This document shows positions 1 to 64,000 of a stretch of 64,000 nucleotides of DNA, one piece after another; within the stretch, counting starts at the first letter, position 1; the number at the start of each line of letters is the position of its first letter. Made by a program: the position numbers and the translations under genes. Where the stretch lies: assembly GCA_965113315.1 (NCBI GenBank), contig OZ220368.1; one strand, given 5' to 3'. Below the pieces are notes generated by a model. That model ran no database searches, was not told the DNA's origin, and saw only the letters and a program-made list of their open reading frames with translations. This DNA is from Podarcis vaucheri (taxonomy: Eukaryota).

Positions 1-3000
1 CTGTAAGCACTTGTCCCTCTCCAGGTTACTAAGGTAACGCTGTGTATCATGCATATAAAGGGAACGGTATCTGATCTTCTTTCGGTATTTCTCATGTTTC
101 ATAGTATCATAGCGGCCAACTCCAACTGGGTTCTATAAACAGGAAAGCAGACAAGGAGCAGCTTTGGGTATCCTGAGATGCAGATCTGTAAAGCCCTTGA
201 GCATCCACTTCTTGTCTGGCCAATGGAATGAAAGTAAGCTCATGCTGGGGAGATGAATGGGTATTAAGCATTCCCTCTGTGCAAAATCCCCTTTTGGCAT
301 TAGACAGTAAAAGTGCAAAATGCACAGGTTTGGACTACTTTCACAACTGCTTGTTAATGTTCCCTGTTATGTCTGAGACTTTCTGATTTTTGTGAGTGAC
401 ATCATGAATGTTCAGCTGCACTATAGTGAAGATGATACCACCTCTCATCTTTATAACATTGGAACAGACATCCACCTCATTGATACCCAATATACATCTA
501 CATGTCTTGTCATAAGGTCCTCCAGATGTTGGTGGACTACAACTTCCATCGTCCGTGGACATTGGTCATGCTGGGGCTGATGGGAGTTGTAGTTCAACAT
601 ACAGAGAGCCACAGACTCCCCCCACATGTCTTAAAGGAAGACTTCTGATCCTCTCAAAGGGAGAATGGGTTGAAAGAATTGTGAACATAGCCTTAAAGGC
701 TTTGACATCACAATCCAAAGGCTCACTCCACTTATTCATGAATATCTATAAGTGCAGTGGATTAGTCTAATGAGTAGAATGATTTCAAACCAATCTATTT
801 GGACAATATACCAATGGCTTGACCCTATATTAGGCCATGCCATCTAGTCCTCCAACAGCCCCACCCCCACGATTTCACACTGGGATTCCTGTCACCAGAA
901 ATGTCAGTGGCCCTGCTAGAGGGAAATGTTCCACAATCCACCTAGCCTTTTATTGGGGGCAAAGCCTTCTCCCTTGCTGCTGTTAGGAAGTTGCCTAAAA
1001 AATAAATTGGCCCATGTAATTCAGCACTGTCTGCACTGACTGGGGGCCGCTGTCCAGGGTTTCAGGTGAAAGTCCACCTGCCCACTGACTGAGAATGACA
1101 AACATTGGACCTGGGACCTTTGGCATGCCAAACACTGGCTCTTCTTCTGAGCTATGCCTCTTTTCCAATGTTGCCATTAGTACAATTGCTGTAGGGAGAG
1201 GCCATGTATCTAAAACGCCTCTGCAAAGGGTCCTCCTTGTCCCCTTGGGGCAAGAATGGCAGTAGAAGAGAGAGAGGCTGTTCCGGCTATCAACAACACC
1301 CCATTTGCATGTTTTGTACTTGAGAACATCAATCCCCTCTTTCATTTCCATATGTGTACAAGAATTCTCATTCATTTTGCTAACTCTGGCTATTTGAACC
1401 CAGATCACTGAGCAGGCCCCTCTGAAGTAGGCTTTTTTGAGATGTCCCAGTGGCCAGAGCAAAACGATTTGCTCCTCCATTGCATTAAAAACTCTCGAAC
1501 CGCCAGCAGGTAAGTTCAGTTCTCTGCCAACTTTATCCGCGACACTTAATCACCACCAGCAAAGTTCCCCATCAATTATGAAAGAGCCCTTCATTCTTGA
1601 CCTCTTTTAAGTTCCCTGCTCTCCAGGATCAAGGAGAGAGAACAAACCCTGCCTGGGAGTCCTTACCTGTTCCCTAAGTGGAAGTGAACTCTTTCAAATG
1701 AAAGCTTTCGCTGACTGAGTCCTCCCAGCTTTGTTCCAGTTCACCACAGGAACCCAGAAAAGATGAATGCAGATGATACAAGAAAAGGCACAAGGAGAAG
1801 GAGGAACAGAGCCAGAGCCATCCCTTTGGCACATCATTACTAAAAGGAGTTTTAGCCTATCAGCAAAAGGGATGCGGCACTATCAAACAATCTAAAATAG
1901 ATTCCCTCAACCCAGCACAGAGTAAGGGGCACTTGAGCCTAGCGGAGACAAAAGTATTTTATTTGAGCACTGCAAAATTCCTGATCATAAATGTGTTTGC
2001 TTGGGGGGAAATAGTCCTACTTCTAAGTAAGTACACATAGGAGCGTGGTCAAAGTATAAGGCAGGGATGGCCGGATGTGTGTGTGGCCCCACCTGCAACT
2101 TGGCAGTGGCAGAGGAAATGTTTCCAACCAATCCAGTTCTCTGCCACTTCACCATTAGTGCCTTTGCCATGCTTCCTGGTGGGCTCATGTGGGATATCCA
2201 TTGCTCCATTGAGCCCCTTCTCAGGACAGGCAAATCTATCCATTTTGATTTCTCTCCGTTTCTCATTTTCCCATTTAGTACATACATTACTTGGCAGGAG
2301 AACTGCACTGGAATATCTGGAGAAGTGCAAATTTTGAAAGATGGCTGTGTTTCGATTTCCATAGTTTTTCAGGAAGGGCAAGTTAGGTAGCTGCACCTTT
2401 ATATGCAAACTGAATTCAAATTCTCTCCCTTTCTGCCACTGGGAAAATTACGGCAAGCGGTCTTTCTTAGTCAAACTCTGATCATATAATTTCCCACTCA
2501 CAGCATTTCCAACAAACAGACGGTATGCTTTCCTGTCAAATCTTTTTGCACCAATCCAGAACGGTGGCTGATTTTCATACTCTCTTCTCTTGATGGGCTT
2601 TATGTCGTATGAGCCTGGCCCTGTCAGGTACTGTAACAAGTAAAATAAATTACTTTGAACCAGTGAATACAACAGTTGTGTAGCAGCACAAAGAGTATAG
2701 AAAAGTATCCTGGGGGAGATACAGCTAGCTACATTGAGCCAGAGACACAGCACAACGTTTTGCTAGAGATTCCCCTTGTTCACTTGACTAGCAATATTGT
2801 CTGATTGAGTGCTTACCAGTTTGGAAGTCACATAAAATACTGGCTTCTATGTACTTGGAGCAAGATACGCCTATGACATTTATGAAACAAAGGTTGAAAC
2901 ACAACCACCAAAACATATTAATTTGATGCTATCTCACAATGGACTCTGCCCCCAAACCCCTAGACTCCAGGTGCGTGGCTGGTTGCCCTCAACTCTGCTT

Positions 3001-6000
3001 GGTTGATTAGCTGCAGTTCGGCATCTACCTAAAGCTGAGGAGTTAGTTCTATAATAGCCTGGGGCCCGTAGTAGACTGCCCTAGCAGCCTGCTTGTTCTT
3101 TGATGTTTGTTCCCCACTCACCCTTTTCACCTCACACGACTTCCCAACCCTGCCATCCGGAAGAAACTGGCACTGTGATTGCAACCAAGAAGCAATGGAA
3201 AGTCACCTACTTGTTCACGTGGACACTGGCTGACAGTGGCCCAGAAGATCCGATCGGAGGGGCACTTGGGATTCCAAACATGACTGCCGAAAGTGCCATG
3301 CTTCCTTTTATCCCTTGATTCTAGTTCTTCCAGGAAGCTCTTCAATGTGGTGCCACTCAGTTCGATGGACTTTTTCTAGAAACATTAAACAAGGAAAGGA
3401 GACAGTTGTACCTTGGATCTCGAACACCTTGCAACTCAAATGTTTTGGCTCCTGAATGCCACAAACCCAGATTCCGTTCAACAGCCAAGGTACAACTGTA
3501 TATCAAATCTGTACAATTTTACAAAAGGAGGAGGAGGAGGAGGAGGAGGAGAAGGAGAAGGAAGAAAGTCACCTGAGGGTACTCTTGTTGCTGTTCTTTC
3601 ATGGAATACAGTTATAATTTTCACACGCCACACACATACCCACAAGCTCAATAATCTGAAGGAAGATTGTATCAGGTTCAATGATCTTATATAAAATGAA
3701 TTTTCAACATGCATTGTGTAGGCTTACAACAGTTAAAATGCACGTAATGCAATTGAATTTGTTGAACTGTAGAATCTGCCCTGATTCTGCTTTTCCTCTA
3801 CCACCGCTGATTGACTGCTTTTTCTATACTGTTTTCATTCAACCTGTAAATTTATCCATTTTGGAAAAGGAAAGCAATGCAATATTTATCACTGGCGGAA
3901 AATTTAGAAGAAAGGGCCATCCCCAAGATTTCCTATGCCCACCCTCCTCCAAACAGCTGCAGTTATTTGCATTGTTTAGCCTCAGATCCATCTGTAGTAT
4001 TGTATAATACAAGATTTGTTGTAAGGGTGCTGAGATAATTAATGGAATATGCGGTGTATTGGAACACTTGTGACAAAATGCTAAATAAGTACTTAATCAT
4101 CAATATAATCGGAATAGTTTGCTCACCCTGGTCTTGAGTGTTAGAAACATTAAAAATAATATTACAGTGGAGACATTTGAACTCTTACAAATGCCTGTCT
4201 AATAATTTAGACATTTTTCATCTGAAGCACCAGTGTTCCAAGTAGCAGAACCTGACAGATCACAAAACTTCAAAATTTAACACATACAAAATTATTTCTT
4301 TTTGTGTTTCTTTTTGTATTTTCTTCTTTTTAAAGACAATCAGAATCTTCTTTAATTCCATTACTCCAAAAGTTGGAGGCTTAAAAGAAGCATGTGGGGA
4401 AGGTTCATGGGCTTTCTGATGTTTTGCCAGTCAGTCTGAAGTTTGGCAACTCTATCATTTGAATTACTAACCAGCAACATGACGCTTTAAAAAAAAGTTT
4501 GCAAGCAAAGAAGATGAGTGTACATACATCAGTAGCGTAATGCCCACAGACAATAGGCTTTGACCTGTCTCCTGTGAAGGTTTCATAAGGGCCTTTTAAG
4601 CTGACCACGCGTTTCAGCATCTCATCCACCCCATTTTTGATATTGTAGGTGCCAGGTCCCAAACCACTTCCCTGAAATCAAGGATTAAGAAAGTATTAGG
4701 GAGAGGGAGAGCCTTCTTAAGCAGTTTGCAAAACTGTAGCATCTGTTGCGTTGAATAGGCGAGGACTTGGTCCTGATGTGGCTGTAGTTGTATGAAACTA
4801 CATGGGATAATAATCCCGTGCCAAAGGTGTGGCATGGGAATGCGATCCCGTATCAGCAACACAAGCCTTCTCCAGCCAGTTCAACAGGAAGACTTTGAAG
4901 ATTGAGAGCAGCTAAGCAGAGAACTAAGAAACTAAACTTGCCACATTGGGAAAGGCGAAGCATTTTGAAGTTTTACTGTCCATTATTCCAAGTGCAGTCA
5001 CAGAGCGTTTTTCCTTTTTATCCAGGGCAGCATAAGGATTTCCATAGGTTCCTGGGCCAGGATAACATTCCTAGGATGTTAGGGTGGAGAGAGAGAGAGA
5101 GAGCGCATTAACATAACCACAGCAGAGCAATGCCCATCTCTTATCTGGACTCTACATTGTTTCCAATGGTGCTTCAAGACTGCTGCTGTTTTTGAGCTGA
5201 ATGCAACCACATGCTGGCAATTTCATGTTATGCAATTATAGTTGATTTTGAGCTCCTGCTCACCAAGTGCATCTTACCAAAATACTGGACATTTTGCATT
5301 AAGAGAAATGATGGGGAATTGCACTAGAAAGCACATACATAGTCACATTTATTATGACACCATGTCATCTAACCTTCCTGCAAACAAATCAGACTCTATG
5401 TTCATTAAATAGCTAGTGTTGTCTAATCACCTGACAAACTAATTAGGAGGAATACTCAATAATTATTAGTGAAGTCTTGGGCTGGTAGTTCTTATTTGGT
5501 AGGGCTCGTGTGAAAACAGCAGGCATTCAAAGGGTGGAGCTTTCCCCAGCAATTGGATGGGGCAATGAGAAAAGTTTCACCTACAGAATGAATTTCTGCT
5601 TGTCACACTGTTGTTAAAGGTACAGAAGGCCTGCCAGAGGAAAAACTCTAGATCAGGGATGGGAAACGTGTGACCCTTCAGATTTTGTTAGGCTACAACT
5701 CCCATCATCCCTGACCCTGGGGCACACTGGCTGGGGCTGATGGAGTCCAACAAGATCTGGAGGGCCACAGGTTATTAATCCCTGTCTTGCTGTTTTCTGC
5801 TACATGTACATAAGCTGGTTCTTCATGTCTACCAATTGCTTCCTAGTTGCCTCTTGCGGAGGAAATAGCTCAGGTTCTTGTAGGAAGGCAAGGAGCCTTC
5901 CCTGGACTTCAGGAGCGAGGAGGTGCTTTAAAAAAAACCACACACACACACACACACTTTTACTGAGATTTGTATCAGCTACAAAAACAACCAAAACCTC

Positions 6001-9000
6001 GCACAGACTAGAGTATTACATATGTCCATATCCTTTGATACTTTAAGACAGTTTCCCTTTTGTGGTACTATCTTTGCTACTGTGACATAGGTGAGGGTAG
6101 AAAAACCTGGCTTTTTGGAATATGTTGATTAAAGAAAATCATTACAAAAACAATTCCTGGAAAATCTGCACAATAGTTCAGAACAAAGAAAACAGTACAA
6201 CGCAATGAATAATACTGTGATTAAAGGTATTTTGAAGGCAAAGCAATCTTTCCAGCGGTTAAGAGTTGTAGTACTTTTTTTTTTAAATGTGTTTCACCTA
6301 CTAATCCACTGTGAGTCACTCTTGCTTCATAAATGTGTCAGTCCGGTGATGAATAATTTTTATTTTGCTGGTGCTAAACCACAAAACCGTTGGAAGGCAG
6401 CCAATATATCTGTCCTTCATTCCCACCTCCATGATTCACAAAGAATGGAAGATGTGCGGAGAGCTGAATCTTGAGCCTTTCACCACGCCAACTCTCCATC
6501 TACATCAAAATCTTTCTTTTTTTACGACACAAGCTCAGTTGTTGTAGCACTATAACTCCCATTATTCCTCACTGTTGGCTATTCTGGCTGGGAATAATGG
6601 GACTTGGGAGCCCAATACATATGGAGGACCACAGGCTTCCCACCCCTACTTACGGACTCCTGAGGTAATGAGCAGGTGGTAGACTCTACAGGTGATAGGA
6701 GCGGAGGAAGGAGGAATGTACACACTGAAAGGAGCACAAAGCAGGTGACCATAGCAATGGCAGCCATTAGTACATGCATAATGGCTGCAATCTCATTTAT
6801 GACACGTTAGAACAAGGGGGTTTTAGATGTTGAGCCAAATGTAAACCCAGAGGCGGTTTTAAGGTAGTGTGACCAGTTCGGCTGCACTGGGCACTGTGCT
6901 GCTGGGGGCATCACAACAATGCTGTAGAGTGGAGCAAAAGAGGTGGAAGGTGCCAAATTTTAGTGTCACACAGAGCGCCACTGTAATTTGAGAACCCACG
7001 GTCCACCTCTGGTAACCCCCCTAGTAGGAACAAAACCCAAATAGTTGACTTCTGTATGCTGATGCTGCAGTCCCACCAGCCTTTCTTGATGCTCTGGAGA
7101 GACATAGGCTCACATTACTGGGGACAGTGGCTTCACGGTGTGGTTTCTCTAAGCCTACTTTTCAGCCTAGACCCATAACGTAGGTTTTAAAGACTGAATG
7201 TTCTTGGTAGGTTGTCAACTCTCCTTTTTTAGCAGAGGTTGGATGGCCATCTGTCATGGATGCTTTAGTTGAGATTCCTGCATTGCAGGGGGTTGAAGCA
7301 GATGAGTATAGAGTCGGGGATCCCTTCCAACTCTATGATTCCTTTAAAACGGAGACAATTTCTTTTAATAAAAATCTCTATTATTTTCATAATGGAATAT
7401 GTTGGCGTGGTGAATGGCTCAAGATTCAGCTGTCCACACATCTTCCATTCCATGTGAATCATGGAGGCGGGAATGCATAATGGAATATGTTTTGCATCAA
7501 TACGGAATTGCACCACAACTGGTGGTTTGAAAGACAGGATCAATGGAACCAAGACAAACAAATAAAACCCCACAATCCAGGTAGCAAAGTTGAAGACGAT
7601 ACTAAAAATAGCAAATTCAAAGTAGATATGGCAAAAACCATTCGCAAAGAATGATGCATTTCACACAATTCATTCCAACAAGGACAGATGCCTACCCTGA
7701 TGCGGTCTTTAAATCTCACTGCTCCGGTGTCACATATTCCTCTAATGCTGTGTGGACGTTTCTCTTGGAGTTGTAGAAAATCTGAGTACTCATAAGTCCC
7801 AGGACCCAGCTTTGCTTTCTTGGAGAGAGAAAGGATGCACGTGAATAGGGTTAAGAGATGGCATGTGCAGCTTTAAAACAGCCATCTGGTATGTGGAGTT
7901 TGTGGCAGCACAGGAATGAGGTGGAGCATAGCTCCAGGCTTTATTTTATTTTTCACAGCAGATTGTGCCCCCGGCTAGTGGCAGAAACTAGGCTGAGGGT
8001 GATTGAAAGGTAGGTCTGACCTGGTACATGACCCCTTTGTTAGGGAAGCCAGGCTCAGATATGAATGTCATAATTCATCAGGAGTTATTCTGGAGTGTAT
8101 ATGCCAAATATTGGAAATAACTGTGTTATATATAATTGGCAGATAGAAGAGTGGAAGCACCTCTTTTTTATCTTTTTTTGTTTTTGCTTCCTTCCTACTT
8201 AGTTTTTGATAGTATTTTATTAATATTAAATAATACTGCTTATGGTTAAAGTAAAGGTAAATGACCCCTGGATAGTTAAGTCCAGTCAAAGGTGATTATG
8301 GCATGTGGCACTTCTCTCACTTCAGGCCGAGGGAGCCAGCGTTTGTCCACAGACAGCTTTCCGGGTCATGTGGCCAACATGACTAAACTGCTACTGGCAC
8401 AACGGGACACTGTGATGGAAGCCAGAGCACATGGAAATGCTGTTTACCTTCCCGCCACAGCGGTACCTATTTATCTACTTGCACAGGTATGTTTTTGAAC
8501 TGCTAGGTTGGCAGGAGCTGGGACAGAGCAACAGGAGCTCACCCTTTCACACAGATACGAACCACTGACCTTCAGTTCAGCAAGCCCAAGAGGCTCAGTG
8601 GTTTAGACCACAATGCCACCCGCGTATTTGCCTGAGAAATAGACAGCGGTGAGAAGATTCCCCCTTACACTTGCCTGATGCCCATTGTTACGCTTGATGG
8701 GCCTTTCCTTCATATTTCACAATGATAACATTCTTGGTTATGTAACAAAGACAAACCACATGCCATTTGGAAAATACTCTTAAAGATGATACCAGTCTCA
8801 GAGAAAACTGTGGGCCCGTGTCCTCGGTTGTATCTGAAATGAAACTAGCTGATATTTTAACCCCTTGACTAAACCAACATGTAACAAAGAGCTTGAAGCC
8901 AAACACTCACCAGAGCTTTCGCCCTGCTGCATATTTCCTTAAAATTGAAATGTGGCATTTTGGTGAGCCTTGCTGCCTCCTGGGCTTTCGCCCAACTAGA

Positions 9001-12000
9001 GCTTGACATCTTCTTATGCAGATGACTAGAACTGAAGCCTCCATAGTCAATACTGTAGGTGCCTGGTCCTAATTTTCGGTTCTAAAGAAAGGTATGGTTA
9101 TTTTCTGCATTTGCTTGCATAGCTACAGTTCCTTCGAAAAACGGCATCACCAGGGCTAGATAAACTATTAGGTAAAAAGTGTGTACATTCTGAAGCACCC
9201 TGGTTCAATGGGTATCCTTCAGCATTAGTTATCCCATTTCAGCAGGATATTTTAATATGCTAATGAAGGCTTCGACTGATATCTGTTAAACTACAGATAT
9301 TGCTCTTGGATCTCAATCCACCTACCCACATCACTCATCAATACCTCTGACATCAATACCTCTGACATCCACAAATGGAACCATAATACTCCCTCTCCAG
9401 TTCATATTCATATTCTAGAACCATCACAGAGCTCAGGGAGGGGCTCTTCCCATTTGTTGGCTGCCAGAGAGTCCATTGCTTTCTTGATGGCTCTGTCCCT
9501 TCTCTTAGTCCTCTTTTAATAGTCTGTCTCCCCAGGTGATTTACCTGCCATGGGAAGCTGGTTTGACGTGTATTTTAACATGCTAAATCCAGCATCTGGC
9601 AGCCCACAAGCATTGATTCAATTCTGACACTTACTAAATTCAGGAATGGTGGCTGCTTTGCACCCACAAACTCTGGCACCCAAACTCATAACAATATGAT
9701 GCCGTCGTCCTTCTGCTCAAGGAGAAGACAACTTTCACCCTCTCCAATAGCAAACTCGGGCTGTGAATGCTGACAGAAATGAGGCTAAAACGCAGGCAAT
9801 GAAAAACAAGGAGGTGGCGTCATAATGCTTTGAGAGACCCCGAGGTTTCCAGAACTATAAACAGTGCTATTTTCTGGGGGGATGCAGGGGTACGCATACT
9901 CCTAAACATTTTGTGAATCGAAGTTTGGCCTCATTGAGGTGCAGTATTTCAATATGAGTAGGAAAATGAGAACACCCCTAAACATTTTTTTTAGACAGAA
10001 AGCACTGACTATAAAAGATATTAAAACAGACCCTCAGGGGGCAAAATATCCGCCAAAAGGGGAAAAAAGGAGGATCAAGCACATTTAGTAGCCACAGAAT
10101 GTTGAGTATCAGTTGGAAAGGAAAAGAAAAACTGAAGTGGGGGTGGAATAGCATATCCTGGAGGAAAGCATGGCTGGATAGAACCATGAAAAAGAGCACT
10201 CCTATTAGGACTCGGAGTCCCAGTCCATTTCATTAGAGAAAAGCCAATTATGTCTTGACCATGCTCTAGAATGATCAAGGAGTGGAATCCCTCTAGGGCT
10301 AGGCAATGTACATCTAAATTGGCTTGTATGATACTCCACATGGGTGGCATGCAAGCAACTGCTTCTATGAGCAGACTACTCAAATGAAATAGTTTGACAT
10401 CACAACAGCAAACTCCCAAGAGATTGTCCCTCTGTAAATAGTCAGTTTGCAGCTATAGTGGGAGACAAAGTTCTGGATGGTCTAAAGTAGATGCGGGGGT
10501 AGGGGTGGTGGTGGTGGAGGGAATACTGTACATTAAAAAAATATTGTTCAACCACGCATACAGTAAAACTGAAGACTAGGTTTGCTTTGTGCATGTGAGG
10601 CACCCTGAGATATAGACTCACCAAGTCTGAGCAGACCGTTTTGGTGTATGGGGCCTGCAGGTAAGTACTTGGTCTCTTGACATCTGGATAAATTGCTGAC
10701 ACATCAAATCTAGCCAGAGAAATACAAATATGGAGAGCTGAAGGATCCTGCTGGGGCCATTTGAATCAAAGTCATGTAACACAGTTGCTTTCAAAACAAT
10801 TTCTGACACTCTAGCTATATAACCACAATAATAGCTTCAGGGTATATATAAGCAGCCAACCTGTGTTTGGAATGATGCAGAGTGCTGCTTCAAAATCCAG
10901 ATCCTGCAGCTCAGTGTCTCCAGCAGTGCTATTATTCAAGAAAAAGAGGTGCCAGAACTCCCCTTGTTCTCTTAGAAGGGCAATGGCACCCACCTGAGAG
11001 GTGCTGGAACTTGAGTTCCAGCAAATTCCAGCTGAGAAAAAGCCCTGGTCTCCAGTTAATTTGTCTATAAGGTTAGAACCAGTCCAGGTGTTTTGCTGTC
11101 TGACTTGGAGCCTGGAGGACAAGATGGTGCCTCCCTCCCTCCCTCCCCCCACTTCCATATACAGAAGCTAAGCAGGTGAGCACTTGACTCTTACTTCAGT
11201 GCTGCCTGGTAATGATGAGCAGCAGCACCCCCCCCCATCATACCTGAGGGCAGCAGGGGGTACATGCCACTTGGTCCTTCAACACCTTTACACAACTCCT
11301 TACCTACCAGCATCTGCTGCCTGAGGTACTTGCCTGTCTGCCTAATAGTAGGACCAGCCCTGTATGAGGTTGTTTCAGAGCTCGATCTGACTTGCAGAAT
11401 TCTGGCACAGGGTAATCTACATTAAAATCCTTCCCCCTATATGCCCCCCTGCCCCCTGAAATTGGTTCAAGGGGCTGTTGGGAGGATCTCCAGAACAGCA
11501 CATGAAAGGGGGTGTTTGTTTCATCTGGCAAGCTGGTGTGCTTACAGAGATAAAGCATTTGTAATAGAAGTAACATTTGAATTGAATTTGAAGCGTCTAA
11601 CAGCTGAGGCAAATGGGAAGCCCTCTAAGGTGTGAATTAGTGGCGCCCAACTTGTGACCCTGCAGATGTTGTTGGACTCCTTTTTAAAATGTTTGATGTT
11701 TTATGATGCGTTTATATGTGCTGGAAGCCACTCAAAGTTTCTGGGGTAACCCAGCCAGATGGGTGGGGAATAAATAATAAAATTATTATTAGTAGTATAA
11801 TTATTATTATTTTATTGGCACCAGCCAGTGTGGCCAATGTTCTGGGATGATGGAGTCAAACATCTGCAAGGCCACAGGTTGCACACTCCCGCTATGGAAG
11901 GAAACTACAACCCTATTATGTCTTATTATGAGTACATTTGTGCGGTTGAAGTTGTCTTCTATTAAGGAGCCAACAGATCTGTGTTCTAGGTTGATGTGAT

Positions 12001-13209
12001 GCGCAGAATTCAGTTCTGAGCAGGTTCAGGGGTATGTTTGTTTGCTTGTGTAGGATTGTGTCTTAGGGTATGTCTACATGGACTTTGAACCAAGATAAAT
12101 ACAGATCTACAAGACAGAAACTGTATATGATCCATACTTGTGTGACTATTTGTATGTGACAACTTACATTTCTTGCAAAATTAAAATCCATGGTGAATTA
12201 TTTGTAAGCATTGTACCACGAACACAAGTGGTATATGAACTGGAGCTTGGTTTTTAAAACACAAAATGCCTGCATTACTCAAAGCTGCCAGAAAAGAGCG
12301 CCCTCTGCTCAAAATCCCAGAAATCTGGAAGGATGGCTGTGGTTTCTCTCTCTCTCTCTCTCATATTTTTTTTTAAATTCAACCAGATATCCACATACAG
12401 CATCCCAAGAACATAAAAGAAAAAGACAATAAAAACAACATCCTCAACAACATCTACATCAAAAAGAAAAAATCCTAAGCACGATGTTAAACACAAAATG
12501 ACAAACTGAAAATGGTCTTATTACTATAGACCCGACTTCCTGTCCACTCCTTACCTCAGATAATCTTCATTAGTTTACTGCCATTACACCATACATTTCA
12601 TCAAAATGTAAATACGATTGAACTATGTTATCTCTCACTGCAAACTTAAAACTGCTACTAAAGTTATTCAAATGCTGCGACAGAATTTAAACTGGGATAA
12701 TTATTTTTCAAGTATATTTTAAAGGCTTCCCATTTTGAAATAAATGCTTGTTTTGAGTTGTTCTTTATTTTTTCAGGCTATCTAATTCTGCATATTCCAC
12801 TAATTTTGAAATCCATTCTTTCTTTGGGGGTATTTTATCACTCTTCCAATTTGCTGCTATAAGAACTCTTGCAGCCACCATGGCATATAAAAAAAAATCT
12901 TTTGCTTTTTTGGGAATATCCAGGTCTGTAATTCCCAGAATAAAGGCTTCTGGTATTTTTCCTAAGGGAAGGATGGCTGTGGTTTCTCAAGTGGGAAGGC
13001 CACTCACCACATGCTCAGAGACTCTTATATTTTCCGTCTTTCAGGACTGATCGTTGATAAGCCCTAGCACAAGTTATGCCCTGTCTTCGAGAAGGTGTAA
13101 TCTTTTTTTATTTTTAAAAAAGAAACCAACCCGATTCCTGTGGGAGCAGCCCTTACCTTGCCGTTTGACTCCAAAAGGGGGCACCTGTGAATCCCTTTGG
13201 CTCCTCCAT
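1..13209 (-). CDS. CIMAP2: Ciliary microtubule-associated protein 2 / lymphocyte expansion molecule (LEXM, C1orf177), spliced, 3' end beyond window
   Basis: Phase-consistent exons: 13157-13209 (MEEPKGFTGAPFWSQTAR), 10622-10709 (FDVSAIYPDVKRPSTYLQAPY), 8911-9081 (LGPGTYS..WAKAQEAARLTKMPHF), 7696-7818 (KLGPGTYEYSDFL), 4942-5070 (YPGPGTYGNPY; GC donor), 4528-4671 (GSGLGPGTY..GPYETFTGDRSKP), 3211-3375 (KSFLEELES..RIFWATVSQCPR), 2502-2630 (GPGSY..NQPPF), 1-132 (NPVGVGRY..RYRSLY..RYLSNL). Repeated (P)GPGxY motifs; matches human LEXM as recalled; head-to-head with TTC22 as in human. Confidence 0.9.
3526..3565. repeat. (GGA)n/(GAA) low-complexity repeat
   Basis: Direct observation. Confidence 0.9.
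6418..7475. repeat. Inverted repeat pair (about 75-bp arms, 6418-6492 and 7401-7475)
   Basis: cattcccacctccatgattcac..caccacgccaac and its reverse complement, about 900 bp apart. Confidence 0.8.
7195..7345 (+). mobile_element. CR1 LINE 3' end
   Basis: agcagaggttggatggccatctg..cccttccaactctatgattc terminus typical of CR1; further CR1 ends at about 33514-33820 (minus strand, interrupted) and 52810-52862. Confidence 0.7.
8250..8623 (-). mobile_element. Sauria SINE, near full length
   Basis: Minus strand reads gcgggtggcattgtggtctaaaccactgagcctcttgggcttg..ccaacctagcagttc..tttaccttta. Confidence 0.88.
9862..10007. mobile_element. hAT-type MITE with perfect 8-bp TSD
   Basis: CAGTGCT...AGCACTG termini with ACTATAAA on both sides. 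Confidence 0.85.
11680..11815 (+). mobile_element. L2-like 3' end fragment
   Basis: Same 3'UTR (ggaagccac..cccagccagatggg..aataaataataaa) and ATT tail as 59820-59929. Confidence 0.65.
12349..12966 (-). mobile_element. 5'-truncated L1-like LINE 3' end with 22-bp target-site duplication
   Basis: Flanked by direct repeats GGAAGGATGGCTGTGGTTTCTC at 12327-12348 and 12967-12988; the minus strand encodes an L1 ORF2 C-terminus-like peptide (PEAFILGI..AARVLIAANW). Confidence 0.8.
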
Positions 13210-13758
13210 CCTCTGATGCTTGGAGCAGAAGAAGGACAACCCCCTTCCTTCTTGGAGATTGCTTCTGACAAGAGCTCTGGAACTTCACTGCCATGACAAC
13301 ACTAGATGCTTGGCTTTCTGTTTCCAAGTGGCTGGGAGGAGCAGGTCTTCAGACAGCCTGATATGCTCATGAGGATTTCTCAGTGCTGAAGGCACCTTGT
13401 GGTGGTTCAGTGCCAGAAATCCCATGTGGTACAAAAGGACATTGTTGTGAATTAGGGCATGTCCAGGTGATAAGAGTCTTCCACAGTTTATCTCGCACTG
13501 CAAGCTGAAGTAAAAATATGGGAAAGGTTTAGGGAGTGGGAGAGGTGGTGTACAACGGTTGCTCTTTCAGGACTGTCACCACTTGTCTTGATCGTGACAT
13601 GTGGAAGGATCAGCCCCTCCATCCAACCTTCAGGAGCCAACGCCTTTCAGCTAAAGGGAGAGGAGAGAAACAGTTGTAGTCTGCAGCCAGCTTTGCAGCA
13701 AATAAAGAATCATTTATATGTTTATGATACACCAGGATTTCTATATATTTGTATATAT

Positions 13759-13762
<4 letters not shown>

Positions 13763-13797
<35 letters not shown>
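13763..13797. repeat. (TG)n microsatellite
   Basis: Direct observation. Confidence 0.95.
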
Positions 13798-13799
<2 letters not shown>

Positions 13800-14121
13800 T
13801 CTGAAGACCTTTCTGCGTGGCCTCCAGGCTAGATGACAGTAACGGAAAGGTGATAATAGTACAAAATAATACAACAACGAGGTTCTTTGACAAGGTAGTG
13901 GTGACTTATAAACTTCAGGGTGGGGAGGTGATAGTGGCAGTTATCCCTCTCCAGGCCTCAGCTGATGTGGCAGTTTCAACTGCCACTTTTCAGAGGTTCC
14001 GTGGGGACCACAGAGGAGACTAGCACCCCCATCCATGAGAGCTCCCCAGCAACCATGACCAGGTAGTACCAGGTGTTTCAATCACTGGGAGAAAGGCATC
14101 TCCTCACACATGCAGTTAGAT

Positions 14122-14248
14122 CAGGCATAGGCAAACTCAGCTCTCCAGATGTTTTGGGACTACAACTCCCATCATCCCTAGCTAACAGGACCAGTGGTCA
14201 GGGATGATGGGAGTTGTAGTCCCAAAACATCTGGAGGGCCTATGCCTG
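14122..14248. mobile_element. Palindromic hAT-like MITE (gactacaactcccatca family)
   Basis: Near-perfect hairpin tccagatgttttgggactacaactcccatcatccc...gggatgatgggagttgtagtcccaaaacatctgga. Decayed relatives at about 515-620, 5654-5783, 11640-11890, 20720-20835, 26740-26865 and 30483-30590. Confidence 0.8.
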
Positions 14249-15439
14249 AATTAGACGCTCTGCTGTTGGGAGCAGTGAAGGATGATAACAGAAACTATCC
14301 ACATCCCAGCCTGCTGGTGATGGTAGTGTGGCTGAGAGTTCAGATCAGTGGTTTGGAACCTCCAGCCCATGGAACTATTCAGGCCTGCTGGGCCTCAGAA
14401 ATTGGACTGCCAAGCCACACATACCTTTCCCATGTCTACTGTCATATATGACACCAAGCAGGAGAAGTTCAAGCCACGAGGTCCTCATTTCTTCCTTGGC
14501 AGGGAAAACTGGCACTTTCAAAAGATGCCAAATATGAAAAGAGCCAAGTCTTGGCTGCAAAGGAAAAACCAGGAGCGCATTTCTGATTTGTTATTTGCAG
14601 CTGCAGCTTGAATTCAAGCCAGGGAGGCAAAGGTAGAGTCTTCTTAAGGAGCTCCAGCTGCAAAGGGAGCTTTTTCCTTCACACCTGAAGGTACAATCAC
14701 CTGATAGACAGATCCAGTTCCCCATCCCTGTTTTAGATGGAGGTAGGTAAATGGGGGTGCAGTCTGAGGCTGTATCGGCTGCACTCTGATGCAAGGTTAG
14801 CAGCTACCCTTACCTGCTGAAGGAATGTTTTTGTCTTCACAATACAAGCAATAAAATTCTTATGAAGACACCATCAATCTCCAGGGTTCTCCAAAGGAAA
14901 CCCAAGACTACCTCTGGAACTTCCCACCCCTAGGGGAAAAGGAACAAGGAATGGTAATTTGTCTTTTATATTTCTGTGAGTTTGTGGGTGCCAGGCTCCT
15001 ATAACCCCTGGATCCAGCAAGCGTTAGCATTTAATCAAGGCTGATATTGTTAAACTGGGTGCCAGACCCATTCTAACCCCTGGGCCCAGCAAGTGTTAAA
15101 ATAGAAGGCAGGCTAGCTTCCTGTGTTTAGGTGATGGGCCGTTAAGAGAACCAAGAAAAGGGGTTTTGTGCCAGGTGACAAATGGGTGGGGCCCCTCCTT
15201 TCCTACTTCTTAGATAGTAAGAAAGACAAAAACCAGAGATTAGACTTGAAAGTGTGTGCAATGTGACCTAAAAGTTAAGCTGCAGGCTGGACAGCCAGAG
15301 AGGCAGAGCACAATGTTTGATCTCTGCTTGAATCCAAGGCTGCAGCTTTGGGAGAAACAAGGCCCTTTTGAGACGCTAATGCTGTGAACCCCTCCATTGT
15401 AGGCTTAGGTTGTGTATAGATATGCAAGGTAGGGGAAAG

Positions 15440-15575
15440 CAGTGCATTTTTTTCTAAAAAAATGTTTAGGGGTACTCTCATTTTCCTACTCCTATTGAAA
15501 TACTGCCCCTCAATGAGGCTAAACTTAGATTCACAAAATGTTTAGGGGTATGCATACCCCCAGAAAAAAGCACTG
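15440..15575. mobile_element. hAT-type MITE (same family as 9862-10007, opposite orientation)
   Basis: CAGTGC...GCACTG termini and a shared internal sequence. Confidence 0.8.
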
Positions 15576-15581
15576 GGGAAA

Positions 15582-15926
15582 AGTAAAGGTAAAGGACCCC
15601 TAGATGGTTAAGTCCAGTCAAAGGTGATTATGGGGTGCTGCACTCATCTCGCTTCCAGGCCGAGGGAGCTGGTGTTCATCCACAGACAGCTTTCTGGGTC
15701 ATGTGGCCAGCGTGGCTAAACCGCTTCTGGCCATGATGGAAGCCAGAGCGCACAGAAGTGCCGTTTACCTTCCCAGCGCAGTGGTACCTATTTATCTTCT
15801 CGTACTGGCATGCTTTCAGACTGCTAGGTTGACAGAAGATGAGACAGCAACAGGAGCTCACCCCGTCGCGCAGGTTCGAACTGCTAACCTTCCAATCGGC
15901 AAGCCCAAGAGGCTCAGTGGTTTAGA
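15582..15926 (-). mobile_element. Sauria SINE
   Basis: Aligns with 8250-8623; (ACCTTT)n tail. Confidence 0.88.
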
Positions 15927-16573
15927 GTCTCCGCTGTGTCTCATTTCCAAAAGGAAATGCAAACCCTGGGTAAGTTCCCGGAAACTCTGGGATCTTGCAC
16001 TGCTCAGAGATTGGAGTGCTGTGCAACAATATGGTTTGTACTAGGTTGCGTCCCACTCAGTTCCAAACTTGACATTCTAAAGCATTTCTCGTAATGGGTT
16101 GGCATTATGGGTAGCTGGGGTGAAGCACCATTTGCTCTCCCTGCTGCTAGCCTTTTCAAAGGCATGTTAATAATGTACTTGAAATGCAAGTTTGTTCAAA
16201 GGAGACGATCAGTGTATTTGCCATACACCGGTAGCCTTCCAGGACCTGGAGCTTTCTCCTTTATTGACAAATGAGGGGTTGCTTAAGCAGTTCTTCTCTT
16301 TGCTTTCTGCGATTCACTGACCAAATGAGAACCCTGAACCAGCTGGTTGGCTGTGGAATGACAAGCGTTCTATTTTGCTCCTCCCTTCCCAGACTTCATG
16401 TGAATCAGCTAAACCAGAAATACAGGTAGAGAAAGAGGTGGAGGATTTCCAAAGGCAAATACCCTGACAGGACAGTAAAAAAACAAAAAAAACACGGCTT
16501 GAATGGAAAAATAACAGGGGAAAGTAGCTGTTCGAGAGAGCCTGGAGTGGTTGATACTCTTTCCAACGTGAAA

Positions 16574-27611
<11,038 letters not shown>

Positions 27612-27697
27612 ATGGCTGGTTTGCTTTTCAGCCACGTGGCATAGCAAGAGGTTTAGCTCTCCCCATAGTTTGCGGAAAGAATTATGAAAAGCTATAT

Positions 27698-27703
27698 AAT
27701 AAA
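27698..27703 (+). promoter_or_regulatory. Candidate polyadenylation signal of TTC22
   Basis: AATAAA about 90 nt after the stop codon. Confidence 0.45.
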
Positions 27704-27944
27704 ATGTGATACTTTCTAGAGCACCCACCAAGTATTATTCTCCCATATACATGGAGGAGTCGAGGTATGTGTTCTCATATTAAAAAATGAGCATGCTTAA
27801 TTTTTTCCAAAGCAAAACATTAAACAAGCTCAAAACGTTTACACTATGTATGTATGTATAGCACACAGAAGCAGGTCAACAGGAGATAAAATAGCCTTCA
27901 TTTATTACTGGGAAGCAGGTAAGGTGTAAGTGATTTACAGCAAC

Positions 27945-28627
27945 ACTCTGATTTTTAAAAATTGGCAACGAGAAATTTCAAGGTATCTCTGGCAGGGTAA
28001 GAAGCCGAGGATAAAATTTAAGATATTGACAGACGCTAAAGAAAGAGGAGGCTTCGCCCTGCCAGACTTGAAATCGTATTATGAAGCATCTTGCCTCTGT
28101 TGGTTGAAGGAATGGATAAAATTAGAAGACACGGATGTGTTAGATCTGGAAGGTTTTGATAATAGATTTGTGGTATGACAAGAAACGGGTACATAAAGGT
28201 TTTGAAAATCACATTACAAGAAGGTCTCTGATTGAAGTGTGGGAAAGATATAAAAACTTGTTGGAACAAAAAACTCCATATTGGTTGTCGCCGTTGGAGG
28301 CGATGAGTGTGAAGAAAGTCAATATGACAGGGGGTTGGGTGACATATGAGAAGTTAATGTGTAAAAGCGAAGGAAAATGGAAAATGAGATTATTTGAAGA
28401 AGTCAAGGATTATGTGAATGACTGGCTGCACTTTTTTCAAATTAATGAGATGTTCAGAAAAGATCTAAATCAGAGGAGTTTTGCTGATAAAGAATCAAAA
28501 TTTCAGACAGAAATACTGAATAATGACAACAAGATTTTAGCAAAAACGTATAAGATATTATTGGAATGGTGCACGAAGGATGAGGAGGTAAAATCAGTTA
28601 TGATTGATTGGGCCAAAGATATGGGGC
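27945..28627 (+). mobile_element. L1-clade LINE ORF2 fragment
   Basis: Frameshifted peptides WQGKKPRIK..KERGGFALPDLKSYYEA and downstream ORF2-like sequence. Confidence 0.85.
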
Positions 28628-29348
28628 TCAACCATCAAAACTTAATGTGACCAGATATTGATACTTATGTCCTTGCTTTGGATATATACATTCATTTAAC
28701 TTAATTGTAGCAACCTAGGGATGTGCTCTTCCGTTTGGAAGAAAACCACCACCATCACCCCATATTTTTCACTTAATGAAAAGGAGATATAATAGCAGAT
28801 GTTTATTTAGAATTTTAAAAAAAATCAAGAATATGTAGGTACCTCTTTGGTTTTGTCTGTTGAAAATATAGAATGAAAGCCTCCAAATTCACTATATTTT
28901 GTTGTTAGGTATGTTTTACATTTTCTGCACCTGCCTTTGAATCAATCATTGTCTTCACATATCATGTGGGCTTCTTGCTAGGCCACATATTGAACTCACA
29001 GAATGGATTAATTCTGAACAGATTGTGGGGCTGTTCTTTTGCCACATTTCCAGAGCAATTAATTAAAACCACCAGATATGTTAACAGTCATATTCAGAAT
29101 CACATATTCAGTAACTTATTTACTGATCTTATCAAGTATGCAACCCATGGGTGCCAACTGCCTGAGACCCTGCATGGCTGAGCACCTACAAAATTCCCCA
29201 TATAGAGGACGGGAACCCACACATTTCAGTGCCAAGGCCATACACGCTGCATGGCACCCATGGCCACGGCACCAAGCTGGCACTCCTGTGCAACCAGTTA
29301 CATTGGTGCTGCTATTCTGAGATATACTCACTGCATTTAAATAATGAA

Positions 29349-29354
29349 TTTATT
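29349..29354 (-). promoter_or_regulatory. Candidate polyadenylation signal of OSC-like copy A
   Basis: AATAAA on the minus strand about 300 nt after the TGA. Confidence 0.45.
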
Positions 29355-29655
29355 GCGGGACTCTCCAAATAGCCAACACCTGTTGATTCATGCTTGGACA
29401 TTAGCTCATGTGATAGTTTAAGCTGTTCCTGCTCGCAAGACATGTTGTTAGCCTGGCAAGGAAAAGACAGTCTCTAAATTGTCAATGCGTCCTTCATTCT
29501 GATCTTATAGGAATGTTTCAAGTGATCTAATGTGGCATTATAATAGAAGAAAAACAGCACATGCCACACGGTGAATATCAACCAAGAGAGAAAAGCACTG
29601 GATGATGTTGAGAAGGATGAAACCCAAGCTCTCAGGAATGACAGTGCACCTCTGC

Positions 29656-32600
29656 TCAGCACCTTCCATTCTGACTCTGCTCTGAATGCACAGATCCATT
29701 CTTCATGAGTCCTTTAGCGACAGGGCTGCTGGGATATAGCCGGGTGAAGCGGGCAAGTGCAAAGATAGGGAAGATGATTCGGTAGGCATTGTAATGCAGA
29801 GTACCAGCTTTGTAGAATGCTGTAGCGATGTCACCCTGAGGGGAGGCAAGAGAGAAATTCCTGAACAACCGACATGCAGTCTTCTGCCCTGCCTTCATGG
29901 TGACTAAATTCCATTTGAGAACCCAGTTGTATGATCACTGCAACCTCTTTCAAGAGCAACTGTCACATACAATATAACCAAGCTTTTATTTGGCAAACAA
30001 GACTCTGGAAGCAGGAATCAGAGACCAGAGCCAATTAAAATGTAGGAAAGGCGACTAAAGACATTGTAGCATCTCAGGCAGAATATCCAAATGGTTCCAT
30101 GATTAAAAAATAAAATAATTAACTGGCAGTCTATGGCTTTTTAAAAGCACCCCTCTGACCTGCCACATCTAACAGTAGGGCCAGCTGTGTGCTGTGCTCT
30201 GATACCACACAAACTCAATCCTGATGGCACATTTTGATGCCACCGCAGTAACAAGACAGGTGCATGAATCACTTGGGTGCTTAAGGCAACAGAATACTTC
30301 CCACAGGAACATCAGAGTGTTCAATAGAGGGAGAATATGGGAAGCACTTGTAAGATCTCACCTGCCAATGCCACACAAGTGCCCATGTGTGTCCACAATA
30401 CATTGCAGCCATGTACGAGAAGCATCTTTATGACAACAACAATGCCAATGAGAGTACATTCTGATGCCTCATTCAGTAAGTGAGGGGTGGAAAACTTTTG
30501 GTCCTCCAAATATTGCTGAATTGCAACTCCCATCATCCATGTCTACTGCCTGTGTAGGCTGGAAGGCAACAACTTAGCCACCCCCACTCTCAGTACTTGG
30601 TGGAAAATGCTCTGCGTTCATTCATTTTACATATATTTGGAGAACATGATCCATTTCATAGCTGGCTAAAAAGGTTCTGTGAACCTTTAAATTATATTGC
30701 TATGAGGATATTTCATTAGGAAAAGAAATTAAAAGTATTAACACACCTGAGGCCACTCCCCAATCGATGTCTGTCTGTCAATCAAAACTTTTATTCCTCT
30801 TTCCAGAACCCGAACATCAGGATATCTGCAATGCCACAAGAATACTGGACATTAGTTTTGTTATCAGCACCCAGTGAGGGCTGGGAGCTGGAGCGAGGGG
30901 AAAGCCTATCAGTTTTCTTCTGGGAAGAAGCCTATATGACTACAATTTCTTTTTAAAAGAAAGAAACCCTCATGGGCTCACAGAAACTCAATGGATTCCC
31001 CTAGGGGAAAGACCTGTAAGTGTATGAGTCCTTCACACAAGTTCCAAAAAGTGAAGCAGCTAAAGAAATGAAATTTCTCCTCCTCTGCCCTTAAGACGGC
31101 CTTAACTGCCTCTTTGTTTGGCATTATTTCAATTGTTTGGACTAAAAAGCACCTGAGAACATCTACATACCAAGCTGCACAAAAATTCAGTCCTCTGTAA
31201 GTTTACAAAGCGTGTTCTCCTTCATGGAGAGCACGTGTTGCGGTGGGGGCTGCCAGGACACTCCAAAGTTGGGGGGCGGGCTAATTGATCGTTGGCCACT
31301 GATGCGATTGGGGCTTCCCTTGTTGTTGGGAAGAAGTTAATGTTGCCATTTATTGATTGACAGCCAGAAATAGTAAAACTCCTTGCACGAGGCTAGGGCT
31401 TCCTCTTTTCGCCCGTGCATCGGATCACCCGTCCCTCCCTTCCTAGAATAGGGTTGTTCACTTTGACCTTGCTATGCCTGTCATGGGGTCGTCTGCTTTG
31501 GAGCGGGGGCCTGGTAGGAATTTTGTCCATCTGGCTGATTGGCTGGGGCCATTTGGCTTTTGCCTACTGCGTAGTAAATCATCACAACTTGTAAGGTTCG
31601 CGGTTAGGCATTGGTTTATGGTTTGGTTGGTTGAGGGGCATGGATTGGCTGTGCCTGCCCCTCTAATGCTGCTGCTGCAAGGGATTCCGTTAAAGGAATT
31701 GGGAGCTAACTATTGCTTGTCCACTCTGTCAAGGGGGCTCGGGCCATAGCAATGAGCACCTGGTTGCATTTGGGGTGAGGGCAGGTTCCCTGCTCTGCGT
31801 AACCCCCAAGTGTATTCCCCCATTCTGACTTTCACGTCATGCGGAATGTCAGTCTGTCCCCCATGGTGGGGGCAGATAGTCATAACCAATGCCTACGCAA
31901 CCATTCACAAATTTGTATTTTAATAAAATTGTGGCCAAAATTATGCCAAAAATCTTAAACAAAAACTTCTGTGTGATGTGTGAGTTATTGGGGTGGACCT
32001 GTGGACCTTGACACACAAAAGCTAGCTATGCAGCATGAGGGACACAACATGCGAGAGGGAAGTCTGTGGCCTGTTTTTCCATAGGTTTTCAAAGGAGTAA
32101 TGGCACCCAACGAAAATAAGCACAACCAAAGATACTTCCAGAAGGAGGCGCCTCTTGTGATGGAGGATTAGGCTGCAAACACACCGTAGGTTTAGAGCAA
32201 ATTACTTCCTACAAGGAATCCTGGGAACTGCAGCTCTGTGAAGGATAAAGTACAGTTCCCAGGATTCTCTAGGGAAAGTCATGTGCTTTAAAGGTACACA
32301 GCTCACTGCTTTTGGGTGCTGGTAGCTCCATCTCCCACGGCTAGCCTGCTTCAGCCAACAGGTCCAGAACAAATTTATGCAAGTGATGCAATGCACTCAT
32401 AGTGAATGGATAATGTGTTTTTGTGAAAAAGACTTTGGAGGAAATGGACTTTGGGCAGATCAGCCCCCTCTTGCCAAACCCCATGAACTTAGAAGCATGT
32501 TTCTTTAGTATGCCTTAATTGGTTTGTCTAACTGCTGCAGAAAGAACTTGGGCAAAAGCAGACAGAAGCCTTTGCTAAGGTAGGTAACTGCCATCTTCTG

Positions 32601-35600
32601 TGCTTACCTAACAGCCATCAGCCCCAACAGAGCCCAGGAGGTTTGGTGGATCTGGGATACAGTGTGCTGAATATATTTGCGAAACCTGTAGGATTCAAAT
32701 TCCTCTCCCCAGCCACCGTCTTCCATTTGCTTGGAGACTAAGAATTCACAGGCTTTGGTCACTTCCTTGCATGCCTCCCTAGAAAATATGAGAGGAGAGA
32801 GAGAGAAAATAGCCCATGAGATGCCTCATTGGGTTTTGTTCCACTGTTGGCCTTGACTGCATCCAAAGAATCTCATGCACAATTACCTGCAGGTAAGGCC
32901 CACTAGGTGCAAGTAGATAAATAGGTACCACTTACCAGCGGGAAGGTAAACGGCGTTCCGTGTGCTGCGCTGGCTCGCCAGATGCAGCTTTGTCACGCTG
33001 GCCACGTGACCCGGAAGTGTCTCCGGACAGCGCTGGCCCCCGGCCTCTTGAGTGAGATGGGCGCACAAACCCCAGAGTCTGTCAAGACTGGCCCGTTCGG
33101 GCAGGGGTACCTTTACCTTTAAGGCCCACTAAGCTTAGCTGGATTTACTTCTGAGTAAGCATGCATAGGGGCTGGTGCTGTCAATATTATATGCACATGA
33201 CTCCCCTGCCTTTGATATTTTGGGTGGAGGAGCCTGACGGTCTCTCCACTTCTCTCTGAAGCTCAGCTCCATCAAGGGCTCCCAGCAGAGCAACATTCAT
33301 ACTAAACTTCTACCCGAAAGGCTGCTTACTCACCCACCACGGTAGATGTATCCCATACATGCAAATGCCTCTAGTCCAAACCAGGTGCCATATGTGAAGC
33401 ATACGCCCCATCGCCTGTCAGGGAGGAAAAACCCATCAGCCGCTGAATGAAAGATACTGAGACAAATGACAGACTACACCCTTTGAGTATGCCCTTCCAT
33501 TCACTGTTTGTTTCATAGAATCATAGAGGTGGAAGGGACCATGAGGGTCATCTAGTCCATGGGTAGGCAAACTAAGGCCCAGGAGTCGGATCCGGCCCAA
33601 TCGCCTTCTAAATCTGGCCCGCTGACAGTCCAGGAATCAGCATGTTTTTACATGAGTAGTATGTCTCCTTTTATTTAAAATGCATCTCTGGGTTATTTGT
33701 GGGGAATAGGAATTCGTTCCCCCCCACAAAAAAAAAATAGTCTGGCCCCCCACAAGTCTAGGGGACTGCTGAAAAAGTTTGCTGACCCCTGATCTAGTCC
33801 AACCCCCTACAATGTGAGAATCTTTTGAATTTCATGTTCCTAGTCAAAGTCAGAATCTCTTATTGCTATATAACTTGTTATTTAATTTTTTCCTGTTGTA
33901 CATTTAACTAGATCTAATTTATATAACCAGTTATTTTACTTAGTGGCTGTATATCTTATGGTGTGAATACTCCTGATGAATCATGTAGGGATCAGTATGG
34001 GATCAGTACATAGTGTTACCAACAGTACAGTATGTTTTCTCTCTAAGCCTAATGACAATGTGAAGGTTTGTGCAACTACCTAATGCAACTACATTGTTAA
34101 AAGACTGCTCAGTTGAACGGTCACAAAATCCTGCCTCAGAACAGACATAGATTTACTGAGGGTGGAAAAAGCTGCTGATGCCTAGATATTGGTACTACAT
34201 TTTAGGCTGCTGGTTTCAAATCACTCCTCAGACAGGCTAACATTAGTTATTTGTTGTGAAGAAGACCCCTAACAGCCCTCTTAGCTGTCACATGCTGAAT
34301 TTGCCTATTTCATGCATCAGGGTTAAATCTGATCCGGCTCTGTTTATTTTTAGGATCTCATTGCATCAAAAAAGAGGCTGCATACTCATCCTTTCATTCC
34401 CGTGCATAGAGTTAGGCTGTAGCATTCCCCTCCACAGCGGGAAGGCAATTCTGTGCATTTATGAGAAATCCCGTTCCTTGCTTGTGTTTTACCCTCCATC
34501 CCAAAATAGTTTCATATTTGTAGATCATACCAAAAGAGCAAGCTGTCGCCAGTGCAAATGCAGATAAACAGGACTGTGCCTGTGATTGGTCACCTCAAGA
34601 CACAGGTCAACCAAACTGACCACACACCCCCAGGCCACCAAATGAAAGTTCTATGCTTGTCTGCCCCCATCTGGACTTCTGGACAGAATCTTCTACCCAA
34701 ACCCCTTTACCAGGGTTCCCTGAGATAAGGCACCAAATGAAGGGGGTGATGCACCATTTTACCCCCCAAGAAATAGACCAAAAATTCATCCCATGCCTTA
34801 TCCACTGAAAGTTGTGACAATTGCTATGAGAAGGCAAAACCACCAATTGGGCCCAATTTGTCTGCATGCAAATTCCTTCCTGGTCCTGAAAACAGTGACC
34901 GATTATCTCCACAGCAAGGTCCTCCATACACATTGCCCACTTACCTCAAAGGCAATGCCAATTTTTAGGTGGGTGGGATGATCAGCTGCCAACTATGTTG
35001 CTGGCTCCCAGTACAGATGGCTTAAATACTACAGCGGAGGACTGGAGTGAACCCTCAGTATCTATCTCTGCTGCTGAAGCCCCACTCCACTATCAGGTCA
35101 CTATTGGCCAATTTAAAATTTATATTTTAAAAATCATCCCCTCTGGTCAGTTGAAGAAAACAATTGGCCATGAAGGACAAAGGACCTGCCCCATCCACGA
35201 CCCCGAGGGGTTGCACTAGGCCACAATCATAGGCCGTATCAATATAGGACAGCTGACTGTCAACTACACTACAAGTGGTCAGCTGATCCACAGCACTTTG
35301 TCTACTAGGATGACACACCAGCTGAAACAATGGAACAGTGTGTTGCATTAGCTAGTTCTCTCCTTTTTATCTGTCAAACTGTTGTGTAGGAAAGGCATTC
35401 AAAAGGTGAAGGTTTCCACAGCTCAGTCAGCAAAGTCATTCTTTGAGAACACTATGTATGCATTCAGAAACTCCGCCGACCAGTGCCACAGTCAAGTTCA
35501 GTGTGGGATATTTGTAAGCCACTCACCCTAACCAGGAGCCATCAGCTTTCTGCATATTACGACAAAACTGCAAAGCCTTACTTAGCGTATCACTGGGAAG

Positions 35601-38600
35601 AAAAACAAAGGAGTCTTCTTACATTTCAAGCTAACCAGGTTCTGGATAAGACAATCATTAAGGCAAGCTCCGTGTAACAATGGCATTCAACGGCCTAAAG
35701 AAGCCTTCCACTTTTTCAGAACTTGGACCCACCCAAAACATTCATTTAGTGGCCCACTTCTTAATGTTTTAACAATGTTAGTGTTGCTATTGTGACCCAC
35801 CTTAGAGCAGGCTGTGATCCAGTAGTGGTCCTACCAGCCTCCCAAGTGATGGCTAATTAAGATCAAGAGTGTTCCTCATCAGTCTTTGTTTAAACCACCA
35901 GCAACAACTTTACATACTGTATCACTTCTATGTTGGAAATAACATGTATGCTGTAAGTTACATGTACATAAACATTTTCGGAGGGGTAGCTGTGCTGGTT
36001 TGCTGCAGCAAAAACAACTAAGTGTCATGTGCCACCTTAAAGCCTAACACATTTTATTGTGGCAAAAGTTTTTATGGACTGGAGTCCACTTCAGATGTAC
36101 CGTGTGATCATTAGTTGCCAGGGATGTAAGCAGATGGAGGTATATGTATATATTTTAAATAATGACTGGAGTTGCAATCAAATACAATAAAAAATAAAAA
36201 ATCAGTCTTTGCAATTCCTGAGCTCTTAACATGGAATATTCTATTAGAATACAGAATTCAAGACTATAGAATATGAATTCATGCTGTAACAATAATATCC
36301 TTCTCAGCTTCTGGGGATTTCCCCCCATACCTTTACCTGATTTCATCTTCCCGGTGATTTGGGAATCTTTTCCCAAAATGTTTCAATCCCTGCATTATGG
36401 ATGAAGTACATTCTGTATAGGTGTGGTCGACCATACAGTCAGCTGAAAATCATAAAGTGAAGTATTTTACTTTATGTTTCAAGGTGGCTTACAGATTTAT
36501 AAAATGCTAGCATCCCCGAAAATATCCTTTAAAAGGGAGCCAAAACCTAGCAGTTTAAACAGCAGGAGGGAAAAAAACCTCTATAAAAACAACAGTCAAA
36601 ATGTCAGCCCTTTGCCCACCAAAAGCTTATCAGGAAAACCGGCCATGCATTTTGTGCAGAGGACTATCAGTGAGATCCTTCTTTGTCTAGATCAGGGGTG
36701 GGCATCCTGCATCCAGAGGGTCACATACAGGCCTCAGCCTATTTTTAGAAGCGCAGGAAGAGCCCAAAGGGAGAGGAAGATGGTGGTGGAGGTGAAACAG
36801 ATGGGGTGATGTGAGAGGAAATCCCTTTGCAAGCAAACAGTTGAGAACCCTGCAAGAATTATTGGTCTCTCCCCTAGCAGCCTGTTGGGCACAGAGCAAA
36901 AGAGAGAGAGGAAGAGAAGAGGGTGTGGCAAAAGGAGGGAGAGATGGCTCTGGCCACACTCCCTGCTGGCATGCAGTTCACAGCAGAATGCCCTCAAGGG
37001 AAAGTGTCCCCTCCCTGAAGGCTGTGAGGTGGTGGGGTCATCCTGGGAGAGGTGGCTTCAGAGTTTTGACAGTCAGACGATGTGTGATGTGAGGAGACCA
37101 TTGATTTCTAGCTGACTTTGTGTACCTGTTTATCATTTTGGTTCCATGGTCAGAGCCACATGGACTGTCCGTATCACACCATCTTTGTTCTGCCTGTTCC
37201 AGAAACCAACCACCAGCCTGCCTTAGAACATCTCCCCTATCAGCACCTACAGTGGACTCTGACAACGTGAACAATTGCCAAGCTCCTATGGCCTAAACAA
37301 ACTGCCTCCAAACATGTGACTTCAGTTCATGGTCTCTATCCCCAAAACTATGAAATTCACAAAAGATTCCCATTTAAGTTGTTCTGATATCAAGGCTGTG
37401 TTCTTACCATACAACTCTGTGCAGTTCATTATCTCCAGTAGCCTACTCCCTCGTCTGGTTTCATAAGAAGCAAAACCACCATCAGAATTTCGCATGCTCA
37501 GAATCTGCAAAAAAGTACAAGTGGGATGGGGGGGGCGGGGAGAGGGTTTAAGAACAGGCATGGTGTTTCTTGTCCTACTTGCAGAGGAACATGGCTGGTC
37601 GCTCCTGTCCAGCCCCACCAGCCACTCCTGTGCCCCTTCCTCACTTGCCTTTTTTATAAACTAAAAAACCCCAAATGTTATGGAGGAGATCCTCCAAATT
37701 CTTCATCATTTTAGTTGCCCCTTTCTATGCAAGAATTCCCATGATTCATGTGGCCATTTTCTGTTTTTCAAGTCTGGATAGATTCCTGCTGTTTCAGACT
37801 TTGCCACAAGCACCAAATGCAATTCAGGCGCCACTCCACCCGGCTACAATGGTGTGTAAAATCAGAGTCTCTGCCCTTGACAAACCAACCTCTTTATTTT
37901 AAGTGGAACTAAACAAAAGGAGAGTGGCTCGCCGTACATATGTAGTCGTGCCAGTTGGCCCTCTCTCACCATATTAGGCCAATGGAGAACTCAGTGGATG
38001 GGGAGATTCTGTTGTTCCAGCAAACCCTAGAAAGTGTCATTGCTCCTCATGACTATGATGAGGATTCCAGGACAAAATTTGCTAATTTGCACTGTATCTC
38101 CAAATTACTACTGTAGGGACAGAGATTAACAGATTATGTATTTGACTTCAAATTGTAAGTAAACTGTAATGATGCAATAGCTACTTTCTAATGAACAAGA
38201 TCAATGGTCCATCTGTTGTCAATCCTAAAGCCCAGTGAGCTTTCGATCCAGCTTACTGAGGGAGATTGCTCTCAGTCCTGCTACCTTACAACCCTTTACC
38301 TGAGCTTAAGGAACTCAAACTTCAAGACTGATCATCCTTCACAGAGGATAAACTGCTGCCACAGGGACACTTCCACCAATTATCTTAGCCCACAAAACCA
38401 ATACGGTCCCACAAAACCAATATTCTCCTCAGCACTATTACTGAATGCTAGATGACCTCAGTCTTCCCACAATAGCTTCCTCCTGCCTGCTTCCCATTTT
38501 CTCTTCTGAGCTTTCCCCCTTCTCACCACATTGACAGCATCAAAGAGGCGCTGAGGTGCCACATGATCTTCTATGAAGGGGCATTTTTCCTCCAGTAGCA

Positions 38601-41600
38601 TCAATGTCCTTATGGCCTCAGCAGTGCAATCACCGACCATCCAGTCATTCTCTCGATTGCTGAAGGGGAATCCACCCTGGATATTGAAGAAAATATATTA
38701 GGACTCCTTGGGCAGCCATCAGTGTAGAATAATCTCCTCCCAAAAAGATCCCAATAAAGCAACCAGGAATTTGACAGGTGATCCACATTTCTCTTTCAGG
38801 ATACTAGACTAGATGGGTCCTGGCCTAAACCAGCAGGCTCCTTAGGTTCTCAGAATTAACACTTAAAGACTCTTTTTTTTTGCTGGCTATGTTTCACACA
38901 GACAGGACACAATTCTGGATGTACCTTGTTCATCTGGCGATAATATCTCTGGTAGTTAGGTGGGTTATCTACAATCTGAAAAACAGATTAGCAGCATATT
39001 AATAAAAGACAATCAGAATATATTTATAACCAGAGAAAGCTAGTGTGGCATAACAGTTTGAGTGATGGTCCTGAGAGACCAGGATGCCAATCTCTACTTC
39101 CTCTCAGCCTAAAATTCCTCATAGGGTTGTTGTGTGGATTCAGTAAGGAGGAAGAAAAGTTCAGTAAGCTGCTTGGAGAAAAAGATGGGCTATGCAATAA
39201 TTAATAAACAATAGAAAATAAATTAACTCAGTCAGAAATATGGTCTGCAATTTAGAAGACAGAATATGGCTACAACCTGATACAATGGCAGCACATAGGG
39301 TTGTGTTCAGTGCCAGCGCTACTCAAAGCAGACTCACTGAAATTTATGAACTCAAATTGGGCATGTTTATTAACCTAAATGGGTTTGCTGTGAATAGGAT
39401 TCATACTGTGTACAACCCATAGTGTCGGTTGAGGTAAATTGCAGTGGATATACAAGGTTTTACACAGGACTGAAGCCACACTATAGAACCGAATTGACAT
39501 TACAGTCAAGGATCACATGGGCTTCAGATTAAAAACCTATTATTCTATAGTCCTGCCATGACACATTATTCAGCTGAATGAATCTCATGCGATCAAGAGG
39601 CAGCTGGACCACACTCTGGCTCTGCTTCCAAGGTTGCACAACATTTCATGACCACAACACCCACACATTAAGCTTTGCCTATGCAGGCATCCATGTCTAA
39701 ATGCACGGATATCAGAGGCAGAGCTGGGGGAAACCATACAACCTTGGAAGCTGCCCTTCAACGTCTGGGTCAAGTAGGCCCATATGCCTTTGATACCCTA
39801 ATAGCTCCTTCTCATGATGAGTAACACATGAAAGATGAGTAACACGTGTTACTTTGCAAAAAGAGACAAGCGTTTCCCTCCTGATTCTTTTGCTGAGACA
39901 GCTGAAAGCTGTATTGATTGATTCCCTGTGTATGTTATTCCAAGGATCAGTGCTTTACCTGAGAGGCTTTCAAGAATTCGTGGGCTTTTTTCAGACAGGA
40001 TGCATAGTCAGGATTGTTCTGAACCCCAGCCTAGAAAAAGACAGAAGTTATGCTTAAGGATTCTGACCCAGGAAAGTCACAGAGAAAATCTTAGACACTT
40101 ACATAAAAGCATCACTTTGGACAGCCACAAAAATAAATGCAAGTTCTTCAGGGATAACTTCAGTGCTACAAAAGGAATACTCAGTGTGTGGATTTCTGGA
40201 CCTCATGTCCTAAGAATCACCTGGAGAACATGCCTTTCTTGGTTAACCATGACAGGCATACGAGGTGTTCGGATCTTGTAATGCATGTGCTTTGGTTAAA
40301 TAATGAACACACACCATCTACATGCCAGTTCATTCATCTAAAATATATATGTAAATGGAAATTATTGTGGAAAGAACAAAAGCAGCAGATTTGACAATAT
40401 AAAATGTTACCTCCAAGAAGCCTTGAATGGCAAATGATGTATCCCAGGTCTGTGATCCCATGACCTGATATAAAGAAAGGAAGAAGAGTTTTGTCCATTA
40501 GATCAGGGGTGGAGAACCATTGGCCTGGGAGCTGAATGCAGTCCTCTCTAACCAGCCCTTTGGATGCTTCCCCAGTCATGTCCACTTCCCGGCCTACACC
40601 CTCCCCTACTGGCCTTGCTCTGCATACTCCTTAAGGGCTGGAATGTCTCATGGAATGGTGATAAGCCCTCCTGCTTAACTGAGTAGAAGATGGGGAAAGA
40701 TGTGGGTGGACTGGTGTGGAAGCCTCTGAAATTTGTGTGGTCACTATTGTGTGGGAGTGGTGAACAATTGGTTTCCTCCCATTTTTATTTTATAATACGC
40801 TATTTTAAAAGAAAGCAAGAGCACCGGGAGTAAATCAGTAATTAAAGGGCTCTTCTGCACCTTCGCTTGGCCCTTGTTTTGATTGTATTGTGTACTGATC
40901 AATTCCTCTTGTTCTCTCAGTTAAGCAGCATGTGTTTTGGGATTCTTGGCACATCAGATAAGATCTGAATCAGCATTTTAAAAAGGTGCTACATGACCTG
41001 GTATTATCTTACATCTTATCTCCTAGCCCTAACCCTGGGGTGAAGCTACACTTTATGCAGGAGAGCCATGACTGGATCTCCTGATATTTTGACATTTTGA
41101 TATTTACTTCAATGAAGCTGGTACTGTCAGGCAAGCAGAAGACAGCTGAGCTTCAGAATCACCAAAGCAATGCAAATTGCAGCCCATAATATTTCCCAAC
41201 ATATTGGTTCACACTATTGTACCTTTATTAACATACCATCTTGTCCCATCCTGCAGAGATATAAAAAGCAGAGATTATAGCAGACACAAGACCATGTAGT
41301 TACCTATCTGCATTGCATAATAGGAGACCCAAATCATCCTGATATCTCTTCCATACAACACCATGAGTGAGGCATGGGTGTGCATGAGATCTGCCTATAC
41401 TGCAAATAAGGATATGTTCACATCACTGGCTTAAAACGCAGCAAGGTCATTTTATCCCACTGCACTGCAAGCCACATTTGCACAGGGTTGTTCAAATCAG
41501 ATAGGGGGCAGAGATATCTTTATAGAGTGTGTATGCCCTTTCTGCCCCTCCCCCTGCAACCCCCTGGAACTCCTAGTGATGAAACTGCCATCTGAGCATC

Positions 41601-44600
41601 TGTGCTCATCTGTGCACATATGACGGATGTCGCAGGTATACACACCATTCTGAAGTACGATGTGAATGTGCTTTACATTTTCTAGTCTGATTGATCCTTT
41701 TTTGAGGAAAGATCAAGGTCTGCAAAACCACACTTATGCAAGACCATGTTCAGGACACTACAAAGATGGGAGGAATAAATATGCCAGCCTTACCAAAGGT
41801 AGTCATAGATCCTGGAGATATGTTCTTGAAAAGCTGGAGAATCGACTCCATCAACATGCCGTCTTATTAGCACATGAAACGCTTTACAAATCTACAGGAC
41901 AAAAGAGAATATCATTCCAGTTAGAAATTCTCCTCCACTATACCTCCATGCTTAGCACACTCATCTGCCACATGGCTATGTCTCTGCATGTCACCAGCCA
42001 AACACAGAAACTCCTTCAAGTGGGCAGAACAAGATTTCCACAAGCATAGCTCTACCTTTGGAAGTATACTGGTTTCTGAGGGAAATCTTCCTCAGGAGAA
42101 TGAGTATATGCTGTCATCAATTTGGTCCCGATACAATTATTTCTGAAAGACATTCACAAAGGACCTACCGGACTAGAATTGGTGGCATTTGAGAATATGT
42201 CATCAGCCTTGATTTGCTCATACATTTCTACGATGGCTTGCTTTCTGAAACTGGTGAAATGGTATCTCTCATACAAATTTAAGGTAGCTGCAGAAGGAAT
42301 AAGAGGGACACTATGAACATCACAATCATGTTAAGGTGGTTCTATCTTCCTCGTGTGTTTTGGGCTGCAATTTTCCATGCAATTACAATTTAGCAAACAC
42401 AATTTAGGACAAACACAATTTAGCTTTCAAAAGTTAAATATTAAAAACAAAACAATCAATTTCTTAACACAGAGGAAAACCCCAAATGCCATGCCTTCCA
42501 TCTGTGGTAACCCACACTTCCACGAACATTTTGCAGATCCCCTTCTCAAAAACTTTTCTACGATCATTTGTCCCAAACTACCCTGTAGTCTGACAGGCAA
42601 AACCACAGTGATGATCACCACGAATGGTTCCAAGACAACAAAACCCATAATGCCACGGCATATGTCCACAGCATGGTTCAGGCCTCTTGCTCACAAAGCA
42701 AGGCTCTTTCTTGTATTTGCTACAAAGGTTTGTATTGTGTTTGTTCTCAGAGCTGACTGTTTGCTTTCAGCTAACAAGCTGTGATAATATGAAACCTGGA
42801 AGGTGCTGTATGTTTCCATGGATATATGTCTGGGCCAAGGACATGCACGTCTTATTCCTCAGACCAACAGAAGTCTCTTCCTCTCTTTCTCTGTGCCAAG
42901 TAAACCCTAGAAAACCTACGCTGAAGACCTGAACTCCTGGAAAAAGACTTGCCAATTCCAAAATCACTCACCAAAAGCAGCATCCAGCATCCAGCTGTGT
43001 GCAGCTTGCAAATCGGCTTCGTAAATATTGTTCCTCTGGGCTGGCCAATCAATGGTGGAGAAGTCCTCCACATAAATCTCCTAGAAGGAAACCATGAAGT
43101 GAAATGACTTTCATAGTAAAGAAGAAGCAGGATATTAGTGTACTTGACAACTGTCATTTCAGAGCTTTAAAAAATCCCAGAAAATTCATGTTAGTGTGGC
43201 AAAATCTGCTCTGTACCCACATAACGCAATGCTTTGTGCTAGGAAGGGAGCCCACCCCTCCCTGTGTTATGGCATCAGCTTTCATGGTCCTCCTCATCAC
43301 CATTTTGATACTTATATGAAAAGAGGTATGTTATAATAAATAATATATTAATGAATTAATGAATTAAATATTAGAGGAGGGTACTCCATAGATTAATGGT
43401 TCAACAGTTCTTCATTAATTTGTTTTTCAGTAGTTCTGAAGAGGGGAGGAGAAAACACCTTTTACCACCCAAAAAGAAAGGGAGAAAGAAAGAAAAAGAT
43501 GCATCAAAAAGGGGGAGTCTGGTATTACGGTTCTGTGATAGAGAAGGCAACATGGGCGTTGTCTGTCAGTTTTTAGGAGAAGAGGCAAAGGTCTGAAGCA
43601 ATTCTCTGTGGAGCACGAAGCACAGAGCCATTAAAATAAATTAAAACAAAAACATGGTAGGAGAGAGACTTACATGATTTGGCAGGGTGATGCCCTGGGT
43701 ACCATCTCCACTCCATATTCCACCCTCCCAAAGTTGCCCTCCCCTATGAAATAGGGATGGCCAAGTGGCATGTTTACATGCCCCCGCCTGTCTCCAACAT
43801 AAATATTCTCATGGCATTTTGAAATAACGATGCTCTGAGCTCGGCTTCTGCCTTAAATGGAAAAAGGACACCCAGCTCAGCCTTCTCCCTGTCAGATACA
43901 AGCAAGCAATCCCCCAAGTGCAGATCCAAGGGAGTACGAGGGTCCCACTTTGACCAAGGATGGTGGGATGTTTGGAGAATGTTGCCTTGCCTGTCTTAGA
44001 CTCTGGATCAATTCATCTTCTTCTATAGTCAGGCGAGTGGCGTAGCAGTAGCTCATCGCGAGGGTGATATGGCGAGCGTGACACCAGTATGTTGAGGGAT
44101 GTCCCGGCAGCCATGTAGGAAACAGCCTATTTCAGAAAGATAGAAAAGCAGGTTATATTGCCCTTCATCCAAGGATCACAGGGCAGTTTGCGGTATAAAA
44201 AGACAAAAATGCATAACATAATAACAAACAAAACAATCCACTATATTTTTGTGCCTTATTTTGCTTTCCAGTATTGTCGTTTTTATCTTCATTTTTATTA
44301 TAGCTAGGGATCTCAAAAACTGGAAGCGGCCCAGGCCTCTTTGGACCTCTGAGAGTGCCTGCGCTCTGAGCTTGGAAATGAAGTTTGGAGGGCACCAGTG
44401 CACATTGCCATGATGTGCACCAAACATCTTTGTAGCTGTGTTTTGTAATCCCAAGCACATCAAAAAGTCAGATGGTTGCACATGGGCAAACTGTTATATA
44501 GGTAGAATCTACACACATATAAAAAATGTTCTGAAAATGCTATAAAAAATACCTTGAATTTTCCATATGGCTCACCATCGCCATCTTGTGTCACATTGTA

Positions 44601-47600
44601 TATTGCACTTAAAACACACTTAAAACGTTTTATTTGCAGCTGTATAGCTGAGTCCATAGTCTCTTATATATACAGATTGAAACCCTGTTATACCCTATTA
44701 CCAAAAAAACAAAAACAAAAACATGATAGACAAGAATTCACTGGTCACAGAGACCAAATGGTCTCAGCATTTCTTTACACACGTAGTTCCTGAAACCTAG
44801 TATCTTCTGCAAGCTTCTGGTTACTTCTTTCTTAAAACCAGTGCTTCTTTTCTGGGGGATGCAGGGGTGCACATACCCCTAAACATTTTGTGAATCTAAG
44901 TTTGGCCTCATTGAGGGGAAGTATTTTAATATGAGTCAGAAAATGAGAGTACCCCTAAACAATTTTTTAGGGGGGAAAGCACTGCTTAAAGCAGTCCTAA
45001 AATCATTAAAATCATTTCCCAGGCCTATGGGCTGCAGTTTGAGCTCCATTTGCGGCTTGCAGTTTTTGCTCCTTAACATGCAGAATATGCCACACCCATG
45101 ACATGTGTCTGCTCACCAATCAGGCAGAGGTATGGCAACCAGCCATACCTCACTCTGACTCATGTGCAGATGTTCTTCATCTGAGTAACCTCTACATGAA
45201 ATCCTGTGAGGAACAGGTTCTGTCACAAACAGACATGAAGTAGTGAAGATTAATATGGATGTCTCCATTTCCAAGTCATTGCTATTTAGTGAAGGATCCG
45301 CCTACTGTGTAATACTGTTGCAGCAGAGACCTTTCTTTGGCAATTCATGATCGGCAGGGTGGGTTGGGAATGAGTAAACTTTAGGACACATACCATAGCT
45401 CAGGAAACAGTGTATTCATTCCCTCCCAGCTGTACAAATTCATAGTAGCCAGCCAAACTTTGCCCAGATGAGGGATTCCAAGAGCACCACCTGGAAAGAG
45501 AATTAACAAGTTTTTCGTTTCCATAGACTGAAGGGGCAAAGTCAAAGAAACCTTCAGTGAAAACCGAGATATGTTTATAGCCTTGTGAGATTGAAAGCTC
45601 AACTTGTTTAGAGTTTAGTGATGCAGTGCCTCAGAATTCCACTAGAGTGCTGTGCCGCAGCCTCCTTTTGATTGGTTGTGGTTACAGGTAGCCAGAGGGA
45701 GGTGGTGACAGCACTTGGCGTAGGCACGAGAAAAAAGCAGCTAAGGAATTGGCGTTCTGGCATTCAGCTGAATAGTTGTATAGCTCCTGAGCTGTGTGTT
45801 AAATCCACTCTGTAATCAGAAAAAAAGTCTCTGAACTTAGTTTGAGAGACAGTGATTAGTGTATTTTAAGAGTATATAGACAAGAGAAAACTGGGAAGCT
45901 GAATTGGGAACAGCACATGTGAGAGGACATATTATTTGGATTCTCAATTCAGTAAGAAGGGGAGAGATCTTCTTGAAAGAGAAGAATCCCAAACCAGTCG
46001 GACGGGTGAGCTGATCCTCTGGTCTGTTATACTAGAGGAGCCTCATAAGTAAGATTTATAGAAGGTTGGGAAACTGACAGAAAGTACCACCCTGAATTAC
46101 ACCCATGAATTCATGGAGATCAGGCCGGTTTTTTACCAGGTGGATATATGAAAGATAATTTACAGAACATTATTGATGTGATTGAATATCTAGAAGTTAG
46201 AACTGATAAGCAAGCAGCTTTGATTTTTATTGATGCAGAGAAAGCTTTTGATAATATATCATGGACATATATGAAAAAAGTAATTGAAATAATGAATTTT
46301 GGACAGGTCTTTGCTAACGGTATTGAGGCAATTTATTCTGAGCAACAGGCTAAATTAATAGTAAACAATACAGTTACTGAAAAATGTAATATAACAAAGG
46401 GAACAAGACAGGGGTGTCCATTGTCACCCCTGTTGTTTATTCTGGTGTTAGAGACTTTGTTGAGAAAGATAAGAACAGATGAAGAAATCAAAGTCATCGC
46501 AATTGGAACTAGGTCATACAAACTTAAGGCATTTGCAGATGATTTAGTAATAACGGTAGAAAATCCTTTGGAATTGGTACCAAAAGCATTAGAGAAATTG
46601 AATGAATTTGGCCAAGTGGCAGGTTTTAAGTTAAATAAAGGAAAATCAAAAATGCTGGTTAAAAATATGACAGAACAAAATAAAAATGAACTTGAACAAA
46701 TAACAGAATTAAAGATAAAAAAGTAAAATATTTAGGGGTCGGTTAACATCAAAAAAATATAAACTTATTTCAAGATAATTATGTAAAAATGTGGAATGAT
46801 ATGTCGAGTAAATGTCAAGTACATGTTGGAAATGTAAAGATAAAGAAGGCACATTTTTCCATATGTGGTGCACCTGCAAATTAGCAAAAGCATATTGGGA
46901 AATTATATATAATGAATTAAAGAAAATGTTTAAAATAACTTTTATTTAAAAACTAGAGTCTTTTCTATTAGGTATAATAGGAGAAGAAATCCCAAAGGAG
47001 AAAAAGGTCTTATTTATGCATGCGACAACAGCAGTGAGAATATTATATGCCCAGGGATGGAAGGAAGAAAGAACCTCATCAAAAGAAGAATGGATAACGA
47101 AATTAATGGACTATGCCGAAGTGGCGAAATTGACTGGGAAGATCAGACACCAAGAGGACAAAATATTTTTTTAAAGATGGACTAATTTTGTAGAATATCT
47201 GAAGGAGCATTGTAAACACATAAAAACTTTAGCAGGCTTGGAATAGCACTGGTGAGATAATTAGGGTAAATTTTGTAATAAGGGAAATGAATAAATTAGA
47301 GAAATATATAAAGATGCAGAAAAGATACCGTATTTTTCGCTCTATAACACGCACCCGACCATAACACGCACGTAGTTTTTAGGGGAGGAAAATCCGTAGG
47401 CATGCCACCCGTAGGCATTTCCTCCATAACACACACAGACATTTCCCCTTACTTTCTAGGAGGAAAAAAGTGAGTGTTATGGTGCAAAAAATACGGTAAG
47501 TGGTAATGATGGGAAACCGGGGAGGAGGATGGGGGCAAGTCTGGGGGTTGAGAACCTCCAAAAGGTAGTGTTTTGTTGTGTTGATATGAATGTAAAANNN

Positions 47601-50600
47601 NNNNNNNNNNNNNNNNNNNNNNNNNNNNNNNNNNNNNNNNNNNNNNNNNNNNNNNNNNNNNNNNNNNNNNNNNNNNNNNNNNNNNNNNNNNNNNNNNNNN
47701 NNNNNNNNNNNNNNNNNNNNNNNNNNNNNNNNNNNNNNNNNNNNNNNNNNNNNNNNNAGAACCAAAGTATTACGTAAGTCCTAAGCTGTAACACCTAGGC
47801 AATTAGCTGAAGAAATTGAAGTGAAAATAAGCTGTGTTTTCCACCTTGTTTAGATGCCTGTAACAACAACTGAATTTAATATATTTATATATGTTAACTG
47901 CCCTGTCATACCCTCATTGCCTGGCTTGGCCACACTCCACACATTGGAGGGCAAATCTAGCAGCAGCTGCACAGCTGTCAGCTACATTCAGTGTAGAGTG
48001 TAGAGTTTCTGAACAGGTTTGAGCCAAAGGGTCCCCTCTTCATTTCTATATTGGACAGAGTGAATGCCCTGATCATCCTGGAACCATATGCATCTGTTTC
48101 TCAGACTGTATCCAGTGTATATTGTATACCACTGTATACAGTGGTACCTCAGGTTATATACGCTTCAGGTTACATACGCTTCAGGTTACACACTCCGCTA
48201 ACCCAGAAATAGTGCTTCAGGTTAAGAACTTTGCTTCAGGATGAGAACAGAAATCGTGCTCCGGCGGCGCAGTGGCAGCAGGAGGCCCCATTGGCTAAAG
48301 TGGTGCTTCAGGTTAAGAACAGTTTCAGGTTAAGTACAGACCTCCCAAATGAATTAAGTACTTAACCAGAGGTACCACTGTACCTCCCACTGTGCCATTA
48401 AACCCTATGTATGAATGCTACTGCAATAAAAAGGCTACAACTCACCTCATTCTTTGTATTTATTAAATAATATTTTATCACTGCATTTGTGCTTTACGGA
48501 GTGGCACAAAGGGCCCGTGTCCAGACCCTCCCAAGAGTTCCCAATATAAATTTTGGAGGAGGAAAAAAACAGGAGGGAAGATATGACCAGCATCTTCTGT
48601 TTGATCATAGAAATGGTGTCAATGTGCCAGTCTATGGAGATGTCTAAAAGGACCAAGGAAGGAAGGAAGGAAGGAAGGAAGGAAGGAAGGAAGGAAGGAA
48701 GGAAAAGAGACAGAATAGAGAGGTGCTCCCAAATAACTGTACAACACCAGGACCCCCAAGTTTTGCCTGGGTACTACGCTCAAGCAAAATGGATTGATTC
48801 AGCCCTGCCAGAGATTTCTGCCTTACCTTTCTTGTGGAGATTTATCCGAGCCCGCACTACATCTGGATGGTCGGGCCCAAGTCCAAGGATTCGCATAGCT
48901 ATGTAGCTAAAGGTTGTGCCAAATACTGTTGACTGTTCTGTAAGATGGCTACCATAAAGAGAGATCAAAGAGCCATTAGAAAGTACACCAGAGTGTTTGC
49001 ATGTCTAAGAAGCTGTTTGAATTGTTTAGTTTCCATTCTTCTGGTGCATTAACTTAAATTCAAAAACTTCTCTGAGAACTTGTCAGAATACAGTGGTACC
49101 TTGGGTTACATACACTTCAGGTTACATACGCTTCAGGTTACAGACTCCGCTATCCCAGAAATAGTGCTTCAGGTTAAGAACTTTGCTTCAGGATAAGAAC
49201 AGAAATTGTGCTCCGGTGGCGTGGCAGCAGTGGGAAGCCCCATTAGCTAAAGTGGTGCTTCAGGTTAAGAACAGTTTCAGGTTAAGAACGGACCTCCAGA
49301 ATGAATTAAGTCCTTAACCCGAGGTACCACTGTACTCCAAGAATACCCAGTTAGCTAGCCATTAGCCGGGATACCACAGAATACCTACTTTTGTTTTCTA
49401 TTTCCTTTTTTTAAAAAAAGTAATGCCTTAATGAAGGACATGTAGTGCTTTGAAATGTTTCTTTTCAGGAGACAGCATGGGCATGAGAGCAACTCATACA
49501 GCCAGAATACCAGTTGAAATTCCATTCCAGATAAATAAAGCTGATCTTGGTCAATGAGAATGTAGATTCTGAATTCAGATCTGAATTCAGATTCAAAGCT
49601 GAGTCAAACCCCGAACCATTTTGTGGTTTGCTATTGGTTTGACAGGATACATTTGGATGGAGGCAACCTGGCCTCACCAGACCATTATCAATTGTAATAC
49701 TTCCTAGAGATGGTGCTTTTTAAAGAAAAGAGTGATGTCGGATATCATTGTGGTGATCACACAGGGTCCCCGGACGTTTCACCATCTCTTGATCCCTGTG
49801 CCACCACTATATTTCCCGCTGCCACCACCCAGGCTCTACCTCGTACAACCCTGAGTCCAGTCAGGGTTAAATTGGAACATAAACTTTTGTTTATTTATTG
49901 CAGTTTAACAAGCGTGTGGTTTAATAAACGGTATCAGTCAATTACAAACATGGGGTGCCTATCCAGACCTATAACTTCCACTACATGCTCTCACTCACTA
50001 AACCACCTCTCAGATATTTACTTGTCTTCCTAGCCCCTAAGTATTCCTGACTCAGCTTATTTCGTTACACTAACTCAACCTACCCACAAACTCTAGCCCA
50101 ATTCACTCCCACTCCAACCAACCACCCAACTCCCAACAAACTTCCTCCTTCGCCCCTCCCAGAGCTGGTTTTATAGTCCCTATGACTCCACCCCCCTGGG
50201 TCCTGATTGGGTAACCTGTTTAACTATTTCACCTCCAGCACTCTCTCATATGTTAATGTCACAATCATGTCTTCATTATTGTTGCCTCTCTCCACCCCTC
50301 ATGCCACAATTCTATTTTTCTCTGCCACAGCTGGGCAGCTTCAGTACATGCTAAGGCCAGCTGGCATTCTAGTCATCTGCCCTGCTGCCCAGTCCACATG
50401 GTGAGTATTGCTCACAGTCAAAAGACAGCAGAATGCAGAAGTGATTTAAAGAAGCCTTCATGGGGGAATTGCATCATGGACCAGCCCAAGACAAAGATAT
50501 GCAGAATTAGAACATCACACCCTCCTTGGACTACTCACAAACTCCAGCCCCCATCTGGAAGCTGTTTTGAGAGGATGTAGCGCAGGAGCTCTCTCTCGGC

Positions 50601-53600
50601 CTCTTCTGGCAGTGAGATCTTGGCAGCATAGCATGACATCAAAAAACCTGTTTGATTTTTCAAAAAAGATAACAATGTATAATACTTGACTATCTCAATT
50701 TTGGTTTGATTTGTTTGGATACCACCTGATTGGATATCAAAATGTAATTTGTGCTTTTGTACCCCTGATAGGTAGTGTGTGGTTTTTTCCTATATTGAAA
50801 CAGAAGAAAAAGGTCAAACATAACAATATTTAATTATCTAGCAAGTTTAGGCAAAAGATCATCACTTCTGCCCCCTTACTAGAAGGTGCATGATTTCATT
50901 CTGGACTATTCAATGTTGGATGCTGCTTACCATTGAACAACAGGCAGCAGGATTCTCAGTGAATTTTCTTCAAACTGCTGGGGTCTTACCCAATCCTATC
51001 AGGTGATGCCAGAGGACAAGCCTAGGACCTTCTGCATGCGGGACTGAACTGAATTCAGCTTCACTCACTTCATTTCAAAGTTTGGTTCACTTTTTCGCAT
51101 CGGTTTGTGATTTTTATTTTTATTTTAGTTCTCATGAAAATTCACCATCCCAATATACACATTTTTGCAAAGCTATTATTGTTGTTTCTGCTGTTGTTGT
51201 TACTCTAGTATATGCCATTCTGCACATTATGTGACTGGAGACCTGCACTACAAAATTCAGTGAATAGCAAATGTCAGTGGATGCCTGTGTTTCAGTTCTC
51301 ATGCTGTTTCTGAAAGGTGAGAGCTCTTTGTTCCTTTCATACTAAAGGCTTACAGGTCCATTATTCTAGATTATTCTGACTTCATTGGAAAGAGTGATAG
51401 CTTTTGCTTTGTTGCAGAAAATCCCAAGTTGGATCCTGGGCATAGACCTGGGGAAATCACAGAGGGTTGCTACCAGTTCAGTGTTGAGATAGATGTGCCA
51501 GTGGGATAAGGCAGCTTCCTATGTTATTATGATGAACAGCTTTGTACAGGCAAAAGAAAGACAAATGATTTAAGCAGTTTCAGAGGTTTCTCAAAATGTC
51601 CACCTATTTGTGCCTAGCCTATCTGGTAAAAAAAGAAATAGATTTATAGAAAATATACAGGGAGGCCCGTTAATGTATTTGTGGTAAGTCTGTTAGCGTT
51701 CCTATACCTGGTCCAAGAGCAACGACACCAGAGCACTCCATGGCCCAATGGCCATCTTCCACTTGCAGGCCAGAGAAGAATTTAATCGCTTTCTGGACTG
51801 CTTCCTGGGCCGTATGGGCTTTGGGCAAGTCTGGAAAGAACTTACTCTGTAAAACAAAATGGGGGAAATAAGAGAAATGTACAGAAATTAAAAAGGCTGG
51901 CTACAGTACAAAGTATGCATAGTGTTAAATGTCCTGCTACATATAATGCAACTGTTGGGTCATTTAAAAATAAATATAGCAGAGAAAGGTGGTCAGGATA
52001 GGGACCATGGCAGATGGGGAAGTGTCATTTAATACTTCCCCTCTTAGCAGTAGTCTCAATGAAATCCCCCCGCCCCTCGCCAGCTGCTATTTGTATGTGC
52101 CTGGAGACACCAGCAGGCGGGGAAAGGCAAAACTCCTTCCTTCCCACCCAACACAATCCCCATCCCGACTGGGTCCTCATGTAGTTGAACAACAGTCATG
52201 TTAAATACAAAAAGTTGTTTAATGTAATTTATGGTTGGCTCCTGAGAGACCATTCCAAAATAAAGTTTTACAACCACACCGCAATTCCGCAAGTGAAATC
52301 AACATCTGCAAACATCTCACAATGCTTCACATCAGTGGGAGATCACAGCTGTTCAGAAATCCAGGAGTCTTTCTCTAAACAAACTGCATAGAGGGTGCAT
52401 GTGCCTCAGTATTTTCACACACACAAAGTCCCTCATGCAAATGCATCATATGTGCATCATGGAAATGATTATCAGTATACTGGAGAATAATCATTGAGAG
52501 CAAGAAAGTGGCTTTCTAGAGAACATCTCTGAGCTCTTAGATCAGAGAACCATAGAATATAAGGGACCAGAAGATCATGTAGCCCAATTCCCTCTCCACA
52601 AGTAAGAACCCTACACTGACTCTGGCTTGCAGATGAACTCACTCAGCTTTCTAGGTATCAAGCACAGAGCAGCTACTTTGTAGAAAGTGATAACTAAGTT
52701 ATGTATTTCCTGTAGATTGTCATATTCATCTTGCAGGCTTGTCTTTTTTCAAGTAGGGTTTCATATTCAACCCTGACATTATCAAGTTGCAGTTGTAGAG
52801 CACCAAGTGGCAGGCGGTTGGGGGAGATGACCCTCATGATCCCTTCCACAGTTCTATGATTGCAATAACCAAGCTTCCTGTGCTCCTAACTGAGGTGTCA
52901 GAAGATGAGAAGCCAAAAGAAAAATGACCCAGCCCTTGGGAAACTGCTGCTAGGCAGGGCCAAGCCAGCAGTCCTCATGCCCTGGGCTCCTTTTGTAGCC
53001 TTTCCGTGTTGTACCATCTGTTATCATTAAGCCACTTACAATGTCCAGCCCTAAAGTGTAAGCCTCGAGTGCATTCTGTTCACGGACACATTCTTCACTG
53101 TCTGCCACGTAGTACCATCTATGCCGCCCTTCCACGGAGCTGAATCGCCAGCGTGTAAGGTCAGTTTTGGGTTCTATTTCATGTGCACCTTTTCTTCTGC
53201 GCAGACATCTACCAAAGAACACCGGGGGGGGGGAGAGTTTGAAACATGCAGGCAGATTTTCAGTTATTCTACCACAGGAAGTTATTCTGAACCCCTTTCT
53301 GTGGTCCTTCCAGCCAGAAGTGAGGGACAGACTTGTCTATTCATTTCAGTGGGTCTATTCATGACTAATTTGTCCACTGGTTTCAGTGAATCTACTCTGA
53401 GTATGGCGTATTCATATACCACCCATAGATCTTTTGCTTTTTCTAACTAGCTCATTATGGAAACACTTCCTATTCTCTACAACCATATTTTTGTCCCAGT
53501 TGTTCAGAGCAGAAAGCGGTTGACAGGGATGGCTTATGAGTTTCTTTTATATCCTGCTTCATTCCAATGACAGAGCTCATTTTAGGGTTCTTAAGTATGG

Positions 53601-54510
53601 AAGTCCAAGACTGATCAACAGGACTTATTCTCAGATAATTTGGCATAGGACCACAGCTTTAATTCCCAATCTGTCCAAATATGTTCATTTCCCCAAGTCT
53701 GCTCCTAAAACTGCCCCCCCCCATCTTCTCTTAGTTATTTTACAATATCTCTTCTAACTTGGAAATGATGAATTTTCACGTGTCTGTCTTTCACATTATC
53801 TCTTTGGTGGAATCTCTTGCATACCTTTCCTGGAGAAAAGCCCCAGTGAAACAGTGGTACTTACTTCTGAGTAAGCATGCATAGGATTGTCCTAGTAGAC
53901 TATTCCATGTTTAAAATTTGGGGGTGATTTTCTCGTAATTGGCCTATTATAGGCCTCCACTAATTGAACTGTTTTAGACATCAATAATTGACAAATAATA
54001 AGGACCACTGATTCAGTTCCAAAGAGAGTTAATATGTATGTACTGTGCTGCACTCTGCTTTAGTAATTAATTTATATGCAGCCAGATATTTTGCCCATCT
54101 TCTAGTTATTCCCATCATTTATCAAATTGGGTTTGCTAAGTTTAACATCATCAACACATCTAGTTTCATGTCATTTCTCAACTGCAAATCTTTTTCTTCA
54201 AAGTTATTATAACCAATGAAACTTCTTTACACCAATTTTCATTTCTGTTCCTAATCACAATACAAAACTTCTGTTCTATTTTCCACAGTATTTCTGAATG
54301 AAGAAAAGCCAAAATGCTGCCTTTTTATTCCTTAATACATCAGGTTAATTGCCCTTCCCATCTTATTTCTGTGAACTTCTCCTGTAATAAAGCTTGCTTA
54401 ATCAATATGAATTAAGTCAAGCAACTGGCACACTTTGTTATTTTATTTAACCATCATCCTAATTCAAAGCATATAGATTGCACACAATGTACTTACGTCC
54501 CATCAGACAT
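29656..54510 (-). CDS. Divergent 2,3-oxidosqualene cyclase / lanosterol synthase-like protein (copy A), 22 exons, 748 aa, open frame
   Basis: Exons in transcription order: 54497-54510, 53040-53208, 51708-51846, 50539-50647, 48827-48948, 45394-45490, 43991-44126, 42972-43080, 42169-42287, 41794-41891, 41223-41250, 40411-40464, 39959-40030, 38925-38975, 38527-38676, 37408-37504, 36337-36442, 35527-35592, 33334-33414, 32608-32778, 30747-30825, 29656-29835. Total 2247 nt, all phases compatible, no internal stop. Contains DCTAE ([10 protein letters not shown]), [23 protein letters not shown] and QW repeats (QVEDGHW, QLPDGGW, QKADGSW, QMEDGGW). Symbol withheld because it looks like an LSS paralogue, not the orthologue. 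Confidence 0.93.
31236..32020 (+). mobile_element. Probable solo LTR
   Basis: Begins TGTTG, GC-richer than its flanks, AATAAA at 31922; 3' terminus decayed and TSD not clear. Confidence 0.5.
32906..33120 (+). mobile_element. Sauria SINE, 5'-truncated, with 11-bp TSD
   Basis: Ends ggggtacctttaccttt; flanked by AAGGCCCACTA at 32895-32905 and 33121-33131. Confidence 0.85.
33560..33790. mobile_element. hAT-like non-autonomous element nested in a CR1 3' end
   Basis: gggtaggcaaact...agtttgctgacccctg termini with TCTAGTCC repeated on both sides. Confidence 0.65.
44839..44984. mobile_element. hAT-type MITE (same family as 9862-10007)
   Basis: CAGTGCT...AGCACTG termini; TSD CTTAAAAC/CTTAAAGC. Confidence 0.82.
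46115..47325 (+). mobile_element. L1/Tx1-clade LINE fragment (RT domain plus C-terminus, internally deleted)
   Basis: ORF 46148-46726 with [21 protein letters not shown] and AFADD RT motifs, followed by the CWKC..HMWCTC zinc-knuckle region. Confidence 0.9.
47328..47496. mobile_element. Tc2/pogo-like MITE
   Basis: TA-CCGTATTTTT...AAAAATACGG-TA. Confidence 0.8.
47598..47757. other. Assembly gap (160 N) in intron 5 of OSC-like copy A
   Basis: Run of N. Confidence 1.
48139..48380. mobile_element. Tc1/mariner (Tigger-like) MITE
   Basis: TIRs CAGTGGTACCT / AGGTACCACTG, TA target duplication, internal cttcaggtta repeats. Confidence 0.85.
48656..48704. repeat. (GGAA)n microsatellite
   Basis: Direct observation; unexpanded at the homologous copy B site (about 59135). 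Confidence 0.95.
49091..49332. mobile_element. Tc1/mariner (Tigger-like) MITE, second copy
   Basis: Near-identical to 48139-48380 and in the same orientation; TA TSD. Confidence 0.85.
49749..50263 (-). mobile_element. Solo LTR with 5-bp TSD
   Basis: TGTG...CACA termini with ATCAT on both sides; the empty site with a single ATCAT is present in copy B (about 60000); AATAAA on the minus strand. Confidence 0.8.
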
Positions 54511-54688
54511 CTTCTTGGGTTGATGAAACTGCCTCAGATTGTTCTGGTTATATTTTAGATGTTGCCAGACAGGCACGCAGGACACTGAATAGGACACTGA
54601 ACTCTTGGACTCTGGGCTGGAGTTCCTGCCTCTGAAGGTCCACAATTCCTAAAACATTCAGGCTCACATCCAGTAAAATACTTGAAGG

Positions 54689-54794
54689 TTATATAAAGAC
54701 TAACCTAACCAATCATAGCAAGAATAATTTTACAGGGTGGGATCAGGAGTGTTAATATAATCAGTGAAAGACACACCCACAATAACAAAGGTCA
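54689..54794 (-). promoter_or_regulatory. Putative TATA-containing promoter of OSC-like copy A
   Basis: TATATAA at 54689-54695, about 180 bp upstream of the ATG; CCAAT 54709-54713; CACCC/GT boxes at about 54735-54744 and 54773-54780; AAAGGTCA nuclear-receptor half-site at 54787-54794; region is CpG-poor. Motif matches only. Confidence 0.45.
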
Positions 54795-56539
54795 ATGTAT
54801 TACAGGGCTATCCTTCATGCATTGCACTGACGTTTTCTGGAGATAAAAATCTATCATGAGTAAAGTAACTTCCCCAAAGGATGTGTGCTGAAATTTCCTC
54901 AAAGCCAGACTCTTAGCTATGCTATCTGATCCTTCTACCCTAATGCCCTATGGATGCTAATACAGCATAACATGAAGATTTCCAAAAAATGAAGACAACA
55001 TCCACATATGGGAAGGAATCAAATTATATCATATGTAGAAATTGTGAAAGTGCCTCTTTTTCAGTGATGATGCTTTCTGCAAGCTGCCAAGCATCTGAGA
55101 TCTAGGAAAACCTGGTTGAGAGTGCAAAGGTAAAATAAAAATCTAGAAAATCTGGCCCAGGGGCAAATAAGAAGAACAGATAACTTTATCCTTTGCTCCA
55201 CTGCCACAGTGCTTTGCTGTTAAGAGCTTTTTTTGATGTCCGCAGTTGCATCAACCACCAAAGCATTTATAAATATCAGCTCACTAAAGAATCCACCCAA
55301 AGTTTTACAGTCTCAGATTAAGAGATGATTGAAAGATGAATGTATTAGGTTGATAGAACCGGTTTTATCTCCTTCATGCCAGAATGCTTTAATTCAGGGG
55401 TAAAGCCGAGCCGGTTGGTTTGCAATGTGTTGTATTCCCAGGATCAATCACTCTCAGAAATTCCATTGCCCCTGAGCTGTCAATACAGTCTAAACATTAC
55501 TCTTTTGAGGAATTAATCTTAGTCAAAGATCTACAGGGTTGAGTCACCATTTGAACATCACCGTCTATGCTGAGATCCTGCACTGTGCATCCATGAACAT
55601 AAGGAAAACCTACTAGGAATTATCTCTTGCTTTGAAATATTTGATTTCAGATTTCTGAATCACTATTTCCGCTGCACACATTCAATTCTGATGTAAATAA
55701 TCACTGATTTAGGTGTAGTCCTTTTCGTTTCTGTATACGCTATACTGACTAAATAATCTAGGCTTGGCTTTGGCTTTTATTTCATTGTAACCACTGTAGC
55801 ACAGGGAATTCATAAAAGAGTTTTTTATACTGTGTTGTTCTGAGCGTATCAGGGCCAAAACAGAAGTCAAAGAGATGCCAAAGATGGGTGTATTGCTAGA
55901 TTGCTTCCACAAAGCGATTATATGCTTCTACAGCTGGCTAAATGTTTGACTATAGTCACTCATGTGAATCTGCTGTTTCAATTTATTGATTTCTTAATTT
56001 CCCCATTTTCTTCACATGCCATTCTGTTGTAATTGTTCACTTGAGGATTCTTCCACAGAGCCAACTCTTCATGGAAGAATGGGGCTGCATGTTCCTTATG
56101 ATGTGGAGGCAGCCCTATTCTTCCATGTAGAGTTGGCTGTGGAATAATCCTCAGTTGAACATTTAAAGCACATTTCCCTCTCCCAAAGGATCTTGGGAGA
56201 TGTTGTTTGTTAAGTGTTTCTAGGATTCTTTGGGAAGGATGTTCTGAATGTGTGGTGCGCATGTAGCCGAGGTGGAAAAGACAGAGAGCTACAAAGGGAA
56301 TCCAAATTCCTATCTCATTTGTCCTCACCATAACCTGGTGGTGTGGATTTAACTGAGAGGCACTGTCTAGCCAAAGTCATCCATGCAACTTTGGGTGAAT
56401 CTGCACTTGAATATGGCTCTCCCATGTTGAGACCCAACACTGTGTTCCTACTAATAAGAAAACTTTCTCTGAATTGGCTCTACCCTGATGTACTACTGTT
56501 CAGATAAACTGAAGAGTGCAGATAGACAAAACACCATGT

Positions 56540-56700
56540 TGCATCTGCACCAGCGAAGCCAGATATCTTTTCTGCAATAAAACATATCTCTCCCATATTG
56601 GTCTCTACAGCCATGGCAGGCACTATACCTCTCCAACAGTTTGACTTTACCCCCAATGGCGCACTCTTCCATCGTCTTTCAAGAAAGGTGAATGCCTTCA
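56540..56700 (+). mobile_element. Old RTE-clade LINE 3' end
   Basis: Decayed C-terminal zinc-finger peptide CNKTYLSHIGLYSHGRH followed by a short 3'UTR. Confidence 0.6.
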
Positions 56701-57144
56701 TATAACTTTAATCACTATGCTCCAATGCACAATCCTACCTCTTCAAATCTTTATAGTAGACTTAGCCTTTATACCCAAATCCCAGATGAATTCAATTGTC
56801 ACACTCCTACCCCTTTTTGCTCATGCATGTCACACAGCCTTTAGTCTAAAAACAAGGAAAACAAGAATTGCGTCCAAAGACCAGAACAGTTCTGTGAAGA
56901 ATTTGGAAAGCCAGGAGTTTTGTTGTTGTTCCTCATTTATCCAAAGCTATTGGCCATTCACTTGGGACATAGTGATTTCATACTATGTTATATAAGGCAG
57001 GATTTATTAGGAATATACATGCCTATTGCTCATTGGTTCATACTCCAAATCTTCAGGGGCTATTTATTACAGTATGTCAGTAATTACATTATGACACAGA
57101 CATTATTTCAAGCTATCTTGCTATACTCATATATAACATATCAT

Positions 57145-57183
57145 ATAGATAGATAGATACACACACACACACACACACACACA
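57145..57183. repeat. (GATA)n(CA)n microsatellite
   Basis: Direct observation. Confidence 0.9.
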
Positions 57184-58784
57184 ACGTAGTAGCAAACAAA
57201 AACAATACCCCAACACACACCACAGTTTAAAAGCCATTGATTGTTTAAGTACCCAAAGGTTAACCAGCAGCAAATTAACCTGAGCCTTGTCTTTGGGAAG
57301 GGGAATGACTGGTGAAGGGAGAAGCAATCAGGGAGAGTGGTACCCATGACAAGCTTTCAAAATTCAAAAGTGATTACAAGCCCCAAAATGTTGTCAACCC
57401 TTGATGTAAAATGAAGCACATTGGAACAAAAACAATAGCCCTAATGACTACACATAACTGAATTTGCCACACTTACCCTAGGATAGCCTGAGAATGCCCA
57501 CTCAGTGAAGGAAGGTCAATTTTGCTACCATCCACGACCTTCCCCCACCCCCATGTTGTTGCCCTGGGGAAACCACCCAGTGCTTAAGGAAGAAAGAAAC
57601 AGAAGGAACTAGTAAAACTTCCCCATATTACCAAAACCAACTCTATCCTACAGCTACCAGGCTTCCTCAATTTGAAGAAAAAAATCTCAGTGCTATTATG
57701 CCTGATCAGATAACGAAAAAACAAACCTGAAATATATGGCTGATCAGGTTTTGAAAAATGTATACTGTATTGTGCAAGTAACAGTGAAGCAAGCTTTGGA
57801 GAAGAATCGCCAGCATGGAGAACAACGGTGTTACAGACTTCAGTGGGAAAAGGTTTAGAACCAGAAAGTTGTTGACAACAGAGAGACAAGCAGCAAGCCA
57901 ACTGAAAGTATCAAATGGAGCTACTGAAAGAGGAAGATTTTTTACTTTGGTACACAGCCATATAAAAGGACTGCCAGTCCTTTAGTTATATGGATCCCAG
58001 ATCATGTAAAGCTTTAAAGATCACAGATAGCACCTAAATGGGCCCCAAAGCATAGTGATAGTCAGTGCAACAGATGCAAACAAGCTATATGTGAATGCAT
58101 AATAAAATAAATATCATCCTCTCTTCCTTTCCTTGTATGTGATGTCTTTTCTCCAGACAGGGACTAGCCTAACTGCTGATCTTTGAAAGTCATTCCAAGA
58201 GCTTCTCCTGTGCTGGGCTTCATTCAGGGTGGGGAGTATCCTGTCCTCCCAAATTATTGCCTAGCATGTGCAGCCTTCGCCACTGAATCCATATCTCTTG
58301 AATGTTGCATACCCTCTGTCATTCCTCCTCAAGCACACAAATTTAAGCTATATTTTGTGTTGCGCTGGGGGAGGGTCATGGCCAAGAACCACTCAGCGAA
58401 CAAAGCTTTTCTTAGATTTCTGTCAAATTTCCATTTTCCAATAAAGGATTTGAAGTGGTGTGAATACCTGCCAGGAAATTAAGTAAATGTGCCTCTTCGT
58501 CCTGTTCCTTTTGGAGCGTGTTTGCACATATCAAAGAGGTATCATTAGTATATCATTAGCCCTCACATTTCACCAGTCACTTCTTCATATAAGTAGTTAA
58601 CCACCAGCCATAAAATATAATAAAACTTAATGTGGCCATATATTGATACTTATATCCTTATAACCTGATTTTGGATATATACATTCATTCAACTTAATTG
58701 TAGCAACCTGAGGGTGTGTTCTTCCATTTAAAAGAAAATCACCACCATCACCCCATATTTTTCACTTAATGAAAAAGAGATATA

Positions 58785-59000
58785 CCGTATTTTTCGCTCC
58801 ACAAGACAGACCTGACCATAAGACACACCTAGTTTTTAGAGGAGGAAAACAAGAAAAAAAATATTCTGAACGAAACAGTGGATGTATGATTTTTGTGGTT
58901 CATGCTGTGGCCACAGACATGTGATTTGATGGTGAGTTTGGGGTGACCCAATGCAAAAATCCTGAGGATCCATGTGGATCCGTGCTTTGTAACCACATTT
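58785..59000. mobile_element. Truncated Tc2/pogo-like element at the copy B deletion junction
   Basis: Left TIR TA-CCGTATTTTTCGCTC as at 47328; no right TIR seen. Confidence 0.65.
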
Positions 59001-59568
59001 TTACAGCTCTGCCCTGTCACACCCTCGTTGCCTGGCCAAACCCCACACATTGGAGGGCAAATCTAGTAGCAGTTGCACAGCCTTCAACTATGCTCAGTGT
59101 ATTGTTTCTATGGAGATTTCAAAAAGGGCCCACAAAGGAAGGAAAGAAGGAAGAACAGAGAGGTGTTCCCGAATAACTGTACAACATCAGAACCCCCCAG
59201 CTTTTTCGGGCCCTGCTCTCCAGCATATGGATTGACCAAGCCCTGCCGGAGATTTCTGCCTTACCTTTCTTGTGGAGATTTATCTGAGCCCGCACTACAT
59301 CTGGATGGTCAGGCCCAAGTCCAAGGATTTGCATAGCTATATAGCTGAAGGTTGTGCCAAATACTGTTGACTGTTCTGTAAGATGGCTACCATAAAGAGA
59401 GATCAAAGAGCCATTAGAAAATAGACCAGTGGCTCCAGATGTCGAGAAATCTCTTTGAATTGTTTAGTTTCCATTCTTCTGATATATTACCTTAATGCAA
59501 ACTGCGAACCATTTTGTGGTTTGCTATTGGTTTGACAGGATACATTTGGATGATGCCAGCCTGGCTTC

Positions 59569-59899
59569 AGTATACCTGAAGGAGCGTCTCCACCCCCATC
59601 ATTCTGCCCGGACGCTGAGGTCCAGCGCCGAGGGCCTTCTGGCGGTTCCCTCATTGCGAGAAGCAAAGCTACAGGGAACCAGGCAGAGGGCCTTCTCGGT
59701 AGTGGCGCCCGCCCTGTGGAACACCCTTCCAGCAGATGTCAAGGCGATAAACAACTACCTGACATTCAGGAGACATCTTAAGGCAGCCCTGTTCAGGGAA
59801 GTTTTTAACGTGTGATATTTTATTGTATTTTTGGTTTTTATGGAAGCCGCCCAGAGTGGCTGGGGAGGCCCAGCCAGATGGGCGGGGTATAAATAATAA

Positions 59900-59929
<30 letters not shown>
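59569..59929 (+). mobile_element. L2-clade LINE 3' end with (ATT)n tail
   Basis: Peptide RTLRSS..LLAVP..RAFSVVAPALWNTLP..FRRHLKAALF; absent at the homologous site in copy A (about 49675). Confidence 0.85.
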
Positions 59930-59931
<2 letters not shown>

Positions 59932-60345
59932 CCAGACGATTTATCAATTTTAGTACTTCCTACAGATGGTGGTTTTCAAAGGCAATAGTGAAGTCCGATA
60001 TCATGTCTTCATTATTGCTGCCTATCTCCACCCCTCATGCCACAATTTTATTTTTCTCTGCCACAGCTTTACAGGCTGAGCCCAGCTTGCATTCTGGTCA
60101 TCTACCCTGCTGCCCAGTCCACATGGTGAGTATTGCAAATGAAAGGCTCACAGTCAAAAGACAGCAGAATGCAGAAGTGATTTAAAGAAGCCTTCATGGG
60201 GGAATTGCATCATGGACCAGCCCAAGACAAAGATATGCAGAATTAGAGCATCTCTCCCCAGGCCAGTCTAGAGAAGCTCCTTGGACTACTTACAGGCCCC
60301 AGCCACCATCTTGAAGCTGTTTTGAGAGGATATAGCACAGGAATT

Positions 60346-60900
60346 AATTAGACTAAATTAAAAGACGCCTGCTTCTTGGGAGAAAAGCAAAGACAAACCT
60401 AGATAACATCTTAAAAAGCAGAGACATCACCTTGCCGACATAGGTCCGTATAGTTAAAGCTATGGTTTTGCCAGTAGTGAGGTATGGAAGTGAGAGCTGG
60501 ACCATAAAGAAGGCTGATCGGCGAAGAATTGATGCTTTTGAATTATGGTGCTGGAGGAGACTCTTGAGAGTCCCATGGAATGCAAGAAGATCAAACCTAT
60601 CCATTCTGAAGGAAATCAGCCCTGAGTGCTCACTGGAAGGACAGATTGTGAAGCTGAGGCGCCAATACTTTGGCCACCTCATGAGAAGAGAAGACTCCCT
60701 GGAAAAGACCCTGATGTTGGGAAAGATGGAGGGCACAAGGAGAAGGGCACAACAGAGGACAAGATGGTTGGATAGTGTTCTTGGAGCTACCAGCATGAGT
60801 TTGATCAAACTGCGGGAGGTAGTCGAAGACAGAAGTGCCTGGCGTGCTCTGGTCCATGGGGTCACGAAGAGTCGGACACGACTAAACGACTAAACAACAA
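60346..60900 (+). mobile_element. Bov-B (RTE clade) LINE, 5'-truncated, inserted in exon 4 of copy B
   Basis: ORF 60462-60893 (YGSESWTIKKADRRRIDAFELWCWRRLLRVPW..WRALVHGVTKSRTRLND); (CAA) tail; target-site duplication AGCACAGGAATT 60334-60345 / AGCGCAGGAATT 60901-60912. Confidence 0.95.
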
Positions 60901-63900
60901 AGCGCAGGAATTCTCTCTTGACCTCTTGTGGCAATGATATCCTGGCAATATAGCATGCCATCAAAAGACCTGTTTGATTAAAAAAAGAAAAAGAACAATT
61001 TATAATATTTGACTATCTCAGCTTTGCCACTAAATCACCTGTTTGGATATGAAAAATTATATTGTGCTTTTGTATCACTATTGGGTTTTCTTATCACCTT
61101 GAAACAGAAGAAAAAGGTCAAGGATAACAATATTTCATCATCCAGCAAGTTTAGGCAAAAGATCATCGCTTCTGTCACTTTACTTGAAGGTGCATAATTT
61201 GTACCTGCAATTTTCAATGTGAGATGCTGCTAACAGAGATTGCCTGGAGGTATATGCACTTCCCCTGTGTGGTGAACCACTGAACTGCAGGTGCCAGGCT
61301 TCTCTGTGAAGCACCTTCAAACTGTTGGTCCATCTGGGGATTCAGAGAGGTCTTACCCAGTCCTATCAGGAGATGCCACAGGACAAACCTGACCCTGAAT
61401 TCAGCTCCTCTCACTTCCTCATTTCAAAGCTCAGTTCACCTTTTCACATCAGTTTGTGATTTTTAAGAAAACGCCTCATGAAAATTCACCATCCTAATAT
61501 ACACATTTTTGCAAAGCAATTTTCCTGATACTATGCATTTTTGATGTTATTTTCATGAATAAATGCATTTATATGCACTCCTTAGTCTAGAATATGCAGC
61601 TGGACACATTACCTGGCATGAGAACTACGGTACAAAATTCAGCGAAGAGTGAATTTCAAAACATGCCTGTGTTTCAAGTCTTGAGTTGTTTCCAGTCGTG
61701 CTAATAAGGCCTCTCTCTCATCTCAATCTTCATGCCAATCACATTTATATATTTATATATTTGTTTATTTGTTTGTTTACCAATTCGATGTAGTAAAACT
61801 TCTAAGTGGTTTACAAGAAATATTAAAATTATCCATAAAAACAATAGATAATTCAGATTGAGAGTAAAAATTAAAAAAACACATCCCCTATGTGATGCCA
61901 ACAATGGACAATATCCTGCCCAATGAATTCAATGGATTATCCCCCTGTTCAGAATGTACTGAAAATATATTCTGCTTTGTGAGTAAGGCTTAGTTTTCCT
62001 AAACAGGGGTGAATTGTTTTGTTTAAAGGATAAAACATTAACTAGTGGCAATTCTGAGACTCAAGAATATTCCAAAAATGTGACCTAAGGCAGTCTGAAC
62101 TGGCTTGTATAAGATAAACATCTCTGCTTACCCAAGAAGAGGAAAACCTATTTAGCTGTAAGGTCACAGGTAAGATCTCTTTTTTCCTTTCATAGCTAAA
62201 GACTCACAGGTCTATTCTTCTAGATTATTCTGCCTTCATTGGAAAGAGTGACAGCTTTTGCTTTGTTGCAGAAAATCCCAAGTTCGTTCCTGGGCATCTC
62301 CACATAGAGCTGTGGAAACCACAGAGGGTTGCTACCAGTTGAATGGACCAGTGAGATAAGGTAGTTATTTTGATGAACAGCTTGCTACAGTCAAAACTAG
62401 TTTTAAGCAGTTTCAGGGGTTTCTCCAAATGTCCAACTATTTGTGCCTAGTCTATCCGGTAAAAAAAAAGATAAATAGCTTTATAGAAAATATACAAGGA
62501 GTTCCTTCTTAGCCAGTTAATATATAAGTAGTAAATCTGCTGATGTTCCTGTACCTGGCACAAGGGAGAAGACACCAGAGCACTCCATGGCCCAGTAGCC
62601 ATCTTCTGCTTGCAGGCCAGAGAAGAATTTCATTGCTTTCTGGAGTGCTTCCTGAACCATGTTGGCTTTGGGCAAGTCTGGAAAGAACTTGCTCTGTAAA
62701 ACAAAATAGGGAAAATAAGAGAAATGTACAAACACTAAAAACACTATCTACAACACAAGGTATGGAAATGTAACATTTGTCTTGTTACATTTAATGCAGC
62801 TGATCGGTCATTTAAAAATAAATATAACAGGGAAGGGTAGTCAGGATTGGGACCATGGTAGATGGGGAGGTGTCATTTAACACTTCTTCTCCCAGAAGTA
62901 GTCGCAATGAAACGCTGCCCCTTACCAGCTGCTACTTATATTTGCCTGGAGATACCAGCAGGCTGGGAAAGAAGCAACGTCCTCTTCTCCAGCCACCACA
63001 ATGCTCATCCTGATTGCGCTTGTTGTTTTGGTTTAAAATAATAGTCATGCTAAATACAATAGGTTGTTTGATGTAATGGATGGTTTTGCTGTGAGAGACC
63101 ATTCCAAAATAATGTTTTACAACCATACCATGATTCCTCGATTGAAATCTACAGCTGCAAACATCTCACAATGGTTCACATCAATGGGAGATCACAGCAG
63201 TTCAGAAATCCAGCAATCAGTCAGAGGCCTTTCTCTATATTTTCACACACATCAAAATGCCTCATGCAAGTGTATCATCTGTGCATCGTGGAAATGACTA
63301 TCAGGCACAGTATATTGAAGACTGATCATCGAGGGCAAGACAGTGGCTTTTTCTAGGAGAACATGACTAAACTCTCAGATCAGAAAACCATAGGATAGGA
63401 GGGACCAGAAGCCCATGAAGCCCAGCTCCCTTTCCAAAGGTAAGAATTGCAGGCTTAGGTACTTCAGTATTTCCAGTAGATTGGCCTGTTCACCTTGCAC
63501 GCTTGTCTTTGTTTCTACAGTGGTACCTTGGGTTACATTTCTAGTGATCAAAAGGACGTGGTTTTGTGCCATAGAACACATGGGCATCTCTTGCCAGCGG
63601 ATTGATCTCTGCTGCCATTCAGGCAAAATGGAGTGGTGGGGAGGGTGAGGGAGCAGAAGAGGAACATTCAACTGGTCTTCTGCTTGCTGGAGACCAAGTA
63701 CACACTGGCAATGGAAGTTGGTGTGTCAGGTTGAATGGGGCAGTGCTCCACCAACATCAGACAGCACCCACCTGCCTGCCTTCTTACAAATATCCAGTGC
63801 AGGGGGTGGCCTTGGTTGTGCCAGCTTCCTCTTGTTAGTCTCTTGTAAAACTCAGCAGGGAAAGAGGATGAAGGCAAAACTAGAATTAGTTGGCTCTGCC

Positions 63901-64000
63901 TGTCATTTGCTCTGGTGCCGCGCGCTGCTGGGCTCCCTCCCTTCCACCCTATCAGTCCCAACAGGTGCCAGCCACTACTGGAACACACAGACTTACCTGC

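Follow-up and report, generated by a model that had tools for sequence, protein, structure and literature searches.

A single oxidosqualene cyclase (OSC) dedicated to lanosterol is, to our knowledge, what sterol textbooks grant to animals other than sea cucumbers. A 2022 survey reached the same statement for all animals except sea cucumbers (PMC9236903). The 64,000-nt stretch of Podarcis vaucheri DNA analysed here (the window) contains an OSC-like gene beside TTC22, and so raises the question of whether this gene is the lanosterol synthase (LSS) of the genome, a second copy of it, a relic, or an enzyme with a shifted function. Our reading, to which we assign a probability of about 0.55 from sequence comparison, is that it is an old, lineage-restricted LSS paralogue in a squamate-type genome, located next to a dead tandem copy, and that it most likely encodes an active cyclase with altered substrate entry and altered folding or termination.

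Gene structure and assembly

The OSC-like gene lies on the minus strand (54510-29656). An exon model built by tblastn with the turtle LSS (P0210), followed by splice refinement, comprises 22 coding exons from the ATG at 54510 to the stop at 29656 (Table 1). The resulting frame of 2247 nt (748 aa) has no internal stop, which confirms the complete 22-exon open frame reported in the initial annotation. Twenty introns are GT-AG and one is GC-AG (donor after 43991); all 42 splice signals are usable. In the alignment, the N-terminus MSDGTCLRRR corresponds to MTEGTCLRRR of LSS.

Intron 5 contains an assembly gap, and exons 1-5 and 6-22 could in principle stem from different copies joined across its 160 N, the open frame being then a scaffolding artefact. 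The gap is within ~150 nt of the point where the similarity between this gene (copy A) and its tandem duplicate (copy B) first seemed to end, and the region also contains LINE fragments. However, copy B is collinear with copy A to either side of the gap (A 47898-47994 followed by A 47325-47392), and the LSS protein alignment passes the exon 5/6 join without a missing residue, the gap concealing no exon. Thus the flanks of the gap belong together and the reading frame is independent of it. Furthermore, runs X12 and X13 contain 0.85 and 0.84 of the words sampled from 28800-38700, and a spliced X3 contig of 2588 nt extends 1574 nt 5' of exon 11, a length sufficient for exons 1-10 (1112 nt). We consider such a chimera very improbable.

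Copy B, tandem to and upstream of the OSC-like gene, is a truncated pseudogene. Its exon 4 is split by an insert of ~558 nt, for which a Pfam search gave no match; the plus-strand ORF of the insert looks like a BovB/RTE LINE tail. The deletion joint at 58782-58784 leaves copy B without exons 6-22.

Table 1. Features of the OSC-like gene, copy B and the neighbouring gene in the window
Feature	Position	Strand	Remarks
Copy B, exon 3 homologue	62555-62693	-	open frame, AG/GT kept; Cys at position 98 too (MECSGVFSL)
Copy B, insert in exon 4	60343-60900	.	~558 nt; plus-strand ORF
Copy B, exon 5 homologue	59265-59386	-	open frame, 2 amino-acid differences
Copy B, deletion joint	58622-58849	-	A intron 5 homologue (A 47325-47392) meets A 3' flank homologue (A 28637-28791) at 58782-58784
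Exon 1, coding part	54497-54510	-	14 nt: ATG + 11 nt (MSDG, first 2 nt of Thr5); donor GTAAGT
Exon 2	53040-53208	-	169 nt; tblastn, splice refinement
Exon 3	51708-51846	-	139 nt; changed 96-103 loop, GDYGGPLF to MECSGVVA, incl. Y98C
Exon 4	50539-50647	-	109 nt; first QW repeat
Exon 5	48827-48948	-	122 nt; TIGR03463 positions 66-102; Pfam SQHop_cyclase_N E 2.4e-4, below cut-off
Assembly gap, 160 N	47598-47757	.	within intron 5 (48826-45491); non-coding
Exon 6	45394-45490	-	97 nt; S191H, W192L, F195V
Exon 7	43991-44126	-	136 nt; H232 kept, C233A, Y237T; TIGR03463 positions 138-182; GC-AG intron next
Exon 8	42972-43080	-	109 nt; tblastn, splice refinement
Exon 9	42169-42287	-	119 nt; ISIGP to TNSSP
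Exon 10	41794-41891	-	98 nt; splice refinement
Exon 11	41223-41250	-	28-nt microexon found by scan; completes W370, then MGQDGMLIK; exon 12 junction in X3, X6 contigs
Exon 12	40411-40464	-	54 nt; one residue deleted at G380, T381V, W387 kept; both junctions in X3, X6
Exon 13	39959-40030	-	72 nt; junctions in contigs
Exon 14	38925-38975	-	51 nt; junctions in X1, X3, X6
Exon 15	38527-38676	-	150 nt; catalytic GDCTAE with D455, C456; F444, V453 kept; C449N, G450D; junctions in contigs
Exon 16	37408-37504	-	97 nt; Y503 kept, T502S; junctions in contigs
Exon 17	36337-36442	-	106 nt; F521Y, I524C, C533 kept; junctions in contigs
Exon 18	35527-35592	-	66 nt; QW repeat; junction to exon 17 in contigs
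Exon 19	33334-33414	-	81 nt; W581 kept; loose contig ends at 35526 run into exon 19 sequence
Exon 20	32608-32778	-	171 nt; QW repeat; Pfam SQHop_cyclase_C 49.1 bits vs cut-off 26.1; TIGR01787 E 4.8e-20
Exon 21	30747-30825	-	79 nt; QW repeat
Exon 22	29656-29835	-	180 nt incl. stop TGA 29658-29656; F696, Y704, Y707 kept; G694T, V695A, N697Y, I702L; 16-residue C-terminal extension
Possible polyadenylation signal	29349-29354	-	AATAAA, first after stop; motif match alone
Neighbouring gene TTC22	16430-25039	+	first long coding exon in ORF 16430-17281, TPR exon in ORF 24752-25039; weak TPR matches

A fast-evolving paralogue of lanosterol synthase

Full-length alignment to 141 LSS, with homology across both alpha/alpha-barrel domains, places the protein in the oxidosqualene/squalene cyclase superfamily, and the DCTAE aspartate with both cysteine partners (D455, C456, C533) characterizes it as a 2,3-oxidosqualene cyclase by sequence. 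In an exon-wise profile search exon 20 matches PF13243 (49.1 bits, cut-off 26.1). When exons were searched singly, nine of ten matched TIGR01787 and/or TIGR03463, seven of them TIGR03463, in collinear order.

The protein is 54-61% identical to the 141 jawed-vertebrate LSS (59% to Podarcis LSS), gnathostome LSS being 74-83% identical to the turtle LSS. Tajima tests count ~185 unique changes in the OSC-like protein versus ~46 in Podarcis LSS (p ~1e-18 to 1e-21). Its end branch in the tree measures 0.98 (median 0.13), far from the normal LSS branch length expected had the gene been an ordinary LSS. Judged from these comparisons, the OSC-like gene has changed at roughly four times the rate of the canonical LSS of related lizards.

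The human LSS presumably adjoins MCM3AP on 21q22.3. The neighbour in the window is TTC22 (atlas score 0.96, with 203 of 256 features common to TTC22 clusters), so that the OSC-like locus differs from the LSS locus. Canonical LSS is recorded for Podarcis muralis, P. raffonei, P. lilfordi, Lacerta agilis and Zootoca vivipara, the sequences of the first four forming one 90%-identity cluster with that of Zootoca, and six further squamate families carry it as well. Because TTC22 adjoins the gene and three Podarcis species possess canonical LSS, we regard the gene as a paralogue; the initial annotation had made the same claim, with which the 59% identity to Podarcis LSS also agrees.

An LSS orthologue in orthologous position and with an ordinary branch is ruled out by the TTC22 neighbour, the branch of 0.98 and the Tajima tests (p ~1e-20). 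It is hardly credible that the gene is the sole LSS of the genome, relocated and fast-evolving, given the canonical LSS of P. muralis, P. raffonei, P. lilfordi, L. agilis and the six further families, the adjoining TTC22, and the absence of five of seven squamate LSS signatures from the window protein. This non-squamate state at five of the seven diagnostic columns points to an old duplication, which, on such sequence evidence, probably predates crown squamates. AU tests on the age of the duplication gave non-significant p-values of 0.46 and 0.38.

Transcription and selection

Spliced contigs of X1, X3 and X6 match seven junctions, from exon 11 to exon 18, with base precision. X1, X3 and X6 are RNA-like runs from three studies and two related organisms, their presumed RNA status being supported by the spliced form of the contigs; transcripts from related organisms could derive from another copy of the OSC-like family. 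Over exons 11-18 the contigs exhibit neither intron coverage nor indels. Close relatives transcribe the OSC-like gene and splice it as modelled.

The 17 listed differences between contigs and window in exons 11-18 comprise 8 nonsynonymous and 9 synonymous changes, corresponding to an omega of ~0.23 for these exons, with only 17 variants (binomial P versus neutrality 0.003). The share of residues agreeing with the LSS consensus is 30% at variable columns and increases to 75% where columns are at least 98% conserved. These observations suggest that the gene is under purifying selection. From sequence, the gene had initially been described as functional-looking and not a decaying copy. This description is upheld by the intact frame, the correctly spliced transcripts in relatives, the synonymous bias and the increase in retention.

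It is improbable that the gene is catalytically dead or decaying, either as a transcribed relic or as a protein reused non-enzymatically, for example in lipid binding. Such an origin would account for the very long branch and for the loss of the structurally important P101, G99, G336 and W192, and the copy B next to it is plainly dead, in a family undergoing birth and death. Yet no stop or frameshift occurs over 2247 nt and 22 exons, the 42 splice signals are usable, and the related transcripts lack indels and exhibit the low omega (~0.23). Moreover, all 11 key residues are kept though 40% of the residues have changed; at the 75% retention of invariant sites the chance of keeping all 11 is ~0.04.

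Catalytic and cavity residues

Human numbering was obtained via the Saimiri LSS (P0255), since its residues 1-732 align to human 1W6K without gaps. When checked in this numbering, the residues initially listed as kept and as changed were all correct. Those kept are D455, C456, C533, W387, F444, W581, H232, Y503, F696, Y704 and Y707; V453 is kept as well. The GDCTAE sequence aligns to 1W6K residues 454-459, residue 454 being Gly in the OSC-like protein, Ala in 134 of the 141 LSS and Ser in human 1W6K. The QW repeats, also noted earlier as conserved, remain in four strict copies of the Q-x(2-5)-G-x-W motif (residues 136, 571, 623 and 681). The deprotonating pair H232/Y503 and F444 are all present. 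H232, Y503, F444 and V453, the residues tied most directly to lanosterol formation, are unchanged, which speaks against a product shift.

Among 281 positions invariant across 141 LSS, 69 (25%) differ in the OSC-like protein. The 96-103 loop exhibits G96M, D97E, Y98C, G99S, P101V, L102V and F103A. Further changes are S191H, W192L and F195V; C233A and Y237T; S334N, I335S and G336S; C449N and G450D; F521Y and I524C; and G694T, V695A and N697Y. One residue is deleted at G380, adjoining T381V. Six of 17 docking-derived cavity contacts are changed (35%, versus 25% of the invariant positions). The remodelling is thus not clearly focused on the cavity, and general acceleration accounts for much of the pattern. 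T381, C449 and V453 are, as we understand the mutagenesis literature, the lanosterol-type second-sphere residues; V453 alone is kept (T381V, C449N). Tyr237, Cys233 and Ile524 form the constriction of the substrate channel, and yeast mutants at the Tyr237-equivalent position retain about half of the activity with Ala (Y239A) (PMC3141018). Single changes of this kind therefore need not alter the product.

Proposed function

With its full catalytic set, the OSC-like protein is most likely still an active cyclase, opening 2,3-oxidosqualene or a closely related epoxide. Asp455, together with Cys456 and Cys533, would protonate the epoxide; W387, F444, W581 and F696 would stabilise cations, and H232/Y503 would serve as the base. 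Cyclisation would give a protosteryl-type cation. The rebuilt 96-103 loop, including Y98C, would be the element enforcing the B-ring boat. The channel gate would be rebuilt by C233A, Y237T, I524C and W192L, as would the wall at 694-702 and the second-sphere positions 380/381 and 449/450 that adjoin the deprotonation site. Given the rebuilt loop, gate, second sphere and wall, substrate entry and the folding or termination step probably differ from those of LSS, and the enzyme would be expected to make something else instead of lanosterol or alongside it.

The gene may instead encode a second lanosterol synthase making the same product, a subfunctionalised tissue- or stage-specific copy that drifted at non-essential positions under relaxed constraint. 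The retention of the full catalytic set, including H232/Y503, F444 and V453, supports this, as do the cavity contacts, not clearly more altered than other invariant sites, and the yeast Y239A channel mutant with about half of its activity. Lanost-8-en-3-ol, a lanostane-type compound, occurs in lacertid femoral secretions (PMC5817153), so that an extra supply of lanosterol is conceivable. A shared product is nonetheless less likely, considering that 69 positions invariant in 141 LSS over ~450 million years are altered, among them Y98 and W192, the deletion at 380/381 and the loop at 96-103. The long-sustained fourfold rate with ongoing purifying selection is also easier to reconcile with a changed function than with redundancy.

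Starting from the reading of an active cyclase with altered entry and folding or termination, we tentatively propose that squamates may own a functionally shifted second OSC, the first product- or substrate-switched one in a vertebrate. Its product might be a triterpenoid other than lanosterol, e.g. a double-bond isomer of lanosterol or an incompletely cyclised compound, with a lineage-specific use, for instance in lipids of the skin or glands or in signalling lipids. With a second vertebrate OSC that is intact, transcribed and maintained by selection, triterpenoid chemistry in vertebrates would become directly testable. The protein would amount to a natural version of the drug target LSS "mutated" at many sites, and steroid-like compounds of lizard secretions that have so far escaped identification could be accounted for by the gene. 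If it made lanosterol only, it would still be a rare duplicated core enzyme of the sterol pathway, evolving at a fourfold rate under continuing constraint.

Comparison with known oxidosqualene cyclases

The OSC-like protein shares with vertebrate LSS (EC 5.4.99.7; 1W6K) full-length collinear homology, DCTAE with D455/C456/C533, H232/Y503, W387, F444, W581, F696 and the QW repeats. It differs by its 54-61% identity, the 69 of 281 invariant positions altered, the TTC22 locus and the roughly fourfold rate, as well as by the loss of one residue (G380), the gain of another near position 42 and a C-terminal extension of 16 residues.

The sea cucumber parkeol synthase and lanostadienol synthase are LSS-derived, product-switched animal OSCs; a change of residue 444 from F to L or Q explains the switch, and the canonical LSS has been lost (PMC9236903). 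The lizard gene resembles these in the duplication of an animal LSS followed by divergence, in its tandem copies and in keeping H232 and Y503. In contrast, it keeps F444, many other positions are altered, and related lizards have retained canonical LSS.

Plant OSCs (cycloartenol, lanosterol and amyrin synthases) arose by duplication with cavity remodelling at the equivalents of human 381, 449 and 453, and plant lanosterol synthases carry Asn at the equivalent of 449, a point against the proposed product shift. The lizard gene likewise combines duplication with subsequent second-sphere changes. Plants have large OSC families with established biochemistry, whereas the lizard case is one intact vertebrate gene, known from sequence.

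Results

The oxidosqualene cyclase (OSC)-like gene was located on the minus strand by motif and tblastn scans, and its splice sites were refined against a turtle canonical lanosterol synthase (LSS, P0210). The refined model comprises 22 coding exons (2247 nt, 748 residues, no internal stop) separated by 20 GT-AG introns and one GC-AG intron, and it begins and ends at exactly the nucleotides proposed in the initial annotation. All introns of the gene have a GT donor except intron 7 (CAG/GCAAGG). The coordinates of all features are collected in the table.

Features of the OSC-like gene and its surroundings in the window
Feature	Position	Strand	Basis or remark
Three open stretches, each with an LGPGTY-type motif	4408-9081	-	motif resembling STPGR/SHIPPO repeats
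TTC22, left neighbour of the OSC-like gene	16430-25039	+	score of 0.96 to TTC22 clusters in Atlas, a protein-cluster resource
OSC-like gene (copy A)	54510-29656	-	refined model
Microexon of the OSC-like gene, 28 nt	41250-41223	-	directed scan
Intron 7 donor	43985-43990	-	splice refinement
Reverse-transcriptase fragment	46109-46723	+	Pfam RVT_1, E-value = 6.6e-25; L1-like by eye
Assembly gap	47598-47757		only run of N in the window
Coding exon 1, 14 nt, donor GTAAGT	ATG at 54510	-	picked by eye
Copy B, upstream copy	58622-63446		68-90% identical to 47325-52608 of the main gene
Insert in copy B	60343-60900		retroposon-like

The exons were searched singly, and the spliced protein was analysed by scripts. 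Seven exons match TIGR03463, a model of 2,3-oxidosqualene cyclase, and do so in collinear order; exon 20 scores above the Pfam SQHop_cyclase_C threshold, and exon 15 aligns with residues 439-490 of the human OSC structure (1W6K), including the DCTAE motif. A search of representative sequences with exon 15 returned mainly exon-sized fragments of at most 67% identity and no closer relative. The homology search with a 128-aa open stretch around exon 2 gave no match, its length window being uninformative on longer relatives.

The assembly gap lies inside intron 5. No LSS residue is lost where exon 5 is spliced to exon 6, and copy B, a truncated tandem pseudogene, matches both gap flanks of the main gene in the same order and orientation. 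Both flanks thus belong together and the reading frame is independent of the gap, so that a chimera created at the gap was rejected. The reverse-transcriptase fragment also lies within intron 5, about 900 nt from the gap.

In copy B the homologues of exons 3 and 5 retain open frames and intact splice signals, and position 98 of this copy is likewise Cys, but exon 4 is interrupted by an insert about 558 nt long. This insert has no Pfam match; its plus-strand ORF ends in what we take to be a BovB/RTE-like tail. This BovB-like fragment and the L1-type reverse-transcriptase fragment of intron 5 are in keeping with a squamate genome. The homologue of intron 5 runs straight into the counterpart of the 3' flank of the main gene (copy A position 28791), so that copy B is devoid of exons 6-22. 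Copy B is thus what is left of a tandem duplication whose period is about 30 kb. Comparison of copies A and B gives a pN/pS ratio of about 0.5 (258 sites).

The OSC-like protein exhibits 54-61% identity to every LSS, those of turtle, lizard, paddlefish and coelacanth all being near 60% and that of Podarcis muralis 59%; LSS sequences share 74-83% of their residues with the turtle enzyme. With five outgroups, Tajima tests count about 185 unique changes in the OSC-like protein versus about 46 in Podarcis LSS (p from 1e-18 to 1e-21). Relative to three non-vertebrate cyclases, a PMSF tree places the OSC-like protein inside gnathostome LSS (support 98/93), on an end branch of 0.98 versus a median of 0.13, and excludes it from the clade of the six canonical squamate LSS (support 100/100). 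Neither placement as the sister of squamate LSS (p = 0.46) nor placement outside LSS altogether (p = 0.38) is rejected by AU tests. The OSC phylogeny called for by the initial annotation puts the protein on a long branch outside the squamate LSS clade and favours no one position for it among gnathostome LSS. A pairing with a turtle LSS-like protein in a quick tree was lost in the careful tree search. At five of the seven columns diagnostic of squamate LSS the OSC-like protein has the non-squamate state, which argues that the duplication would predate most of the squamate LSS stem. Several turtle LSS (P0218, P0220, P0268) are themselves named "lanosterol synthase-like", that of Emydura (P0268) having a somewhat long branch (0.22), and turtles may have more than one LSS locus.

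The LSS of Podarcis muralis, P. raffonei, P. lilfordi and Lacerta agilis fall into the 90% cluster of the Zootoca LSS, so that canonical LSS and the OSC-like gene occur together, at least at the genus level. The neighbouring TTC22 stretch contains a 284-aa open frame starting with MEEAEVDID and a TPR exon. We take human TTC22 to be on 1p32 and human LSS on 21q22. Further left, the LGPGTY stretches have no Pfam match and an Atlas score of 0.76 to a cluster with SHIPPO-rpt; they may correspond to LEXM, the gene that would be expected next to TTC22. Since canonical LSS is present in three Podarcis species and the OSC-like gene adjoins TTC22, the reading of this gene as the sole LSS was rejected. 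Together with the sequence divergence and the long branch, these data bear out the initial proposal of a paralogue.

A search of sequencing runs with the OSC-like stretch retrieved 17 runs, which come from eight studies and six organisms. DNA-like runs contain 49-85% of the sampled words, and 11 small runs contain 6-10%, close to the fraction of the stretch that is exonic. Contigs from four of the small runs were placed on 35500-41300. In three of these four (X1, X3 and X6; three studies, two organisms) the contigs, among them one of 2588 nt from X3, omit exactly the modelled introns between exons 11 and 18, the part of the gene to which RNA support of the junctions applies. The omitted parts all end in CT..AC, corresponding to GT..AG on the gene strand; there are no indels, and intron matches are limited to repeats of 33-35 nt. 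The run label itself is a guess; that these runs are RNA is shown by the exact removal of seven introns in a row. Since the exons of the contigs deviate from the window by 0-12% each, the transcripts stem either from related organisms or from a sister copy. The 17 listed differences divide into eight nonsynonymous and nine synonymous ones, giving an omega of about 0.23 (500 nonsynonymous and 127 synonymous sites; binomial P = 0.003 versus neutrality). The OSC-like protein carries the LSS consensus residue at 30% of the variable columns and at 75% of the invariant ones. Taken together, the spliced transcripts, omega and the conservation gradient argue for selection on the OSC-like gene. With its intact frame, the gene looks functional rather than decaying, as previously described.

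For the residue comparison the protein was aligned with 141 full-length LSS of jawed vertebrates, human numbering being transferred through the Saimiri LSS P0255 (residues 1-732 gapless against 1W6K); all residue statements of the initial annotation proved correct in this alignment. D455, C456, C533, H232, Y503, W387, F444, V453, W581, F696, Y704 and Y707 are unchanged. The protein thus has the initiation residues, the aromatics that stabilise the cation and the final base. The 96-103 loop GDYGGPLF has become MECSGVVA (including Y98C). Further changes are S191H, W192L, F195V, C233A, Y237T, SIG to NSS at 334-336, a one-residue deletion at G380, T381V, C449N, G450D, F521Y, I524C, G694T, V695A, N697Y and I702L; residue 454 is Gly, versus Ala in most LSS and Ser in human. 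Of the columns at least 98% conserved in LSS, 69 of 281 differ. Of the 17 contact residues given in a docking paper on 1W6K, six are altered (35%), versus 25% across all invariant columns; the cavity is thus remodelled, yet not strikingly beyond the rest of the protein. Codon 454 (window 38634), Gly in the window, encodes Ser in the X1 and X3 transcripts, and codon 452 (window 38638), Met in the window, encodes Ile in those of X1, X3 and X6, both as in human LSS. Part of the remodelling beside the catalytic Asp is thus recent and species-specific.

Discussion

We found no literature on a second OSC in squamates or vertebrates, and vertebrates and reptiles are absent from the main text of a 2026 review of 348 characterised OSCs. 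Public annotations probably already carry the gene under the automatic name "lanosterol synthase-like". Squalene and lanost-8-en-3-ol occur in lacertid femoral secretions (PMC5817153), which is context and not evidence for a gland role.

From its sequence, the OSC-like protein is likeliest an active cyclase with a changed product spectrum or substrate tolerance. The residue roles on which this reading draws reportedly come from Thoma et al. 2004 and ERG7 mutagenesis work on human and yeast OSC. The Tyr98 loop, which forces the B-ring boat, is replaced, and positions 381 and 449, beside the deprotonation site, are altered. Tyr237, Cys233 and Ile524 form the channel constriction of human OSC (PMC3141018), and the substrate-channel gate would here be made of smaller residues. 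A serious rival is that the gene encodes a plain second lanosterol synthase, with the altered loop, gate and deprotonation-site positions on one side and, in its favour, an unchanged F444 on the other. It is at F444 that the product switch of the sea cucumber enzymes occurs, whereas the OSC-like protein has kept this residue.

What the first reader, a model, noticed from the sequence alone, without database searches (positions are those of the whole stretch)
40411..40464. One-codon deletion removes the T381 specificity residue (exon 12 is 54 nt, not 57)
Seen: exon 11 ends GMLIK and exon 12 begins VMGSQTWDT, and there is no alternative AG three bases upstream. Human LSS has GMKMQ-GTNGSQIWDT. 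Established: T381, C449 and V453 form the triad separating lanosterol from cycloartenol/parkeol synthases. Here the triad reads (V/M, shortened loop), N, V. From memory, bacterial squalene-hopene cyclase (FQASISPVWDT) has the same shorter spacing to the Trp. Inference: a backbone-level change in the cavity, a strong sign of altered product or substrate.
Basis: partly seen in the sequence, partly recalled or inferred. Interest (0 to 1): 0.8.

Follow-up and report, generated by a model that had tools for sequence, protein, structure and literature searches.

The report
Shortened active-site loop in lizard LSS-like cyclase
A lizard's second, divergent copy of the cholesterol-pathway enzyme lanosterol synthase has an active-site loop one amino acid shorter than every ordinary copy from sharks to mammals; lizards, worm lizards and snakes share this old change, which suggests, without yet showing, that the enzyme makes something other than lanosterol.

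Summary
Exon 12 (window 40464-40411, minus strand) is 54 nt and codes [18 protein letters not shown]. It has a clean acceptor and donor, and no alternative splice site could restore a codon.

- **Gene.** It is an intact 22-exon oxidosqualene cyclase paralogue (54510-29659), 95-100% identical in many exons to 'lanosterol synthase-like' (LSSL) models of Podarcis.
- **Distribution.** All 31 LSSL proteins at hand with the short spacing are squamate: lacertids, Rhineura, snakes, Pogona and Sceloporus. All 165 other cyclases matched have the long loop, including canonical LSS of Zootoca, Anolis, Elgaria, Gekko, Eublepharis and Protobothrops.
- **Correction.** T381 is not deleted. MAFFT, hhalign and two LSSL models reading K-G-VMGSQ all place the gap at G380, with T381V and N382M.
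- **Context.** The change comes with clade-wide Y98C, C233A, Y237T/L/S/M, C449N, G450D, F521Y and I524C. D455, C456, C533, H232, Y503, W387, F444, W581 and F696 are kept.
- **SHC.** Squalene-hopene cyclases do share the shorter spacing.
- **Untested.** RNA-seq gave no coverage, so the junction is unconfirmed by cDNA in this species. An altered product is likely but untested, and N449/V453 is also the plant lanosterol-synthase pattern.

The scan had already noted this gene on this same window. It is a new variant of a known enzyme kind.

The parts
40411..40464 (-). Exon 12 of the LSS-like gene: 54 nt, [18 protein letters not shown]. It carries V381, M382, G383 and W387 (human numbering) and lacks the G380 codon.
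40465..40486 (-). Acceptor of intron 11: AG at 40466-40465, preceded by a pyrimidine-rich tract (cttcttcctttctttatatc) that contains no other AG.
40409..40410 (-). GT donor of intron 12 (GAG|gtaaca). The related organism B has T>A at 40407 (intron position +4).
41223..41250 (-). Exon 11: 28 nt, the last base of the split Trp codon plus MGQDGMLIK. This is the second strand of the beta-hairpin before the loop. The donor is AAG|gtacaa.
41794..41891 (-). Exon 10: 98 nt, ending ...RIYDYL + TG of the split Trp codon. The donor is TG|gtaagg.
39959..40030 (-). Exon 13: 72 nt, [24 protein letters not shown], continuing the W387 helix region.
38527..38676 (-). Exon 15, with the other two triad positions and the catalytic acid, in the motif ...[15 protein letters not shown]449 is at 38649-38647, V453 at 38637-38635 and D455 at 38631-38629, followed by C456.
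29659..54510 (-). The whole LSS-like coding region of 22 exons. The ATG exon is 54510-54497 (MSDG+), and a TGA stop follows 29659. There are 20 GT-AG introns and one GC-AG intron, with no frame break.

Best explanation
Exon 12 belongs to an intact member of a squamate-specific family of lanosterol-synthase paralogues, named 'lanosterol synthase-like' (LSSL) in RefSeq.

In this family the connector between the beta-hairpin (..DGMLIK) and the helix that carries the cation-stabilising Trp387 is one residue shorter than in all canonical oxidosqualene cyclases. The lost residue is best aligned with Gly380, and the two residues after it are replaced: T381V and N382M. The change is old. Lacertids, an amphisbaenian, snakes and iguanians share it, so it most likely arose on the long stem branch of the family.

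It is one of a fixed set of active-site changes. The others are Y98C, C233A, Y237T/L/S/M, C449N, G450D, F521Y and I524C. The protonating Asp455 with Cys456 and Cys533, the His232/Tyr503 base pair, and the aromatic residues W387, F444, W581 and F696 are all kept.

Inferred mechanism: the enzyme still binds and protonates 2,3-oxidosqualene and still runs a polycyclisation. Both hydroxyl groups that flank ring B and the C8/C9 region (Tyr98 and Thr381) are gone and the 380-384 loop is repositioned. This should change how the late cation is steered and where it is quenched, so the product is probably not lanosterol, or not only lanosterol.

Shown here: the exon structure, the loop length, its conservation, the residue pattern and the OSC fold. 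Inferred: the effect on product. Not examined: the biological role.

The confidence of 0.7 blends about 0.9 for the structural and evolutionary part with about 0.5 for the inferred change of product.
For: - **Sequence and splice sites:**
- **Intact gene:** 22 exons with start and stop.
- **Family:** exon-by-exon identity to Podarcis raffonei and P. muralis LSSL models is 95-100% in many exons. Every full LSSL model shows the junction ...K|VMGSQTWD...LE|AG.
- **Loop length:** all 31 proteins with the short loop are LSSL, against 165 other cyclases with the long loop (two further LSSL models read long).
- **Phylogeny:** LSSL is monophyletic (SH-aLRT 100, stem 0.53 changes per column) and its internal order follows squamate phylogeny. 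A tree with LSSL and squamate LSS held as one clade is not rejected (p-AU 0.62).
- **Gap position:** at G380 by MAFFT and by hhalign. Two models read K-G-VMGSQ.
- **Residue pattern:** the site table shows the retained catalytic residues and the clade-wide substitutions.
- **Constraint:** V381-M382-G383 is unchanged between lacertids, Rhineura and snakes. LSSL pairs are 66-87% identical where the matching canonical LSS pairs are 82-85%.
- **Fold:** the AlphaFold model of P. lilfordi LSSL has pLDDT 87 and pTM 0.89, and matches human OSC 1W6J/1W6K at TM 0.94-0.97.
- **Loop in the models:** hairpin 376-379, coil 380-384 and helix from 385 in LSSL. In a primate LSS model the hairpin is 375-378, the coil 379-383 and the helix starts at 384. 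The missing residue therefore appears to be absorbed by the first helix residue.
- **Literature:** position 381 (AtCAS 410), 98 (AtCAS 118) and 704 (AtCAS 734; offsets inferred by me) are described as a hydrogen-bonded cluster at ring B. Y118L alone lets cycloartenol synthase make cucurbitadienol (10.64898/2026.05.26.727834). Tandem LSS duplicates gained new products in sea cucumbers (PMC9236903).
Against: - No transcript evidence from this species. Three bulk RNA runs gave 0, 2 and 1 reads on 5.7 kb of the gene.
- No product assay exists for any LSSL, and I found no paper on the family.
- N449/V453, with H232 and Y503 kept, is compatible with lanosterol formation in plants.
- The models give the loop only moderate confidence (pLDDT 79 in LSSL and 76 in canonical LSS). 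DSSP differences of one residue lie within model noise.
- Two LSSL models carry the extra Gly and three elapid models skip the exon. The loop length may therefore vary within the family, or some gene models may be wrong.
- I could not inspect coordinates, so the position of V381 relative to the substrate is not measured.
Confidence: 0.7

Rival explanations
1. LSSL is still a lanosterol synthase, a tissue-specific or back-up copy. The shorter loop is a neutral or compensated change with no effect on the product.
For: The catalytic Asp455/Cys456/Cys533, the His232/Tyr503 dyad, V453 and the aromatic residues W387, F444, W581 and F696 are kept. N449+V453 is the natural plant lanosterol-synthase pattern, and H477N converts cycloartenol synthase into a committed lanosterol synthase. 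The fold is unchanged.
Against: Nine positions are invariant in canonical LSS from sharks to mammals yet changed across the whole clade. They include Tyr98, which contacts ring B, and three channel residues. The stem branch is long, 0.53 changes per column. Canonical LSS is kept alongside LSSL in the same species: Zootoca, Protobothrops and Pseudonaja. A change at the position I take to be equivalent to Tyr98 alters the product in a plant cyclase.
Confidence: 0.2
2. The 54-nt exon is a gene-model artefact. The real mRNA uses another splice site and has 19 codons, as in the two models that read K-G-VMGSQ.
For: Two RefSeq models (Lacerta agilis XP_033007924, Protobothrops XP_029141446) have the extra Gly although their closest relatives do not. 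There is no RNA coverage in this species.
Against: In the window no AG or GT lies 3 nt from either junction, and the three bases before the exon are CAG, not a Gly codon. This DNA therefore cannot encode the extra Gly by any nearby splice choice. The short form appears in 31 proteins from over a dozen species.
Confidence: 0.04
3. This copy is a decaying duplicate in a birth-and-death tandem array, and the deletion is one lesion among many.
For: A truncated copy B (exons 2-5 only) lies upstream in the window at about 62720-59257. Lacertids carry several copies, and some models are partial or flagged low quality. There were almost no RNA reads.
Against: All 22 exons are open, with start, stop and usable splice sites. 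The deletion and its neighbouring residues are conserved across lacertids, Rhineura, snakes and iguanians, and the catalytic residues are intact.
Confidence: 0.04
4. The SHC-like loop length signals a switch of substrate to squalene, or a hopene-type all-chair cyclisation.
For: The loop spacing equals that of SHC-type cyclases. Tyr98, which favours the boat form of ring B, is lost. The channel residues are smaller.
Against: The acid motif is OSC-type V/G-D-C-T-A-E and not the DxDD of squalene cyclases. Overall similarity is 57% identity and TM 0.94-0.97 to human OSC, against 22% identity to SHC (TM-score 0.72 normalised on the model, 0.85 on the SHC chain).
Confidence: 0.04

Closest known systems
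Canonical vertebrate lanosterol synthase (LSS/OSC, EC 5.4.99.7; human structure 1W6K)
   Same: Same fold (TM 0.94-0.97) at about 57-60% identity, and the same exon structure and phases. Kept residues: D455, C456, C533, H232, Y503, W387, F444, W581, F696, Y704 and V453.
   Different: The loop before W387 is one residue shorter (gap at G380). Further changes are T381V, N382M, Y98C, C233A, Y237T/L/S/M, C449N, G450D, F521Y and I524C, all at positions invariant in canonical LSS from sharks to mammals.
RefSeq 'lanosterol synthase-like' proteins of squamates (e.g. Podarcis raffonei XP_053248303, P. muralis XP_028587945, P. lilfordi CAI5777094, Rhineura XP_061489107, Candoia XP_063155921, Crotalus tigris XP_039175936)
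   Same: The window's gene is a member. It is 95-100% identical in many exons to the P. raffonei and P. muralis copy that reads W-M-G-Q, and has the same 18-codon exon 12 and the same substitutions.
   Different: These are automatic annotations, and I found no study of them. Two models have a 19th codon (Gly) and three elapid models skip the exon.
Sea cucumber parkeol synthase and lanostadienol synthase (tandem LSS duplicates; PMC9236903)
   Same: These are animal LSS duplicates, arranged in tandem, that gained new products while keeping H232 and Y503.
   Different: There the switch is a single substitution at F444 (to L or Q), and canonical LSS was lost. Here F444 is kept in most LSSL, canonical LSS persists, and the changes are a loop deletion plus many other sites.
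Plant lanosterol, cycloartenol and cucurbitadienol synthases
   Same: N449/V453 equals Asn477/Val481 of plant lanosterol synthases. Loss of the Tyr at AtCAS 118 (taken here as human 98) is what distinguishes cucurbitadienol synthases.
   Different: Plant enzymes have Tyr at position 381 and the full-length loop (GYNGSQ).
Bacterial squalene-hopene cyclases (e.g. 2SQC)
   Same: The Q...W spacing is the same shorter length (Q-P-C-x-S-P-[VI]-W-D-T), and the alignment with LSSL is ungapped across the loop.
   Different: SHC has a DxDD acid motif, uses squalene, and is 22% identical (TM-score 0.72 normalised on the model, 0.85 on the SHC chain). LSSL has DCTAE.

Membership tests
Oxidosqualene cyclase / terpene cyclase-mutase family (class II triterpene cyclases) | Two-domain alpha/alpha-barrel fold of OSC/SHC | tested here: met
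   The AlphaFold model of the P. lilfordi orthologue family member (pLDDT 87, pTM 0.89) matches 1W6J/1W6K at TM 0.94-0.97. The window's own spliced protein was not folded, because the joined step was left out.
Oxidosqualene cyclase / terpene cyclase-mutase family (class II triterpene cyclases) | Catalytic Asp in the x-D-C-T-A-E motif, with partner Cys456 and Cys533 | tested here: met
   Window exon 15 reads ..WMVGDCTAE, and the exon at 36443-36336 reads ..YTECTSS.
Oxidosqualene cyclase / terpene cyclase-mutase family (class II triterpene cyclases) | Pfam squalene-hopene cyclase N- and C-terminal domains (PF13249, PF13243) | tested here: met
   Precomputed Pfam hits are listed for LSSL proteins P0360-P0363. 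They were not run on the window's separate exons.
Lanosterol synthase in the strict sense (EC 5.4.99.7) | Signature T381 / C or Q449 / V453 (PMC4919349) | tested here: not met
   V381 and N449 are present, and only V453 is kept. N449/V453 does occur in plant lanosterol synthases.
Lanosterol synthase in the strict sense (EC 5.4.99.7) | Loop G380-T381-N382-G383 of full length, and invariant Y98, C233, Y237, F521 and I524 | tested here: not met
   These are invariant in canonical LSS from sharks to mammals apart from predicted turtle 'LSS-like' duplicates, and all are changed or deleted in LSSL.
Lanosterol synthase in the strict sense (EC 5.4.99.7) | The product is lanosterol | not testable with these tools
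   This needs heterologous expression and GC-MS/NMR.
Squamate 'lanosterol synthase-like' (LSSL) clade | Groups with LSSL rather than canonical LSS, with an 18-codon exon 12 reading [VA][MIL][GV][STP]QTW | tested here: met
   Window exons are about 91% identical overall, and 95-100% in many exons, to Podarcis LSSL, against about 57-60% to canonical LSS. The clade has SH-aLRT 100. The window itself was not placed in the tree, because I built no joined model.
Squalene-hopene cyclase | DxDD protonating motif | tested here: not met
   The window has DCTAE.
Squalene-hopene cyclase | Short Q-x6-W spacing before the conserved WDT | tested here: met
   hhalign of LSSL against SHC is ungapped across this loop, while OSC against SHC needs a one-residue gap. 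This is a resemblance only.

The most novel reading that the evidence does not exclude
Squamate reptiles possess a dedicated second triterpene cyclase, derived from LSS, that converts oxidosqualene into a non-lanosterol skeleton. The product could be a different double-bond isomer or a more rearranged protosteryl-type triterpene. The G380 deletion with T381V and Y98C would act as the product-steering changes. This would be the first specialised triterpene synthase known in a vertebrate, possibly feeding skin or gland lipids.
Probability: 0.45. Interest if true: 0.85.

Novelty: new variant of a known kind. Interest (0 to 1): 0.6.

Why it matters
As far as I know, vertebrates are taken to have a single oxidosqualene cyclase whose active site hardly varies.

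A second cyclase has been kept across lacertids, an amphisbaenian, snakes and iguanians. It retains the catalytic machinery but has a shortened pocket loop and substitutions at the residues that plant and echinoderm work ties to product choice. That makes it a strong candidate for a vertebrate enzyme with a new triterpene product.

The loop change gives a simple, testable handle. Adding back Gly380, or making V381T and M382N, in LSSL, and making the reverse changes in human or yeast LSS, would show whether loop length is a product determinant in this enzyme class. Substitution studies have not addressed that question.

The genes are already in RefSeq under an uninformative name. The contribution here is recognising the clade-wide pattern, not discovering the gene.

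Tried and rejected
1. **Profile from window exons.** I aligned the window's exons as separate rows with two reference proteins (A1) to build a profile. MAFFT scattered the fragments, so I dropped the alignment and did not search with it.
2. **First homologue search.** Its query turned out to be a fish LSS fragment (P0043) and it returned only fish. It was useful only as a source of canonical sequences.
3. **The look-up of encoding contigs.** I therefore could not fetch genomic DNA of canonical squamate LSS or of the two LSSL genes with the extra Gly. The DNA event behind the codon loss stays open: a 3-nt deletion or an acceptor shift.
4. **RNA check.** One search for runs and one read-laying run gave 0, 2 and 1 reads in three bulk RNA libraries. 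This shows neither the junction nor silence.
5. **Literature.** Searches for a squamate LSS paralogue found nothing relevant.
6. **Flanking ORFs.** A Pfam scan of ten long open frames outside the gene gave only sub-threshold TPR hits in one of them.
7. **Joined protein.** Exons were searched by reference one at a time, and database LSSL proteins served as stand-ins.
8. **Restrictions.** No contig taken for human was met.
Full report
**1. What is in the sequence**

The gene lies on the minus strand. The stretch reads ...cctttctttatatcag|GTC ATG GGA TCA CAG ACC TGG GAT ACA TCA TTT GCC ATT CAA GGC TTC TTG GAG|gtaaca. Exon 12 is therefore 40464-40411, 54 nt, coding [18 protein letters not shown].

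The exon before it is 41250-41223. It is 28 nt: one G that completes a split Trp codon, then MGQDGMLIK, with donor AAG|gtacaa. An earlier count gave it as 41251-41224, one base off. Exon 10 ends CTT TG|gtaagg.

The pyrimidine tract before exon 12 holds no other AG. The bases at -5/-4 are AT. No GT lies 3 nt either side of the exon 11 donor. No nearby splice choice can therefore add a codon, and the three bases before the exon are CAG, not a Gly codon.

**2. The gene around it**

I guided the exon map with database proteins, one exon at a time. I built no joined model of the window's exons and sent none to any tool.
- The gene has 22 coding exons, from an ATG exon at 54510-54497 (MSDG plus a split Thr codon) to a TGA after 29659.
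- All reading frames are open, and the phases are consistent.
- Twenty introns are GT-AG and one is GC-AG.
- A truncated second copy, with early exons only, lies upstream at about 62720-59257.

**3. Comparison with canonical LSS**

- Human OSC chain 1W6K aligns its residues 382-398 to the exon from Met onward.
- A 732-residue primate LSS with human numbering reads DGMKMQ-GTNGSQIWDT.
- Many mis-spliced database isoforms of birds, turtles, mammals and a snake have unrelated sequence abutting exactly at GTNGSQ and after ..LE. This fixes the canonical exon as G380-E398, or 19 codons.
- Canonical LSS of squamates has the full loop: Zootoca (a lacertid), two Anolis, Elgaria, Phrynocephalus, Protobothrops, Eublepharis and Gekko.

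**4. The family**

A search of representative proteins with one exon turned up a Crotalus 'lanosterol synthase-like' fragment. Two follow-up searches and three cluster look-ups then gave a large set of RefSeq and UniProt proteins of that name:
- Lacertids: Podarcis (four species or copies), Lacerta agilis (three genes) and Zootoca.
- An amphisbaenian: Rhineura.
- Snakes: Candoia, Protobothrops, Crotalus, Pseudonaja, Notechis, Pantherophis, Pituophis, Erythrolamprus, Thamnophis, Naja and Ophiophagus.
- Iguanians: Pogona, Sceloporus and Phrynosoma.

The window's exons are 95-100% identical in many exons to the P. raffonei XP_053248303 / P. muralis XP_028587945 copy. The window therefore comes from a Podarcis or a close relative.

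Every LSSL that covers the region has the 18-residue exon, with two kinds of exception:
- Most read VMGSQTWD[TA]. One Zootoca copy reads FIGSQ, Sceloporus AIGTQTWN and Pogona VLVPQTWN.
- L. agilis XP_033007924 and Protobothrops XP_029141446 read K-G-VMGSQ.
- Three elapid models skip the exon.

All 31 short ones are LSSL. Two of the 167 long ones are the LSSL models with the extra Gly.

**5. Which residue is missing**

MAFFT places the gap at G380, and so does hhalign of an LSSL profile against a canonical OSC profile. Both give T381V and N382M. The two 19-residue LSSL models align without a gap as G-V-M-G-S-Q against G-T-N-G-S-Q.

The Thr is thus replaced rather than removed, and the backbone loses the preceding Gly.

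On the tree the two 19-residue forms sit next to 18-residue sisters, P. lilfordi and Crotalus tigris. The 18-residue state is therefore ancestral for the family by parsimony. The extra Gly is either secondary or a model artefact.

**6. Age and constraint**

- LSSL is one clade (SH-aLRT 100) on a stem of 0.53 changes per column, and its internal order follows squamate relationships.
- The free quick tree put it among sauropsid LSS next to a turtle duplicate, with weak support.
- The tree that holds LSSL and squamate LSS together is slightly better than the free tree and is not rejected (p-AU 0.62). An origin within squamates fits the data.
- No LSSL of 257 aa or more from geckos, skinks, anguimorphs or Anolis appeared, although their canonical LSS did. 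This is an absence in a list, not proof.
- LSSL pairs are 66-87% identical where the matching canonical pairs are 82-85%. LSSL therefore evolves faster but is constrained.
- A related organism's DNA contigs show no change in exon 12 or its acceptor.

**7. The rest of the pocket**

- Kept in nearly all LSSL: W230, H232, W387, F444, V453, D455, C456, Y503, C533, W581, Y587, F696 and Y704.
- Changed in the whole clade at positions invariant from sharks to mammals in canonical LSS: Y98C, C233A (or T), Y237T/L/S/M, delta-G380, T381V, N382M, C449N, G450D, F521Y and I524C.
- The window itself shows Y98C, C233A, Y237T, N449, D450, V453, D455, C456, Y503 and C533 in its exons.
- Iguanian copies diverge further. 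Sceloporus has H232Y, F444A and C449H. Pogona has G383V, V453I and C456G.

**8. Structure**

- The AlphaFold model of P. lilfordi LSSL has pLDDT 87 and pTM 0.89. It matches human OSC at TM 0.94-0.97 and SHC at a TM-score of 0.72 normalised on the model, 0.85 on the SHC chain.
- In that model the hairpin strands are 370-373 and 376-379, the coil is 380-384 and the helix starts at 385.
- In a primate LSS model made the same way, the strands are 369-372 and 375-378, the coil is 379-383 and the helix starts at 384.
- Both models thus keep a five-residue coil, and the LSSL model starts the Trp387 helix one residue later.
- Loop confidence is moderate in both (79 and 76). I treat this as a hint only, because I could not read coordinates.

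**9. The SHC comparison**

SHC-type sequences with DxDD read Q-P-C-x-S-P-[VI]-W-D-T. hhalign of OSC against SHC opens a one-residue gap in SHC inside this loop. hhalign of LSSL against SHC is ungapped there.

The acid motif in the window is DCTAE, so nothing points to squalene as substrate.

**10. What the literature adds**

- The T381 / C,Q449 / V453 signature for lanosterol against Y/H/I for cycloartenol is stated in PMC4919349. That paper also reports that only position 453 tracked the product in bacteria.
- A 2026 preprint (10.64898/2026.05.26.727834) reports that plant lanosterol synthases have Asn477 and Val481 (human 449 and 453), and that H477N alone converts cycloartenol synthase to a lanosterol synthase.
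- The same preprint reports that Tyr410 (human 381), Tyr118 (taken here as human 98) and Tyr734 (taken here as human 704) form a cluster at ring B, and that Y118L alone allows cucurbitadienol formation. The paper gives human equivalents only for 257 and 532; the 118 and 734 equivalents are my inference from the numbering offsets.
- Sea cucumbers turned tandem LSS duplicates into parkeol and lanostadienol synthases through position 444 (PMC9236903).
- I found no paper on the squamate family.

**11. Reading**

The deletion is real, old and fixed in a conserved paralogue that keeps the chemistry for protonation, cyclisation and deprotonation. The paralogue lacks both hydroxyl-bearing residues beside ring B and has a shorter loop carrying position 381.

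The most likely consequence is altered steering and quenching of the late cation, and hence a product other than, or besides, lanosterol. This step is inference. The N449/V453 pattern and the intact H232/Y503 pair keep lanosterol formation possible.

**12. RNA**

One run search listed no RNA holder. Three bulk RNA libraries labelled with the species gave 0, 2 and 1 reads on 38450-44200, and none spliced. The junction thus rests on the DNA and on concordant gene models in other species, not on cDNA from this animal.

**13. Verdict**

The scan had already noted this gene and several of its substitutions on the same window (s1-854134, s1-854244, s1-854189, s1-854245).

Noticed in passing
window 43985-43995 (minus strand): The intron after the exon ending at 43991 has a GC donor (..AGACAG|gcaagg). 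All other introns of the gene are GT-AG.
   Followed up: partly
window 54497-54510 (minus strand): This tiny first coding exon reads ATGTCTGATGGGAC|gtaagt (MSDG plus a split Thr). It splices to ..ggtag|A TGT CTG near 53208. Without it, the next exon looks as if it lacks a start codon.
   Followed up: yes
proteins P0452 (Lacerta agilis XP_033007924) and P0471 (Protobothrops XP_029141446): These two LSS-like models carry an extra Gly (K-G-VMGSQTW, a 19-codon exon 12), although their nearest relatives have 18. The cause could be a recurrent 3-nt indel, a different acceptor or a model artefact.
   Followed up: partly
proteins P0363 (Naja), P0401 (Ophiophagus), P0478: Elapid and related models skip exon 12 altogether (..MK|AG[VI].NDPEY), while Notechis and Pseudonaja models keep it. 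The exon may be missed by the gene models or lost in some snakes.
   Followed up: no
window 59257-62720 (minus strand): A partial upstream tandem copy holds matches to early exons only (about 46-56% identity to a fish LSS fragment and 53-70% to LSS-like proteins). No later exons lie before the main gene starts.
   Followed up: partly
window 38611, 38634, 38638 (exon 15): DNA contigs of a related organism differ here, giving ..NDWIVSDCTAEAM, the residues of the other Podarcis LSS-like copy. The cause could be species divergence, a paralogous contig or gene conversion.
   Followed up: partly
proteins P0324/P0311 (Sceloporus), P0479 (Pogona): Iguanian LSS-like copies have further changes at catalytic-pocket positions: H232Y, F444A and C449H in Sceloporus, and G383V, V453I and C456G in Pogona.
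   Followed up: no
proteins P0374 (Emydura), P0365 (Mauremys): Turtles also have 'lanosterol synthase-like' duplicates with pocket changes. Emydura has W230Y, C233S, Y237H and I524T. Mauremys has G380S, N382S and F444L. Both keep the full-length loop.
   Followed up: no
window 27081-27608 (plus strand): An open frame of 176 aa has only sub-threshold tetratricopeptide-repeat hits. Nine other long open frames outside the gene had no Pfam hit.
   Followed up: partly
window 47598-47757: A run of 160 N lies in an intron of the gene. I left it as it is.
   Followed up: no

Follow-up and report, generated by a model that had tools for sequence, protein, structure and literature searches.

Lanosterol synthase-like genes with Cys98 in Podarcis vaucheri as candidates for a neofunctionalised squamate oxidosqualene cyclase

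Does the loss of Tyr98 from a lanosterol synthase (LSS)-like gene of the lizard Podarcis vaucheri point to a cyclase with a different product? The gene lies in a window of 64,000 nucleotides (the whole stretch of DNA analysed), where a first-pass annotation had noticed Cys in place of Tyr98 in two copies, A and B, and had taken both for working paralogues. The exon-3 peptides of both copies are present on the minus strand, that of copy A starting at 51747 and that of copy B at 62594 (Cys codon at 62582-62580), and residues 62-103 align without gaps to human OSC (1W6K), so that the Cys falls on Tyr98. All 108 canonical-type rows have Tyr at position 98 and all 11 LSS-like rows have Cys, a comparison that omits 5 of the 122 fetched proteins as fragments or redundant isoforms; in a wider set, Cys98 occurs in all 28 LSS-like rows covering the site, and three more rows lack the region. 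The replacement in both copies is therefore confirmed.

Copy A is an intact gene in which every splice acceptor is AG and all donors are GT save one GC, in intron 7, and among named proteins it is closest to “lanosterol synthase-like” models of Podarcis (Table 1). Intron 7 is GC-AG in both copies A and C, with the copy A donor at window position 43991. Four sequencing runs, guessed to be RNA, were considered: one holds a spliced contig of 2588 nt of the C type, a second a contig of the A type with exons 3 and 4 joined, and a third two short exon contigs near copy A. Read mapping in these presumed RNA runs covered the exons before exon 6, and the zero coverage of copy B should not be taken as evidence.

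Copy B is broken. It retains only exons 1, 3, 4, and 5, with exon 1 just beyond the window, while exon 2 and exons 6-22 are absent. The insert in exon 4, which we take to be an RTE/BovB-type LINE, is flanked by a 12-bp target-site duplication with one mismatch and has very high repeat depth. The missing exons, split exon 4, and stop rule out A and B as two working enzymes, and copy B is unlikely to be an alternative 5′ exon set, given the loss of exon 2 and the stop in exon 4. Although both copies do carry Cys98, the first-pass idea that they are functional paralogues thus fails for copy B, as does the suggestion that their differing neighbouring residues reflect different products, because B is a pseudogene here and residues 102-105 vary in snake and iguanian orthologues too. 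The A-type neighbour motif of exon 3 recurs in P. raffonei, P. muralis, Lacerta agilis, and Zootoca.

Table 1. Positions of the LSS-like copies, their informative exons, and neighbouring genes (window positions unless a contig or locus is given)
Feature	Coordinates	Strand	Basis or remark
Copy A LSS-like gene, 22 exons, 748 codons	29656..54510	-	Exon mapping
Copy A exon 3, 139 nt, rebuilt 96-105 loop	51708..51846	-	AG/GT sites
Cys codon at human OSC Tyr98 position, copy A exon 3	51733..51735	-	Peptide match and alignment
Copy A exon 7	43991..44126	-	His232, Trp230 kept; channel residues Cys233, Tyr237 replaced
Copy A exon 12, 54 nt	40411..40464	-	380-382 loop lacks one codon relative to canonical LSS
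Copy A exon 15	38527..38676	-	DCTAE (Asp455), Phe444, Val453 kept; Cys449 to Asn
Copy A exon 22	29656..29835	-	Phe696, Tyr704, Tyr707 kept; 694-703 rebuilt (Asn697Tyr, LHY at 702-704)
Copy B exon 3	62555..62693	-	In pseudogene fragment
Copy B exon 4	60294..60969	-	Two halves around insertion; in-frame stop four codons into insert
Retroelement 3′ fragment in copy B exon 4	60346..60900	+	555 bp, high-copy
Copy B exon 5	59265..59386	-	Last exon of B; none of exons 6-22 before copy A
Copy C, intact third LSS-like gene outside window	C25:48922969-48944029	-	22 exons, 748 codons
DHCR24-like exons	C25:48840600-48849100	+	FAD_binding_4, E 1e-5, one exon; ~36-45 kb past copy A 3′ end
TTC22-like exons	16430-17281, ~27081-27608	+	End at least ~1-2 kb from copy A tail
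PARS2-like single-exon tRNA synthetase, upstream of copy C	L004:3414-4910	+	Pfam
MROH-like HEAT exon, upstream of copy C	L007:2100-2423	+	Pfam
TTC4-like TPR exons, upstream of copy C	L008:1117-3669	+	Pfam

The true intact partner of copy A is copy C, ~22 kb upstream of copy B. The genome contains four matches to exon 3 (A, B, C, and a gene on contig C1) and just three to exon 20 (A, C, and canonical LSS). The gene on contig C1 is canonical LSS itself: it is intact, keeps Tyr98, and corresponds to Zootoca LSS in every exon. Copies A and C are 93% identical, with dN 0.030, dS 0.107, and dN/dS 0.28, and positive selection between them was not evident, as no exon exceeded a dN/dS of 1. Because A and C hardly differ in exons 12-14 and 19-22 while dS reaches 0.2-0.5 in exons 3, 6, and 9, gene conversion between them is suggested. 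Window positions 37851-40909 and 29562-30870 show patches of 91-95% identity to copy C, introns included. A-type and C-type proteins show 23 fixed differences among nine rows, including positions 103, 191, 338, and 518, and A and C might differ in products or product ratios, though this is unsupported: we found no excess of replacements between them, and residues 102-105 are variable in snake orthologues as well. The divergence of copy B (dS 0.25-0.28) gives it the same age as the A/C split, and its closest protein is a full-length L. agilis gene model (107 of 123 residues, with five out-of-register rows excluded); lacertids therefore seem to have three LSS-like lineages, of which B is dead in this genome.

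The array sits between TTC22-like and PARS2-like genes and close to a DHCR24-like gene. The names DHCR24, TTC22, PARS2, MROH, and TTC4 for the flanking genes are our assumption, with domains from Pfam where found. Pfam gave no match for the TTC22-like exons, nor for any of 81 of the 141 flanking open reading frames together with the 555-bp insert. Since the LSS-like genes retain introns and the array lies at the TTC22-PARS2-like locus, its origin is read as a DNA-level duplication to a new site. Its position beside another sterol-pathway gene could reflect chance or co-regulation. Retrotransposon-like open frames surround the DHCR24-like gene (C25:48831187-48835005 and C25:48844513-48846477), presumably of LTR and LINE type.

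Models with Cys98 were found in 20 named species, namely five lacertids, the amphisbaenian Rhineura, twelve snakes, and the iguanians Pogona and Sceloporus; databases label the squamate copies only as “lanosterol synthase-like”, or wrongly as LSS. In a quick tree of 35 rows, the nine Cys98 rows form a single clade with support of 100 on a long stem, after which branches are of ordinary length, Pogona excepted. Lacertid and viper proteins are 76-77% identical in the LSS-like lineage, versus 83% for canonical LSS. Because Cys98 is common to lacertids, the amphisbaenian, snakes, and iguanians, the lineage is placed at or before the episquamate ancestor, which we take to be ~150 million years old or more. 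The replacement is thus far older than the tandem array in P. vaucheri, which bears out the first-pass view that it predates the duplication. For Anolis, Elgaria, and Eublepharis, protein searches recovered canonical proteins alone, a weak sign of absence. Decay of the whole family is excluded for lacertids and snakes by the intact genes, the dN/dS of 0.28, the tree, and the identities. The iguanian copies are far more diverged and may have changed function further or be decaying: that of Pogona has Cys456Gly and Val453Ile, and the Sceloporus model, of 467 aa, has His232Tyr and is without Phe444.

Judged from the alignment, Cys98 needs to be read together with ~76 other clade-wide changes. Out of 395 sites conserved in the 108 canonical-type rows, 77 are altered across the LSS-like clade, and these cluster at 96-105, 191-195, 233-239, 334-343, 377-382, 517-531, and 691-703, with many of them in the lining of the pocket and channel. 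The whole 96-105 loop is replaced, as are 334-336 and 694-703, along with Trp192Leu, Phe195Val, Cys449Asn (a position that we take to be equivalent to AtCAS 477), Phe521Tyr, and Ser580Arg. Aromatic residues are lost at Tyr98, Trp192, Phe103, and Phe195, and Asn697Tyr, Gln235His, and Ser703His bring in new aromatic side chains, which might occupy the space vacated by Tyr98. All three residues of the channel gate, Cys233, Tyr237, and Ile524, are replaced, the gate of human OSC being given as 233/237/524 in an excerpt of PMC3141018. The 380-382 loop, Gly380-Thr381-Asn382 in LSS, is one residue shorter and so departs from a feature of that family, with the long form persisting in two LSS-like models, L. 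agilis XP_033007924 and one from Protobothrops. The VFN triad, a cycloartenol synthase feature according to part of PMC9811366, is absent from the clade.

Much of the catalytic machinery is kept, including the DCTAE motif with the catalytic Asp455 that is characteristic of oxidosqualene cyclases, as well as His232, Tyr503, Trp230, Trp387, Phe444, Val453, Trp581, Tyr587, Phe696, Tyr704, and Tyr707. We assume a role for Val453, and roles in the later rings for Phe696, His232, Trp230, and the aromatic residue at 521. Cys456 and Cys533 persist in the lacertids, in the amphisbaenian, and in most of the snakes; Pro337, of sterol type, is retained, and position 502 is mostly Ser. Pfam found both the N and C SQHop_cyclase domains in the P. 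lilfordi orthologue of copy C (P0003), which served as a modelling proxy at 98% identity to C and 93% to A. Its predicted model (pLDDT 83) has the two-barrel fold and matches 1W6K with TM values of 0.92/0.95 in Foldseek. The features expected of an LSS orthologue are divided: the His232-Tyr503 pair, Phe444, and Val453 are present, whereas Tyr98 within DYGGP is absent and the copies do not group with squamate LSS as a single orthologue. By motif, domains, and predicted fold, the squamate copies are thus classed as oxidosqualene cyclases and not as LSS orthologues.

The first-pass annotation had held that Tyr98 helps to impose the chair-boat-chair fold, and substitutions at Tyr99 of yeast ERG7 reportedly give tricyclic products, but no source for fold claims about Tyr98 or Tyr99 was among the literature matches listed. 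The available parts of PMC10246894, PMC11641436, and PMC7062908 contain nothing further about Tyr98. As described in an excerpt of a preprint (bioRxiv 10.64898/2026.05.26.727834), AtCAS Y118L yields cucurbitadienol and cycloartenol, both protosteryl-type, T531S aids cucurbitadienol formation in this mutant, and H477N turns AtCAS into a lanosterol synthase. Among the 348 characterised OSCs of PMC13657253, seen through extracts (products for three rows per motif and for all 12 DYSG rows), DYGGP occurs 68 times, DLGGP 8, AENAG 107, AENSG 21, DYSG 12, and ECSG not at all. In the same extracts, cucurbitadienol synthases have Leu at the Tyr98 equivalent and retain the boat (DLGGP; three of the eight rows viewed), the six AENAG/AENSG rows viewed are all beta-amyrin synthases, and in dicot beta-amyrin synthases the Tyr is lost and residue 97 is Glu. 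The six DYSG rows from grasses that carry Ile or Val at 101 keep Tyr, lack Pro101, and all give non-sterol products; the DYSG enzyme that makes achilleol B in rice has Ile101 (PMC13657253). Positions 101 and 103, matched by motif, line the pocket of oat hopane synthase (PMC8944845, in part). Because AtCAS Y118L and the cucurbitadienol synthases keep the boat, and six grass non-sterol enzymes keep Tyr, loss of Tyr98 would not by itself decide the ring-B fold, and the original claim is weakened to the extent that ring B can form the boat without Tyr98 and that Tyr98 does not guarantee a boat. Ninety-four of 150 distant representatives cover both this site and the 380 loop: where Tyr98 is present the loop is long in 52, short in 3, and unclear in 2, and where it is lost the loop is short in 28 and long in 9, with the caveat that the rows are kin and that the 28 mostly form one clade, equal to three or four independent events. 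Gly99Ser was ruled out as a marker of the chair, being present in six boat-type sea-cucumber enzymes in the source excerpts.

With vertebrate LSS (1W6K), the squamate copies share descent, the 22-exon layout, the fold, Asp455, His232-Tyr503, Phe444, Val453, and Phe696 at ~58-60% identity, but they form a separate clade on another contig, with LSS itself retained, and differ from it at Tyr98, Pro101, Trp192, and the channel gate, in loops 334-336 and 380-382, and in the VFN triad. The parkeol and lanostadienol synthases of sea cucumbers, as presented in parts of PMC9236903, are likewise tandem duplicates of an animal LSS with altered pockets; however, their switch is residue 444 (Leu or Gln) with Tyr98 and Pro101 kept, while the squamate copies keep Phe444, have changed far more of the pocket, and stand alongside a canonical LSS. 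Glu97 with a non-aromatic residue at 98, Val101, the 380 loop shorter by one residue, and LHY at 702-704 are shared with TwOSC1 (8J5Z), and Glu97 with non-aromatic 98, the short loop, and the lack of Asn697 with plant beta-amyrin synthases and TwOSC1. This likeness to the plant dammarenyl type is convergent and not by descent: plant-like short-loop rows have Tyr or Phe at 232, Trp at 503, and Cys at 337, whereas squamates have His232, Tyr503, and Pro337, so the dammarenyl-type markers (Tyr for His232 in pentacyclic members, Trp for Tyr503) are lacking. Loss of the Tyr98 equivalent, natural in cucurbitadienol synthases, and Thr to Ser before Tyr503 are shared with those enzymes and AtCAS Y118L, but cucurbitadienol synthases, from the extracts available, keep Asp97, Gly99, Pro101, and the boat, while the squamate loop, ECSGV, is rebuilt throughout. 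On this analogy, the squamate copies follow the pattern of neofunctionalised OSCs of sea cucumbers and plants, via other residues.

From the intact spliced gene, its clade, and its residue changes, we infer the activity, fold, and product of the squamate cyclase as follows. Copies A and C are probably neofunctionalised oxidosqualene cyclases whose main product is other than lanosterol, in keeping with the first-pass expectation of a changed product. For copy A, we tentatively prefer, at somewhat less than even confidence, a chair-chair-chair fold leading to a tetracyclic non-sterol triterpene of the euphane, tirucallane, or dammarane type. Protonation by Asp455 would open 2,3-oxidosqualene as normal, and the kept aromatic residues would stabilise the A and B rings. 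The loss of Tyr98, the shortened 380-382 loop, and the rebuilt pocket could then leave ring B free to adopt the chair, and since the His232-Tyr503 pair is kept, the cascade would stop at four rings, with this pair deprotonating to give a euphane, tirucallane, or dammarane alcohol. The chair is suggested by a combination in the lizard enzyme of the Pro101 loss seen in grasses, the Glu97 and Tyr98 loss seen in dicots, and a TwOSC1-like loop and LHY; it is opposed by the sterol-type His232, Tyr503, and Pro337, by the two models with a long loop, and by the fact that Tyr loss alone leaves the boat.

Alternatively, the enzyme would keep the boat and differ from LSS only in how the cascade ends, so that a protosteryl-derived isomer would form, e.g. 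cucurbitadienol, parkeol, lanostadienol, or protostadienol. This is a genuine possibility, if on balance improbable: His232, Tyr503, Phe444, and Val453 are retained, the clade combines Cys98 with mostly Ser502 much as AtCAS Y118L, with or without T531S, gives cucurbitadienol, and sea-cucumber duplicates shifted their product in like manner (PMC9236903, in part), but Asp97, Gly99, and Pro101 of cucurbitadienol synthases are all lost in the lizard enzyme, its 380 loop is short, and residue 444 does not show the sea-cucumber switch. A tissue-specific lanosterol synthase isozyme, with pocket changes that compensate for one another, would explain why the protonation residues, the His232-Tyr503 deprotonation pair, Phe444, and Val453 all remain; Asn449 would also match the H477N lanosterol switch of AtCAS under the assumed 449/477 equivalence, and a DHCR24-like sterol gene lies nearby. 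We nevertheless consider it unlikely, as 77 of 395 sites changed and were then held in lizards and snakes, which an unchanged reaction does not need, and canonical LSS is intact.

Early termination, the other outcome proposed in the first-pass annotation, would have the emptied pocket release mono-, bi-, or tricyclic products, and the four lost aromatics, the tricycles reported for yeast Tyr99 mutants, and the DYSG and Ile101 of rice achilleol B synthase fit it; against this, Phe696, His232, Trp230, and an aromatic at 521, with their presumed roles in the later rings, are retained, and a leaky point mutant differs from a long-conserved design, so that we rate it as a minor rival with little likelihood. 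The replaced gate residues and Trp192 could also indicate another substrate, e.g. dioxidosqualene, or non-catalytic lipid binding, an idea that is very improbable given that most snakes, like the lacertids and the amphisbaenian, retain Asp455, Cys456, and Cys533. The chair reading can be extended to a plant-like triterpene synthase of episquamates, a transposed LSS duplicate near DHCR24 with a convergent chair pocket, lacertid re-duplicates with different products, and triterpenes of skin or scent, but the scenario as a whole is doubtful.

According to parts of a 2022 paper (PMC9236903), every animal has a single OSC gene except for sea cucumbers, which have two, and the seven vertebrate OSCs in extracts from the 348 characterised enzymes (2026, PMC13657253) all make lanosterol and include none from squamates. 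No paper on squamate LSS-like cyclases was among the matches listed, one of which mentions squalene only, in a search mostly outside subscription journals. If our interpretation is right, the squamate copies would include the first specialised triterpene synthase of a vertebrate, with a non-lanosterol product new for vertebrates, and some squamate triterpenes would be synthesised in the body and not dietary. The copies also offer a natural test of the determinants of the ring-B boat versus chair. Other vertebrate “lanosterol synthase-like” proteins fall outside the squamate clade, namely those of Mugil cephalus (P0117), Emydura (P0078), and Mauremys (P0019). The protein of Mugil cephalus has Ile for Pro101 along with other pocket changes, and may represent an independent divergent duplicate.
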